A DNA stretch of 64,000 nucleotides, taken from Phallusia mammillata. Its lineage: Eukaryota. How positions within the stretch are numbered: position 1 is the first letter of the stretch; the number at the start of each line of letters is the position of its first letter. Shown here in pieces: positions 1 to 64,000 of this stretch. Under the pieces are notes generated by a model that had not been told where the DNA came from, made no database searches, and saw nothing but the letters and a program-made list of their open reading frames with translations. Where the stretch lies: the NCBI GenBank assembly GCA_965637545.1, contig OZ281497.1, positions 5,394,001 through 5,458,000 of the forward strand, in the 5' to 3' direction. A program made the position numbers and the translations under genes.

Positions 1-149
1 TATGTCTGATTTATTAATGTGTCATTTGTTTTCTGATACTGAACAAGATTGCTGTTAGTATAAAACCATTTCATTTCAGTCTCTTACAACTGTGCAATAC
101 ATATAAGTTCATTATACTTGTTTCGGTTCCTAATCTGGCAATGAAAATA

Positions 150-390
150 ATGTATTTGCAGATTTTCAAGGCTAAACCAAGCTCTGAAGAATGCAAGTTA
201 TACTATAGCAACAGCTCTTTAGAAGACGAAACAGCAATACCAGAAACAGGCTCTAGTTATCTGTAGACAAATATATTTGCAGATTTTCAAGAGTAAACCA
301 AGGTCTAAAAAATGCAACTTATACTGCAGCAACAGCCCTTTAGCAGACGAAGCAGCCATACCCACAACAGGTTCTAGTTATCTGTTTACA
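150..390. repeat. Diverged tandem duplication of ~130 bp, each copy preceded by tatttgcag
   Basis: tatttgcagATTTTCAAGGCTAAACCAAGCTCTGAAGAATGC...GGCTCTAGTTATCTGT (~153-263) and tatttgcagATTTTCAAGAGTAAACCAAGGTCTAAAAAATGC...GGTTCTAGTTATCTGT (~274-385) align. Coding status is unresolved. Confidence 0.6.
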
Positions 391-3298
391 AAACCACAGC
401 TCTTTATCCTTTACTTGATCATGCAACAGCTCTATATTCTCAACTTGGTCATGCCAATCTATCCAAAACATTTTTGTAAGCACAATTTTGAATGATACTG
501 CCAAAATGTGATGTTAATCACGAAAACCAAACAGGAACATTGCAGCGAGTGGAAAATATTAACCAATCAGATCCATAACACAACACATTTTAAGACTTAA
601 AAATCCATGCTGCACAGATTATACATAGAATACTGAAAACGAACATTTTCACACTTGATTTTTGAAGAAAATCAACAAAACATCCTAGTTCACAGACATA
701 CTTTGGGAGTTATGAAAAGCATATTATATAATGCACACCCACAGTTAGAATGACTGACAAACAATCGTAACCAATTTTCAAAAATACACAGAAAATTTTT
801 TTCAGTAAAGTTTGTGCATTTTTTTGCAAATACGTTATATGATTCAATTAAAAAAGCAAAAAAAGTTTTTAAATGTAAGTTTTACAATCACTTTATATAT
901 TTAACATATATTTTATTATAAACTTACTGCATTCACACAGACATGATTTTTATTTGTAACTTTAAAAAAACAGCAGCATTATGGTTTATGCATCCTATGA
1001 AAACTAAAACTTACCAGGAGTAATTTACAAAATGAAGCAGTTCGTTCAGCTTGGTTCAATAAAGTCAGGGGTTTGATAATGCTTTTGAAAACAATTCCAT
1101 ACAAGTACAGGTGGTCGTTGGGAACTTTGGACAATTACCAAACAAACACAACTTGTTTAATGCTGACTAGTCAATTTTAAAACCATTTCATTAAACCTAT
1201 AGTGAATGACCTAAGTAAATAATAGAAGCTACTAATGGCGGTGAAATACAAAAGCATGGTGTGTTGCTCAAGATAAAAACAAAAACAAATTTTGATCACA
1301 AACCGGGAAACTTATCAGCAAAATCGACAATTCATGTCACGTGTTTGCATTGCATGTCGCACGGGTCATTGCGTTTTGATTTGGATTAGAAATCGTATTA
1401 TTTATCATTGCTCTTTCACCAATCAAGATTTTCTCAAGCATAATGTCGTTAAAAACAGTCTTTATTTTGTATTCACAACCTTTTTATCAGGCACACTTTC
1501 AGATATCTTGGTTAAAAACCATACTTTTTTACTGGTTCAGGGATTTGGGCGTTTTTAGATTTAAAACCATTTAGAAGTAAATTAATGTTGCCGCATTTCA
1601 AAATATTCGTTTGACTCATTTCAAATAAAAAAGCGTACAGTGGATTACCAAAAACTGTTTTGTTCTTTGTAATCAGGTCATATCAATGTGGTTTAATCAC
1701 AATTACAACGGGCTGACAACCCATAAAATTTGAGTGAGGAATATGTAGGCCTAGTGTGAAACAATATGTTTTCAAAGTTTTTGATTTACATTGTCGCAAA
1801 CGCGTTACTGAAACGATTAGATAGCAATCGTAAACAGTTCCGTCGAATCACCGTAAGCGTCATATCCTATTACAATCGTATCTGAATACATAAAGCCAGA
1901 ATCGAGCTCTAGTTATTTGTTCGCCAAACCTCGAAATCAGATGCTATGTAGGTGAATGAACACGGCATATGTATAACTACAAAATGCCAATACGATGTCA
2001 GATATTATGGAGCATCTAAACCAAAGTTGAATTAAGTCTTTCAAATTAAAACAGTCTGTGGGCTTTACCATACGCCGCCGGTGTGTAAAAAGTTAGTGAG
2101 TTGGCATAGAAAGGGTTGCAAAACCGTAAAATTGTGGTTGGGCTTACTTAGGCTGGTTGCTGCCGTGTTAATAGATTTAGGATACTAAGCAGACATATAT
2201 GCATTATTCTGCAAGCATTTTTGCTGCTTTGCCACATGAGGTGGTATAGTTTATGCCTACGGCGAGGTTCAATTGTTGTTTTAGCTTCACACATTCAAAC
2301 GAAAAGATTTCAAAACAAAAGCGAGAGCATAGCCTACTAAAACACTATGCTACGTAGCATAGATTTTAGGGATGTTGATTTTGGCCCATTAGCCTTTAAT
2401 CTGGTCACTATATAGTGAAGTCAGGCAAGGAACACAGATTTCTGCTTAAAAATGGAAATTATAGCTTACAAGTGGCTGGAGAACTAACCAGAAAGGCTTA
2501 ATTAAACTGACCTATGTAGCTTAACTTTGTATACACCCGTTTTACTCCAGGAATGTTAACCCTCAGTCCCTCATAGTATTGTTGGAGTAAAAAAGCAACC
2601 AAACCACTAATTTGGAAACAAGTCACATTATTTGTACGACAAGAGGCCAAAACTACACAGAAATAGGATTTGCTGTATAGTGGACAATGTGCGCTTAACC
2701 CATTTCTTAAAAAAGCTTGTCTTGTCGGTTGTCACTTCTTGATCCTATGAAAACAGACATTGTGACCCTTTCAGAACTTCGAATTGATTTTGTGTTTGGG
2801 GTAATTTGCACGCTTTAGTGAACGACTGAGGTTGCCGCTCAGTCGAGCATGTCGTTTCAAACAATGCTGTTGCATTCTTTCATGTGACAAAATGAGATAC
2901 ATTGGTAGACAGGCGATTTAAGTTTCTTGGGGGTTACAAATGTAGCCTACACCAAAAACCGGTTAAAATAGGTAGCCCACAGGATCACACAATATAAACA
3001 AACAAATGTAACAAAGGTATATAACCTATAACTTCATAGCAATTGCAAATTTATCAAACGTTTACATTTAGTTTAACTTAAAAAGATTATCGTTGAGAAC
3101 GAGTTTGGGGTGTTTCTAATGCTAGTATGTGAATAACGAGAACTATTTAGTTACAGAGAGATTAAAAACGTGTTTATTACTTAGTATCTAATATTATTTT
3201 TGCATAGACCCACAAAATAGGGCTACTATATTGCAGAATATTGCTTTTTTTAGGTCATTTTAGCAGTATCCACATCCATTTTTTGGTTAAATAAAGAG

Positions 3299-3643
3299 AT
3301 GTCTTACATGCATGTCTTTGCCGACGCAGTCACCATATCATCTCACTCTCAGCGAAATTTTATCGCTATCACCACCAAAAAAGGAATCGAAATAGAAGCC
3401 CTGGAGTGTATCCACGGAGCTTGTCAGGCAGTTGATGAAAAGGCTGCTTCCATGTGCTCTGCATCATTTCAGGAAGCAAACGAAAGGAAAATCAGTTTTA
3501 ATCCAAACTTCAAATGGGATCGTGAGAGTAAGTCGAAATTTCACGTACACGTTTTGGAAAGCTTGGATCAACGTGGCTGGGAACGTGTTTTGGGAACTAG
3601 CTTTTACCACGAGGAAGGAATGACATTTAAAAAGCAACATTGA
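3299..3643 (+). CDS. 114-aa protein of unknown function (single exon or terminal exon)
   Basis: ATG-started ORF with globular-protein composition, more GC-rich than its flanks. The segment VHVLESLDQRGWERV resembles GFRP / KCTD C-terminal-domain motifs (weak, by eye). Confidence 0.45.
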   Translation: MSYMHVFADAVTISSHSQRNFIAITTKKGIEIEALECIHGACQAVDEKAASMCSASFQEANERKISFNPNFKWDRESKSKFHVHVLESLDQRGWERVLGTSFYHEEGMTFKKQH

Positions 3644-5023
3644 GGGTTAAACCAAACGACGTTGCTGTATTTGCGAATTGTTCAACACAATTACCAGAAG
3701 TATACGAACGTTCTGACATAAAGCACACAAAAACATGTTGTTTACTTTGTAGTAGACCTGGACAAAAGTGTTGGGGTGTTGTTTTTTACATATTTACATA
3801 CACCTTAGCATTTAACTGAGTAGGCTTTTGTATGAATCCGTTTGGTACTTTTTTACAACACAGCTGCCCGAGTTGATGGCGGAAATGTAAACAATGATTA
3901 ATGTATTGCACTTACTTTGTGTATTTGTTGTATGTTACGTTGCCTTTGGATTTTGTTTTCATTTAGTGTGCAATTGTGTGTGTTGGATACAACAACAGTC
4001 TTGCAACGTTGGAATTAAAATGGAATTTACCAGACCTTTGTGCGTCAAACATGGCAATGCGTTTGGAAGTGGAAAACACCGGAGCATTTTTGAACAGAAA
4101 CTACTTCATAATACGTCATACACTTCTTTGCACATTCTCTCGTTTGCCTTTTTCTTACGCTTTCACACTTCCGTTGACATGACTTCAAGTACTCATGTGA
4201 TATAAAGTATTCATGTTGTTTACCCAATTACATGCAGAAAATATCCTAGCAGTAACTAATACTTACTTAACATAGGTTAGTGTGACTTCAGATAATGTGC
4301 AAGCAGACCTAATAGTAGGCTCTGATGTGAAGCACAGTTATATAAACAAACAGAAAGTTTTTCTATTCAACAATTGTAGCATTTTGCTTAGATTTAGGCC
4401 CCCCAGAGTTGGGGTTACTTTAGTTATAAAAAGGGTGCCATGTTTTCGGTGAAAAACAAGGCTGAAAATGATTGTGACAACTAAAAGAACGATTGCCCCA
4501 TAATAGCGGTTAAACGCAAAGCAATACAGAGCGCCTGCCGGATATAGTAGGTCACGTTACCGGCGGTGTTCGACAAGGAGAGTGCTTGCTGAAGTTTGTC
4601 ATGCTATTTCAGGTTTAGGAAGTGTGTGGTCGAAACTTGGTGTTTATAATTCAATCATGCACAAAGGGTTGACTTCTGCTGTAATTCTAGCCCAAGTAAG
4701 TGAAAGTTTTTCAGCTAGATTTATTAGCACGCTTTATTTTACTATCACTACAGTATACTATGGTAAATTGATTCTTGGAACAATTCCCTGTTCCATTGTT
4801 GCAACGATTCCACCTTTCATTATATATAAATTATCACAAGTAGGGAAATGTTTATTTCCAGGTTAAAATCAGTTGACAATCGTATAAAGAACAAATATAT
4901 TCGCTAACAGAGCATGTTCAGTGTCTTAGCCTATTCTATTTGAACCTGGAAAACATGTCCCGACTTCAGTTGTCCTGGTTAATATGTGTCGATGTTTACT
5001 GACGATGCTTTGTATTTTTATAG

Positions 5024-8000
5024 TGTTTCGGTATCACTGCCCTTACCCTTATCTGTGTATGGATCATCAAGTTAAGCGGTGGAATAGGGTGGGACGGGGG
5101 TGAAAAACAGTTTAACGTTCATCCAGTAACAATGGTGCTTGGCCTTGTCTTTTTGTATGGAGAAGGTCAGTTAATAACTTACAAAAACATCACAATTCAT
5201 GAATGAAACTAGCAATTAGGTTACAAATCACACAAATTTGTTTCATAGTTATAGGCTATACTTGGAGCGGTAGGGTATATCAGTCGTAAATTAGTTTAAC
5301 ATTTCACACAGAAAATTAAGGAATAACAGTAGCACGTTGTTAATTTCCCTTGAAAACGACTGGTATGGTCTCTAAATTAGGTAGCCTATATTGTATCAAA
5401 GAGCTAATTGGCCCTTTCGGAAAATTTGTTGTGATATGTCAAAGGTGAATCGGGCATGTCTGCATTTATAGGCTATAAATACATTTCTACCCGACACGTT
5501 CGGACCTACTTTACACAGACTGATAGGTCAAAACGTTGGTCAACTAAAAATCAAACAGTATATTTATGCCAGACATAGACTGGTGATGAGCCTTGGATAT
5601 TAACCTTTGCTTTGGTAAACTTTGACATTTTGAGGGATTTCTTTTCACAGTGAATTGCGTTCACGTCCTGCTGAAAATGCCTCCTTGTTTCCTGTTTGCT
5701 ACTAGGTCATGTGGTGATTCATATGCAAACATACTTCGCAAACAGGTTAATTATCCATTGATGCTGTAAAGGATTGCAACCATGCTGTGGGCTAAACCGT
5801 TCCCACAAATTTTTTTAATGCCATAACTACCGTAAGCTTACCTTTTATAGCACAGAAAAGCATCAGCATTTTAATACAAATGATAAGCTGTAAGATAAAG
5901 TTGCACATAACACTAGCGCAAATCTGAATGTATGAAACTGTAGTTTCCCGTCTAAAATTACGCAAAGTAACGGATACTTCACGTTATACTGTTTACCATA
6001 TTCAACCAGTTTTAATCCACCGGCCATACGGTACCGTTGTCCTTATTCTAAAATTTAATGAAGAAATTAGCGCTTGACTTTAAGTTGTTTATTGTGTGCA
6101 GGTTTGCTAGTGTATCGCACATTCCGAGGTTACTCCAAGAAATGGATCAAGTTATTGCACGCGTTTTCTCTGTTCGGTGCGTTGTTATCCGCCACCGTTG
6201 GTAAGTTTCGTTACAACAGCAAAATGGAAATTTAATTTCACACCCGGTTAGCGGTGTATAAAGCTATAGCTTATGGACAAATTGGGCCGTATATTGGCAA
6301 AACCACATTTAAAGATTAAAAGTTTTAAAAAGGAATTGTATGTGTATAATGCAACTAACTCATTTATAACACTCTGATGACAACATCTTTTTACGCTTTG
6401 GTTTGCCATTAGAAAGAACTAAGCAAATTGTTAATTCACAATTTGGTCTGTTTGTTTCACGCCAGACACAATCCTATAAATGTTATTTTATTGAAACTTT
6501 TGTGACTGTATTAGTTCAATGCTAAATTATTTTATCTAACACCATTGGTTGTGGGAAAAATGATTCTATTTTACAAATAGTTACAGAGATTAGCTGAAAC
6601 AAAACATGCTAATTAAAAAAATTGTTGTCAAAAACTTATTAATATTTTTTGCAGGTATTACGGCCATTTTTCAGCTACACAACGAAACTGGTGAACCAAA
6701 CTTGCATTCAGTGCACAGTTGGCTCGGTCTTACAACTTATATATTGTTTGGATTGCAGGTTGGCAAACATTGCATATAGGCTGCTTATTGTGTGTTCAAC
6801 ATGCCGTAAAACGATTTACAGTGTGTAAAATGCGGATTGTATAAATGTACATGTTTTTCGTTCACGTTTTACCCAGAAGAGTTACTTAATAGTTTTGTGG
6901 GAAATCCTCCCAGTGGCAACAACTGCTGTAATTTTGTTGTTGTCTAATCAACACAAAATAGTCTATATGATACAACACATTGTATGCGGGCACAAAACTC
7001 GAGCCCGAATCCCGAAGTATAAAACCATAGTCTGGCCCGAACCCGAATCGTTTTTGAGAAGTCGGTTTAGGCCCGAAAGTTTGATTGACAGGCATATAAT
7101 AATAAACAGTACACAATGGAAGATAATAGGCAATAGACAATGGCCTAAACAAGAATGTGGAGGCTGGTCCGAATCAAACTCGTTTTTAAGAAACCAAAGC
7201 CCGAACTCTGTGATACAGACAAAAAGTAAAAGCGTTAAAAAATGTTTTATCATTCTCACCTAAGACACTCACCAATTTCGTTTCTGCACAGTTTGTTGCT
7301 GGATTTGTGTGTTTTCTGCTTCCTACACCTCAATCCATCAAAAAAGTCGTTTTACCATTTCATCAGTTTTTCGGGGGAGCGATTTTGCTGCTAGTAGCTG
7401 CAACTTGTGCATCTGGGATCATGGAAAAATTGTCTGAGGAGTAAGTTGTATAGTAACATTTAAGTATTTTTTGGTAGTTAAGCCTCATATCCATTTAAAA
7501 GCATAGAGTCAATTTGTCATTTATTGGCTCTATGGTTTTACATTGATACTGTGACACTGGGCCGACTTCACTTTGGTTCCCAAGCAGTTGCTTGGCCATT
7601 GTGAGCCAGTTTCATCTGTGCTGTATGCCCAGTTATGGCATCGCACGGACCGATGAGGCTTGGGTTTTTACCCTGTTACACCCAACAAACTGGAGTGTCG
7701 TTGGATGGCTGCACTAGCCAATACGGCTGATCTCTCGTCACCAGCTGCACTGATGAGACCTTATAGGGCTGTTTGCAGCTTAAGACTCTATCAGTTGTTT
7801 ATTATTGGCTTACATTGGTCCTGATGTGCAAAAATCTCTTCAAGTCTTTTCCGTAAGACAAGACGAAAGCTAACAAAAAATGCAACCCGAGCTTTTGAAC
7901 TCACGGCTTGATCTTATTCGTCTCGATAAGTTTGCAATATAATCTAATACAAACCAAGTACAAGGGCTTAAAGCAATTTTGCTTCAGTTTCCCTATATTC

Positions 8001-8324
8001 AAGGTTGAACTATTTGACACAGACTTTATAGGTCGAAACAATATGCACGGTCTGCAGCTATCATGTATTGATACGATGTGTTAATATAGTTGACCATGTT
8101 CCTTAAAAAATACCTGAGCGTTGCAAAGGCACATACATTATGTTTGTCGTTGCTCATATTTTAGAACCTGGGGTAAAAAGGTCTTCTTGGGAAATACGGC
8201 AGCTCTGATGATTGTGGCATTTGCAATCACTGTTCTGTTCATTGTCCGTTGGTCGCCATGGAAACGGCCTTCCGAAGATGATACAGGCCACCTTTTATCG
8301 TCAAACGATGTCAGTGCTAATTGA
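5024..8324 (+). CDS. CYB561: Cytochrome b561 family protein, paralog 1 (exons 5024-5165, 6102-6200, 6655-6758, 7292-7440, 8165-8324; first coding exon unresolved)
   Basis: Spliced by hand at GT-AG sites: ...GGIGWDGGEKQFNVHPVTMVLGLVFLYGE / LLVYRTFRGYSKKWIKLLHAF / LHSVHSWLGL / LPFHQFFGG...MEKL / ...WKRP. All four heme-ligand His motifs of b561 are present and splice phases are compatible. Subfamily (CYB561, CYBRD1 or CYB561A3) not determined. Confidence 0.93.
6995..7095. repeat. Dispersed repeat (GGCCCGAA-rich, MITE-like)
   Basis: ggcccgaacccgaatcgtttttgagaagtcggtttaggcccgaaagtttgattgacaggc matches ~31682-31780, ~43818-43915 and ~60115-60215. Element termini not defined. Confidence 0.65.
7743..8059 (+). 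ncRNA. Two complementary degenerate remnants of a type I hammerhead ribozyme (Penelope/retrozyme-like) in a cytochrome b561 intron
   Basis: 7743-7780 agctgca-CTGATGA-gacc-ttata-gggc...tgcagct has stem I, the core and stem II, but lacks GAAA/stem III. 8022-8059 gact-ttata-ggtc-GAAA-c...GTC-tgcagct has stem II, GAAA, a GUC site and the 3' stem I, but lacks CUGAUGA. Confidence 0.5.
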
Positions 8325-9449
8325 GTTTCATCTGAAACTGACTTGAATACAAAATTTGAGTAATTTGTAATATCCCGTCCAGTCATCAAGTTCTCGCGAA
8401 ATTAGGCTATAAAACCATTCTGCCTCAATTTTCGAGAAGAATCTTCTAAGCCACAGTCAAAATATGCATAATAGCCAAAACAATTCGTTGCCAATAAGCA
8501 TCAGGTAACCTTGGTATTCTGAAATGTGCAATATTACTGTAGTATTTGTGGTTCATTGTTAGTGCAATAATCCTCTCTTAGTGTTATTGTGTATTTGTTG
8601 TGCATTAAAAGATAAATCCGTAAAATACATTCTGGAATTTATTTTGTATCTAGACTTTCGTCTACAAAACGCATTTAAAAGGATACATATGTCTATTGAC
8701 AGGTAGGACTTTTAAGGTTTTATATACCACCACTAGATTCATATTTTTAAATTGTTGTCCCATACATACGCACAGTTTACCATTTTACCGTGTAGGCCCA
8801 CCTAGTTGTGCTAAAGCCATCTTCGCATCTTGTCCGCAGTGGTCTATCTATTGTCACCTGTTAATAACACTTTACACACGATTTAGATTTTTTGTTACAC
8901 TTGTAATTACAGAAAAAATATCTTGACTCAAGCCATACACAGTACTCATTTTTAAGGAAGGTATATAGGCTACGCCTAACAATAACTGCGCAGTTTTTCA
9001 AGTGTAAGTAAAGTACGAAACAACGTAAGTTAAGCCATCAGCAGAGAAGCTCCAAAACAGATTTTACCCAGAAAAATATTTCAAGGTAAGGTTAAAGTTA
9101 AACGGTACAGGCATTCTCACTTTCTAGCCAGAGAAAGAAAACACGTGCTAGTAAAAAAATACTACTTCTATGCGTTACCAAATTCCCTAAATAAAGTCGG
9201 TTTTCGAATGAGCTTGTGCGAGCATCAAAAATACCACAAAATTCAAGGAAATAAATGCCCAAATGTTCGAGTTTTGTAGATTTTGATTAATTTACAATCA
9301 AGTCTCACATAACTTTTTAACGCATTCGCGAAGCTTTATAACAGTGGTCGACAAACTCATAACAAATGTTCGGTGCATGTCACTAGCCTTCAAAAACTGC
9401 GTTATTGAAAGGTATTGGTATATTTTGTCGCAATAAGGTCCAACTAAGG

Positions 9450-9779
9450 CAGGGGTTCTTAACCAGGGGTACATGTACCCCTTGGGGGTACGAAGCACCA
9501 AAGCAGGGGGTACGACAGTCAGTGTGAAATTATACATTATTTAAGCATATTTGTGAAGAATGCGTAACAAGTTACTTTGTTACATGTAGTTGATTTCAAT
9601 TTAAAGATTGTTGGTGTGCTGTAAATATTGTTGAACTTACAAGACTATTTTAATGCATGCATTCAACACGTAAGTTATAAATACACTGAGTTTGTCCGTC
9701 GGCCATTGTAGACAGGGGGTACGAGAAAATTTCATGAAAGCTCAAAGGGTACGAGCCCAAAAAAGGTTAAGAAACACTG
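9450..9779. mobile_element. Non-autonomous hAT-type MITE, 330 bp
   Basis: TIRs caggggttcttaacc / ggttaagaaacactg; exact 8-bp TSD aactaagg at 9442-9449 and 9780-9787. Confidence 0.92.
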
Positions 9780-12762
9780 AACTAAGGGATTATAGTAGTC
9801 AATAAACATAGCATATCACCAGTGTTCTAACCTAATGCATTGTTTCTGGGCGGCTATAAGCAACAAATCCTGGTACTAATGGTTCATAAACTTGTATTTT
9901 GTCGTGGCTCAAATATTTATTACTGCAAAACTTTTTACTTTTGTGAATATATTTAATATGACATGTTTGTGACCTACTTGAATTGATATAGCGACCAACT
10001 ACAGGGCCATGACCTAAAACTGCTGAAATGGTTGTCGCCACTTAAAATTTTCAATGCGCATGTACAAATTTGCTGGATCGATGAATCAAAATTGGTTGGT
10101 AGCTTTTAAATACCTCGAAAAGATGTACAGCTGTTCACAAAGAAAACGGGGATCCCACCAATCAATATTTATTCTGTCACAAAATCGATATATTCGGGAG
10201 CGGACAGAAAACATAAGAGCGGCACGGCGTCTTCAAAAAGAAAAGCCAATATAACGGTGGTTCCCAACTGATGGTCAACGATGACTTTTTCGGTGGTCCA
10301 CATGACTTTAATTATATTTAGTGATAGACTAGAATTAGTAGCGTATGACTTAGTGCATATGCAGTACGAAAAAAGCTTGTGCAAGTTATTGGCCATTTAT
10401 TGTCATCAGCTGTCAGTTGTCTAATATCACTGATTCACTGTTCGAAAATATGTATTAAAAAATACATTTCATGCCAAAGTGCTTGTTGTGGATGCTTTCT
10501 TTATCCTTACTTAACAATGGACTGATACACGATATTCTTTTAATTGAATTGGTGGTCAATGGCCTGAAACCGCAGTTGAAAACCACTGCATAAAATACAC
10601 ATCTACAGATAAGTAAAGCATACACTTGTTAAAACACTTGCGAACCCAATTGCTCCGACGCAAAATCTATATAGAACGTGCTTTGGCCAACAATAAAAAT
10701 ACACACAATTCTTCAAGAAGGAGAAAGAGTGGCGACTCTGGTATAACAACAGTACTTTTTTCCAAAAAATTTTTTACCAATGCAAAGTTTTTTTTCTAAT
10801 TTGTTTGTACTTTGTGCGTTACCTAACCGTGTTTATTTATTTCCGTTATTTGTGTCACGTAAAATGCAACAAGCTTTGGCGATAACAAGTTTTGTTGCCA
10901 AAGTAAAAACAAACAAAAAAGACCACAATGCACGGTTTTAAATATTCTGAGCAAAAAGATCAGAACCAGTATTTGTGTGTAAAACATCTCACGTTTCGAT
11001 TGTAACAATTCACTTGTGTGTTTTATTACTGCTTAATTGCTTTTGTTATTAACTTCGCGTAGCCCGTTTCTTTACAGTTGTGCTGCACCAAGTTGCATCC
11101 CTTCTGTTGTTTTTTTTAATTCACCTAATGATGACAAAAAACTGTCGGAACATTGTGATTCTCAAACAATAAAGGTTTTTAATTTTCCTGAAAAACGCTT
11201 TGCTCTTAGTTTCCGAACACGACTGAAAATTGATACTCCGGTTTTAAACAAGCCTGTATAGCATTTTCACGTATCACAAGTTAACAATACAAAGAGCATA
11301 ATTATCTCACAGCAAAGGTCCAAGCACTAGAGTACAAATACTTAAAATAGTTGGTGCTTTAGCTATACCTCTGTATGGTATTTACAGGGCTAAGTGTCAT
11401 AGCACTACGACTTAACGTACAGACAAATGCACCTATGGTCAGTGATTTGTATAAGTAAGACTTGAGCTTTAGCAAATCGTTTGGCGGGGAATAAACTGAA
11501 AGCAATTGCACTTTACAACATATTATACAAGAAAAAAGTCGAAACAAACATTATAACGTTATTTGTGTAAGCTAAAAATAAAACAGCCGCAATTTCTGAT
11601 TGGAGTACGAGAACGTGTGTTAAGTAGTACATCTAGTCAGTTTAGTCTCCTTTCAAAATCACTGGTGTTAAGGTTGGACACCACAGGAAATACAGTATGT
11701 ACAAATGGCAGCATAGAATAGCGACTGGTTTTCAACTGCAGGTAGTACAATGATACATAATAGCATCCTTCATGTGGTGGAAAAGCCAAAAATAACGCAT
11801 TGTTCAAACCGACCTATAAAGACAACCATGGAAAGTGATTTGACCTTAATTGAAATGACGTGCTTTGAGTTTACGACAGCTTAGAATCGTACAGCCGCAC
11901 CAGGTGTATGTATTTAAACCAGAGTTTCTAAAATTGGGGCTCGGACAAGTAAGTACAAGCCAAAAAACAGCACCCAAAATTTTCTCCAAGTAAGTTAGAT
12001 TTATAAAGGTGAAACTATAACATAAATGTGGCCTAACGTAAAAGTTTAAACCAAGCACGTTTATTTGAACAGAATCTGTTTGGAAAACCTCAGTCCGACT
12101 TACAACTATAATTTGAATAATTGACTTCGCGGGTTACCGTTTTAAGGGTTTAAATTAATTATACACACATCAAGTCAAAATCTTTTTTAACCTTGCATGA
12201 TGCCACGCATAGAGCATACAATATATAGCCAATCACGAGGCAATCAAAGTCCACCTACAAAAGCGTGGCCATTTTGGTAAGGGCAGAAGACGTGACAAAG
12301 GTTGATTGACTTAAAAAATACACGTGGCCGGTTTAGTACCTCACCTTGTTATCATAAACGTGAAAGTTGAGATTTTCCATATTAAATTGAGAATACCTTT
12401 TAAGAGGCAGAACTTCAAATCTTGTATTGTTGAGTTCCATTTTTAAGATAACGTAGAACGTTGAAAACAGAAGTATTCTGTTGCTTATTACAGTTACCTT
12501 CTTTAACCGCTTTTTTATCCCATTAGGCCCTCTCGATAAAATACACAAGTAATTTTTAAAACGTATTAAGTACAAAATTCAATATTGCACATCTTTGGGC
12601 TCCAAAAAGGGTACCGTATTAATGCAATGGGCTCTAAAACGGGACATTTTCTGTGGCTTACAGTCGAGTGCGACTTGTAATCGAGTAAATATAGTATGTT
12701 TAGCAGCGTAGATGAAGGGAACGAACAATATAAACATACAAACTGGAAAAAAGTACGGATAA

Positions 12763-15700
12763 TTATTCAGAGTCTGAATCTTGGTTGGTGAGGGTGCGAA
12801 AATGGATAGACACTGCGTCCTCGTCTTCATCAGGTGGTCGTTTCCATTCTTGTCGTTGGACGACGAAAAGCACCGACATTACAAACATGACAATGACCAC
12901 TCCACACATATTACCCATCACTGCACCGCCCGCCAGCTTCTGGTAAGTGGTTTTGCTAAAGAAGGGTAAGATTTAGTAACAAATGTTGCAGTCTCTTTTT
13001 TTTTTGGTCAACCTCAAATACATTGTGGTCTCTTGATTCTGTTTTTTGTACATGTGTCCCTTTCTGATCTTTGGCAAATCTTTTCTTTCTCTGTTTCTGT
13101 CTTTGTTTCTTGGGCTTGTATTACAAACGCTTGCTGCACAGTGTTACTTCAAATTAAATCCAGAGATGGATCCGTTTTTACCACAGTTTCTCAGGCATTG
13201 GGGTTACTAGAACTATTATATTGGCCTGCAACTTTTCACTTAGAAATTTCGGATCTTTTCGGATCGATGTTTTCAGGTCTTTTACTTTTACTAAATTCAA
13301 AAATCGCTTGTTTAGGTAATTCTCATCCTTTTGTCTTCTAAATCTACCTTTCAGAAAGACTTACTCTTGGAACATAAATTCTTCAAGTCTGTGGCCAGTT
13401 TTTTTTTCTAATCTGTATTGCTTCTTGCAATGAATTCAACAAATACATACTGAATACTTTCAATCTTTCAAAAAACAGTCACGTCAGGACGCATAACGTG
13501 ATATGGCCAGGAGTTACGCTGGTGTATCGTGTAACGTTATGAAATGCAAAATTCTTAAATATGTTAAAATCTAAAAAACTTTTTGCCATACATTCATATT
13601 GGTTTCAGTACATTTCGTCCCAACTAATACCTCCGCCTTTTAAAACCTTGAATAATTCTACTTTGTAGTGTCGGAGTTTTTTGATCTTGGTATAGCAAAG
13701 TGAGGCTATTACAACTTAACAACTCGTTTTATACCACAATCACCATAGCTTCCATAAACCTTAACATTTATGCGTTGTACATGGGCCTTAGAAGGGATTT
13801 TATTCGAGTATGAGGGACAATCGATTCTTGATAAAATAGCATGAATATTGTGTGAATGAGTTTCGCAAATACGCGTTAGGCTTTTTCGGACTTTGTCTAA
13901 AGCAGGTCGATTCATTTATGACGTCCTAAAAACAGGAAATACCTCTAAACCCAATCCTGTGATCGATACCAATCTAGTTGGACGCGAAAAGGTGAACGAC
14001 GCTGCCCTTATGGTCAATCGCTTATAAGTAAATTATTGCCGCCTGCGTAATGGCAAGCGTGAAATACGCCAGGGAGATGAAAATGTTGCCATAATAGTGA
14101 GTGGTGAAGCTTTACTGCCTTCCACATAACAGGACGTCCCAAGATTTTTTTGTTTTTTTGCTTGAAGTCCAACACAGCCAGGAACAATATGCCGGCTTTC
14201 CGTTATGGAGTCGATGTGATGAATTATGAAATGCTTTTTTGTGACAGCCAATTTTACTTGTTTTATAAAAAGCAGAAGTCACAATTTTCGAAATCTTTTG
14301 TGTTTACCATTTTCGGCAGAGAGTACACCCCAACAAGAGTAGAATTTCTGTTAAATTTCCTTTTTTCTATCAGCTCAAACAATATGCCTTATTTGCCCAT
14401 ACTGTGAATAACCGACATTTGCAACTCCTAAAATGTTACACATTATCATTAAAAATGGTGATTGAATACTTTACCTAATTGCTCTGAATATGTATACAAA
14501 TCTGACTGTATTCCTCTCACTGCAATAAGTCATTTTAATTGGCAACAGTTTTGCACTACACTGAACTGCATCAATAATAGTGTTTCTTGAATATTTCTTA
14601 AACAAACAAATCAGTACTTAATGTTTATGGGAAAATAAATTGAAGCAACTTACTAAACAAAGAAGAGTTTTTCATTGATGCCTGAAATACAGGTAACAGC
14701 TGAAAGAATCAATATAGCAGAACCCCAAAATTGGTGGAGAGGCAGATAGAAAGATCTTAAGTTGGCACGTGCACCAGGAAGCAGAAAACAGAGAAACCCA
14801 ATTGCAAGCTGTAATGCATGTTAAGTATTACAATACTGGGTCTGGGTTTATGATGTATTGCATTATTCGAAACAAGTTTGCGTACAGTCAAAGTATTTTT
14901 GTGGGGTTTTGTGGGGCCTAAATTATAAGATGCACTGTTTTACCTGGAGACAAAACAGAACAACTGTTATCATTCCACACCAGCTATGTAGGCTGTACAT
15001 GTTTTTTATGCTGTACTTGTTGTGGAATTGGAAAACAGCCACCAGTCCTAAAATAAAAACCAACAAAAATATTTGAAGTGCGAAATATTGAAAACAAATA
15101 TATATTTACAAATATCAGCAGTTTGAAAAAAGTGTTCAAAAAGACAACTAAAAAAGTTATTCTAATAACCCCAGTGAAATGTATGTACATATATGTAAAA
15201 CTATATTGTGTTCTCACACTACACAAGATTTTCCCAGCTAAAGTGCTATTAAATTCTACTGTAAAGGAAGTTACAACTGACAAGCATATGCTACAGAATG
15301 GGAAGCTGAGCTAATTTCCTTGCAACATTTTGCTTATAGTGCAGAGTAAAGTTTGGTGGGAATGCCATCCTGTTTTAAATGAGACAAATGACATTGAGCG
15401 CTGTTTGTTTGTTTGCTCTTTAAATGCTGTGGGATTCTAAACCATGAAAGCATTGGGTTCTCTTTAGGCTTTATCTTAATACATTGATGGCTTAAAATAC
15501 TTTTAAAACATATACATACCTACAATAGCAGCAAAGAGTGCAAGAAACAGAAGACCGGCATGGATGATTTTTACTTTTAGCTTTTTACTTTGTCTGAATA
15601 TCCGGTATGTCATAATTGCTGTAAAAATATACAAATTGTTAATAATTGTTAAAAATGATTACAAAAGTGAAAAAATAACATAAGTTGCTGTTAAAGCGCC

Positions 15701-16620
15701 ATGCTCTGTACAAATTTATTGACTTGTTCGCTTCTTGTTAGGATCTTTAAAAATGTGAATTGTGTACTGAAATTTAGAAATGTAATTTAAAGTAACTAAT
15801 AATTTATGAGGATATATGCTTACATACTATATTTAGCCCTGAACAAACAATCAAAACTGAATTAACTGTTAAAACAACCATTACCTTCTCCATAGAGAAA
15901 TACTAAGCCACAGATCATACATAATGGATGCAGGTTAAATTCTTTGCTGGTTCCATCCCAGGCAAAACCTCCCATGTACGAATTGAGCCAAATGCCAATC
16001 AACACAATCATAGCAACACCAAGGCCCTAAAAAGCAGAGTAGAAAGATTACTATGTGATTTTGTGAAATGCTGTCTATATTTAGTGTATTAAGTGTAACA
16101 AGAAAATATTTGAAAAATTATTGAAAGGATTGATGTATCTATATTCTAAACAATGCCAATAGCGCATTTTTAGAGGTTAAATTCAGTGGTGGGATTTTTT
16201 GTCTGCCGGTTCTTTCACAAAAGTTGTATTTTCAGCCGGTCCTTTACAAAAAGATTGACAGTAACCAGTAATGCAAACTGTTGATCTCATACATTTCCAT
16301 GGCGTGGCAGTTCTATAGAACTGGCTGAATCCCATCACTGGTCAAATTATACTGCAAGATCTATACATTTTTTATGTGCAAACTACAGGAATGCATTTTG
16401 AACAACAAACTTGTCAGTGTTGCTATTGTAATTGACACTAAAAAGCCTTTTACAAATATATTTTGGCTCAGGAATCAGTCACCCATCAGGAATTATTAAA
16501 GTTTTGCTTTTATGTGATAGTCTAAAGCTGTATTCTTGACGTATTACTTACTTGTGACAAAGCCACCATCCATGGTAATCCTCGCAACTGGTTGCCCTCG
16601 TCCAACTGGTCAACCGGCAT
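12763..16620 (-). CDS. CYB561: Cytochrome b561 family protein, paralog 2, 253 aa (exons 16620-16552, 16026-15885, 15618-15520, 15047-14944, 14808-14654, 12955-12763)
   Basis: Complete hand-spliced ORF: MPVDQLDEGNQLRGLPWMVALSQ / ...GGFAWDGTSKEFNLHPLCMICGLVFLYGE / AIMTYRIFR...IIHAG / NMYSLHSWCG / YLPLHQFWG...NEKLFF / YQKLAGGAVMGN...EWKRPP...*. Internal exons of 142, 99 and 104 nt match paralog 1 exactly. Confidence 0.95.
13600..13800 (-). pseudogene. Degenerate Myb/SANT-like (trihelix) coding remnant in the last intron of b561 paralog 2, probably transposon-derived
   Basis: The minus strand from 13697 reads CYTKIKKLRHYKVELFKVLKGGGISW, similar to the C..KIK.LR..YK helix of Harbinger-associated Myb/SANT proteins. 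The upstream part (NVKVY...CGIKR) is in another frame. No TIRs found. Confidence 0.35.
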
Positions 16621-16927
16621 TTCTGTTTCAAAGCTACTACCCACTGACAAAACTTAATAATGAAATGGTCACAAAACCAAAACAAAGCCCTGATTATATT
16701 CTCTAAAGTACAACAACAAAATAATTTAAGGTACAATACATTTTAAATAAATTGTTCAAATATTTAGAAAATTATTTGAAACCTGTTTCATATCTGCTAA
16801 ACACTAAATTTTAATGTGTGTCTGGCACTTTCTTCGGTTTTGCACTTGTTTTAAAAAGTATCGTAGAAAGTTTTAGTGTCCCTTCCTTACTACAGACTAT
16901 TTAAATCCAGCAGATATTGCAATTTAA

Positions 16928-19057
16928 AGGTGGCTGTACACAGACTGCGTATTCCGTCAACGTGCGTAAACGCATGCGAAAAACGGTCCGTATTCTGACG
17001 TGCGTAAACGGACCGAATTTACGTTCCGAAAGTGGCTGCGTTTGGTGGTATACACAGGATCCGAACGATGCGACGTTTTGCTTGAATGCGTCCTACTCCA
17101 AATCAGTTGTTTGGCTGTTCAAAGAAGGAACACCGCTAATTTCTTGCATTTGGGTTATCACGGTGGTGGTGGTGGGATTTTAATATTGCTAAACTCGAAC
17201 ACACCGACCAAAAAAAGTAATTTAAATAGTTTACAATCGACATTACCCAACCTACCCTTGGCATTCGCTGGTGTCAAAACATGCTCAAATAAGATAGCAG
17301 TACAATAACATCGCTAATGGAAAACAAATGTCACAAAATATTTGTATTTTTTTTTTCTAAAAGACACTTTCAAAGCAGACAAAATAAAAAAGTACAAACA
17401 CACAGTGCATATGAGCGAAATGTTTAAATGGTAAAATTGGGGATGAACAAACACTGAAAGGACTTTTTTGTGTTTTTACAGAATGCTTCGTATTTCTAAA
17501 GAATTTCATTTGCTTTTAAAAACCCTCCTGTACCCTCTTTCGATTGCCTCAAGCATTTTCTTATTTTTGAAAAGTGAAAAGCAATCCTAGCATCAGTAGC
17601 TGTATTCTTATAATTTGGCAATGTGCTGGTTGTTGCCTGTAGGTCTCCTACAAATAACAAAAACATAAATGCAACAGTATGTACAAATTAGTTTAGAAGT
17701 ATATTTGTTTAATCCACAATTAAGTGCAATCTTTCATTTAACTTGACTTTTCTGGTTTGTTTCCATCTCTCATATTAAACACAATCCTTGGTTACAAACT
17801 ACAATGAAGATGTGAAAAATAATACTATTTTTGATCACAATTCTTTCCCTGCAGTACTCAAATAGCACATTGTTGGGGTCCATGCCTTACAAACACAACA
17901 CATATAGTAGGTTTATTACAAATATGGAGCATAAATCATTTAATTTACATACCTGTGGTGCTGTGTTTAAATCTTAAACCATTGGATTTTCTGTCTTCTT
18001 TTTATATAGGTGTCGCATATGTCACCTTTCTTTCACATTTTTTCTGTAAAAAAACGTAACAGGCAGGTGTCACATATACTTCACAAAATGTAAATTTGAT
18101 AAGCAGAATAAGCCCTTCCCAATGTACAATAAAATGTTGTCAAAACATTTTTTGGTAAAAACCACAACATTTCTATCACCATTAAAAATGTATCCACATT
18201 GTAACACAAGTTAGTTAAATTACCTGTTAAACCAAACTCTGCTGAAGTTGAATTACAGGCATTTATAAGGTAGATTTCTCTCCAAAGCTGGTTACTAGTT
18301 TTTCTTGTTAAACTTGATTTCTTTAGTTGATATTTATTAATCCAAGGATTCTACAAAAGAACTTATCATGATAACTTAAAGTGCATAATTCACAGATTGT
18401 TGCAGAAACATCAACCAGTACTTAAGTGTATGTAAACAACTAGCCTATGGACTTAGATTTCATAAGCAACATCCTAAATATTAATACAACATAGTTCCGA
18501 ATTTCTAAACCCTGATGGCATATTTGCAGTTTTCTTTTTCTGAAATTTTGCAATCAATGACATTAACTGCCAGAACTAAGTTATGAACTGACTATTTCCT
18601 GACCCCTTTGTTTCGCGGAAAGCTTTTGTTACTTACATTATTAGCTTTTTGTATCCCGCTGTTGTTCTGCATTCCATTCGAGTCTGAAGTCTGTCTTTTT
18701 GCCGATTTAAAAATAAAACCTTGCATATTACTTCACTTCTATTTATTATTAGAAACAAGAGGGCTTCAAGTCTTGTGATTTGATCAAAATAATTAATATT
18801 AATCAACCAATCTAGAAATATCTCTCAGTTTTGCACTATCACTACACCGAAAATCGCATGCGTACGTCCGAAAAAATAGAACATGTTCTATTTGTTCGGA
18901 TGGCCTTGCGTTGACGTCCGTTTCGTCCGTTTTCGGACAAAACGCATGGTTCGCATTCTGTGTATACACGTCGACGGAAGGCGACGGACCGAAATTTACG
19001 CGCGTATACGCATGACGGACGAAAACGGACCGAAACGGATCCTGTGTACAGCCACCT
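16928..19057. mobile_element. PIF/Harbinger-type non-autonomous DNA transposon, 2130 bp
   Basis: Perfect 16-bp TIR AGGTGGCTGTACACAG / CTGTGTACAGCCACCT; TAA on both sides (16925-16927, 19058-19060), the TWA TSD typical of Harbinger; subterminal repeats (cggaccgaa, cgcatgcg) at both ends. Confidence 0.85.
17953..18726 (-). pseudogene. Decayed spliced Myb/SANT-like gene inside the Harbinger element
   Basis: GT-AG exons read MQGFIFKSAK... / NPWINKYQLKKSSLTRKTSNQLWREIYL...G / EKCERK, then MRHLYKKK after a frameshift. This matches the LW.EI...C.RKW..MR..YKK pattern of Harbinger DNA-binding proteins. Confidence 0.5.
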
Positions 19058-19474
19058 TAAGAGAAATCTGGCGGTGACTGTACGGAATAAATTCAAGTTT
19101 TACAACAACAGTTACCTGTTTCACATAACCTTTAATCAGCTCCTCTCTTGGTGCCTACCGACAGTCTGTCGCAGTACTCTGGCAACCAGGATTAGCTCTG
19201 ACGTTTTATTCATCAATAATTTATTTGCTTGTCAGTTTTGTGATGGATCTTATCCAATTTCCTCAATTATATTTGTCAGTCTCTATCTTTGAAACTGATA
19301 GTATGTGATGCTAACTGTACAAAAAAAACAACTAAAGAGACGTTCCAAAACAAAATTAAAATCGAGTAAAAACAAGGACAACAGAGAAGAATTTATTTTT
19401 CCACTCCTGTAAACAATAAGCATAGGGTCAATTGACATTGGCGAGCAACAGAAAACAGTGCAACAAAAACTCTT

Positions 19475-21870
19475 TTACGGCGAACTTTCTTTCTTTCGTT
19501 TGTGCTTCTTTGAATGTTTTTTAGAACCATCGCGTTCAGATCGTTTTGATTTTTTCGACTTTCTTTCCTCGTCATGTTTGTCTTTGTTTTCGTTTTCGTT
19601 TTTTGATTCACGAGACCTTTTGCGATCATCTGAATAATCACGAGACCGACGAAAATCACTCTTTTCACGTTTGTGATGGAACTCACGCCTCGAAGTTTCA
19701 TGATCTCGACGAGATCTACTGTTTAATGACACCTCTCGGTCCGCCGATTTTCGTGACTTAGACTGTTTATGACCGAGATCATGACGCCTTTGTTCAAGTA
19801 ACAAAGAAGAACCTTGTTCTTTTACAGATGAACTATCACGTGATTGTGAACTATTATGTTTGCCCCATACATCAGAAGTTTGATTTGATGCGCTTTCTTC
19901 TTGACTAGAAATACAACATGGGTAAAACTTTTTTAACTTTCACAAAAAAGTTACTCAGTCAGTTGCAACAAACCATAGATCAAAACAAGCCTTACAAATG
20001 ACTTAAAAAAGTTCAATGCCAGATCGAAAATCATAGTTACCCGTTAAGCAATCAATACCCATTAAACAGTCACAACATACCTTTCATTGTTCCACAATTG
20101 TCGTAACTCCTCCATATGAACCTGAAGCACATCTCGGAATATCTACAGTAAAAATGTTTTTAAATCAAACCCCCTAGCCTAAACCAATGTTATTTTTTTT
20201 TAAATCAGTGATTTGGGCCACAGTTTTTAAAGTGCTTAATCTAACCTGAGCAAATAGTGTGACTTGGCATAAGTACTGTCAGTAAAAGACAGGCTTGGTT
20301 TGAGTTTTAATGTTTGTGCATAAAGGGTTTAACATGACTTATTTCCATGTAATTGTCTTAATTCTTACCAAAAAATAAAGCTCTGTAATATTCAACTGCT
20401 AAACATAAATTAGCCAACTAGTTTACTTCACAAATATTTTGTATTCTGTTTACAATTATAAATAAAACAATCAACAACATACAACTCTATAAAAAAAACA
20501 GTTTATTACCTCAGTTTGTGTTCGCTTTGTGATGTGAACATTCTTCGCTCTGTAAGTTTGTCGCCGGCGTTTGTGGTCTCGCTGCTCTTTTAATCTTGCT
20601 AGTTCTGAAGCTGGGAGCACATCTACAAATAAACACACATACAAAACTATCACTGTTACTCCTGTGGACTTTTTGGACAACTGGGAAACTACTGGGTCTG
20701 TGGAGTCAATTGAAACAGGTGATAAGCCAAATCACTACCAAGCAAAAATCTATCAAAGTTTTGAATGTGTTCGCTTCATAAAAAAGGAACAAAAATGCTA
20801 ATAAATTACAATAATCATTTTGTTCACATTTATTTAAAAATGTATTTTTAGGCTAAGTACATTAACAAGATAAAACACAGGATCAAAATGCAACAGTACC
20901 TGTTGATGACTTGGAAATTTCAAATCCCTCAGTCTGAAGATCTGTTAGTAATGACAAATCAGTGGTAGATTTCTTCAGTTTGAGTCTCTCCAATATCTGA
21001 TCATATACTTCTAATCGCTCTTCTCTTGACAAAGTGCTGACATAAGCTTCATAGGTTCTTAATGGTGGTAAACCAGGAGCAACCTTTGACACAATGTCAT
21101 CTGTAATCAATATAAAAGATGTTGTAAAGAGCAAAAAGGTAGCTTCAATAATCTATTTTATTCAATGAATATAATACCCAAGTCAGTCAATCTAGTTAAA
21201 TATCAAATTCTTTTTAACTACCAAGGTAATGAAATGCTCATTGTAAAAATACTACTAACATCATGCTTGCCTCTTCCGCTACACCCGTTTTGTTTTTTTT
21301 TGGCTTAAGTAAAAGCAAACTAAGTGCATGTTTATTTTGAAAATGGCATTTAAAGTACAACCTATACACTTTTAATAACAAATCAGAAAGAATTTTTCAA
21401 CACCTATTTCAACACAAGGATATGGAAATTCAGCATTTTCTTCCTCAATAATGTCTCTGCTTTCTTGGACAGAATATCCATGGGTTCTCCACTTGCATGT
21501 TTGACAGTGTTTGTCAAATCTTTTTACAAAATACAGAAACATTTATAAATCATTTTATCAAAAAAATGATTTCAATACACTGAATATTACTAAACATGTT
21601 TTGCAGGGTAATTATTCTAAGTTTAGGGCACAATAAATGCAGTTAGATTCAGATTGGTTCAATAACTCAAATAAGCAATATCATGTACGTTTCGTACTTT
21701 GCTTGTCATTTACCTTACCTCTGGGGTGGTATTGTATGGTGTTTGTTATACGGGCACAGTACAAACTTATCATGTTGTTTGATTGTCGGGTGCCATTGCA
21801 AAGTATCTTGAAATTTCTGAACAATTTGTTTGGCTTCCTTGATAAAGTCTGATAATTCATTATCTGCCAT
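19475..21870 (-). CDS. SNRNP48: U11/U12 snRNP 48-kDa protein (multi-exon)
   Basis: Exon 1 (21870-21719) plus exon 2 (21519-21404) give the CHHC zinc finger CPYNKHHTIPPQRFDKHCQTC. Later exons give LSREERLEVYDQI and QRDHKRRRQTYRAKNVHITKRTQTEV, diagnostic of SNRNP48. The gene ends in an R/K/S/D-rich tail at 19475. Confidence 0.93.
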
Positions 21871-22661
21871 ACAATCCACTTTGGCTGATTTACTTTTTCC
21901 CCAAAGTGAACCGAAAGTTACCGAAACATTTGTCTTCGTTTTTGCAGTTACGTCACAATTGCACTGCTACGCGTTTAGGTAATTTCCCATCTACAGATAT
22001 CTCAATCGTATCTACAAAAATCAACAATCAAATTTTTCAACAAATCAACAAATGTGGCGTTTTGATTGTCATTTATTGTTTTCAAAACTACAACGTCTTG
22101 TAATGTTCGTGCTAAATCAACAAATTTTCCCGACTGTGGTTCATTTGTTGTTGTTTTTCTGATTTTGGGTTCCAGAATTAGTTGTTTTCTTCAAACAAAT
22201 GGGAACTGAAAATTCGCGTCAACGCATCACATGTAATCTAAAGACATTTTCGTTACAGCACGAAAACAAGAAACTTGCGACTGAACATTTCGCATGGCAC
22301 ATGCGTCACGATTTCATCACTGCCAGACGTTACTCAATGAAGCGCTACAAAGGTAGAGAAAAACTAAAAAGCACAGTTTCGGTTGAAAATACTTGTTTGG
22401 TAGATTTCTTTTGCGAAATTGGCAGATACGATACAGTGTCTTCTTAAAAAAAACCTTTAACGTTGCAATAATTTGCAGTCAGGCAGGAGATGAAATGTAG
22501 AATTGAGGGAATATACACTGAGATTTAACATTGAAATTAAATACGTTTTTTTCTTTTTCAGCAGTACACAAAACAATAATTTACCCTTGCATGACATTCA
22601 CCGATAGCTTATAGGCGGAATATTTGTGTACAGAGGTATATGCTAATCGAATGTTAAAATT
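21871..22661. promoter_or_regulatory. Short divergent intergenic region shared by SNRNP48 and NTase-TPR copy A1
   Basis: The two ATGs face away from each other ~790 bp apart. The part from ~22216 on is conserved upstream of the other array copies and includes a polypyrimidine-AG site at 22560-22561. Confidence 0.55.
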
Positions 22662-25442
22662 ATGGAACTGAAAAAGAACGAACAAGAATTGACTGACCAG
22701 TTGAGAGGTTGTTGTAGCTTGGAAAATGGGTTTTACATCGAAGATAACACAGAGGAGTCTGCTGCCGCTATGATTGAGTTATCCCATTATTACTATGCAA
22801 TACTCAGTGAGGAAAAGCGGAACTACCTTTATGCCGCTGGCCTTCTTGCTGCAGCCAAAGTACGCCTTTCCAACGATAACGTTACAGACGGTTTTATGTT
22901 GAAATTGTGGAAAGAACTTCTGGCAGACAGCGGTGCTAAAAATACTGACATAGATTTGTTCTCAATTATAGCTGATTTAAAGGAAAAGGTTTCAAAAATG
23001 CGTAATCTTGTTGAAAAACAAATTGCAAATATTCCCTATGTTACAGAGAACGGAACTAAGTTCTTGCAGGAACAAAAAAAGATTGATGCTACAAAAAAAG
23101 TATTTATATACTGTAATGAAAACTACATAGATATTATGCGGTACATATCTGATGAAATCAGTCAAATTTTGTTCGACTCTCAGTTGCCTTGTGAGTTTGC
23201 TCACTTGGTTTTCGGGTCAGTGGCTCGTATGGAAGGCAGTCCGTTTTCTGATTTCGAAAACGCTATTATTATCTCAGAACGTACTGACGAGATCTTAGAA
23301 AAATTTCAATTCTACATCGTTTTGTTTCAGTTCGTGATTATCAATCTGGGGGAAACACCCTTACGTTTGTTGGGAATTCCCTTACTCAATGATTTCTACA
23401 GTGATCGCAAATCCAAGGATTGGTTCTATGACAAATTTACTTGTCTCGGTATCCGGTTTGACAGCAACATGCCCGCAGCTTCGGTGCATCCCCTCTCTCG
23501 AGACCCGACCGCCGACAAACCTTTCAAAGTTGAGCTGATCGGCACCGTGAACGAAATCGCGCGTTTCTTAGAACACGACCAAGCTCTGCGCAATGGATAT
23601 CACTTGGCCGATGTGCTGAGCCGATCGCGTTTGGTGGCAGGAAATTTCAAACTGCATGAAAAATACAGAACGCAGGTGGATGAGAAACTTCGCATGAGCC
23701 AAGACTGGATTCGGGAGCGGATAAAGAACTGCATGGAAACGCTTGATGGCTCCGATGAGCTGTGTAAGCCTTTCAGTAAGCAGAACATAAAGCTCCTTGT
23801 TTACAGGGGCATATCGGTTACCATCAGCCACTTGGGCAACTTGTTCGGTGTTCGTAGCTCGTCTTGTTTTGATATTGTGGACGAGCTGGTTGAAAGTGGT
23901 CGGTTGCCAGAAGAGGCCGGTCACAATCTCAAATACGCAGTGGCTTTAGCTGGAGAAATCCGACTAAAGATTTACATGGCAGCCGGTGAGCAAGTCCCAG
24001 AGACAGACTTGGTTACGAAGGAAGACGGAAAAGCAATGTCAGATATTATCAACGCTGTTGGGAACGTAAGCATTTGTGATTATTTTTACATTGCACAGAC
24101 GCTGTGGCGTGATTTACATCCATTCGTAATGCAAGAATCTACAAGTATATCATTCTCATCGGAACCATACGTCGACCCTGCTATGCGCTTTGCAATTCAA
24201 ACCATTTTGCTCGGTAAACCTGAAGAAAAAGAAAACTTTCGACTACTTAAACACAGCGAAGAACATGACCACTTTGACAAGATATCTTTTCTTCAAATTG
24301 CCAGAACACTCACCAAGCTTCTGTTGACAATATTTGAATCTTTCGATGCAGTGTTAAAGCATAAACAATCTTCCAAAGTTTTCCACACTAAAGAAGACCT
24401 CATTTGGAAAATCGAACACTTGAAAAAGATGTTTGCTACCTGCACCGCGCTGTTTGCTGATACTTACACTTCAACAAACGCCCCGCAATTAGGCCTTGAC
24501 ACAACGCTTTTCGCGGAGCAAAAATATGCTTATAAGGACTACAAGAGAGCTATGGAAAACCTGCAAACATTTCTAAAAGCATCGTTAAAAGATGTCCGGT
24601 TGATTCACCTGTTACCGTCTGTTGTCTACACTCTTCATTGCGTGGCAGATTTAGTGTCGTCCTTTAACCGAAAAATGACTTCGTGTTTAGAAAATCCGGC
24701 TACTTACAACACGGAGCAGTTGTTGAATGAACTTGACTACATTTCAACGGCGATTGATGGTTTTGTCATGGCATTACCGGAAAAAGAAGTAGATTTAAAA
24801 ATATATCTCGAAAGTCAAGAATTGGTTCGCCGAGTAGTTCTTGATTTCGATGATGGGTTGTTTAGCAACGAAGGTTTGGCAATCGGGATAAACAGATGGC
24901 TGGAACAAATCAAAGACATAAAGGCTATGATTTTAATTGCTGAACAAATCCCCATCTTTCATGAAAAGATCAACGGGGTGATGAAGTTCTTTTTCAACAT
25001 CAATAATTGGTCGTTTGTTATGCCTGCCTACAGCAAAGTTGTCAGAAGAGATTTAAAAATCCTCATCGCCGAAGTGAAATCCACGCGTGGTGAGCTGCTT
25101 TCCCGAAACGGCGATTATGCACTTGCCACGGAGGATTTGTGCACCTCTCATCGGATTTTAACTGAAAACCCCCGCGAGAAAGTTTGGTTTGAATTGAAAG
25201 TGGCGGCAAATATGCACAACATCGGTAAAAGCCTTTGCTCCTGTAAAAAATTCACTGAAGCACTGACATGGTTTCGTAAAGAGCTCGACCACAGGCTTAG
25301 TAAATTACCGACGAAAACTGGCAAAGAGCATTTGGGCCCGAACTATCACTTCCAAGCGAAATGTCTTCGTGCCATCGGAACAGATGAAGCTTTGGCGGAA
25401 GCTGACATTTACTTTGAGAACGAAATGGAGCTTTTTTTTTAA
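22662..25442 (+). CDS. NTase-TPR protein copy A1, intact, 926 aa, no introns in the CDS (DUF294/GlnD-GlnE-like nucleotidyltransferase with C-terminal TPR-like repeats)
   Basis: Uninterrupted ORF. VFGSVARMEGSPFSDFENAIII fits hGSx(10)DhEh (G185, S186, D197, E199), with GIRFDSNM (D267) downstream. A helical domain follows (IKLLVYR...L...G.L...LKYAVALAGEIRLKIYM), then TPR-like helices (STRGELLSRNGDYALATED; NMHNIGKSLCSCKKFTEALTWFRKEL). Confidence 0.9.
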   Translation: MELKKNEQELTDQLRGCCSLENGFYIEDNTEESAAAMIELSHYYYAILSEEKRNYLYAAGLLAAAKVRLSNDNVTDGFMLKLWKELLADSGAKNTDIDLFSIIADLKEKVSKMRNLVEKQIANIPYVTENGTKFLQEQKKIDATKKVFIYCNENYIDIMRYISDEISQILFDSQLPCEFAHLVFGSVARMEGSPFSDFENAIIISERTDEILEKFQFYIVLFQFVIINLGETPLRLLGIPLLNDFYSDRKSKDWFYDKFTCLGIRFDSNMPAASVHPLSRDPTADKPFKVELIGTVNEIARFLEHDQALRNGYHLADVLSRSRLVAGNFKLHEKYRTQVDEKLRMSQDWIRERIKNCMETLDGSDELCKPFSKQNIKLLVYRGISVTISHLGNLFGVRSSSCFDIVDELVESGRLPEEAGHNLKYAVALAGEIRLKIYMAAGEQVPETDLVTKEDGKAMSDIINAVGNVSICDYFYIAQTLWRDLHPFVMQESTSISFSSEPYVDPAMRFAIQTILLGKPEEKENFRLLKHSEEHDHFDKISFLQIARTLTKLLLTIFESFDAVLKHKQSSKVFHTKEDLIWKIEHLKKMFATCTALFADTYTSTNAPQLGLDTTLFAEQKYAYKDYKRAMENLQTFLKASLKDVRLIHLLPSVVYTLHCVADLVSSFNRKMTSCLENPATYNTEQLLNELDYISTAIDGFVMALPEKEVDLKIYLESQELVRRVVLDFDDGLFSNEGLAIGINRWLEQIKDIKAMILIAEQIPIFHEKINGVMKFFFNINNWSFVMPAYSKVVRRDLKILIAEVKSTRGELLSRNGDYALATEDLCTSHRILTENPREKVWFELKVAANMHNIGKSLCSCKKFTEALTWFRKELDHRLSKLPTKTGKEHLGPNYHFQAKCLRAIGTDEALAEADIYFENEMELFF

Positions 25443-25472
25443 AACTTCACTGAAGAAAACTCCGCTTTTAAA

Positions 25473-25602
25473 CACGTGTTTTACGTTTTGTGCTGTTACA
25501 CGTGTTTTACGTTTTGTGCTGTTACACGTGTTTTACGCTTTGTGCTGTTACACGTGTTTTACGCTTTGTGCTGTTACATGTGTTTTACGCTTTGTGCTGT
25601 TA
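25473..25602 (+). repeat. 26-bp minisatellite, 5 units, just after the A1 stop
   Basis: Unit cacgtgttttacg(c/t)tttgtgctgtta; 130 bp = 5 x 26. Confidence 0.95.
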
Positions 25603-26760
25603 GGAGATTAGAAAGTTTTCAGCAAGATGCAGTTTTTTTGAAAAAATCATGACATCGTTAGTGCTCTAATTTCGTTATTTGTGATCCGAAGTAGTTTCAC
25701 AATCACATTGAAAGTTTACATGACCACACCACAATACAGCCAAATATAGTTTTGTGTGCAAAGCTTTTAGTGTGTAAAGTGTGTACTGTTAACAAATATA
25801 TAGTGTTATATTATATGCCCTGGCAAGTTGAAAAACAATGGTCTAAACTTCAAAACGCTTGACTCTATTTATTGACTTTTATCCTTGGTGCAAAAAATGT
25901 CACCGTGTATATAAAGTATTTAAGTTGTATTGATTTGAAAATTAATCATTATTTGCTATGAGATGACTTTTGCGATTTCCATTGAAAAGCGTTTTGAGGA
26001 CATGATCAGTGGAAAAGTGACTACTTTTTTGTTCTTCGGTACCGTATCTCTATTACAACCAACTTTTGATTGTATATGCTGGTGCTTTTAGCGTTTTAGC
26101 TTAGGTGTGTTCTGCCTTCGAATAGATTTGCACAACTGAATTGTTTTTCACCAGGAATCTGACCATTGTAGCTTAATTTGTCGAGTTTAATCACAAGTAA
26201 TTAGTCAATCGATTATTGTCTATATAGCTGTTTTTCTGTTACATGTTGAAAAATTCGCAATCTGTCTTAATATGTTCGTCTACAACGGCTATAGCTTTTC
26301 GCTTTTTGATATTATACAAAGTTTATCAGAAAGAATCGGGAGAGATTTTGATCAACTTTCCCAGACAGACTACAACAGGAATTGTTTCTGCGCTGCAAGC
26401 AGTAGGCTTAAAGCTGTACTGTACTCCCCAAACAAGTATGGTGTGTAAAACGTATCAAAGCAAGTCTTCCATTTTACCACCTCGATGGCGTTGCGAATAA
26501 ACATTCTCATTCCAATTTCCGTGCATATCTCGGGCTAGTTTAACCCGATGTAACAATTTCGCAAACAAGATTGGAAGTCCAACCAATATGACCCGCGTCG
26601 GCGGTGACTTTCACTGTCCACTCTATGCATGGTTTAAGACAGTCGATCGCATCTTCGTATAACTTTAAAATGACCACAGCATGAGATTTGAAGTCTACAA
26701 CAGAGTTATAAGTCGGGCCGGGCTTTTTGGGCCGGGTTGCTGTCTGGTGTTTGTCTAGAC

Positions 26761-27072
26761 CAGTGGTTCTTAACCTTTTTTCTGTTGTTACCCACAAAAT
26801 TACCCCTTTTTAGAAAAACATCACCTAATATAGCTTGCAATCCAAAATAAACCCACAGAAAAACAAAGTCATTATTTATTGTACATTTAAAGGTTCATTT
26901 CAAATGCAGTTAATGGGAAGGGTGATACTGCTTTTTAGCTACTAAGCATGTAAATCTGATTATTATGATTATCAAGAATCTAAAGATAACTATAACAGAA
27001 AATCTATGTTACCCCTTTTAAAATGCCAAATTACCCCTTTGGGGGTAATTACCCACAGGTTAAGAACCACTG
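26761..27072. mobile_element. hAT-type MITE, 312 bp, present only in unit 1
   Basis: TIR cagtggttcttaacc / ggttaagaaccactg; 8-bp TSD gtctagac at 26753-26760 and 27073-27080. The matching sites near 39290 and 51915 lack the element. Confidence 0.92.
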
Positions 27073-27523
27073 GTCTAGACTGAATTTTAACAATCATGTA
27101 AACATCACACTTCGTGTACAGCATTTATTGTCATAAATCCTCGCGGTCAAGTGGCTAAAGATACGTGGACAAGACGCTACACGACATCAAACCGGATACA
27201 TACGTAAAACAACGGTAAAAAACACATACACACGGCACACTTTAACACCACATGTTTGTTCGCAGTACACACTTTGCACACTAACAACTTGAGCATAGTT
27301 GAATAAATTTCTTTTCGATTTTATTGTTTGTAAAACTGCTTTGGTTAACAACTTAGGCCAAATTAGACTTCTAAAGTTCCCTTGCACACCCGTATTTTTC
27401 GCAAGACTAAACATGAATTCTCCAAAAACTACTTTTTCGCTGAACACTTGTTATTATCTCACGACACCATGGATATGATCTTATTTGATATTTCAATGAA
27501 AATGGTATCTTGTCGATGGTATG

Positions 27524-30304
27524 TTACAACAAAAACAACTCCATTTCGCTTTCAATGTAGATGTCAGCTCCCGCCAAAGCTTCATCTGTTCCGATGGCAC
27601 GAAGACATTTCGCTTGAAAGTGATAGTTAGGGCCCAAATGCTCTTTGCCAGTTTTCGTCGGCAATTTACTAAGCCTGTGGTCAAGCTCTTTGCGAAACCA
27701 TGTTAGTGCTTCAGTGAATTTTTCGCAGGAGCAAAGGCTTTTACCGATGTTGTGCATATTTTCTGCCACTTTTAATCTAAACCAATCTTTTTCGCGTGAG
27801 ATTTCAGTTAAAATCCGATGAGCGGTGCACAAATCCTCCGTGGCAAGTACATACTCGCCGTTTCGGGAAAGCAGCTCACCGCGCGTGGATTTCACTTCGG
27901 CGATGAGGATTTTCAAATCCCTTTTGACAACTTTACTGTAGACAGGCATAATAAACGACCAATTATTGATGTCGAAAAAGAACTTCATCATTTTGTTGAC
28001 CTTTTCATGAAAGATGGGAATCTGTTCAGCAATCAAAATCATAGCCTTTATGCTTTTAATTAGTTGCAGCCATCTGTTTATCCCGATTGCAAAACTTTCG
28101 CTGCTAAACAACCCATCTTTTATATCACCAACGACTCGGCGAACAAATTCCTGACTTTCGGCATATATTTTCAAATCTACTTCTTTTTCCGGTAATGTCA
28201 TGACAAAACCATCAATCGCTGTTGAAATGTCGTCAAGTTCATTCAACAACTGCTCCGTGTTGTTAGTATCCGAATTTTCTAAACACGAATCCATTTTTCG
28301 GTTAAAAGCCGACACTAAATCCGGCACGCAATGAAGAGTGTATACAACAGACGGTAACAGGTAAATAAACCTGACATCCTTCAACGATGCTTTGAGAAAC
28401 GTTTGTAGGTTTTCCATGGCATTCTTATAGTTCCTGTAAGCACCTTTTTGCTCCGCGAAAAGCTTTTTGTCAAGGCTCTGGTGAGGGGCTGTTGAAGTAT
28501 ACGTTTCAGCGAACAGCGTAGTGCAGGCAGCAAACATCTTTTTCAAGTTTTCGATTTTCCAAATGAGGTCTTCTTCAGTGTGGAAAAGTTTGGAAGCTTG
28601 TTTATGCTTTAACACTGCATCGAAAGATTCAAATATTGTTAACAGATGCTTGGTGCCTGTTCTGGCAATTTGAAGAAAAGATATCTTGTCAAAGTGGTCA
28701 TGCTCTGTGTTCTCTTTCAGTCGTTGAAAGTTTCCCCTTTCTCCGGGTTTACCGAGCAGATTGGTTTGAATCGCCAAGCGCATTGCAGGGTCGATGGCCC
28801 TTTCTGATGAAAAGGATATACTTGAAGATTCTTGCATTACAAATGGATGTAAATCACGCCACAGCGTCTGTGCAATATAAAAATGATCACAAATGCTCAC
28901 GTTGCCAACAGCGCTGATAATATCCGACATTTCTTTTCCGTCTTCGTTCGTAACCAAGTCTGTCTCTGGGACTTGCTTACCGGCTGCCATGTAAATCTTT
29001 AGTCGGATTTCTCCAGCTACAGCGACTGCGTATTTGAGATTGTGACCGGCCTCTACCGGCAATCGACCACTTTCAACCATCTCGTCCACAATATCAAAAC
29101 AAGACGAGCTACGAACACCGAACAAATTGCCCAAGTGGCTGATGGTCACCGATATGCCTCTGTAAACAAGGAGCTTTATGTTTCGTTTACTGAAAGGTGT
29201 ACATAGCTCATCGGCGCCATCAAGCGTTTCCATGCAGTTCTTTATCCGTTCCCGAATCCAGTCTTTGCTCGTGCGAAGTTTCTCATCCACCTGCGTCCTG
29301 TATTCCTCATGCAGTTTGAAACTTCCTGCCACCAAACGCGATCGGCTCAGTACATCGGCCAGGTGATATCCATTGCGCAGAGCTTGGTCGTGTTCTACGA
29401 AACGTGCGATTTCGTTCACGGTGCCTATCAGCTCAACTTTGAAAGGTTTGTCGGCGGTCGGGTCTCTCGAGAGGGGATGCACCGAAGCTGCGGGCATGTT
29501 GCTGTTAAACCGGACGCCGAGACAAGTAAATTTGTCGTAAAACCAATCCTTGGATTTGCGATCACTGTAGAAATCATTGAGCAAAGGAATTCCCAGCAAG
29601 CGTATGGGTGTTTCTCCTAAGTTGATAATCACGAATTGAAACAAAACAATGTAGAATCGAAATTGTTCTAAGATCTCGTCAGTACGTTCTGAGATAATGA
29701 TGGCATTTTCGAAATCAGAAAACGGACTGCCTTCCATACGAGCCACTGACCCGAAAACCAAGTGAGCAAACTCACAGGGTAACTGAGAGTCGAACAAAAT
29801 GTTACTGATTTCACAAGATATGTACCGCATAATATCTATGTAGTTTTCATTACAGTATATAAATACTTTTTTTGTAGCGTCAATCTTTTTTTGTTCCTGC
29901 AAGAACTTATTTTCTTTCTCTTTAACTTTGGGAATATCAGCAATTTGTTTTTCAACAAGCTTTCGCATTTTCGAAACTTTCTCCTTTAACTCAGCTACAA
30001 TTGTGAATAAACCAACCTCGGTATTTTTAGCACCGCTTTCTGCCAGAAGTTCTTTCCACAATCTTAACATGAAACCGTCTGTGACGTCATCGTTGGAAAG
30101 ACGTACTTTGGATGCGGCAAGAAGGCCAGCGGCGTAAAGGTAGTTCCGCTTTTCCTCACTGCGTATTGTGTAGTAATAATGAGACAATTCGATCATAGCG
30201 GCAGCAGACTCTCTTGTGTTATCTTCGATGTAAAACCCATTTTCCAAGTAACAACAACCTCTCAACTGGTCAGCCAATTCTTGTCCGGTCTTGTTTGGTT
30301 CCAT
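27524..30304 (-). CDS. NTase-TPR protein copy B1, intact, 926 aa; Asn at candidate catalytic position 267
   Basis: Uninterrupted ORF colinear with A1, with the same GS...DFE motif. It reads GVRFNSNM where the other copies covering this region read RFDSNM (AAC vs GAC near 29505). Confidence 0.9.
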   Translation of the reverse strand: MEPNKTGQELADQLRGCCYLENGFYIEDNTRESAAAMIELSHYYYTIRSEEKRNYLYAAGLLAASKVRLSNDDVTDGFMLRLWKELLAESGAKNTEVGLFTIVAELKEKVSKMRKLVEKQIADIPKVKEKENKFLQEQKKIDATKKVFIYCNENYIDIMRYISCEISNILFDSQLPCEFAHLVFGSVARMEGSPFSDFENAIIISERTDEILEQFRFYIVLFQFVIINLGETPIRLLGIPLLNDFYSDRKSKDWFYDKFTCLGVRFNSNMPAASVHPLSRDPTADKPFKVELIGTVNEIARFVEHDQALRNGYHLADVLSRSRLVAGSFKLHEEYRTQVDEKLRTSKDWIRERIKNCMETLDGADELCTPFSKRNIKLLVYRGISVTISHLGNLFGVRSSSCFDIVDEMVESGRLPVEAGHNLKYAVAVAGEIRLKIYMAAGKQVPETDLVTNEDGKEMSDIISAVGNVSICDHFYIAQTLWRDLHPFVMQESSSISFSSERAIDPAMRLAIQTNLLGKPGERGNFQRLKENTEHDHFDKISFLQIARTGTKHLLTIFESFDAVLKHKQASKLFHTEEDLIWKIENLKKMFAACTTLFAETYTSTAPHQSLDKKLFAEQKGAYRNYKNAMENLQTFLKASLKDVRFIYLLPSVVYTLHCVPDLVSAFNRKMDSCLENSDTNNTEQLLNELDDISTAIDGFVMTLPEKEVDLKIYAESQEFVRRVVGDIKDGLFSSESFAIGINRWLQLIKSIKAMILIAEQIPIFHEKVNKMMKFFFDINNWSFIMPVYSKVVKRDLKILIAEVKSTRGELLSRNGEYVLATEDLCTAHRILTEISREKDWFRLKVAENMHNIGKSLCSCEKFTEALTWFRKELDHRLSKLPTKTGKEHLGPNYHFQAKCLRAIGTDEALAGADIYIESEMELFLL

Positions 30305-31007
30305 AGTTTGAACATTCGGTTAACAAACTGCTAGACACAAGTATTCGCCTAAGCTTCGGTCGAAGGACGTGCAAGGGTAAATTACTGTTTTTGTTTATTG
30401 CTGAAAAAGAAAAACCACATTTACTTTCAATGTTAAATCACAGTGTATATTCCAATTTAATTCTACATTTCATCTTCAGATTTCAGGTTCGAATTTGATT
30501 ACCAATGAGTTAAGAATACAGTCTTACATTAACAACAGTGGACGGTAAGACGGGTCGCACCTGTCCCTACTATATATTAGTTATGTCTTTTCGTTTGAAA
30601 GCCAGATTGCTAATAGTACTACATCAACAAACTTATGTGATAAATATTGTAGACGTATAGTTATTAGTTATTACACAGTTTACCTGTAAATTTTTTACAT
30701 TTTTTTACTAGGGGTTGTTTCGAAGTTTGTTGTTAAAGTTCAAAATTCTACTCTTGTCTATCTACAATTTCCTGTAACCAAACTAAAACAACATCGTTAT
30801 TAAACATTTGCGAGTAGCACCATTACAATGCAATGCTAGCTGACTTGGGATGTCTTTCCTACAACTTTTGATATTTTGTTTCGACACTATATCTTATCTG
30901 TCAACTTCGGAAACGAAACCTATACTAAACAAGTCTTTACAACTTCAGTGCCGGTTTAAACGCCTATAAAGAACAGAAACTTGTGGTTTGAGGTTCCCTC
31001 TGCCTTT

Positions 31008-31053
31008 ACACAGCCGTCACGAATTCCCTCTGATGAATTCGTGACGGCTGTGT
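31008..31053. repeat. Perfect 19-bp inverted repeat with 8-nt loop, upstream of the B copies (also 43143-43188 and 59442-59487)
   Basis: acacagccgtcacgaattc-cctctgat-gaattcgtgacggctgtgt. Confidence 0.9.
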
Positions 31054-33074
31054 TGTGCGAAGCGTCTTGCCTCGAGTTTCGTGTTTTCGTTCTGTAACAA
31101 ACTTTTCTTTCCCATTTCCTGTCACATTATTCAGCACTCAAGGCAACAATAGTGCAGTATTTACACAGCTCAATACGTGAAAGTACCTAAACGTTGTATT
31201 TAAACGAGTCTTTTTGCGTTGACAAGTAAACTCAAAAAAGTCTATTGTTGTAATGTTATTGAAAGCCAAAAAAATAACACCAATGTGTAAGGGGAAAAGC
31301 TCATGAATAGGTGAATGGGTTTTGGCGATTGGAACAGTTTTTCCCAACATTGTTAGGTTGAGACACACTATAACACTACATATTTATTCATTGCTAACCC
31401 ATTGCACAATAAAAACTTTAATATAATAAAATATATACTTTTTAACTTAATTGTGGTTATGAAATTGCCTTGGTTAACAACTAATGCCCAAATTGGACTT
31501 ATAACGTTCCCTTCCACACCAGCTTTTTGTCAGGAAACAATAGATTGGTTTTTCATAAACAATCTTCGCTAAACACTTGCTAATCGGTGAAGCTTGTGCT
31601 ATGCGAAGTGTCCTGCCTGTAGTTTCGTATTTTTGTGCTGCAACAGAAATGTCTTCAGATTGCGTGTGATTAGGTGACGCAAAATTCGAGGTCGATACCG
31701 AAAGTATAGGTCCGAAGCCCGGCCCGAAACCGAATCGTTTTTAGGAAGCCCCTTTAGGTCCGAAAGTTTGATTGACAGGCCTCTCCATAAAAGCCTACAA
31801 AAGTACTATAGTACGTATACTGTATATAATATATTTAAAAACGGCGTTTTAGGGCTGTTGGGCATTGGATTAAGTTCAGCAACTGGCTGCTAAGTTGGGT
31901 AATTTTATCTGAAAAAACAAAAGCCGAACCCGACCCAAAAAGCCTGGCCCGACTTACAGTTCTGCTTCAAACTGCATGAGGAATACAGGATTCAGGCGGA
32001 CAGCAGCAGCAGCATTATTATTTTTATTGATTTAAATGGATTTGTGTAACTAAACTTTTATTTAACAGGTATCGGATCACGGTTAGTTAGTTTGTCGAGT
32101 TTAATCACTGGCAATAAATCAACCGATCATTATCCTCATTGCGATCAATTCATCTTCTTCTGTCACAAATCCACACTTTACAATATAAGTTAATAATACT
32201 TTACAAATACACCACAAAAGTTGAAACGGTTTGCAAACCAAAATAAAATGTGAAGATCAAGTAAATACAACACGACACCGAGTAAAAAGTCTACTTATAA
32301 ATTTAATCTAATTCAAGGCGCTTGAAGTTATGGGAAAGCAACTAATATTTTGCCTTAACACATTAAATATTCGTGCCGTAAGGAAATTTTTCCAAACCAC
32401 TGCATCGGCTTTAAACGTAGTTTGGTAGCTTCAACTGGTATTTGGAAATAGTTTGTCACTGGAAAGTTGCTATCATTGTTGCCCCCAAAAACCTAAAAAT
32501 ACAAAGTTTTTAAATCAACTCCAAATGTTAATGTTTTAATGTGTTTTGGTTCTTACTGGATTTCCGTCGTTGTTAATAGCATTTCCCCATACACTATCCT
32601 TGTCCATGTACAAAATCTCGAAGGACGTAACATATTCCAAATGGTTGTTCCGTCCTTGCGTTATAACACCAGTAATAAGGGTAAGATTGTTCAAAGCCAC
32701 TTCAATCCATTGGTTTGCATCAGCTACGAAAAGTCATAGTATTCTATTTACAACACAGAAAAGACTAGTTCCGACAATTGGCATTTAGTACATTGTTGTA
32801 TGTAGATGCCGGGATTAAAATCAGACTTTGACTTCATGAATGAAACTTGAATTTTTCACTGACTTTGATTTAACTTTGTTCAAACTGCACGGATTCTTAA
32901 AGAATGAAACAGATTGGTGTTTGACTCTATTTTAATGTTTAGAAGTTTTTCAGCTCTGATTAGATCATTTTTTTCTGGTGGAGTATGAAATCGGGACGCT
33001 CCGATGTTCGAATTCCAAAAAAGTTCTGTTAAGTTTTGTGCATGGATCAACGCGCCCGTTCGGCCAAGTTCCAG

Positions 33075-33612
33075 ATTGCGTGGCAGATTTTGTGTCGTCC
33101 TTCAGTCAAAAAATGGCTTCGTGTTTAGAAAATCAGGATACTTGCAACACGGAGCAGTTGTTGATTGAACTTGACGACATTTCAACGGCGATTGATGGTT
33201 TTGTCGTGACATTGCCAGAGAAAGAAGTAGATTTGAAAATATATGTCGAAAGTCAAGAATTTGTTCGCCGAGTCGTTGGTGATATAGATGATGGGTTGTT
33301 TAGCAACGCAGGTTTTGAAAAGGGGATAAACAGATGGCTGGAACAAATCAAAAACATGAAGGCTATGATTTTGATTGCTGAACAGATTCCCATCTTTCAT
33401 GAACAGGTCAACGGGGTGATGAAGATTTTTTTCAACATCAGTTTCGCAAAGAGTTTGACCACAGGCTTAGTAAATTACCAACGAAAACTGGCAAAGAGCA
33501 TTTGGGCCCAAACTATCACTTTCAAGCGAAATGTCTTCGTGCCATCGGAACAGATGAAGCTTTGGCGGAAGCTGACATTTACACTGAAAACGAAATGGAG
33601 TTGTTTTTGTGA
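33075..33612 (+). pseudogene. Copy C1: 3'-only NTase-TPR fragment with ~268-nt internal deletion
   Basis: Homology starts at CVADFVSSF and the NTase domain is absent. The join ttcaacatca|gtttcgcaaa removes most of the TPR region and shifts the frame. Confidence 0.85.
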
Positions 33613-35139
33613 GATCATAAAATCATACCATCGACCTAAAACAATCATTTTGTTAAACCAGTTTTTTACCTTTTGAGTAGTGAGAGAATATAGCACTTGT
33701 TTAGCGAAAACATTGTTATTGAAAAACTCACCTGTTTTCTTGGGTTCAAGGGAACGTTATAAAAGTCCAAATTGGTCCTGGTTGTTAACCAAAGCAGTTA
33801 CAAAACCACAACCAAGTCAAAAAGTACATATTTTATTATGTTTAATTTTTTGTGTGCAAAGTGTGTGCTGTGAACAAATGTGTAGTGTTAAAGTGTGTCG
33901 CAACTTAAAAATGTTGGGACAACTGTTCAAATAGCTAAAACGCTTTAATCTATTCATTTAATTTCCCCCTTTCACCTTAGTGTAGTTGTTTCTTTGCTTT
34001 CAAAACTCCAACGTTTTTGCAAAATATACATATTTTGTCGACAGTAGTTTATCTGTAGTTGTGTTCATTCCCAGGGTTGTCGTATTCACGAACTAAAAAA
34101 AACAACAATTGACTTTTTAATTACTTTTCAACGCAAAGCAACTCGTTAAATAAGACGTTTGAATACTTTCACGTATTGAGCTGTGCAAATTCTGCATTAT
34201 TGTCGACGTGACTGCTGAATAATGTGGCACACACCTTTACAAGTCCATAAACAAATACGACGTCCATATGGAAATTAGAATAAAAAGTTTGCGTCACCTT
34301 ATCACACGCAATCTGAAGACATTTATGTTACAGCACGAAAACACCAAACTGGAGACAGGACACTTCGCATAGCACAAGCGTCACGATTTCATCACCGCCA
34401 GTCGCTATTCAATGAAGCGCTACGAAGGCAGAGGGAACCTCAAAACCACAGGTTTCGGTTCTCAAGCAGTCAGGCATGGCGCTGAAGTTGAAAAGGCTTG
34501 TTCAGTATAGGTTTCGTTTGCGAAGTTGGCAGATAAGATATGGTGTAGAAACAAAATATCAAAAGTTGTAGGAAAGACATGACAAGGCAGCTTGCAATGC
34601 ATTTTAATGGTGCTGCACGTAAATACTCAATAAACCAAGTAGTTTTAGCGGTTTGCTTAACATGAAATTATACATAGACAGGAATAGATTTCGAACCTTA
34701 ACAACAAACTTCTAAACAACACCTCGGGTGTATGGAAAATTATCAAGTGTACGTTGAAATACCTGAACGTCTATGAAATTTGTCACACAGATTTGTTAAT
34801 GTAGTATTATTAGCAATCCGGCCTTTGAATGAAAAGACACAACTAACACAGAGTAGGGACAGGTGCGTCTTAGTGTCCACTCTTGTCCATGTAAGACTAT
34901 ATTCTAAACCAATTGTTATTGGAATTCGAACCTGCAGTTTCGGTTTCGATTGATTTAGCTTGAAGTATGAAATGTAGAATTAAGTTGGAATGTAAACTTA
35001 GCTTTAACTTTGAAAGTAAATACGGTTTATCTTTTTCAGCAGGAAACAAAAACAGTAATTTACTCTTGCACGACCTTCGCCCACAGCTTATTGTGAGGAC
35101 ATTTCTGTACAGTGGTTTTGCTATTTGAATGTTAAAACT

Positions 35140-38133
35140 ATGGAACCAAAAAAGAACGGACAAGAATTGGCTGACCAGTTGAGAGGTTGTTGTTACTTGG
35201 AAAATGGGTTTTACATCGAAGATAACACAGAGGAGTCTGCTGCCGCTATGATCGAGTTATCCCATTATTACTATAAAATACGCAGTGTGGAAAAGCGGAA
35301 CTACCTTTACGCCGCTGGTCTTCTCGTGGCAGCCAAAGTACGCCTTTCCAACGATGACGTTGCAGACCGTTTTATGTTGAAATTGTGGAAAGAACTTCTG
35401 ACAGACAGCGGTACTAAAAATACTGAGATTGATTTGTTCTCAATTGTAGCTGAGTTAAAGGAAAAAGTTTCGAAAATGCGAAAACTGGCTGAAAAGCAAA
35501 TTGCAAATATTCCCAAAGTTACAGAGGAAGGAAACAAGTTCTTGCAAGAACAAAAAATGATAGATGCTACAAAAAAAGTATTTATATACTGTAATGAAAA
35601 CTACATAGATATTATGCGGTACATATCTAATGAAATCTGTCAAATTTTGTTCGATTCTCAGTTGCCCTGTGAATTTGCTCACTTGGTTTTCGGGTCAGTG
35701 GCTCGTATGGAAGGCAGTCCGTTTTCTGATTTCGAAAACGCCATTATTATCTCAAAACGCAGTGACGAGACCTTAGAACGATTTCGATTCTACATCGTTT
35801 TGTTTCAATTCGTGATTATCAACTTAGGAGAAACACCCGTACGCTTGCTGGGAATTCCTTTGCTCAATGATTTCTACAGTGACCGCAAATCCAAGGACTG
35901 GTTCTATGACAAATTTACTTGTCTCGGCGTCCGGTTTGACAGCAACATGCCCGCAGCTTCGGTGCATCCCCTCACGAGAGACCCGACCGCCGACAAACCT
36001 TTCAAAGTTGAGCTGATAGGCACCGTGAACGAAATCGCGTGTTTCTTAGAACACGATCAAGCTCTACGCAATGGATATCACTTGGCTGATGTACTGAACC
36101 GATCGCGTTTGGTGGCAGGAAATTACAAACTGCATGAGGAATACAGGACGCAGGTGGATGAGAAACTTCGCATGAGCAAAGACTGGATTCGGGAACGGAT
36201 AAAGAACTGCATGGAAACGCTTGATGGCGCCGATGCGCTGTGTACGTCGTTTAGTAAGCAAAACATAAAGCTTCTTGTTTACAGAGGCATATCGGTTACC
36301 ATCAGCCACTTGGGCAACTTGTTCGGTGTTCGTAGCTCGTCTTGTTTTGATATTGTGGACGAGCTGGTTGAATGTGGTCGATTGCCAGTAGAGGCCGGTC
36401 ATAATCTCAAATACGCAGTCGCTTTAGCTGGAGAAATCCGACTTAAGATTTACATGGCAGCCGGTGAGCAAGTCCCAGAGACAGACTTGGTTGCAAAGGA
36501 AGACGGAAAAGAAATGTCAGATATTATCAGGGCTGTTGGGAACGTGGGCATTTGTGATCATTTTTACATCGCACAGACGCTGTGGCGTGATTTGCATCCA
36601 TTTGTAATGCAAGAATCTACAAGCATATCGTTCTCATCAAAACCAAACATCGACCCTGCCCTGCGCTTTGTAATTCAAACTATTCTGCTCGGTAAACCCG
36701 AAGCCTGAAGAAAACGGAAACTTTCGACTACTTAAAGACAGTGAAGAACATGACCACTTTGAAAAGATATCTTTTCTTCAAATTGCCAGAACAGGCACCA
36801 AGCTCCTGTTAACAATATTTGAATGTTTTGATGCAGTGTTAAAGCATAAACAAGCTTCCAAACTTTTCCACACTAAAGAAGACCACATTTTGAAAATCGA
36901 ACACTTGAAAAAGATATTTGCTACCTGCACCACACTGTTTGTTACACTTCAAAATACGCCCCGCAATTAGGCATTGACACAAAGCTTTTCGCGGAGCAAA
37001 AATATGCTTATAAGGACTACAAGAGAGCTATGGAAAACCTACAAACATTTCTTAAAGCATCGTTAAAAGATGTTAGGTTGATTCACCTGTTACCGTCTGT
37101 TGTCTACACTCTTCATTGTGTGGCGGATTTCGTGTCGTCCTTTAACCGAAAAATGGCTGCGTATTTGGAAAATCCGGATACTAACAAAATCATGCAGTTG
37201 TTGAATGAACTTGACGACATTTCAACGGCGATTGATGGTTTTGTCATGACATTGCCAGAGAAAGAAGTAGATTTGGAAATATACGTCGAAAGTCAAGAAT
37301 TGGTTCGCCAAGTCGTTTTGGGTTTCGATGATGGGTTGTTTAGCAACGAAGGTTTGGCAATCGGGATAAACAGGTGGCTGGAACAAATCAAAAACATAAA
37401 GGCTATGATTTTAATTGCTGAACAGATTCCCATCTTTCATGAAAAGATCAACGGGGTGATGAAGTTCTTTTCCGACATCAATAATTGGTCGTTTGTTATG
37501 CCTGCCTACAGCAAAGTTGTCAGAAGAGATTTAAAAATCCTCATCGCCGAAGTGAAATCCACGCGCGGTGAGCTGCTTTCCCGAAACGGCGAGTATGTAC
37601 TTGCCACGGAGGATTTGTGCACCGCTCATCGCATTTTAACTGAAAACCCCCGCGAGAAAGTTTGGTTTGAATTGAAAGTGGCGACAAATATGCACAACAT
37701 CGGTAAAAGCCTTTGCTCCTGTAAAAAATTCACTGAAGCACTGACATGGTTTCGTAAAGAGCTCGACCACAGGCTTAGTAAATTACCGACGAAAACTGGC
37801 AAAGAGCATTTGGGCCCGAACTATCACTTCCAAGCAAAATGTCTTCGTGCCATCGGAACAGATGAAGCTTTGGCGGAAGCTGACATTTACTTTGAGAACG
37901 AAATGGAGTTTTTTTTAAAAAACTTCACTGAAGAAAACTCTGCTTTTAAACACGTGTTTTACGTTTTGTGCTGTTACACGTGTTTTACGCTTTGTGCTGT
38001 TACACGTGTTTTACGCTTTGTGCTGTTACACGTGTTTTACGCTTTGTGCTGTTACACGTGTTTTACGCTTTGTGTTGTTACACGTGTTTTACGCTTTGTG
38101 TTGTTACACGTGTTTTACGCTTTGTGCTGTTAG
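35140..38133 (+). pseudogene. Copy A2: full-length locus broken by a +7-nt insertion (~36700, stop at 36706-36708) and a -7-nt deletion (~36941)
   Basis: Compared with A3: aaacccgaagcctgaagaa vs aaacctgaagaa, and ctgtttg-ttacac vs ctgtttgctgatacttacac. The 3' ORF reads into the minisatellite and ends ...ALCC*. Confidence 0.85.
37951..38132 (+). repeat. 26-bp minisatellite, 7 units, within the A2 reading frame
   Basis: 182 bp = 7 x 26. Confidence 0.95.
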
Positions 38134-39664
38134 GAGATTAGAAAGTTTTCAGCAAGAAGCAGTTTTTTTGAAAAAATCATGACATCATTAGTGCTCTAAT
38201 TTCGTTATTTGTGATCCGAAGTAGTTTCACAATCACATTGAAAGTTTACATGACCACACCACAATACAGCCAAATATAGTTTTGTGTGCAAAGTTTTTAG
38301 TGTGTAAAGTGTGTACTGTTAACAAATATATAGTGTTATATTATATGCCCTGGCAAGTTGAAAAACAATGGTCTAAACTTCAAAACGCTTGACTCTATTT
38401 ATTGACTTTTATCCTTGGTGCAAAAAATGTCACCGTGTATATAAAGTATTTAAGTTGTATTGATTTGAAAATTAATCATTATTTGCTATGAGATGACTTT
38501 TGCGATTTCCATTGAAAAGCGTTTTGAGGACATGATCAGTGGAAAAGTGACTACTTTTTTGTTCTTCGGTACCGTATCTCTATTACAACCAACTTTTGAT
38601 TGTATATGCTGGTGCTTTTAGCGTTTTAGCTTATGTGTGTTCTGCCTTCGAATAGATTTGCACAACTGAATTGTTTTTCACCAGGAATCTGACCATTGTA
38701 GCTTAATTTGTCGAGTTTAATCACAAGTAATTAGTCAATCGATTATTGTCTATATAGCTGTTTTTCTGTTACATGATGAAAAATTCGCAATCTGTCTTAA
38801 TATGTTCGTCTACAACGGCTATAGCTTTTCGCTTTTTGATATTATACAAAGTTTATCAGAAAGAATCGGGAGAGATTTTGATCAACTTTTCCATACAGAC
38901 TACAACAGGAATTGTTTCTGCGCCGCAAGCAGTAGGCATAAAGCTGTACTGTCCTCCCCAAACAAGTATGGTGTGTAAAACGTATCAAAGCAAGTCTTCC
39001 ATTTTACCACCTCGATGGCGTTGCGAATAAACATTCTCATTGCAATTTCCGTGCATATCTCGGGCTAGTTTAACCTGATGTAATAATTTCGCAAACAAGA
39101 TTGGAAGTCCAACCAATATGACCCGCGTCGGCGGTGACTTTCACTGTCCACTCTATGCATGGTTTAAGACAGTCGATCGCATCTTCGTATAACTTTAAAA
39201 TGACCACAGCATGAGATTTGAAGTCTACAACAGAGTTATAAGTCGGGCCGGGCTTTTCGGGCCGGGTTGCTGTCTGGTGTTCTTATCTTTCTCTAGACTG
39301 AATTCTAACAATCATGTAAACATCACACTTCGGGTACAGCATATATACACATCAAACAGGATACATACGTAAAACCAATGGTAAAAACACATATTTGTTC
39401 ACAGTACACACTTTGCACACTAACAACTTGAGCATAGTTGAATAAATTTCTTTTCGAATTTATTGTTTGTAAAACTGCTTTGGTAAACAACTTAGGCCAA
39501 ATTAGACTTCTAAAGTTCCCTTGCACACCCGTATATTTCACAAGCCTATACATGAATTCTTCAGAAACTGCTTTTTCGTTGAACACTTGTACTATCTCAA
39601 GACACCATGAAAATAATATTTTCTGATATTTCAATGAAAATGGTTTCCTGTCGACGGTATGTTA

Positions 39665-42442
39665 TCACAAAAACAACTCCATTTCGCTTTCAATGTAGAT
39701 GTCAGCTTCCGCCAAAGCTTCATCTGTTCCGATGGCACGAAGACATTTCGCTTGAAAGTGATAGTTCGGGCCCAAATGCTCTTTGTCAGTTTTATGCGGT
39801 AATTTACTAAGCCTGTGGTCAAGCTCTTTGCGAAACCATGTTAGTGCTTCAGTGAATTTTTTACAGGAGCAAAGGCTTTTACCGATGTTGTGCATATTTT
39901 CTGCCACTTTTAATCTAAACCAATCTTTTTTGCGGGAGATTTCAGTTAAAATCTGATGAGCGCAGCACAAATCCTCCGTGGCAAGTACATAATCGCCGTT
40001 TCGGGAAAGCAGCTCACCGCGTGTGGATTTCACTTCGGCGATGAGGATTTTCAAATCCCTTCTGACAACTTTGCTGTAGGTAGGCATCACAAACGACCAG
40101 TTATTGATGTCGAAAAAGAACTTCATCACCTTGTTGACCTTTTGATGGAAGATGGGGATTTGTTCAGCAATTAAAATCATAGCCTTTACGTTTTTGATTT
40201 GTTCCAGCCATCTGTTTATCCCCATTGCCAAACCTCCGTTGCTAAACAACCCATTATCTATACTATGAACTACTTGGTGAGTAAATTCTTGACTTTCGAC
40301 ATATATTTTCAAATCTACTTCTTTCTCTGGCAATGTCATAATAAAACCATCAATCGCCGTTGAAATGTCGTCAAGTTCATGCAGAAATCGCTCCGTATTG
40401 TTGGCATCCGTATTTTCTAAATAAGAAGCCATTTTTCGGTTAAAAGACGACACGAAATCCGCCACGCAATGAAGAGTGTAGACAACAGACGGTAACAGAC
40501 TAATCAACCTAACATCCTTTAACGATGATTTAAAAAATGTTTGTAGGTTTTCCATAGCTCTCTTGTAGTCCCTGTAAGCATCTTTCTGCTCCGCGAAAAG
40601 CGTTATGTCAAGGTCATGAGGGGCGTTTGTTGAAGTGTACGTATCAGCAAACAGCGCAGTGCAGACAGCAAACATCCTTTTCAAGTGTTCGATTTTCAAA
40701 ATGAGGTCTTCTTTAGTGTGAAAAGGTTTGGAAGCTTGTTTATGCTTTAACACTGCATCGAAAGATTCAAATATTGTTAACAGATGCTTGGTGCCTGTTC
40801 TGGCAACTTGAAGAAAAGATATCTTGTCAAAGTGGTCATGCTCTGTGTTCTCTTTCAGTCGTTGAAAGTTTCTACTTTCTCCAGGTTTAACGAGCAGATT
40901 GGTTTGAATCGCCAAGCGCAATACAGGGTCAATTCCCCGTTCTGATGAGAAGGATATACTTGTAGATTCTTGCATTACAAATGGATGCAAATCACGCCAC
41001 AGCGTCTGTGCAATGTAAAAATGATCACAAATGCTTACGTTACCAACAGCGCTGATAATATCTGACATTTCTTTTTTGTCTTCCTTCGTAACCATGTATG
41101 TCTCTGGGACTTGCTCACCGGCTGCCATGTAAATTTTAAGTCGGATTTCTCCAGCGACAGCGACTGCGTATTTGAGATTGTGACCGGCCTCTACCGGCAA
41201 TCGACTACTTTCAACCATCTCGTCCACAATATCAAAACAAGACGAGCTACGAACACCGAACAAATTGCCCAAGTGGCTGATGGTCACCGATATGCCTCTG
41301 TAAACAAGGAGCTTTATGTTTCGTTTACTGAAAGGTGTACACAGCTCATCGGCGCCATCAAGCGTTTCCATGCAGTTCTTTATCCGCTCCCGAATCCAGT
41401 CTTTGCTCGTGCGAAGTTTCTCATCCACCTGCGTCCTGTATTCCTCATGCAGTTTGAAACTTCCTGCCACCAAACGCGATCGGCTCAGCACATCGGCCAG
41501 GTGATATCCATTGCGCAGAGCTAGGTCGTGTTCTACGAAACGTGCGATTTCGTTCACGGTGCCTATCAGCTCAACTTTGAAAGGTTTGTCGGCGGTCGGG
41601 TCTCTCGAGAGGGGATGCACCGAAGCTGCGGGCATGTTGCTGTCAAACCGGACGCCGAGACAAGTAAATTTGTCGTAAAACCAATCCTTGGATTTGCGAT
41701 CACTGTAGAAATCATTGAGCAAAGGAATTCCCAGCAAGCGTATGGGTGTTTCTCCTAAGTTGATAATCACGAATTGAAACAAAACAATGTAGAATCGAAA
41801 TTGTTCTAAGATCTCGTCAGTACGTTCTGAGATAATGATGGCATTTTCGAAATCAGAAAACGGACTGCCTTCCATACGAGCCACTGACCCGAAAACCAAG
41901 TGAGCAAACTCACAGGGCAACTGAGAGTCGAACAAAATGTTACTGATTTCACAAGATATGTACCGCATAATATCTATGTAGTTTTCATTACAGTATATAA
42001 ATACTTTTTTTGTAGCGTCAATCTTTTTTTGTTCCTGCAAGAACTTATTTTCTTTCTCTTTAACTTTGGGAATATCAGCAATTTGTTTTTCAACAAGCTT
42101 TCGCATTTTCGAAACTTTCTCCTTTAACTAAGCTACGATTGTGAATAAACCAACCTCGGTATTTTTAGCACCGCTTTCTGCCAGAAGTTCTTTCCACAAT
42201 CTTAACATGAAACCGTCTGTGACGTCATCGTTGGAAAGACGTACTTTGGATGCGGCAAGAAGGCCAGCGGCGTAAAGGTAGTTCCGCTTTTCCTCACTGC
42301 GTATTGTGTAGTAATAATGAGACAATTCGATCATAGCGGCAGCAGACTCTCTTGTGTTATCTTCGATGTAAAACCCATTTTCCAAGTAACAACAACCTCT
42401 CAACTGGTCAGCCAATTCTTGTCCGGTCTTGATTGGTTCCAT
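39665..42442 (-). pseudogene. Copy B2: full-length locus with a single nonsense change at codon 105 (GAG to TAG); an 813-aa downstream ORF remains
   Basis: The + strand reads tttaactaagctac at 42123-42136, against tttaactcagctac in B1. The ORF resumes at MRKLVEK and keeps the whole NTase (with D267) and TPR region. Confidence 0.85.
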
Positions 42443-45213
42443 AGTTTGAACATTCGGTTAACAAACTGCTAGACACAAGTATTCGCCTAAGCTTCGGTCG
42501 AAGGACGTGCAAGAGTAAATTACTGTTTTTGTTTATTGCTGAAAAAGAAAAACCACATTTACTTTCAATGTTAAATCACAGTGTATATTCCAATTTAATT
42601 CTACATTTCATCTTCAGATTTCAGGTTCGAATTTGATTACCAATGAGTTAAGAATACAGTCTTACATTAACAACAGTGGACGGTAAGACGGGTCGCACCT
42701 GTCCCTACTATATATTAGTTATGTCTTTTCGTTTGAAAGCCAGATTGCTAATAGTACTACATCAACAAACTTATGTGATAAATATTGTAGACGTATAGTT
42801 ATTAGTTATTACACAGTTTACCTGTAAATTTTTACATCCACCCTAGGGGTTGTTTCGAAGTTTGTTGTTAAAGTTCAAAATTCTACTCTTGTCTATCTAC
42901 AATTTCCTGTAACCAAACTAAAACAACATCGTTATTAAACATTTGCGAGTAGCACCATTAAAATGTAATGCTAGCTGACTTGGGATGTCTTTCCTACAAC
43001 TTTTGATATTTTGTTTCGACACTATATCTTATCTGTCAACTTCGGAAACGAAACCTATACTAAACAAGTCTTTACAACTTCAGTGCCGGTTTAAACGCCT
43101 ATAAAGAACAGAAACTTGTGGTTTGAGGTTCCCTCTGCCTTTACACAGCCGTCACGAATTCCCTCTGATGAATTCGTGACGGCTGTGTTGTGCGAAGCGT
43201 CTTGTCTCGAGTTTCATGTTTTCGTTCTGTAACAAACTTTTCTTTCCCATTTCCTGTCACATTATTCAGCACTCAAGGCAACAATAGTGCAGTATTTACA
43301 CAGCTCAATACGTGAAAGTACCTAAACGTTGTATTTAAACGAGTCTTTTTGCGTTGACAAGTAGACTCAAAAAAGTCTATTGTTGTAATGTTATTGAAAG
43401 CCAAAAAAATAACACCAATGTGTAAGGGGAAAAGCTCATGAATAGGTGAATGGGTTTTGGCGATTGGAACAGTTTTTCCCAACATTGTTAGGTTGAGACA
43501 CACTATAACACTACATATTTATTCATTGCTAACCCATTGCACAATAAAAACTTTAATATAATAAAATATATACGTTTTAACTTAATTGTGGTTATGAAAT
43601 TGCCTTGGTTAACAACTAATGCCCAAATTGGACTTATAACGTTCCCTTCCACACCAGCTTTTTGTCAGGAAACAATAGATTGGTTTTTCATAAACAATCT
43701 TCGCTAAACACTTGCTAATCGGTGAAGCTTGTGCTATTCGAAGTGTCCTGCCTGTAGTTTCGTATTTTTGTGCTGCAACAGAAATGTCTTCAGATTGCGT
43801 GTGATTAGGTGACGCAAAATTCGAGGTCGATACCGAAAGTATAGGTCCGAAGCCCGGCCCGAAACCGAATCGTTTTTAAGAAGCCCCTTTAGGTCCGAAA
43901 GTTTGATTGACAGGCCTCTCCATAAAAGCCTACAAAACGTACTATAGTACGTATACTGTATATAATATATTTAAAAACGGCGTTTTAGGGCTGTTGGGCA
44001 TTGGATTAAGTTCAGCAACTGGCTGCTAAGTTGGGTAATTTTATCTGAAAAAACAAAAGCCGAAGCCGACCCAAAAAGCCTGGCCCGACTTACAGTTCTG
44101 CTTCAAACTGCATGAGGAATACAGGATTCAGGCGGACAGCAGCAGCAGCATTATTATTTTTATTGATTTAAATGGATTTGTGTAACTAAACTTTTATTTA
44201 ACAGGTATCGGATCACGGTTAGTTAGTTTGTCGAGTTTAATCACTGGCAATAAATCAACCGATCATTATCCTCATTGCGATCAATTCATCTTCTTCTGTC
44301 ACAAATCCACACTTTACAATATAAGTTAATAATACTTTACAAATACACCACAAAAGTTAAAACGGTTTGCAAAACAAAATAAAATGTGAAGATCAAGTAA
44401 ATACAACACGACACCGAGTAAAAAGTCTACTTATAAATTTAATCTAATTCAAGGCGCTTGAAGTTATGGGAAAGCAACTAATATTTTGCCTTAACACATT
44501 AAATATTCGTGCCGTAAGGAAATTTTTCCAAACCACTACACCGGCTTTAAACGTAGTTTGGTAGCTTCAACTGGTATTTGGAAATAGTTTGCTGTCACTG
44601 GAAAGTTGCTATCATTGTTGCCCCAAAAAACCTAAAAATACAAAGTTTTTAAATCAACTCCAAATGTTGTTGTTTTAATGTGTTTTGGTTCTTACTGGAT
44701 TTCCGTCGTTGTTAATAGCATTTCCCCATACACTATCCTTGTCCATGTACAAAATCTCGAAGGACGTAACATATTCCAAATGGTTGTTCCGTCCTTGCGT
44801 TATAACACCAGTAATAAGGGTAAGATTGTTCAAAGCCACTTCAATCCATTGGTTTGCATCAGCTACGAAAAGTCATAGTATTCTATTTACAACACAGAAA
44901 CGACTAGTTCCGACAATTGGCATTTAGTACATTGTTGTATGTAGATGCCGGGATTAAAATCAGACTTTGACTTCATGAATGAAACTTGAATTTTATACTG
45001 ACTTTGATTGAACTTTGTTCAAACTGCACGGATTCTTAAAGAATGAAACAGATTGGTGTTTGACTCTATTTTAATGTTTAAAAGTTTTTCAGCTCTGATT
45101 AGATCATTTTTTTCTGGTGGAGTATGAAATCGGGACGCTCCGATGTTCGAATTCCAAAAAAGTTCTGTTAAGTTTTGTGCATGGATCAACGCGCCCGTTC
45201 GGCCAAGTTCCAG

Positions 45214-46260
45214 ATTGCGTGGCAGATTTTGTGTCGTCCTTCAGTCAAAAAATGGCTTCGTGTTTAGAAAATCAGGATACTAGCAACACGGAGCAGTTGT
45301 TGATTGAACTTGACGACATTTCAACGGCGATTGATGGTTTTGTCGTGACATTGCCAGAGAAAAAAGTAGATTTGAAAATATATGTCAAAAGTCAAGAATT
45401 TGTTCGCCGAGTCGTTGGTGATATAGATCAGTGATCGGCAACCGCCGGTCCGCGGCCCGGTACCGGTCCGCGAGGAGTTCGTTACCGGGCCGTACAAATT
45501 TTCAGGTTAAATGCTATGAAACATTTTGCCCATATATCCCGGGAATGATAAACTAATTTATGCGTTTTTATTGCTGAATATTTGTAGTTTTTTGAAGACC
45601 GGTCCGCGATAAAATTTTAGGTTCAAAAACGGTCCGCCGTGCAAAAAAGGTTGCCGACCCCTGATATAGATGATGGGTTGTTTAGCAACGCAGGTTTTGA
45701 AAAGGGGATAAACAGATGACTGGAACAAATCAAAAACATGAAGGCTATGATTTTAATTGCTGAACAGATTCCCATCTTTCATGAAAAGATCAACGGGGTG
45801 ATGAAGATTCTTTTCAACATCAGCAATTGGTCGTTTATTATGCCTGCCTACAGCAAGGTTGTCAGAAGAGATTTGAAAATCCTCATCGCCGAAGTGAAAT
45901 CCACACGCGGTGAGCTGCTTTTCCGAAACGGGGATTATGTACTTGCCACGGAGGATTTGTGCACCGCTCATCGGATTAAAACTGAAAATTCTCGCGAGAA
46001 AGCTTGGTTTGAATTGAAACTGGCAGAAAATATGCACAACATCGGTAAAAACCTTTGCTCATGTGAAAAATTCACTGAACCGCTAACATGGTTTCGCAAA
46101 GAGTTTGACCACAGGCTTAGTAAATTACCAACGAAAACTGGCAGAGCATTTGGGCCCAAACTATCACTTTCAAGCGAAATGTCTTCGTGCCATCGGAACA
46201 GATGAAGCTTTGGCGGAAGCTGACATTTACACTGAAAACGAAATGGAGTTGTTGTTGTGA
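45214..46260 (+). pseudogene. Copy C2: 3'-only fragment interrupted by a hAT MITE, with a further stop and frameshift
   Basis: Homologous to C1 but without the deletion. MITE at 45429-45663; TGA in place of W (aacagatga); ggcagagcat 1-nt deletion near 46143. Confidence 0.85.
45429..45663. mobile_element. hAT-type MITE, 235 bp, in C2
   Basis: Imperfect TIR cagtgatcggcaacc / ggttgccgacccctg; 8-bp TSD atatagat at 45421-45428 and 45664-45671. C1 shows the empty site gatatagatgatggg (~33281). Confidence 0.93.
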
Positions 46261-47787
46261 GATCTTAAAATCATACCATCGACCTAAAACAATCATTTTG
46301 TTAAACCAGTTTTTTACCTTTTGAGTAGTGCGAGAATATAGCACTTGTTTAGCGAAAACATTGTTATTGAAAAACTCACCTGTTTTCTTGGGTTCAAGGG
46401 AACGTTATAAAAGTCCAAATTGGTCCTGGTTGTTAACCAAAGCAGTTACAAAACCACAACCAAGTTAAAAAGTACATATTTTATTATGTTTAATTTTTTT
46501 TGTGCAAAGTGTGTGCTGTGAACAAATGTGTAGCGTTAAAGTGTGTCGCAACTTAAAAATGTTGGGACAACTGTTCCAATAGCTAAAACGCTTTAATCTA
46601 TTCATTTCATTTCCCCCTTTCACCTTAGTGTAGTTGTTTCTTTGCTTTCAAAACTCCAACGTTTTTGCAAAATATACATATTTTGTCGACAGTAGTTTAT
46701 CTGTAGTTGTGTTCATTCCCAGGGTTGTCGTATTCACGAACTAAAAAAAACAACAATTGACTTTTTAATTACTTTTCAACGCAAAGCAACTCGTTAAATA
46801 AGACGTTTGAATACTTTCACGTATTGAGCTGTGCAAATTCTGCATTATTGTCGACGTGACTGCTGAATAATGTGGCACACACCTTTACAAGTCCATAAAC
46901 AAATACGACGTCCATATGGAAATTAGAATAAAAAGTTTGCGTCACCTTATCACACGCAATCTGAAGACATTTATGTTACAGCACGAAAACACCAAACTGG
47001 AGACAGGACACTTCGCATAGCACAAGCGTCACGATTTCATCACCGCCAGTCGCTATTCAATGAAGCGCTACGAAGGCAGAGGGAACCTCAAAACCACAGG
47101 TTTCGGTTCTCAAGCAGTCAGGCATGGCGCTGAAGTTGAAAAGGCTTGTTCAGTATAGGTTTCGTTTGCGAAGTTGGCAGATAAGATATGGTGTAGAAAC
47201 AAAATATCAAAAGTTGTAGGAAAGACATGACAAGGCAGCTTGCAATGCATTTTAATGGTGCTGCACGTAAATACTCAATAAACCAACTTGTTTTAGCGGT
47301 TTGCTTAACATGAAATTATACATAGACAGGAATAGATTTCGAACCTTAACAACAAACTTCTAAACAACACCTCGGGTGTATGGAAAATTATCAAGTGTAC
47401 GTTGAAATACCTGAACGTCTATGAAATTTGTCACACAGATTTGTTAATGTAGTATTATTAGCAATCCGGCCTTTGAATGAAAAGACACAACTAACACAGA
47501 GTAGGGACAGGTGCGTCTTAGTGTCCACTCTTGTCCATGTAAGACTATATTCTAAACCAATTGTTATTGGAATTCGAACCTGCAGTTTCGGTTTCGATTG
47601 ATTTAGCTTGAAGTATGAAATGTAGAATTAAGTTGGAATGTAAACTTAGCTTTAACTTTGAAAGTAAATACGGTTTATCTTTTTCAGCAGGAAACAAAAA
47701 CAGTAATTTACTCTTGCACGACCTTCGCCCACAGCTTATTGTGAGGACATTTCTGTACAGTGGTTTTGCTATTTGAATGTTAAAACT

Positions 47788-50763
47788 ATGGAACCTAAAA
47801 AGAATGGACAAGAATTGGCTGACCAGTTGAGAGGTTGTTGTTACTTGGAAAATGGGTTTTACATCGAAGATAACACAGAGGAGTCTGCTGCCGCTATGAT
47901 CGAGTTATCCCATTATTACTATAAAATACGCAGTGTGGAAAAGCGGAACTACCTTTACGCCGCTGGTCTTCTCGTGGCAGCCAAAGTACGCCTTTCCAAC
48001 GATGACGTTGCAGACCGTTTTATGTTGAAATTGTGGAAAGAACTTCTGACAGACAGCGGTACTAAAAATACTGAGATTGATTTGTTCTCAATTGTAGCTG
48101 AGTTAAAGGAAAAAGTTTCGAAAATGCGAAAACTGGCTGAAAAGCAAATTGCAAATATTCCCAAAGTTACAGAGGAAGGAAACAAGTTCTTGCAAGAACA
48201 AAAAATGATAGATGCTACAAAAAAAGTATTTATATACTGTAATGAAAACTACATAGATATTATGCGGTACATATCTAATGAAATCTGTCAAATTTTGTTC
48301 GATTCTCAGTTGCCCTGTGAGTTTGCTCACTTGGTTTTCGGGTCAGTGGCTCGTATGGAAGGCAGTCCGTTTTCTGATTTCGAAAACGCCATTATTATCT
48401 CAAAACGCAGTGACGAGACCTTAGAACGATTTCGATTCTACATCGTTTTGTTTCAATTCGTGATTATCAACTTAGGAGAAACACCCGTACGCTTGTTGGG
48501 AATTCCTTTGCTCAATGATTTCTACAGTGACCGCAAATCCAAGGACTGGTTCTATGACAAATTTACTTGTCTCGGCGTCCGGTTTGACAGCAACATGCCC
48601 GCAGCTTCGGTACATCCCCTCTCGAGAGACCCGACCGCCGACAAACCTTTCAAAGTTGAGCTGATAGGCACCGTGAACGAAATCGCGTGTTTCTTAGAAC
48701 ACGATCAAGCTCTACGCAATGGATATCACCTGGCCGATGTACTGAGCCGATCGCGTTTGGTGGCAGGAAATTACAAACTGCATGAGGAATACAGGACGCA
48801 GGTGGATGAGAAACTTCGCATGAGCCAAGACTGGATTCGGGAACGGATAAAGAACTGCATGGAAACGCTTGATGGCGCCGATGAGCTGTGTACGTCGTTT
48901 AGTAAGCAAAACATAAAGCTTCTTGTTTACAGAGGCATATCGGTTACCATCAGCCACTTGGGCAACTTGTTCGGTGTTCGTAGCTCGTCTTGTTTTGATA
49001 TTGTGGACGAGATGGTTGAATGTGGTCGATTGCCAGTAGAGGCTGGTCATAATCTCAAATACGCAGTCGCTTTAGCTGGAGAAATCCGACTTAAGATTTA
49101 CATGGCAGCCGGTAAGCAAGTCCCAGAGACAGACTTGGTTGCAAAGGAAGACGGAAAAGCAATGTCAGATATTATCAGGGCTGTTGGGAACGTGGGCATT
49201 TGTGATCATTTTTACATCGCACAGACGCTGTGGCGTGATTTGCATCCATTTGTAATGCAAGAATCTACAAGCATATCGTTCTCATCAAAACCAAACATCG
49301 ACCCTGCTATGCGCTTTGTAATTCAAACTATTCTGCTCGGTAAACCTGAAGAAAACGGAAACTTTCGACTACTTAAAGACAGTGAAGAACATGACCACTT
49401 TGAAAAGATATCTTTTCTTCAAATTGCCAGAACAGGCACCAAGCTCCTGTTAACAATATTTGAATGTTTTGATGCAGTGTTAAAGCATAAACAAGCTTCC
49501 AAACTTTTCCACACTAAAGAAGACCACATTTTGAAAATCGAACACTTGAAAAAGATATTTGCTACCTGCACCACACTGTTTGCTGATACTTACACTTCAA
49601 AATACGCCCCGCAATTAGGCATTGACACAAAGCTTTTCGCGGAGCAAAAATATGCTTATAAGGACTACAAGAGAGCTATGGAAAACCTACAAACATTTCT
49701 TAAAGCATCGTTAAAAGATGTTAGGTTGATTCACCTGTTACCGTCTGTTGTCTACACTCTTCATTGTGTGGCGGATTTCGTGTCGTCCTTTAACCGAAAA
49801 ATGGCTGCGTATTTGGAAAATCCGGATACTAACAAAATCATGCAGTTGTTGAATGAACTTGACGACATTTCAACGGCGATTGATGGTTTTGTCATGACAT
49901 TGCCAGAGAAAGAAGTAGATTTGGAAATATACGTCGAAAGTCAAGAATTGGTTCGCCAAGTCGTTTTGGGTTTCGATGATGGGTTGTTTAGCAACGAAGG
50001 TTTGGCAATCGGGATAAACAGGTGGTTGGAACAAATCAAAAACATAAAGGCTATGATTTTAATTGCTGAACAGATTCCCATCTTTCATGAAAAGATCAAC
50101 GGGGTGATGAAGTTCTTTTCCGACATCAATAATTGGTCGTTTGTTATGCCTGCCTACAGCAAAGTTGTCAGAAGAGATTTAAAAATCCTCATCGCCGAAG
50201 TGAAATCCACGCGCGGTGAGCTGCTTTCCCGAAACGGCGAGTATGTACTTGCCACGGAGGATTTGTGCACCGCTCATCGCATTTTAACTGAAAACCCCCG
50301 CGAGAAAGTTTGGTTTGAATTGAAAGTGGCGACAAATATGCACAACATCGGTAAAAGCCTTTGCTCCTGTAAAAAATTCACTGAAGCACTGACATGGTTT
50401 CGTAAAGAGCTCGACCACAGGCTTAGTAAATTACCGACGAAAACTGGCAAAGAGCATTTGGGCCCGAACTATCACTTCCAAGCAAAATGTCTTCGTGCCA
50501 TCGGAACAGATGAAGCTTTGGCGGAAGCTGACATTTACTTTGAGAACGAAATGGAGTTTTTTTTAAAAAACTTCACTGAAGAAAACTCTGCTTTTAAACA
50601 CGTGTTTTACGTTTTGTGCTGTTACACGTGTTTTACGCTTTGTGCTGTTACACGTGTTTTACGCTTTGTGCTGTTACACGTGTTTTACGCTTTGTGGTGT
50701 TACACGTGTTTTACGCTTTGTGTTGTTACACGTGTTTTACGCTTTGTGCTGTTAGGAGATTAG
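47788..50763 (+). CDS. NTase-TPR protein copy A3, intact, 991 aa from MEP, with a minisatellite-encoded Cys-rich hydrophobic tail
   Basis: Uninterrupted ORF with the catalytic motifs intact. The A1 stop (TTT TAA AAC) is TTA AAA AAC here, so the frame runs through six 26-bp repeats and ends ...RFVLLGD*. Confidence 0.88.
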   Translation: MEPKKNGQELADQLRGCCYLENGFYIEDNTEESAAAMIELSHYYYKIRSVEKRNYLYAAGLLVAAKVRLSNDDVADRFMLKLWKELLTDSGTKNTEIDLFSIVAELKEKVSKMRKLAEKQIANIPKVTEEGNKFLQEQKMIDATKKVFIYCNENYIDIMRYISNEICQILFDSQLPCEFAHLVFGSVARMEGSPFSDFENAIIISKRSDETLERFRFYIVLFQFVIINLGETPVRLLGIPLLNDFYSDRKSKDWFYDKFTCLGVRFDSNMPAASVHPLSRDPTADKPFKVELIGTVNEIACFLEHDQALRNGYHLADVLSRSRLVAGNYKLHEEYRTQVDEKLRMSQDWIRERIKNCMETLDGADELCTSFSKQNIKLLVYRGISVTISHLGNLFGVRSSSCFDIVDEMVECGRLPVEAGHNLKYAVALAGEIRLKIYMAAGKQVPETDLVAKEDGKAMSDIIRAVGNVGICDHFYIAQTLWRDLHPFVMQESTSISFSSKPNIDPAMRFVIQTILLGKPEENGNFRLLKDSEEHDHFEKISFLQIARTGTKLLLTIFECFDAVLKHKQASKLFHTKEDHILKIEHLKKIFATCTTLFADTYTSKYAPQLGIDTKLFAEQKYAYKDYKRAMENLQTFLKASLKDVRLIHLLPSVVYTLHCVADFVSSFNRKMAAYLENPDTNKIMQLLNELDDISTAIDGFVMTLPEKEVDLEIYVESQELVRQVVLGFDDGLFSNEGLAIGINRWLEQIKNIKAMILIAEQIPIFHEKINGVMKFFSDINNWSFVMPAYSKVVRRDLKILIAEVKSTRGELLSRNGEYVLATEDLCTAHRILTENPREKVWFELKVATNMHNIGKSLCSCKKFTEALTWFRKELDHRLSKLPTKTGKEHLGPNYHFQAKCLRAIGTDEALAEADIYFENEMEFFLKNFTEENSAFKHVFYVLCCYTCFTLCAVTRVLRFVLLHVFYALWCYTCFTLCVVTRVLRFVLLGD
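50599..50754 (+). repeat. 26-bp minisatellite, 6 units, within the A3 reading frame
   Basis: 156 bp = 6 x 26. Confidence 0.95.
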
Positions 50764-52286
50764 AAAGTTTTCAGCAAGAAGCAGTTTTTTTGAAAAAATC
50801 ATGACATCATTAGTGCTCTAATTTCGTTATTTGTGATCCGAAGTAGTTTCACAATCACATTGAAAGTTTACATGACCACACCACAATACAGCCAAATATA
50901 GTTTTGTGTGCAAAGTTTTTAGTGTGTAAAGTGTGTACTGTTAACAAATATATAGTGTTATATTATATGCCCTGGCAAGTTGAAAAACAATGGTCTAAAC
51001 TTCAAAACGCTTGACTCTATTTATTGACTTTTATCCTTGGTGCAAAAAATGTCACCGTGTATATAAAGTATTTAAGTTGTATTGATTTGAAAATTAATCA
51101 TTATTTGCTATGAGATGACTTTTGCGATTTCCATTGAAAAGCGTTTTGAGGACATGATCAGTGGAAAAGTGACTACTTTTTTGTTCTTCGGTACCGTATC
51201 TCTATTACAACCAACTTTTGATTGTATATGCTGGTGCTTTTAGCGTTTTAGCTTATGTGTGTTCTGCCTTCGAATAGATTTGCACAACTGAATTGTTTTT
51301 CACCAGGAATCTGACCATTGTAGCTTAATTTGTCGAGTTTAATCACAAGTAATTAGTCAATCGATTATTGTCTATATAGCTGTTTTTCTGTTACATGATG
51401 AAAAATTCGCAATCTGTCTTAATATGTTCGTCTACAACGGCTATAGCTTTTCGCTTTTTGATATTATACAAAGTTTATCAGAAAGAATCGGGAGAGATTT
51501 TGATCAACTTTTCCATACAGACTACAACAGGAATTGTTTCTGCGCCGCAAGCAGTAGGCATAAAGCTGTACTGTCCTCCCCAAACAAGTATGGTGTGTAA
51601 AACGTATCAAAGCAAGTCTTCCATTTTACCACCTCGATGGCGTTGCGAATAAACATTCTCATTGCAATTTCCGTGCATATCTCGGGCTAGTTTAACCTGA
51701 TGTAATAATTTCGCAAACAAGATTGGAAGTCCAACCAATATGACCCGCGTCGGCGGTGACTTTCACTGTCCACTCTATGCATGGTTTAAGACAGTCGATC
51801 GCATCTTCGTATAACTTTAAAATGACCACAGCATGAGATTTGAAGTCTACAACAGAGTTATAAGTCGGGCCGGGCTTTTCGGGCCGGGTTGCTGTCTGGT
51901 GTTCTTATCTTTCTCTAGACTGAATTCTAACAATCATGTAAACATCACACTTCGGGTACAGCATATATACACATCAAACAGGATACATACGTAAAACCAA
52001 TGGTAAAAACACATATTTGTTCACAGTACACACTTTGCACACTAACAACTTGAGCATAGTTGAATAAATTTCTTTTCGAATTTATTGTTTGTAAAACTGC
52101 TTTGGTAAACAACTTAGGCCAAATTAGACTTCTAAAGTTCCCTTGCACACCCGTATATTTCACAAGCCTATACATGAATTCTTCAGAAACTACTTTTTCG
52201 TTGAACACTTGTACTATCTCAAGACACCATGAAAATAATATTTTCTGATATTTCAATGAAAATGGTTTCCTGTCGACGGTATGTTA

Positions 52287-53359
52287 TCACAAAAACAACT
52301 CCATTTCGCTTTCAATGTAGATGTCAGCTTCCGCCAAAGCTTCATCTGTTCCGATGGCACGAAGACATTTCGCTTGAAAGTGATAGTTCGGGCCCAAATG
52401 CTCTTTGTCAGTTTTATGCGGTAATTTACTAAGCCTGTGGTCAAGCTCTTTGCGAAACCATGTTAGTGCTTCAGTGAATTTTTTACAGGAGCAAAGGCTT
52501 TTACCGATGTTGTGCATATTTTCTGCCACTTTTAATCTAAACCAATCTTTTTTGCGTGAGATTTCAGTTAAAATCTGATGAGCGCAGCACAAATCCTCCG
52601 TGGCAAGTACATAATCGCCGTTTCGGGAAAGCAGCTCACCGCGTGTGGATTTCACTTCGGCGATGAGGATTTTCAAATCCCTTCTGACAACTTTGCTGTA
52701 GGTAGGCATCACAAACGACCAGTTATTGATGTCGAAAAAGAACTTCATCACCTTGTTGACCTTTTGATGGAAGATGGGGATTTGTTCAGCAATTAAAATC
52801 ATAGCCTTTACGTTTTTGATTTGTTCCAGCCATCTGTTTATCCCCATTGCCAAACCTCCGTTGCTAAACAACCCATTATCTATACTATGAACTACTTGGT
52901 GAGTAAATTCTTGACTTTCGACATATATTTTCAAATCTACTTCTTTCTCTGGCAATGTCATAATAAAACCATCAATCGCCGTTGAAATGTCGTCAAGTTC
53001 ATGCAGAAATCGCTCCGTATTGTTGGCATCCGTATTTTCTAAATAAGAAGCCATTTTTCGGTTAAAAGACGACACGAAATCCGCCACGCAATGAAGAGTG
53101 TAGACAACAGACGGTAACAGACTAATCAACCTAACATCCTTTAACGATGATTTAAAAAATGTTTGTAGGTTTTCCATAGCTCTCTTGTAGTCCCTGTAAG
53201 CATCTTTCTACTCCGCGAAAAGCGTTATGTCAAGGTCATGAGGGGCGTTTGTTGAAGTGTACGTATCAGCAAACAGCGCAGTGCAGACAGCAAACATCCT
53301 TTTCAAGTGTTCGATTTTCCAAATGAGGTCTTCTTTAGTGTGGAAAACTTTGGAAGCTT
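52287..53359 (-). pseudogene. Copy B3, 3' part (separated from its 5' part by a transposon)
   Basis: The C-terminal 296 aa are identical to B2. Homology stops at ttggaagctt|cactgtaaa (53359/53360). Confidence 0.9.
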
Positions 53360-56300
53360 CACTGTAAATTGAAATGGTGGAAAACAAAGGGTGGGGAAAA
53401 TAAAAGGTGGTATGATCCACCTATTGGGGTGGTACAGCTTAAAAGGTGTAATTTCACACCATTTTGAGACCAAATTTCCACCCGTCCTATAGTATTGGTG
53501 TAAATACCAACCCTCAGTTCTCACAAGGGTGGGTATATGCGCAAAGGTATTTTAAAAGACGCGGTAACACATTGCTAATCATTTGAAACAATTTGGGTAC
53601 TGCAATAACTTGCAATTAGGCGGTCAATACGCGATTTAGACCATTTGGTGCTAGGATTTCTCTTCCGTTTTCTTTGCGGTCAAGGTTTGGAAATATGTTC
53701 AAGCCGTGGAAAAACGACATTGGAGGTTTGGAATTGTATTTACTCTAGTATAAATGATTACTATACTGACAATTAAATAAACCAGGTAGTATATTTGTAT
53801 TTAAACAACGCATCTTTTTACAACAAACCTTCCTATAACTGCAGTCTATGTAACGTAAATTGAAAAGTTTTTCAGAAGTTTAAGGCAGATGTTAGTATCC
53901 TACATGTTACTTTTACGTTCTAAGAGCGAAATCCGTAGCAGCAATGTATGGCAGTCGCGACTTAGAACTGTAACCAAACGAGCCAGTGGCATTTTTTGAA
54001 AAAAAAACATGCACATTTATCACGCTGGATCTCATAAACGCGACGTATGCACGCTATACAGTATACATCATAATATTAGGGGAGTTGGTAGAAATACGAG
54101 TATAATTAAAATGAACAAATCACCGGTGAAAGAGTTTTCATTGTTAGTGAAGCTTTAGCAACACAGCAAGATATAGATTGTCGCATAACAATCCCAATTG
54201 TTACATCAGACAGAATTCTGGGATCGCCCAAGCTGAGTTGCAGGGGCATGTTTCTTTTATTATGACGTTTGCGGTAAGCCACACCCAGAGTTCAGCTTGC
54301 GCAGACGCCACGTTTTGTGCCGATTTGGAGGATTTGGAGTTTGGATACGGATCGGAAACAGTTTTAAGGTTTGTTGGTTATACTTTTTGTTTACCTTGCA
54401 AACTGACCAATAACTGGATGCATATTAAAGTTTTTAAAATGTATGGAGTTGCGTAGTAGACCTGTGTATCTCTAACCTATTTTATTGCGTGACCAAGTCA
54501 ACGTTTTTTTAGAAAAAAATGGCCCACTTTCTCATCAGTATGGCTAGCAGGTCTTGATAATTGGTACATCAGCACTTTACAAACTACTATATGGCCCACA
54601 AGCTAATTAGTTAAGAAACACTGGTGCAGACAATACTGCTTGTCCATTAGTTTTTGGTTTATTTTATATGCATTTGGTAATTGTTGGTCTTGTGGATTGG
54701 TTGTGTTAAGTATAAAAATACCTTTTAAAATTATATGTATCAGCAATATAGATTCAACTTGTAGGTTCATTAAAAGTGAGTTGTGTATGTTGTTTTTCTT
54801 GCAACTGATAAAGTATGTACATTTGAAGACAAATCTCAGATCAAAATGAAAAAACAATGTAAGCTGGAATTTTATGTCCTCATGAAACTGAAACGTGTGT
54901 TTGCCAATGCATTTCTAAAAAAAACTCCTTTAATATTTAAGAAATGAACATCATCATGTGACTGTGCCGCCATTGTGTTGCACAATAAACTTTTGCTCCA
55001 GAAAGTATTCTTCACCAAACCAAAGGGTGTCAAATATATTTTACATTTCGGTTTAAATGGTGGTGTTATAGTGGTTTCGTAAAATATGACATGTTGAATT
55101 TCCAAACGTTTCAGTGAGTGCTTATGTAATGTGCAAGAGCATTCTCTGAAATGTTTAGATAATAATTTAGGTTGCTTTTTATCTCCTGTATCATCCTTGT
55201 TACCGTCATTAAGGTTATTTTTGTTCGCAGATTAAAAAGTAAATATGGAATATCATGTGACCTGTGGTGAGAGAAAAGTGATATTAACCTGTATATCAAA
55301 ACTGGATGTGACCAATCAAATTGAGACTACATTCAATATCACCCATCCGTTCTCAATTCAGCTTTACTCACAAACGTTTAATGACTGGGTGGATGTAGAT
55401 AATCTAACAGATTTGCCAGAAAGTGGCAAACTTCTTGTCAAAGGTATTTGCATGTAATACAATACACCAGTTAATGTTTTACACTCATGTTGATTGTGAC
55501 AATATGTCTTAATGTTGTTTGTATTTGTACAATTTTGGCTTAGAAATATGCGATTAAATAATTTTCAGATTGTTTACCGGAGATACAAAATGATAATGAG
55601 ACTGCAACACATCTTTCATCCTCATCTTCACTTTCAACTACATCCCCCTCAGTAGAAACTGATGGATGGTTGGTTAGATACAAGCTTCCAAAACTCATTG
55701 GTGATGCTTTGGAAGATTGCAACTATCCAAGCAAACTAACCAACAAAATTAGGAGCAAAATTGTTCAACTCGTCTGTGATTCAATTTTACCACATAATAT
55801 GTAAGTGTGATATAGTTTGTTTGAAAATAGCTTGTAACGTACACATTAAATATTACTAATACTGTAAAAATTAATTACAGGTACCCATCACCCTTACAAA
55901 TGAGAACAGTATTAATGGAATTAGTAAAGGCATATCCAGTATTGCAAGATCAAAACAGTAGCAGTCCAATAGTAAGTAGGTGCGAGATTTCTGCCCAGCA
56001 CAGTACTGATTTTGGTTTGTTTTGTAGAGCACATGGGTTTGTAGTTTGCGACAAAGATTTAAAGACATAAGAAGACCCCTTCATTCAGATGTGCAAATTG
56101 CTGCTATGAAAATAAAGTATGGCGGTCGAGAAAGGCAGGATTCTTCAAGGAGGTTGTTTAAAGATGTAAGTATGTACATATATTTATTAAAAGTTTTCTA
56201 GGTTTAGCAAGTTAGATAGGTTTATTTTCAGTTAATCACCAAAAGTGAGGTTATGTTCCAAATTGTGTGTTTGCATACAGAGTTTTGAAGATGAGGAATC

Positions 56301-57366
56301 CGTTGCACTGCATTCTAAAATAGCACAATTGGAGCTGGCCAAACCACATCCAAGTCATGATTTAATAGAAGACTGCCATAAGTGTACATTCGAGTTTTGG
56401 AGAAATATCATTGCAAGAGGTGCAGCAAGTAATGACATTTTAGACCATGCAGTTTCCAACACTTCATGAAATCAATTTGGTAGGTGGATCTTTTCACATT
56501 ATATTTAATGTACCCATTTTAATGTAATAACCATTTTATTGAAATTGGAATGTCCAGTGATTTGTCTGTTTCAGATATTTTTGGCAACAGAATTGATTCT
56601 TAAAGTAGATGTATTGCAAACATTCATGGAAAAATTTGGTGACCAAAAATGCTGCAGAGACTGGAGAATCTTATTAAACCTAATCATAATCACCAAGTAC
56701 ATTTCACAGGTATATATTAATTTAAATTTCATGTTTTAAAATATGTGTACGGTTTAAGCAATGGGTGATGTACCAGTAATATTTTTATTTTAAATTGTAA
56801 TTGACTTTGAAATGATGCTATTTTGCACAAATGCTGTGGGTTATAACTTGTTTTATAATATGCAGGAGGATGAAAGAATACTTGGTGTTTGTTGGTGGAA
56901 AGAAGTTATGTGTTGCACCTAATTTGCCACAAGCCGTAGTTGCAATGATCTGCAGCTATTGGGTGTTCGACATTTGCTTTCCGAAACAATTGGTCAAGTC
57001 TCTACAACTTTTCTGCTGTATTCTAAATTTACCACTGAAAAATCGTCACATTGGTGTACAGCGTGTTTCAAACAAGCTGTAAGCGAAGTGCAAAGTAAAT
57101 TTTGTGAAACCTGTTTTGCAAATAAATTTTGTGAAACCCTGTTGTACTGGAACACCTTTGCAGGTGGAGATACCGACACCCTATAGTGGTGCAGACAGCT
57201 GAGTGGTGGTTGCCACCAATGGGGGCAAATTCACACCTACTATGGTGGAGTTCACAGGTGGAACTTACCACCTTCGTTATCTAAAGGTGGGAAGCAACTC
57301 CACCCTAGGTTGGAGTTTGTGGACCACCAATTTTGGTGTTAGTTTCCACGACTACCATTTACAGTG
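53360..57366. mobile_element. CACTG-ended DNA transposon (EnSpm/CACTA-like, CMC superfamily), 4007 bp, inserted in B3
   Basis: Termini CACTGTAAAT / ATTTACAGTG; 2-bp TSD tt. Removing the element and one tt restores ggaagcttgtttatgc (KHKQASK). Subterminal ggtgg/ccacc repeats at both ends. No transposase recognised inside. Confidence 0.85.
55245..57082 (+). CDS. Multi-exon accessory protein inside the transposon (TnpA-like / transposon-associated type)
   Basis: GT-AG exons in compatible phase: MEYHVTCGERKVIL...FSIQLYSQTFNDWVDVDNLTDLPESGKLLVK / D...KIRSKIVQLVCDSI / YPSPLQMRTVLMELVKAYPVLQD / ... / AVVAMICSYWVFDICFPKQLVKSLQLF...*. The middle exons were not fully resolved. Confidence 0.6.
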
Positions 57367-58749
57367 TTGTTTATGCTTTAACACTGCATCGAAAGATTCA
57401 AATATTGTTAACAGGAGCTTGGTGAGTGTTCTGGCAATTTGAAGAAAAGATATCTTGTCAAAGTGGTCATGTTCTGTGTTCTCTTTCAGTCGTTGAAAGT
57501 TTCCACTTTCTCCAGGTTCAACCAGCTCGTCCACAATATCAAAACAGGACGAGCTACGAACACCGAACAAGTTGCCCAAATGGCTGATGGTCACCGATAT
57601 GCCTCTGTAAACAAGGAGCTTTATGTTTCGTTTACTGAAAGGTGTACATAGCTCATCGGCGCCATCAAGCGTTTCCATGCAGTTCTTTATCCGCTCCCGA
57701 ATCCAGTCTTTGCTCGTGCGAAGTTTCTCATCCACCTGCGTCCTGTATTCCTCATGCAGTTTGAAATTTTCTGCCACCAAACGGGATCGGCTCAGTACAT
57801 CGGCCAGGTGATATCCATTGCGCAGAGCTTGGTCGTGTTCTACGAAACGTGCGATTTCGTTCACGGTGCCTATCAGCTCAACTTTGAAAGGTTTGTCGGC
57901 GGTCGGGTCTCTCGAGAGGGGATGCACCGAAGCTGCGGGCATGTTGCTGTCAAACCGGACGCCGAGACAAGTAAATTTGTCGTAAAACCAATCCTTGGAT
58001 TTGCGATCACTGTAGAAATCATTGAGCAAAGGAATTCCCAGCAAGCGTATGGGTGTTTCTCCTAAGTTGATAATCACGAATTGAAACAAAACAATGTAGA
58101 ATCGAAATTTTTCTAAGATCTCGTCACTGCGTTCTGAGATAATGATGGCATTTTCGAAATCAGAAAACGGACTGCCTTCCATACGAGCCACTGACCCGAA
58201 AACCAAGTGAGCAAACTCACAGGGCAACTGAGAGTCGAACAAAATGTTACTGATTTCACAAGATATGTACCGCATAATATCTATGTAGTTTTCATTACAG
58301 TATATAAATACTTTTTTTGTAGCGTCAATCTTTTTTTGTTCCTGCAAGAACTTATTTTCTTTCTCTTTAACTTTGGGAATATCAGCAATTTGTTTTTCAA
58401 CAAGCTTTCGCATTTTCGAAACTTTCTCCTTTAACTCAGCTACAATTGTGAATAAACCAACCTCGGTATTTTTAGCACCGCTTTCTGCCAGAAGTTCTTT
58501 CCACAATCTTAACATGAAACCGTCTGTGACGTCATCGTTGGAAAGACGTACTTTGGATGCGGCAAGAAGGCCAGCGGCGTAAAGGTAGTTCCGCTTTTCC
58601 TCACTGCGTATTGTGTAGTAATAATGAGACAATTCGATCATAGCGGCAGCAGACTCTCTTGTGTTATCTTCGATGTAAAACCCATTTTCCAAGTAACAAC
58701 AACCTCTCAACTGGTCAGCCAATTTTTGTCCGGTCTTGTTTGGTTCCAT
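57367..58749 (-). pseudogene. Copy B3, 5' part, with a 324-nt in-frame deletion
   Basis: Reads MEPNKTG...NTase...IVDELVE|PGESGNF...VLKHKQ then enters the transposon. The 108 codons between VE and PG are missing compared with B2 (40886-41209). Confidence 0.9.
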
Positions 58750-60531
58750 AGTTTGAACATTCGATTAACAAACTGCTGGACACAAGTATTCGCCTAAGCT
58801 GGGGTCGAAGGACGTGCAAGGGTAAATTACTGTTTTTGTTTATTGCTGAAAAAAAAAACCACATTTACTTTCAATGTTAAATCACAGTGTATATTCCAAT
58901 TTAATTCTACATTTCATCTTCAGATTTCAGGTTCGAATTTGATTACCAATGAGTTAAGAATACAGTCTTACATTAACAACAGTGGACGGTAAGACGGGTC
59001 GCACCTGTCCCTACTATATATTAGTTATGTCTTTTCGTTTGAAAGCCAGATTGCTAATAGTACTACATCAACAAACTTATGTGATGAATATTGTAGACGT
59101 ATAGTTATTACACAGTTTAATTGTAAATTTTTACATCCACCCTAGGGGTTGTTTCGAAGTTTGTTGTTAAAGTTCAAAATTCTACTCTTGTCTATCTACA
59201 ATTTCCTGTAACCAAACTAAAACAACATCGTTATTAAACATTTGCGAGTAGCACCATTACAATGCAATGCTAGCTGACTTGGGATGTCTTTCCTACAACT
59301 TTTGATATTTTGTTTCGACACTATATCTTATCTGTCAACTTCGGAAACGAAACCTATACTAAACAAGTCTTTACAACTTCAGTGCCTGTTTAAACGCCTA
59401 TAAAGAACAGAAACTTGTGGTTTGAGGTTCCCTCTGCCTTTACACAGCCGTCACGAATTCCCTCTGATGAATTCGTGACGGCTGTGTTGTGCGAAGCGTC
59501 TTGCCTCGAGTTTCATGTTTTCGTTCTGTAACAAACTTTTCTTTCCCATTTCCTGTCACATTATTCAGCACTCAAGGCGACAATAGTGCAGTATTTACAC
59601 AGCTCAATACGTGAAAGTACCTAAACGTTGTATTTAAACGAGTCTTTTTGCGTTGACAAGTAAACTCAAAAAAGTCTATTGTTGTAATGTTATTGAAAGC
59701 CAAAAAAATAACACCAATGTGTAAGGGGAAAAGCTCATGAATAGGTGAATGGGTTTTGGCGATTGGAACAGTTTTTCCCAACATTGTTAGGTTGAGACAC
59801 ACTATAACACTACATATTTATTCATTGCTAACCCATTGCACAATAAAAACTTTAATATAATAAAATATATACTTTTTAACTTAATTGTGGTTATGAAATT
59901 GCCTTGGTTAACAACTAATGCCCAAATTGGACTTATAACGTTCCCTTCCGCACCAGCTTTTTGTCAGGAAACAATAGAATGGTTTTTCATAAATAATCTT
60001 CGCTAAACACTTGCTAATCGGTGAAGCTTGTGCTATGCGAAGTGTCCTGCCTGTAGTTTCGTATTTTTGTGCTGCAACAGAAATGTCTTCAGATTGCGTG
60101 TGATTAGGTGACGCAAAATTCGAGGTCGATACCGAAAGTACAAGTCCGAAGCCCGGCCCGAAACCGAATCGTTTTTAAGAAGCCCCTTTAGGTCCGAAAG
60201 TTTGATTGACAGGCCTCTCCATAAAAGCCTACAAAACGTACTATAGTACGTATACTGTATATAATATATTTAAAAACGGCGTTTTAGGGCTGTTGGGCAT
60301 TGGATTAAGTTCAGCAACTGGCTGCTAAGTTGGGTAATTTTATCTGAAAAAACAAAAGCCGAAGCCGACCCAAAAAGCCTGGCCCGACTTACAGTTCTGC
60401 TTCAAACTGCATGAGGAATACAGGATTCAGGCGGATTCCAATATTTGAACTCAGACTTCGCATACGTATTTTAACTCCAGTTTCAGTTTTGAGATTATAT
60501 TTTTCTTTCATACATTTGTACTATGCCTAAA

Positions 60532-60563
60532 GCAGTAGCAACAGCAGCAGCAGCAGCAGCAGC
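60532..60563 (+). repeat. Short (CAG)n microsatellite, longer in unit 3
   Basis: gcagtagcaacagcagcagcagcagcagcagc follows a ~110-bp segment absent from units 1 and 2, which have only about 4 repeats (~31998, ~44136). Confidence 0.7.
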
Positions 60564-61630
60564 ATTATTATTTTTATTGATTTAAATGGATTTGTGTAAC
60601 TACACTTTTATTTAACAGGTATCGGATCACGGTTAGTTAGTTTGTCGAGTTTAATCACTGGCAATAAATCAACCGATCATTATCCTCATTGCGATCAATT
60701 CATCTTCTTCTCTCCGAAAACCTCACTTTACAATAGATATAAATTAATAATACTTTACAAATATACACCACAAAAGTCAAAACAGATTGCAAAACAAAAT
60801 AAAATGTGAAGATCAAGTAAATACAACACGACACCGAGTAAAAAGTCTACTTATAAATTTAATCTAATTCAAGGCGCTTTAAGTTATGGGAAAGCAACTA
60901 ATATTTTGCCTTAACACATTAAATATTCGTGCCGTGAGGAAATTTTTCCAAACCACTGCACCGGCTTTAAACGTAGTTTGTTAGCTTCAACTGCTATTTG
61001 GAAATAGTTTGTCACTGGAAAGTTGCTATCATTGTTGCCCCAAAAAACCTAAAAATACAAAGTTTTTAAATTAACTCCAAATGTTAATGTTTTAATGTGT
61101 TTTGGTTCTTACTGGATTTCCGTCGTTGTTAATAGCATTTCCCCATACACTATCCTTGTCCATGTACAAAATCTCGAAGGACGTAACATATTCCAAATGG
61201 TTGTTCCGTCCTTGCGTTATAACACCAGTAATAAGGGTAAGATTGTTCAAAGCCACTTCAATCCATTGGTTTGCATCAGCTACGAAAAGTCATAGTATTC
61301 TATTTACAACACAGAAAAGACTAGTTCCGACAATTGGCATTTAGTACATTGTTGTATGTAGATGCCGGGATTAAAATCAGACTTTGACTTCATGAATGAA
61401 ACTTGAATTTTATACTGACTTTGATTGAACTTTGTTCAAACTGCACGGATTCTTAAAGAATGAAACAGATTGGTGTTTGACTCTATTTTAATGTTTAAAA
61501 GTTTTTCAGCTCTGATTAGATCATTTTTTTCTGGTGGAGTATGAAATCGGGACGCTCCGATGTTCGAATTCCAAAAAAGTTCTGTTAAGTTTTGTGCATG
61601 GATCAACGCGCCCGTTCGGCCAAGTTCCAG

Positions 61631-62678
61631 ATTGCGTGGCAGATTTTGTGTCGTCCTTCAGTCAAAAAATGGCTTCGTGTTTAGAAAATCAGGATACTAG
61701 CAACACGGAGCAGTTGTTGATTGAACTTGACGACATTTCAACGGCGATTGATGGTTTTGTCGTGACATTGCCAGAGAAAAAAGTAGATTTGAAAATATAT
61801 GTCGAAAGTCAAGAATTTGTTCGCCGAGTCGTTGGTGATATAGATCAGTGATCGGCAACCGCCGGTCCGCGGCCCGGTACCGGTCCGCGAGGAGTTCGTT
61901 ACCGGGCCGTACAAATTTTCAGGTTAAATGCTATGAAACATTTTGCCCATATATCCCGGGAATGATAAACTAATTTATGCGTTTTTATTGCTGAATATTT
62001 GTAGTTTTTTGAAGACCGGTCCGCGATAAAATTTTAGGTTCAAAAACGGTCCGCCGTGCAAAAAGGTTGCCGACCCCTGATATAGATGATGGGTTGTTTA
62101 GCAACGAAGGTTTTGAAAAGGGGATAAACAGATGACTGGAACAAATCAAAGGCATAAAGGCTATGATTTTGATTGCTGAACAAATCCCCATCTTTCATGA
62201 AAAGGTCAACGGGGTGATGAAGATTTTTTTCAACATCAGCAATTGGTCGTTTATTATGCCTGCCTACAGCAAGGTTGTCAGAAGAGATTTGAAAATCCTC
62301 ATCGCCGAAGTGAAATCCACACGCGGTGAGCTGCTTTTCCGAAACGGGGATTATGTACTTGCCACGGAGGATTTGTGCACCGCTCATCGGATTAAAACTG
62401 AAAATTCTCGCGAGAAAGCTTGGTTTGAATTGAAACTGGCAGAAAATATGCACAACATCGGTAAAAGCCTTTGCTCATGTGAAAAATTCACTGAACCGCT
62501 AACATGGTTTCGCAAAGAGTTTGACCACAGGCTTAGTAAATTACCAACGAAAACTGGCAAAGAGCATTTGGGCCCAAACTATCACTTTCAAGCGAAATGT
62601 CTTCGTGCCATCGGAACAGATGAAGCTTTGGCGGAAGCTGACATTTACACTGAAAACGAAATGGAGTTGTTGTTGTGA
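61631..62678 (+). pseudogene. Copy C3: 3'-only fragment with the same hAT MITE as C2
   Basis: Nearly identical to C2. The 171-aa TPR-region ORF 62163-62678 is still open. Confidence 0.85.
61846..62079. mobile_element. hAT-type MITE, 234 bp, in C3 (same insertion site as in C2)
   Basis: Same TIRs; TSD atatagat at 61838-61845 and 62080-62087. Confidence 0.93.
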
Positions 62679-63363
62679 GATCATAAAATCATAAACTTAC
62701 CATCGACCTAAAACAATCATTTTGTTAAACCAGTTTTTTACCTTTTGAGTAGTGAGAGAATATAGCACTTGTTTAGCGAAAACATTGTTATTGAAAAACT
62801 CACCTGTTTTCTTGGGTTCAAGGGAACGTTATAAAAGTCCAAATTGGTCCTGGTTGTTAACCAAAGCAGTTACAAAACCACAACCAAGTTAAAAAGTACA
62901 TATTTTATTATGTTTAATTTTTTGTGTGCAAAGTGTGTGCTGTGAACAAATATGTAGTGTTAAAGTGTGTCGCAACTTAAAAATGTTGGGACAACTGTTC
63001 CAATTGCTAAAACGCTTTAATCTATTCATTTCATTTCCCCCTTTCACCTTAGTGTAGTTGTTTCTTTGCTTTCAAAACTCCAACGTTTTTTGCAAAATAT
63101 ACATATTTTGTCGACAGTAGTTTATCTGTAGTTGTGTTCATTCCCAGGGTTGTCGTATTCACGAACTAAAAAAAACAACAATAGACTTTTTAATTACTTT
63201 TCAACGCAAAGCAACTCGTTAAATAAGACGTTTGAATACTTTCACGTATTGAGCTGTGCAAATTCTGCATTATTGTCGACGTGACTGCTGAATAATGTGG
63301 CACACACCTTTACAAGTTCATAAACAAATACGACGTCCATATGGAAATTAGAATAAAAAGTTT

Positions 63364-64000
63364 GCGTCACCTTATCACACGCAATCTGAAGACATTTATG
63401 TTACAGCACGAAAACACCAAACTGGAGACAGGACACTTCGCATAGCACAAGCGTCACGATTTCATCACCGCCAGTCGCTATTCAATGAAGCGCTACGAAG
63501 GCAGAGGGAACCTCAAAACCACAGGTTTCGGTTCTCAAGCAGTCAGGCATGGCGCTGAAGTTGAAAAGGCTTGTTCAGTATAGGTTTCGTTTGCGAAGTT
63601 GGCAGATAAGATATGGTGTAGAAACAAAATATCAAAAGTTGTAGGAAAGACATGACAAGGCAGCTTGCAATGCATTTTAATGGTGCTGCACGTAAATACT
63701 CAATAAACCAACTTGTTTTAGCGGTTTGCTTAACATGAAATTATACATAGACAGGAATAGATTTCGAACCTTAACAACAAACTTCTAAACAACACCTCGG
63801 GTGTATGGAAAATTATCAAGTGTACGTTGAAATACCTGAACGTCTATGAAATTTGTCACACAGATTTGTTAATGTAGTATTATTAGCAATCCGGCCTTTG
63901 AATGAAAAGACACAACTAACACAGAGTAGGGACAGGTGCGTCTTAGTGTCCACTCTTGTCCATGTAAGACTATATTCTAAACCAATTGTTATTGGAATTC
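63364..64000 (+). promoter_or_regulatory. Upstream region of a probable fourth A copy whose ATG should lie ~210 bp past the window end
   Basis: Matches 34291-34927 and 46939-47575, which precede A2 and A3. Confidence 0.8.

Follow-up and report, generated by a model that had tools for sequence, protein, structure and literature searches.

What kind of enzyme do the repeated genes at this locus of Phallusia mammillata encode, and what might it do for the animal? The explanation that we favor, with a probability of roughly 0.55 for the whole of it, is that recent tandem amplification produced the three or more ~12.1-kb units of the region, that its genes belong to a large uncharacterized invertebrate family, and that their products carry a DrrA/GlnE-type adenylyltransferase unit and would carry out TPR-gated protein NMPylation.

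A tblastn search of the window (the whole 64,000-nt stretch of DNA analyzed) with the first gene, A1, as a query located nine loci of one 926-aa family, the same number that the initial annotation had given. The array consists of three tandem copies of a ~12.1-kb unit that are 96-99% identical, non-coding DNA included (self-blastn). Within every unit there are two full copies, one on the forward strand (A) and one inverted (B, reverse strand), and an old fragment that is truncated (C, forward strand). A and B are an older inverted pair with 87-90% identity (self-blastn). The features of the array are as follows.

22488..34966, no strand: repeat unit 1, with A1, B1 and C1 (self-blastn)
22662..25442, + strand: A1, intact 926-aa gene (ORF)
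25472..25602, + strand: 26-bp minisatellite just 3′ of the A-type stop (TRF)
27524..30304, − strand: B1, intact 926-aa inverted paralogue, tail-to-tail with A1 (ORF, tblastn)
33077..33606, + strand: C1, old truncated fragment, residues ~660-781 and 871-925 (tblastn)
35140..38133, + strand: A2, full-length relative, broken; tail included (tblastn match 35140-37917)
37950-38132 and 50598-50754: further sites of the same 26-bp minisatellite (TRF)
39665..42442, − strand: B2, full-length, premature stop at codon 105 (tblastn)
45216..46257, + strand: C2, truncated fragment, residues ~660-926 with breaks (tblastn)
47788..50763, + strand: A3, open copy (ORF, tblastn)
52287..53359, − strand: B3, 3′ part, residues ~566-926 (tblastn)
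53360..57366, no strand: non-autonomous DNA transposon of 4,007 bp inside B3 (inverted repeat, empty sites)
57367..58749, − strand: B3, 5′ part, residues 1 to ~565 (tblastn)
61633..62675, + strand: C3, truncated fragment, followed by the start of the next unit up to base 64000 (tblastn, self-blastn)

The edge of the array lies at ~22488, and the homology of A1 to the other copies ends 174 bp 5′ of its ATG. Positions 22490-26751 match 34967-39281 at 92.9% and 47615-51903 at 93.8%, while 33441-34927 match 62507-64000 at 98.9% (self-blastn). Because unit homology reaches base 64000, the array continues past the window, as had been claimed.

Three copies (A1, B1 and A3) are open, and six of the nine loci are broken. 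B1 and A1 share 86.7% amino acid identity, with a dN/dS of 0.28. The initial annotation had counted three intact genes, which holds for the open frames but overlooks that A3 has lost its ancestral stop (~50566) and runs for 66 more codons into the 26-bp minisatellite. This stop loss and the minisatellite tail are common to A2, which is 98.9% identical to unit 3 at the DNA level (self-blastn). A2 is broken by a pair of +7-bp and −7-bp changes that shift the frame across codons ~520-601. In B3, the transposon is inserted at codon 565/566, a site that is empty in B1 and B2; it has imperfect 24-nt terminal inverted repeats (starting with CACTG and ending with CAGTG) and contains no ORF of >100 aa. 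The 5′ part of B3 also lacks ~105 codons (~413-516), which were deleted in frame. Because all three C fragments start at about residue 660, and the same break, at ~728-730, interrupts both C2 and C3, the C truncation was inherited with the unit, to which C1 has added one further deletion. The six lesions had been described as independent, but separate events are found only in A2 (the frameshift pair), B2 (the stop) and B3 (the transposon and the deletion). The proposed clustering with rapid turnover does hold, in the form of recent gene birth and death, and so does the absence of introns from the coding sequence, which is a single ORF in every full copy. In A1 and B1, the ATG is preceded, at a distance of ~105 nt, by a conserved polypyrimidine-CAG acceptor.

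The domain order of A1 is N-terminal helices, a DUF294 NTase, a helical substrate-binding domain, a divergent helical region, and C-terminal TPR-like repeats. A1 matches the Pfam profile DUF294 (PF03445) at 23.1 bits, above the cut-off of 21 bits (E = 7e−5). The same profile is matched by all 30 of the aligned homologues, DUF294_C (PF10335) by 10 of the 30, and SidM_N (PF20879) by 8 of the 30; P0057, a homologue, matches SidM_N as well (E = 2e−10). The catalytic motif lies in the following stretch.

23190..23273, + strand: A1 catalytic stretch, G185-S186-X10-D197-X-E199, peptide identical in six copies

The spacing between G185 and D197 is exactly 11 residues, and the motif in A1 reads D197-F-E199. 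The family's second motif carboxylate is thus Glu, not Asp; the degenerate motif quoted in PMC8097203 permits Glu at the last position. G185, S186, D197, E199, E231 and D257 are invariant in 30-31 distant homologues, and our guess is that E231 or D257, the invariant acidic residues downstream of the motif, may provide the third metal ligand. In a profile search, the family consensus GSLARkEiTPYSDfE was aligned with DrrA GSLAKAQATEYSDLD. The 28-aa stretch CEFAHLVFGSVARMEGSPFSDFENAIII is identical across all six window copies that cover the region, as the initial annotation had noted, and the 84 nt encoding it have only 4 variable sites, all synonymous. Such identity is unremarkable at the overall similarity of the copies, but fits the low dN/dS of the catalytic core.

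The AlphaFold2 (AF2) model of A1 has pLDDT values of mostly 75-96 over residues 1-490. Residues 58-499 of the model superimpose on residues 21-352 of the DrrA chain (Z = 24.3, 323 of 339 residues, VIA-align), and the model also matches both GlnE domains (Z = 19.7 and 19.1, VIA-align; PDB 3k7d and 1v4a), the C-terminal domain at 19.7 and the N-terminal, AMP-removing domain at 19.1. A Foldseek search of A1 likewise recovered an NTase fold, with DrrA (6yx5_B, E = 1.7e−8) and GlnE (1v4a and 3k7d) as the best matches and E values ranging from 1.7e−8 to 1e−6. GlnE accounts for 29 and GlnD for one of the 30 matches listed from Swiss-Prot models, which cover query residues ~7-490. In the predicted structure, residues ~58-499 therefore constitute a complete GlnE/DrrA-type adenylyltransferase unit, that is, an NTase core and a helical substrate-binding domain (DUF294 plus DUF294_C). 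The intact G-X11-D-X-E motif, the DUF294 score and the DrrA/GlnE fold all agree with the initial assignment of the protein to the Pol-beta NTase superfamily.

The likeness to DrrA/SidM of Legionella pneumophila (PDB 6yx5 and 3nku) extends to the fold of nearly the whole adenylyltransferase domain, to the G-X11-D-X-[DE] motif with closely similar local sequence, and to the SidM_N scores of the relatives. However, the two proteins have only 12-13% identity, the second carboxylate of the window protein is Glu, and DrrA is a secreted bacterial effector, whereas the window protein is encoded in an animal genome and has helical and TPR regions in place of the GEF and PI4P-binding domains. With GlnE and GlnD, the window protein shares the arrangement of an NTase plus a helical substrate-binding domain, but it has a single NTase unit instead of two, has no HD or ACT domains, is eukaryotic, and has no link to nitrogen regulation. 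The mechanism and motif of DrrA and GlnE are described in PMC8097203. Predicted folds of bacterial DUF294/DUF294_C proteins also match (TM of 0.70-0.78, by the bacterial model); these proteins usually carry CBS or cNMP-binding domains, and the sensor module of the window protein is TPR/helical rather than CBS, cNMP or PAS.

Given this clade of folds, TPR-regulated protein NMPylation is most likely the activity of the family, as judged from the models. By likeness to DrrA, GlnE and GlnD, the enzyme would move an NMP (AMP or UMP) from an NTP to a side-chain hydroxyl group in the target protein, and the variable helical and TPR part would pick or sense the partner and gate the activity. The acceptor could instead be a small molecule or a nucleic acid, or the enzyme could remove NMP as a deAMPylase/phosphorylase like the GlnE N-terminal domain. 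We regard this as unlikely. The removing domain of GlnE matches about as well as the transferring one, there are weak motif-level matches to kanamycin NTase and the MNT antitoxin, the fold leaves the acceptor unfixed (related NTases modify small molecules), and the literature we found assigns an activity to no bacterial DUF294 protein. Against it, the best and most complete match is to a protein AMPylase, DrrA, whose SidM_N profile also recurs among the relatives.

The C-terminal half is less uniform. Residues ~490-785 form a poorly modelled helical region that is specific to the subfamily (AF2). TPR profiles score below the Pfam cut-offs in A1 (TPR_12, 16.1 bits versus 30.1; TPR_10, 13.9 versus 27.5), but the C-terminus aligns with the TPR arrays of homologues (86.7% probability, E = 4e−6, hhalign), and CTPR3 aligns in full with model residues 798-926 (104 of 104 residues, 1.8 Å, VIA-align). 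The TPRs of KLC, LGN and PlcR match residues 668-926 at Z of 15-17.7, values to be read against the high background that helical repeats give. The C-terminus thus ends in about 3-6 TPR-like repeats, homologues of the longer TPR arrays found in relatives. The TPR module of the initial annotation is present, but it covers only the last ~130-260 residues and not the whole C-terminal half.

Selection also differs along the gene. The overall dN/dS is ~0.28 (pairwise values of 0.27-0.32), with 0.07-0.17 in the catalytic core (codons 171-330) and 0.43-0.59 in codons 501-700. The most variable patches, which lie in the C-terminal half and were picked post hoc, reach 0.6-0.8, and therefore the description of the proteins as locally hypervariable was overstated. 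dN/dS is never convincingly above 1 wherever it is measurable, in a comparison of five sequences with low power for diversifying selection. These substitution patterns indicate that the copies are under purifying selection, strong in the core.

Do the genes encode immune receptors? Under one hypothesis, modelled on cGAS, cGLR, OAS and CD-NTases, the protein is a sensor-enzyme of innate immunity or allorecognition, whose TPR/helical part binds a foreign or non-self ligand and whose NTase emits a nucleotide second messenger. One criterion for expanded immune-receptor families, tandem clusters in which genes are born and die, is seen here as three units and six broken loci; the variable patches sit in the C-terminal half; and sessile or marine invertebrates show large expansions of the family in individual lineages. 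Yet we found no match to cGAS, OAS, Mab21 or CD-NTase in Pfam, among the 50 PDB entries and 30 Swiss-Prot matches listed, or with PADLOC; the fold places the protein in the clade of the protein-modifying enzymes GlnE, DrrA and GlnD; dN/dS stays below 1 wherever it is measurable; and A1 has no Death, TIR, CARD or NACHT domain (Pfam). We consider the second-messenger hypothesis quite improbable. Of the two products that had been envisaged, the fold favors the NMP-modified protein, and the second messenger is left with no such match. The family may nonetheless act in a fast-evolving conflict or signalling pathway, which could be immunity, and this is the weakest step of the proposed mechanism. 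It is suggested by the lineage-specific expansion, the birth and death of genes, the OTU and UBA domains of relatives, and the F-box of chlamydial look-alikes. The case for an immune or allorecognition role is circumstantial, drawn from the genomic pattern.

The cluster could also be an assembly artefact, or a duplicated segment without function that is in decay, and the open copies would then simply be those that have not broken yet. The predominance of broken loci, the high identity of the units, which makes them hard to assemble, and the lack in A1 of most of the upstream region common to the other copies would be expected from such a history. However, the dN/dS of 0.27-0.32 at a dS of 0.17-0.25, together with the low values in the core, shows that the A and B lineages have been constrained over a long time; the distinct lesions and 1-7% differences of each unit are unlike a simple collapse or duplication error; and distant relatives show no change at the catalytic residues. 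Decay or artefact is accordingly very unlikely.

The family reaches well beyond this array. Our search returned 1064 matches (306 clusters at E < 1e−30) that share a module of residues ~5-485, and the named members come from amphioxus, tunicates and one annelid (Branchiostoma, Ciona, Phallusia, Clavelina and Owenia). The coding regions of these relatives are likewise intronless, and some carry the ubiquitin-linked domains OTU or UBA. The family had been called undescribed; no paper on it was found in the literature searched, but databases already auto-name relatives [quoted passage not shown] A comparable architecture is known from Neochlamydia, in which the massively expanded NEX2 family combines an F-box, with or without OTU, with DUF294 and then TPR (Domman et al. 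2014, PMC4209131). By its published description, NEX2 resembles the window family in its order of DUF294 followed by C-terminal TPRs and in its expansion, and the combination of OTU, DUF294 and TPR recurs in the annelid relative P0144. NEX2 proteins differ in being presumed bacterial effectors aimed at a host, and Pfam detects no F-box or OTU in A1. A recent horizontal acquisition from bacteria is highly improbable. In its favor, the coding sequence lacks introns, DUF294 is also combined with TPRs in Neochlamydia (PMC4209131) and one Chlamydiota cluster, and the fold search finds proteins taken as bacterial that match the whole 1-489 module at 20-23% identity. Against it, a scan for the family motifs in 185,579 bacterial and archaeal genomes gave no relative, matches with a named source are animal proteins, those on megabase-scale contigs look eukaryotic (with hAT and CUB next to one of them), the family is present in intronless form in amphioxus, tunicates and an annelid, and the acceptor upstream of the A1 and B1 ATG is conserved. 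Given the occurrence in these animals, the intronless relatives, the acceptor, and the lack of prokaryotic relatives in the motif scan, any transfer would have to be ancient.

Reviews of 2021 and 2025 list just two AMPylases native to metazoans, FICD and SelO, and all the examples that they cite for the GlnE/DrrA fold, a metabolic regulator and a Legionella effector, are bacterial (PMC8097203, PMC12409994). The window protein shares with FICD and SelO a predicted chemistry, protein NMPylation, but their folds (Fic and pseudokinase) are unrelated to its own; FICD likewise joins its catalytic domain to TPRs (PMC12409994). As a tentative and rather doubtful proposal, the family might be a third endogenous metazoan class of AMPylases/UMPylases, massively expanded in invertebrate chordates and some other marine animals, whose TPR/helical modules sense a pathogen or non-self and which then NMPylate host regulators (small GTPases, ubiquitin-pathway proteins) or invader proteins as the effector step of immunity or allorecognition. 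Should the immune reading fail, a clean annotation of a large uncharacterized family and the evolution of one array remain. Animals carry hundreds of genes with a predicted DrrA/GlnE fold, with intact catalytic residues and under purifying selection; joined to this part are protein-binding repeats and, in some members, OTU or UBA domains. Were these enzymes active, they would be a new class of writers in eukaryotic NMPylation and would connect nucleotide-transfer chemistry, in a way open to direct testing, with the gene families whose expansion is specific to the tunicate and amphioxus lineages.

A tblastn search of the window with the A1 protein as the query detected nine loci of the family, three of which are open reading frames (ORFs). 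These loci and their associated repeats are located as follows.

22662-25442, + strand: A1, ORF
25472-25602, 37950-38132 and 50598-50754: 26-bp minisatellite, 5-7 copies, directly 3′ of every A-type gene
27524-30304, - strand: B1, ORF (tblastn alignment from 27530)
from 33077, + strand: C1, fragment, first residue ~660 (tblastn of A1)
from 35140, + strand: A2, full-length relative (tblastn of A1)
from 39668, - strand: B2, full-length relative (tblastn of A1)
from 45216, + strand: C2, fragment, first residue ~660 (tblastn of A1)
47773-50763, + strand: A3, ORF (tblastn alignment from 47788)
52290-53384 plus 57358-58749, - strand: B3, split copy (tblastn of A1)
53360-57366: non-autonomous DNA transposon in B3, 4,007 bp, with imperfect 24-nt terminal inverted repeats (CACTG...CAGTG)
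from 61633, + strand: C3, fragment, first residue ~660 (tblastn of A1)

Self-alignment of the window resolves the loci into a ~12.1-kb unit present three times in tandem. Because the unit homology spans ~22488 to base 64000, the array begins within the window and extends past its end, as the initial annotation had claimed for its continuation. Identity is 98.9% between units 2 and 3 across 7.3 kb, non-coding DNA included, 96.4% between the unit 1 and unit 2 B segments, and 93-94% between A1 and either A2 or A3. The inverted A/B pair within a unit is older (87-90% identity), and its homology reaches ~800 bp upstream of the ATG and ends exactly at the stop codon. Upstream of the array (1-22487), we found no ORF longer than 122 aa and no Pfam match; there is no Rfam match in the window. 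An Arg/Ser/Lys-rich ORF at 19475-19804 (- strand) is a possible RS-domain gene exon.

The six broken copies had been attributed to independent lesions. We rejected this count in favor of about three recent independent lesions and one old, inherited one: C1-C3 are all truncated at the same point, so the truncation had a single origin and was then copied with the unit. C2 and C3 also have an internal break in common. Among the other copies, A2 is out of frame across codons ~520-601 owing to a 7-bp insertion and a 7-bp deletion, B2 has a premature stop at codon 105, and B3 is interrupted between codons 565 and 566 by the 4,007-bp transposon, with an additional in-frame loss of ~105 codons. The transposon contains no ORF longer than 100 aa. 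Its empty sites lie at about 28598-28600 in B1 and at about 40736-40738 in B2, and comparing the filled copy with them points to duplication of a 2-bp target, TT. The ancestral stop is kept in A1 and lost in A2 and A3, whose ORFs run into the minisatellite and gain a tail rich in Cys, Phe, and Leu (72 residues in A2 and 66 in A3).

Selection was measured as pairwise dN/dS (NG86). Comparisons of the A with the B lineage, at dS of 0.17-0.25, give 0.27-0.32. Along the gene, dN/dS is 0.07-0.17 for codons 171-330, 0.14-0.18 for codons 331-500, and 0.43-0.59 for codons 501-700. The genes have thus been constrained, most of all in the enzyme core, and constraint is relaxed in their C-terminal half. 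The four most variable 30-codon patches, picked after the fact, have dN/dS of only 0.6-0.8, and pairwise dN/dS, which has little power with five sequences, demonstrated no positive selection. The 28-residue catalytic stretch, previously described as unchanged in every copy that covers it, is indeed identical in 6/6 copies, its four DNA differences all being synonymous. Values of dS vary strongly along the gene between pairs of copies, which suggests gene conversion. In particular, for codons 201-260, dS rises to 0.47-0.62 for A1-A3 versus 0.16-0.25 for A3-B1, the reverse of the pattern across most of the C-terminal half, which suggests conversion between A- and B-type copies.

A1 matches Pfam DUF294 (PF03445) above the gathering score. 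An exhaustive search identified 1064 related cluster representatives (306 with E < 1e-30), and residues ~5-485 are their common module. G185, S186, D197, E199, E231, and D257 are among the residues invariant in 30-31 relatives (22-40% identity), and the G-X11-D-X-E motif is intact in the family. Pfam matches among the relatives are to DUF294 (30/30), DUF294_C (10/30), and SidM_N (8/30); the amphioxus protein P0057 (Branchiostoma hybrid, 2060 aa, three DUF294-matching stretches) matches SidM_N at E 2e-10. There was no match for A1 in PDB sequences (phmmer), NCBIfam gave no match, and PADLOC returned nothing meaningful. Results for the full-length family profile were swamped by TPR matches, and a search with a profile of the N-terminal module found no family beyond its own, its word prefilter keeping out distant DUF294 proteins. 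Matches of the N-terminal profile were marginal only, with DrrA at E 0.05; this alignment, which pairs the consensus GSLARkEiTPYSDfE with DrrA GSLAKAQATEYSDLD, counts as support only in combination with the matching fold.

The AlphaFold2 model, built from 31 aligned sequences, is confident over residues 1-490 and again over 786-925, and poor in between (490-785). The best solved structures by Foldseek are DrrA (E 1.7e-8) and both GlnE halves, and the 30 Swiss-Prot model matches listed comprise 29 GlnE models and a single GlnD. VIA-align gave Z 24.3 for DrrA (323/339 residues aligned to model residues 58-499) and Z 19.7 and 19.1 for GlnE. Taken with the DUF294 score and the invariant residues, this DrrA/GlnE-type fold confirms the Pol-beta-type nucleotidyltransferase (NTase) with an intact motif proposed in the initial annotation, which had also called for the structural comparison. 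A cGAS/OAS-like enzyme was rejected, since neither these nor Mab21 or CD-NTase were matched in Pfam, the listed Foldseek and Swiss-Prot model matches, PADLOC, or VIA-align.

The TPR module assigned earlier holds for the end of the protein, but residues ~490-785 form a helical region, present in only a few relatives (a metagenomic, a Logan, and a Clavelina protein). TPR models score under the Pfam cut-offs in A1. VIA-align fits a three-repeat consensus TPR onto the final ~130 residues of the model at 1.8 A and matches residues 668-926 to the TPR domains of KLC, LGN, and PlcR (Z 15-17.7). A connection between residues ~725-900 and bona fide TPR arrays in relatives emerged from profile-profile comparison (86.7%, E 4e-6). 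Searching an atlas with residues 490-926 yielded no more than weak TPR leads (0.88 at best), and the C-terminal half folded alone on a 6-sequence alignment was unusable (pLDDT 47.7).

Named relatives come from Branchiostoma (three taxa), Ciona, Phallusia, Clavelina, and Owenia, and other genomes carry many family paralogues on one contig. P0144 of the annelid Owenia fusiformis combines OTU, DUF294, and a long TPR array, an OTU combination that mirrors the Neochlamydia NEX2 architecture; P0176 of the tunicate Phallusia mammillata combines UBA and DUF294. The Clavelina gene P0003 (889 aa) is exactly 889 codons plus stop, and relatives on large ENA contigs are single-ORF calls, one of them adjoining hAT and CUB genes. 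The intron-free coding sequence noted in the initial annotation is therefore a trait of the family rather than a peculiarity of this genome. The A1 tblastn alignment runs ~200 nt beyond the annotated P0003 stop (Clavelina lepadiformis CAUIVY010000064.1; 12670-12874 of the locus sequence L001), and the 889-aa annotation may fall short of the ancestral protein in the C-terminal TPR part. At ~105 nt 5′ of the ATG, A1 (~22545-22560) and B1 (~30405-30420, minus strand) have a conserved polypyrimidine tract with CAG (TTTTTCTTTTTCAG). This is a probable acceptor for splicing or spliced-leader trans-splicing, and the genes may therefore have a non-coding 5′ exon.

Family motifs scanned across 185,579 prokaryotic genomes hit 150 pattern sites, but tblastn confirmed none as a bacterial or archaeal relative. 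Presumed bacterial proteins with the whole module are 20-23% identical and were detected by fold only. Recent horizontal transfer from bacteria is unsupported; ancient transfer is possible.

In two reviews of AMPylation (PMC8097203, PMC12409994), FICD and SelO are the only endogenous enzymes named for metazoans. Our literature search turned up no publication on the animal family, and an apparent DUF294 match in bioRxiv 072470 is actually DUF2946. In this respect, the earlier description of the family as undescribed stands, but its domain content is not new to databases, because relatives already carry automatic names (‘Protein-PII uridylyltransferase N-terminal domain-containing protein’ and ‘TTC28’).

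The N-terminal domain of GlnE, which has the same fold, removes AMP, and related NTases use small-molecule substrates. DrrA, GlnE, and GlnD transfer AMP or UMP onto protein tyrosine, using a G-X11-D-X-D motif and further carboxylates (PMC8097203). Because these enzymes do so and the family protein has kept a complete NTase unit with conserved catalytic residues, fold and motif favor protein NMPylation as the best-supported activity, to which we assign a probability of roughly one half. The enzyme would transfer an NMP onto a protein, and the variable helical/TPR part would bind a partner or ligand and so pick the target or gate activity. Less certain is a fast-evolving conflict or signalling function for the family, of which the immune role proposed in the initial annotation would be only a possible form. 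In favor of such a function we count its arrays with gene birth and death, the presence of several arrays in this genome, the many paralogues on one contig in other genomes, the relatives fused to OTU or UBA, and the expanded chlamydial F-box(-OTU)-DUF294-TPR family (PMC4209131).

What the first reader, a model, noticed from the sequence alone, without database searches (positions are those of the whole stretch)
22662..30304. Intron-free, bacterial-style architecture beside intron-rich host genes suggests horizontal origin
Seen: the 2.8-kb CDSs have no introns, while the neighbours (two b561 genes, SNRNP48) have exons of ~70-330 nt. Known: NTase followed by a helical substrate-binding domain is the GlnD/GlnE/DUF294 layout of bacteria and differs from cGAS/OAS. 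Inference: the family may have come from a bacterium (I recall similar NTase-TPR proteins in intracellular bacteria but cannot verify it here) and then expanded. Retroposition of an older host gene is the alternative.
Basis: partly seen in the sequence, partly recalled or inferred. Interest (0 to 1): 0.7.

Follow-up and report, generated by a model that had tools for sequence, protein, structure and literature searches.

The report
Bacterial-type AMPylase genes in a sea squirt
Two intact, intron-free genes in a sea-squirt-like genome encode a protein-tagging enzyme of a bacterial type (the fold of Legionella DrrA and E. coli GlnE); their whole-length relatives occur only in a few marine invertebrates and in bacteria that live inside eukaryotic cells, so the gene crossed between the domains long ago, most likely from bacterium to animal, though the tree does not settle the direction.

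Summary
Window 22662-25442 (+) and 27524-30304 (-) are uninterrupted 926-aa ORFs, 87% identical. They lie beside spliced host genes: two cytochrome b561 genes split into exons, and a GT-AG-spliced gene seen in RNA contigs.

The protein is a GlnE/DrrA-type nucleotidyltransferase. It aligns to DrrA at Z 27.3, has the motif G185-X11-D197-x-E199, and carries a helical, TPR-like arm. This genome holds at least 55 copies, all read as single open frames. The local copies arose by tandem segmental duplication and are under purifying selection (dN/dS about 0.27).

Whole-length relatives were found in:
- Ciona, Clavelina, Branchiostoma (hundreds of copies) and one octocoral;
- obligate intracellular bacteria: Midichloriaceae including Jidaibacter, Holosporaceae, and Neochlamydia NEX2 by the literature.

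Ordinary bacterial DUF294 and GlnD lie far away.

An inter-domain transfer is therefore well supported, and it is ancient, not recent. The animals form one clade (UFBoot 90), with bacterial lineages at its base. AU tests, however, cannot reject reciprocal monophyly or a tunicates-first topology. A bacterial origin is favoured (about 0.55) but not shown.

Amphioxus and coral homologues have introns, mostly outside the enzyme-TPR core. Retroposition is not supported. Earlier notes of this scan describe the same family elsewhere in this genome.

The parts
22662..25442 (+). Copy A1: intact intronless gene, 926 aa, GlnE/DrrA-type nucleotidyltransferase plus helical TPR-like arm
   Evidence: ORF. 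Pfam DUF294. AlphaFold model with residues 1-510 at pLDDT about 90. DrrA Z 27.3, GlnE Z 25.3 and 24.6.
27524..30304 (-). Copy A2: intact intronless paralogue, convergent with A1, 87% identical
   Evidence: dN/dS against A1 is 0.27.
22776..24146 (+). Residues 39-495 of A1: the adenylyltransferase fold (polymerase-beta-type catalytic core plus helical substrate-binding domain)
   Evidence: VIA-align model range 39..495 against DrrA 14..347, 325 residues aligned, rmsd 3.8. Foldseek E 5.6e-7.
23214..23258 (+). Catalytic motif G185-X11-D197-F-E199 (G-X11-[DE]-X-[DE] of GS-ATase/DrrA)
   Evidence: G185, S186, D197 and E199 are invariant in the 34-sequence alignment A1. The motif is defined in PMC8097203.
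24624..25439 (+). Residues 655-926 of A1: TPR-like helical repeat arm; the faster-evolving half of the protein
   Evidence: Weak TPR_12/TPR_10 hits below cut-off. LGN/Pins/KLC TPR domains at Z about 14. dN/dS 0.33-0.43 against 0.13-0.19 for the enzyme core. The model is poor for residues 518-787.
22490..26751 (+). Duplicated DNA unit: the gene with about 170 nt upstream and about 1.3 kb downstream, repeated at 34967-39281 and 47615-51903 (93% identity, period about 12.6 kb)
   Evidence: blastn of the region against the window.
35125..38133 (+). Broken copy (several in-frame stops; two ORF pieces, 35125-36708 and 37030-38133)
   Evidence: One search reports 84% identity with 6 TGA and 3 TAA inside.
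39665..42439 (-). Copy with one in-frame TAG (longest ORF 813 aa)
47773..50763 (+). Intact copy, 90% identical to A1, with a longer C-terminal tail
52287..53384 (-). C-terminal fragment of a copy (residues about 561-925, one TAG)
57352..58749 (-). N-terminal fragment of a copy (residues 1-414, plus a piece of 520-573)
21000..21979 (-). Spliced host gene next to A1 (SNRNP48-like): exons 21000-21100, 21404-21519 and 21719-21979, with GT-AG introns
   Evidence: RNA contigs of runs X1 and X2. Weak zf-U11-48K hit.
5117..7432 (+). Cytochrome b561 gene split into at least three exons
   Evidence: PF03188 matches exon by exon.
14659..15622 (-). Second cytochrome b561 gene split into at least three exons
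   Evidence: PF03188 matches exon by exon.

Best explanation
The two ORFs are functional members of a large intronless gene family. The protein has an N-terminal half (residues about 39-495) with the GlnE/DrrA adenylyltransferase fold and an intact G-X11-D-x-E metal-binding motif. Its C-terminal half is a faster-evolving helical, TPR-like arm.

By analogy with GlnE, GlnD and DrrA, the enzyme most likely transfers AMP, or another NMP, from an NTP to a hydroxyl of a target protein, with the arm choosing the target or sensing a ligand. This function is inferred, not shown.

Origin: the whole gene (N-terminal helices, enzyme and TPR arm) is shared between a few marine invertebrate lineages and obligate intracellular bacteria. 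It is far from every ordinary bacterial DUF294 or GlnD. It therefore crossed between the domains once, long ago, before the ascidian lineages of Ciona, Clavelina and this species split.

The most likely direction is from an intracellular bacterium into an early animal lineage. Lineage-specific expansion followed, here by tandem segmental duplication of a unit of about 12.6 kb. The single-exon state is an inherited family trait, kept for a very long time. It is not a mark of recent arrival.
For: Fold and motif:
-.

Functional genes:
- dN/dS is 0.25-0.30 overall and 0.13-0.19 in the enzyme core.

Family size and intron state:
- At least 55 matches (129 candidates) on contigs C1-C7 of this genome.
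- All 14 deeply diverged paralogues I fetched are single ORFs of 759-1157 aa.

Bacterial relatives:
- Midichloriaceae MAG and Holosporaceae 'Namur', with the same NTase, DUF294_C and TPR_12 layout and a SidM_N hit.
- Jidaibacter and a Rickettsiaceae MAG.
- 13 and 18 matches in genomes of 1.7 and 1.9 Mb.
- Only 8 of 301 sampled genomes of that order have a match.
- Bacterial gene context for P0112/P0118 and P0279: shikimate kinase, pirin, MetRS.
- Bacterial P0112 is 33% identical to amphioxus P0271 over 874 aa, across all three parts of the protein.

Gap to the rest of the superfamily:
- In 400 evenly sampled Pseudomonadota, only motif-level hits appear, at E 1e-5 to 1e-8.

Tree (LG+C20+F+G4 PMSF, 84 rows, outgroup DUF294/GlnD):
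- Animals form one clade, UFBoot 90, in 94% of 200 bootstrap trees.
- The ingroup bacteria are never a single clade in those bootstrap trees.
- P0112, then P0279+P0277, are sister to the animals.

Age:
- The clade of win_o3 holds Clavelina P0003 and Ciona P0051 at 99/99.

Single-exon core elsewhere:
- Clavelina is intronless and Ciona has one C-terminal intron.
- Coral P0312 and amphioxus P0104 have the enzyme in one exon.

Segmental duplication:
-.
Against: The tree does not fix the polarity.
- On 48 rows, reciprocal monophyly, animals plus P0112, and tunicates-first differ by 0.4 lnL or less under LG+F+G4.
- Under LG+C20+F+G4 they differ by about 6 lnL, with reciprocal monophyly best. None is rejected (p-AU 0.65, 0.39, 0.36).
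- A first, thinner tree put the bacteria next to amphioxus and inside the animals.
- The outgroup branch is very long (about 2.7 changes per site), so the root is fragile.

Other points against:
- Intracellular bacteria are known to capture eukaryote-like genes, and their versions carry Ank, F-box or OTU domains.
- In bacteria the family is patchy (8 of 301 genomes).
- One amphioxus gene (P0086) has three introns inside the enzyme domain.
- No enzymatic activity, substrate or clear expression was shown. RNA contigs give only short fragments at 95-99% identity, which may come from paralogues.
- Absence from other animal phyla rests on word-limited searches.
Confidence: 0.55

Rival explanations
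1. Transfer in the opposite direction. The enzyme-TPR family arose and expanded in marine animals or another eukaryote. Intracellular bacteria (Rickettsiales, Holosporaceae, Neochlamydia) then captured a copy as a host-mimicking effector and spread it among themselves.
For: - Bacterial carriers are few and all host-dependent (8 of 301 genomes).
- Their versions are fused to eukaryote-like Ank, F-box or OTU modules.
- The first tree placed all bacteria as one well-supported clade (SH-aLRT 98) beside amphioxus.
- The tunicates-first topology is not rejected.
Against: - Every other branch of the GlnE/GlnD/DUF294/DrrA superfamily found here is bacterial, so this route needs two transfers.
- With denser sampling the animals are one clade in 94% of bootstrap trees, and the bacteria are never a single clade in them.
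- Known hosts of the named carriers (Acanthamoeba for Jidaibacter) are not animals that have the family.
Confidence: 0.25
2. Retroposition. An older, intron-bearing host gene was copied through mRNA, which gave the intronless family.
For: - The coding sequence is intronless.
- Amphioxus and coral homologues have introns.
Against: - No split, exon-by-exon parent appears among the 55 matches in this genome. All long matches are contiguous.
- Paralogues only about 21-30% identical full-length (32-43% over the enzyme domain) are all single ORFs.
- Clavelina is also intronless.
- The local copies share about 170 nt upstream and 1.3 kb downstream non-coding DNA, which points to DNA-level duplication.
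- Intron positions differ between the amphioxus paralogues P0086 and P0104, and mostly lie outside the enzyme-TPR core.
Confidence: 0.07
3. Vertical descent. This is an ancient eukaryotic gene lost from most lineages, with no inter-domain transfer.
For: - It is present in a cnidarian as well as in chordates.
- There is a weak lead to a DUF294 cluster labelled Ciliophora.
Against: - Named hits come only from Branchiostoma, Ciona, Clavelina and Dendronephthya.
- Bacterial proteins are as close to amphioxus (33-45% identity) as amphioxus is to tunicates, which vertical descent since the last common ancestor cannot give.
Confidence: 0.05
4. Artefact. Bacterial contamination or a mis-join in the assembly.
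For: None was found.
Against: - The copies sit on seven of the assembly's large (25-36 Mb) contigs among spliced genes.
- Read-derived contigs span the junction with the neighbouring spliced gene.
- GC content is host-like at 39-42%.
- The nearest bacterial protein is only about 25-29% identical.
Confidence: 0.01

Closest known systems
Legionella pneumophila DrrA/SidM N-terminal AMPylation domain (PDB 6yx5, 3nku)
   Same: Best structural match: Z 27.3, with 325 of 339 residues aligned. It has the same G-X11-[DE]-X-[DE] motif. It is an effector of an intracellular bacterium. Some family members hit Pfam SidM_N.
   Different: Only 13% identity. DrrA carries GEF and PI4P-binding domains after the enzyme, not a TPR arm. 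The target of the animal proteins is unknown.
E. coli glutamine synthetase adenylyltransferase GlnE (PDB 1v4a, 3k7d), GlnD, and Pfam DUF294/DUF294_C
   Same: Same two-part layout: polymerase-beta-type nucleotidyltransferase plus helical substrate-binding domain. Z 25.3 and 24.6. DUF294 scores above its cut-off.
   Different: Sequence similarity is limited to the motif region (E 1e-5 to 1e-8). There is no second catalytic domain and no ACT, HD, CBS or cNMP domain. A TPR-like arm is added.
Neochlamydia NEX2 family (F-box, sometimes OTU, then DUF294, then TPR; Domman et al. 2014, PMC4209131) and the Midichloriaceae, Jidaibacter and Holosporaceae NTase-TPR proteins
   Same: Same enzyme-plus-TPR core, also expanded to tens of copies per genome. 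Homology runs the full length of the protein.
   Different: The bacterial versions have canonical TPR_12/TPR_10 arrays and often Ank, F-box or OTU heads. The two window genes have a degenerate helical arm and no such head. I did not obtain NEX2 sequences, so their place in the tree is untested.
Amphioxus NTase-TPR expansion (UniProt 'Protein-PII uridylyltransferase N-terminal domain-containing protein')
   Same: Same family. It is also a large lineage-specific expansion.
   Different: The amphioxus genes have introns, long canonical TPR arrays, and in some models extra PGRP, CARD or Sushi domains. They are 30-35% identical to the tunicate clade.
Metazoan AMPylases FICD and SELENOO
   Same: Same presumed chemistry: transfer of AMP to protein side chains.
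   Different: The folds are unrelated (Fic; pseudokinase). Reviews list only these two for metazoans (PMC8097203 and PMC8668991).

Membership tests
GlnE/DrrA-type adenylyltransferase (polymerase-beta nucleotidyltransferase superfamily; Pfam DUF294 + DUF294_C) | Motif G-X11-[DE]-X-[DE] on the catalytic sheet | tested here: met
   G185, 11 residues, then D197-F-E199. G185, S186, D197 and E199 are invariant in 34 sequences. The motif is as given in PMC8097203.
GlnE/DrrA-type adenylyltransferase (polymerase-beta nucleotidyltransferase superfamily; Pfam DUF294 + DUF294_C) | Catalytic core followed by the helical substrate-binding domain, superposable on solved members | tested here: met
   DrrA Z 27.3 (325 residues aligned, rmsd 3.8). 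GlnE Z 25.3 and 24.6. Foldseek probability 1.00. The model has pLDDT about 90 over residues 1-510.
GlnE/DrrA-type adenylyltransferase (polymerase-beta nucleotidyltransferase superfamily; Pfam DUF294 + DUF294_C) | Profile match above the curated threshold | tested here: met
   PF03445 scores 23.1 bits against a cut-off of 21, over the motif region only. This is marginal. No PDB match by sequence.
GlnE/DrrA-type adenylyltransferase (polymerase-beta nucleotidyltransferase superfamily; Pfam DUF294 + DUF294_C) | NTP-dependent nucleotidylylation of a protein substrate | not testable with these tools
   Needs biochemistry.
TPR repeat proteins | Pfam TPR match above threshold, and a TPR superhelix | tested here: inconclusive
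   TPR_12 and TPR_10 score 14-16 bits, below cut-offs of 27-30. LGN and KLC TPR domains reach Z about 14 over 655-926, a level common for helical repeats. Residues 518-787 are poorly modelled. Other paralogues and relatives have clear TPR_12.
Horizontally acquired gene of bacterial origin | Closest relatives outside the host's group are bacterial, and the wider superfamily is bacterial | tested here: met
Horizontally acquired gene of bacterial origin | Patchy distribution in the recipient kingdom | tested here: inconclusive
   Named hits come only from Branchiostoma, Ciona, Clavelina and Dendronephthya. The searches are word-limited, only 120 of 521 hits were listed, and no animal genomes other than this one could be scanned.
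Horizontally acquired gene of bacterial origin | Recipient sequences nested inside donor diversity with support | tested here: inconclusive
   Animals form one clade at 90/52, with bacterial sisters at 88/53 and 65/83. The alternatives are not rejected by AU tests.
Horizontally acquired gene of bacterial origin | Physically integrated in the host chromosome, not contamination | tested here: met
   Spliced neighbours and read contigs spanning the junction. Copies on seven contigs of the assembly.
Retrogene | Intron-bearing parental gene; copy limited to the mRNA; poly(A) tract and target-site duplications | tested here: not met
   No split parent in the genome. Copies share non-coding flanks on both sides. 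Poly(A) tracts and target-site duplications were not examined.
cGAS/OAS/Mab21 nucleotidyltransferases | Mab21/OAS fold or profile | tested here: not met
   No such Pfam hit. None among the structural matches listed.

The most novel reading that the evidence does not exclude
A DrrA/GlnE-type protein-AMPylating effector with a TPR arm passed from an intracellular bacterium, a relative of today's Rickettsiales- or Chlamydiae-like symbionts, into an early marine animal. It was domesticated and then amplified to tens or hundreds of fast-diversifying copies in ascidians, amphioxus and octocorals. On this reading it is a third, so far unrecognised class of metazoan AMPylase, working as a sensor-enzyme family in host-microbe conflict.
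Probability: 0.4. Interest if true: 0.75.

Novelty: new variant of a known kind. Interest (0 to 1): 0.6.

Why it matters
Reviews of protein AMPylation list only FICD and SELENOO as animal enzymes (PMC8097203, PMC8668991). Here, a third kind of AMPylase fold, previously tied to bacterial nitrogen control and to a Legionella effector, is present and under purifying selection in invertebrate chordates, in very large numbers.

The same whole gene is amplified in obligate intracellular bacteria. This makes a concrete and testable case of gene exchange between animals and their intracellular bacteria. It also offers a way to learn what these bacterial 'eukaryote-like' TPR effector families (for example Neochlamydia NEX2) actually do.

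For the narrow question asked: intron-free architecture beside intron-rich genes did point to a real inter-domain transfer. The transfer is old, and its direction still needs a better-rooted tree.

Tried and rejected
- Sequence search of the PDB found nothing at E up to 1.
- PADLOC found nothing for the window protein. Relatives gave only weak hits to unnamed candidate families.
- NCBIfam gave only sub-threshold GlnD and MntA motif hits.
- Cluster look-up gave no names for the metagenomic relatives.
- The exhaustive profile search gave counts (2472 representatives at E up to 1e-3, 780 at up to 1e-30). Its 150 listed hits were all close tunicate-type proteins, so it added no bacterial or outgroup diversity.
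- The first tree (96 rows, quick search) put all bacteria in one clade beside amphioxus. Denser sampling around P0112 and P0279 changed this, so I do not rely on it.
- The AU test on the 84-row PMSF data did not finish. An LG ultrafast-bootstrap run on 84 rows did not converge in the time allowed. I used a 48-row subset instead.
- An attempt to name the bacterium that carries the homologues closest to the animal ones failed. Its MetRS is 33% identical or less to 151 sampled genomes of the Midichloriaceae MAG's order.
- Expression: the runs that the tool guesses to be RNA, and that do show the spliced neighbour, hold only fragments of 70-366 nt on and near the ORF. These are at 95-99% identity and may belong to paralogues. 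Transcription of these two copies is therefore not shown.
They were examined exon by exon with family models only.
Full report
WHAT IS THERE

The window is G000:C4:5394001-5458000 of a 240-Mb animal assembly. At 22662-25442 (+) and 27524-30304 (-) lie two uninterrupted ORFs of 926 aa each. They are convergent and 87% identical along their whole length.

They belong to a local cluster. Further copies, broken or fragmentary in most cases, lie at:
- 35125-38133 (+, several stops);
- 39665-42439 (-, one TAG);
- 47773-50763 (+, intact);
- 52287-53384 (-, C-terminal piece);
- 57352-58749 (-, N-terminal piece);
- smaller pieces elsewhere.

The repeated DNA unit includes about 170 nt upstream and about 1.3 kb downstream of the gene. 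Window 22490-26751 matches 34967-39281 and 47615-51903 at 93% identity, with a period of about 12.6 kb. The cluster therefore grew by segmental tandem duplication, not through mRNA.

THE NEIGHBOURS ARE SPLICED

The Pfam cytochrome b561 model matches two genes exon by exon. One is at 5117-7432 (+) and the other at 14659-15622 (-). In each, three consecutive parts of the profile are separated by non-matching DNA.

Directly upstream of the first ORF, contigs of two runs (X1, X2; the tool only guesses them to be RNA, and I take them as RNA because they carry these spliced joints) show a minus-strand gene. Its joints are at 21100/21404 and 21519/21719, each with GT..AG ends when read on the minus strand. 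The only basis for calling it SNRNP48 is a 23-bit zf-U11-48K hit.

No joint lies inside the ORF in any run. Read-derived contigs span the region from the spliced neighbour into the ORF (21000-22746). I built no joined spliced model of the neighbours.

WHAT THE PROTEIN IS

Pfam gives a marginal DUF294 hit over the catalytic motif (23.1 bits, cut-off 21) and sub-threshold TPR hits near the C-terminus.

An AlphaFold model built on a 34-sequence alignment is confident for residues 1-510 (pLDDT about 90) and poor for 518-787.

Structural matches for the confident half:
- Legionella DrrA AMPylation domain: Foldseek E 5.6e-7; VIA-align Z 27.3, with 325 of 339 residues aligned at rmsd 3.8, model residues 39-495.
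- The two homologous domains of E. coli GlnE: Z 25.3 and 24.6.
- No cGAS, OAS or Mab21 chain is listed.

The motif that defines GS-ATase and DrrA, G-X11-[DE]-X-[DE] (PMC8097203), is present as G185...D197-F-E199. It is invariant in the alignment. Residues 655-926 resemble LGN, Pins and KLC TPR domains at Z about 14, a level that is common for helical repeats.

Among the four intact close copies, dN/dS is 0.25-0.30 overall. It is 0.13-0.19 in the enzyme core and 0.33-0.43 in the C-terminal half. These are working protein-coding genes, with a conserved enzyme and a faster-changing arm.

The mechanism I commit to is NTP-dependent nucleotidylylation, most likely AMPylation, of a protein target selected by the C-terminal arm. 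This is an inference from fold, motif and the chemistry of GlnE, GlnD and DrrA. Nothing here tests it.

THE FAMILY IN THIS GENOME AND IN OTHER ANIMALS

This genome has at least 55 matches (129 candidates) on contigs C1-C7. Nearly all lie in open frames of about 800-1170 aa. I fetched fourteen paralogues, thirteen of them only 20-30% identical full-length (31-43% over the enzyme domain) and one 87% identical; all are single ORFs of 759-1157 aa.

Word-based protein searches found named relatives only in:
- Clavelina lepadiformis and Ciona intestinalis;
- several Branchiostoma species, in very large numbers;
- one octocoral, Dendronephthya gigantea.

They also found many unnamed proteins on long, gene-poor, retrotransposon-bearing contigs that are evidently eukaryotic. 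The exhaustive profile search counted 2472 representatives at E up to 1e-3 and 780 at up to 1e-30.

Intron state varies:
- Clavelina P0003 is intronless.
- Ciona P0051 has one intron near residue 892.
- B. lanceolatum P0086 has seven coding exons, with three introns inside the enzyme domain.
- B. lanceolatum P0104 has four exons, with the enzyme and the TPR array in the last one.
- Dendronephthya P0312 has four exons, with the enzyme in one of them.

The intron positions checked are not shared, and they mostly lie outside the enzyme-TPR core.

THE BACTERIAL RELATIVES

A scan of one genome per bacterial and archaeal species, using the conserved peptide of the family, found two loci. One is in a Candidatus Midichloriaceae MAG and one in Holosporaceae 'Namur'. 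Both encode proteins of 1076 and 1295 aa with the layout enzyme, DUF294_C, TPR_12/TPR_10. The Holosporaceae protein also hits SidM_N.

Searching from the bacterial side added Candidatus Jidaibacter acanthamoeba, a Rickettsiaceae MAG and more unnamed contigs. The two genomes, of 1.7 and 1.9 Mb, carry 13 and 18 matches.

The family is nevertheless rare in bacteria:
- Only 8 of 301 sampled genomes of the MAG's order have a match at E up to 1e-10, some of them inside large chromosomal contigs.
- In 400 evenly sampled Pseudomonadota, nothing but motif-level hits (E 1e-5 to 1e-8) to ordinary DUF294 and GlnD proteins appears.

Two further contigs have plainly bacterial gene content: shikimate kinase, pirin, MetRS and GIY-YIG, densely packed. 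They encode the bacterial proteins closest to the animal ones (P0112, P0118, P0279). P0112 is 33% identical to amphioxus P0271 over 874 residues, covering the N-terminal helices, the enzyme and the TPR array.

The literature describes the Neochlamydia NEX2 family of 50 proteins with the layout F-box, sometimes OTU, then DUF294, then TPR (PMC4209131).

PHYLOGENY

I extracted the enzyme domain with a profile and built trees rooted on ordinary DUF294 and GlnD proteins.

A first, thinner set (96 rows, quick search) gave a tunicate clade, a single bacterial clade and amphioxus next to the bacteria. I then added the sequences found from P0112.

The careful tree (84 rows, LG+C20+F+G4 PMSF) gives:
- one animal clade (UFBoot 90, SH-aLRT 52; present in 94% of 200 bootstrap trees);
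- bacterial P0112, and then P0279+P0277, as successive sisters to it (88/53 and 65/83);
- the other bacterial lineages in a basal near-polytomy;
- no bootstrap tree in which the ingroup bacteria form a single clade.

Within the animals, the tunicate clade is solid (100/100) on a long stem of 0.95. The subfamily of the two window genes includes Clavelina and Ciona members (99/99). The family is therefore older than the divergence of these ascidians.

On a 48-row subset I compared three backbones:
- reciprocal monophyly;
- animals plus P0112;
- tunicates first, which nests the bacteria inside the animals.

They differ by at most 0.42 lnL under LG+F+G4 (p-AU 0.46-0.53). Under LG+C20+F+G4 they differ by about 6 lnL, with reciprocal monophyly best (p-AU 0.65, 0.39, 0.36). 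The tree therefore favours a single animal clade with bacteria at or below its base, but it does not fix the polarity.

READING

An inter-domain transfer of the whole gene is well supported. The evidence is full-length homology at 25-45% identity between animals and intracellular bacteria, a large gap to all other members of the superfamily, and patchy occurrence on both sides.

I put bacterium-to-animal at about 0.55, for three reasons:
- The rest of the superfamily found here is bacterial.
- The animals form one clade while the bacteria do not.
- The single-exon enzyme-TPR core is the commoner state across the animal lineages checked.

The reverse direction (about 0.25) stays open for three reasons:
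- The bacterial carriers are few, and all are host-dependent.
- Their proteins carry eukaryote-like heads.
- The tunicates-first tree is not rejected.

Retroposition (about 0.07) is disfavoured. There is no split parent gene, and the duplication carries non-coding flanks. Vertical descent with massive loss and an assembly artefact are both unlikely.

The family is bacterial in type and shared with intracellular bacteria. However, being intron-free here reflects an old family trait and not a recent arrival, and the nesting criterion is met only weakly.

RELATION TO EARLIER NOTES OF THIS SCAN

Several earlier notes on other parts of this genome describe the same family and the same DrrA/GlnE fold, and mention invertebrate chordates and octocorals. 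My results agree.

- the verified set of intracellular-bacterial relatives;
- the intron survey across animals;
- the segmental mode of local duplication;
- dN/dS values;
- explicit topology tests of the horizontal-origin claim.

LIMITS

- Animal genomes other than this one could not be scanned directly.
- Only 120 of the 521 hits were listed.
- NEX2 sequences were not obtained.
- The outgroup branch is very long.
- The ultrafast bootstrap had not fully settled (correlation 0.989).
- Expression of these two copies is not shown.

Noticed in passing
window 26713-26900: Summed contig depth jumps about 100-fold in both DNA-like runs (X5 about 14,770; X6 about 52,560, against 100-700 nearby), with many loose ends at 26756-26831. 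This looks like a very high-copy repeat between the two convergent genes.
   Followed up: no
window 34967-39281, 47615-51903 and onward (period about 12.6 kb): The cluster is a higher-order tandem repeat. Each unit holds one forward copy, one inverted copy and the same small fragments: matches to 24637-25438, 27233-27400 and 22209-22384 recur in every unit.
   Followed up: partly
window 47773-50763: This otherwise intact copy (90% identical to A1) runs on past the usual stop, to 996-1018 aa. An earlier first-reader note (s1-351799) attributes the tail to loss of the stop codon into a 26-bp minisatellite. I did not test that.
   Followed up: no
G001 (Midichloriaceae MAG) contig C17, 14888-42020; L017: Seven or more same-strand NTase-TPR genes stand in a row, with gaps of about 100 nt, in a 1.7-Mb bacterial genome. 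G002 (Holosporaceae) has 18 matches. The family is amplified in the bacteria too.
   Followed up: partly
P0340, P0346, P0351, P0098, P0331 (Branchiostoma proteins): Some amphioxus gene models join the NTase-TPR core to peptidoglycan-recognition (PF01510), CARD (PF00619) or Sushi domains. This hints at an innate-immune role. The models were not checked for mis-fusion of neighbouring genes.
   Followed up: no
L049:12029-13705 (-), MetRS beside bacterial P0279: The bacterium that carries the homologues closest to the animal ones has a MetRS 33% identical or less to all 151 sampled genomes of the Midichloriaceae MAG's order. It belongs to some other, unidentified group. It comes from the same run series as L046.
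   Followed up: partly
ESM Atlas clusters: One DUF294 cluster of about 290-aa proteins is labelled mostly Eukaryota, commonest Ciliophora. One TPR-DUF294 cluster is all Bacteria, commonest Chlamydiota. These are leads on wider distribution that were not followed.
   Followed up: no
L048:13694-20858: The unnamed eukaryotic contig that carries P0365 has Pao/BEL-type retrotransposon genes (RVT_1, integrase) directly downstream of the intronless NTase-TPR ORF.
   Followed up: no
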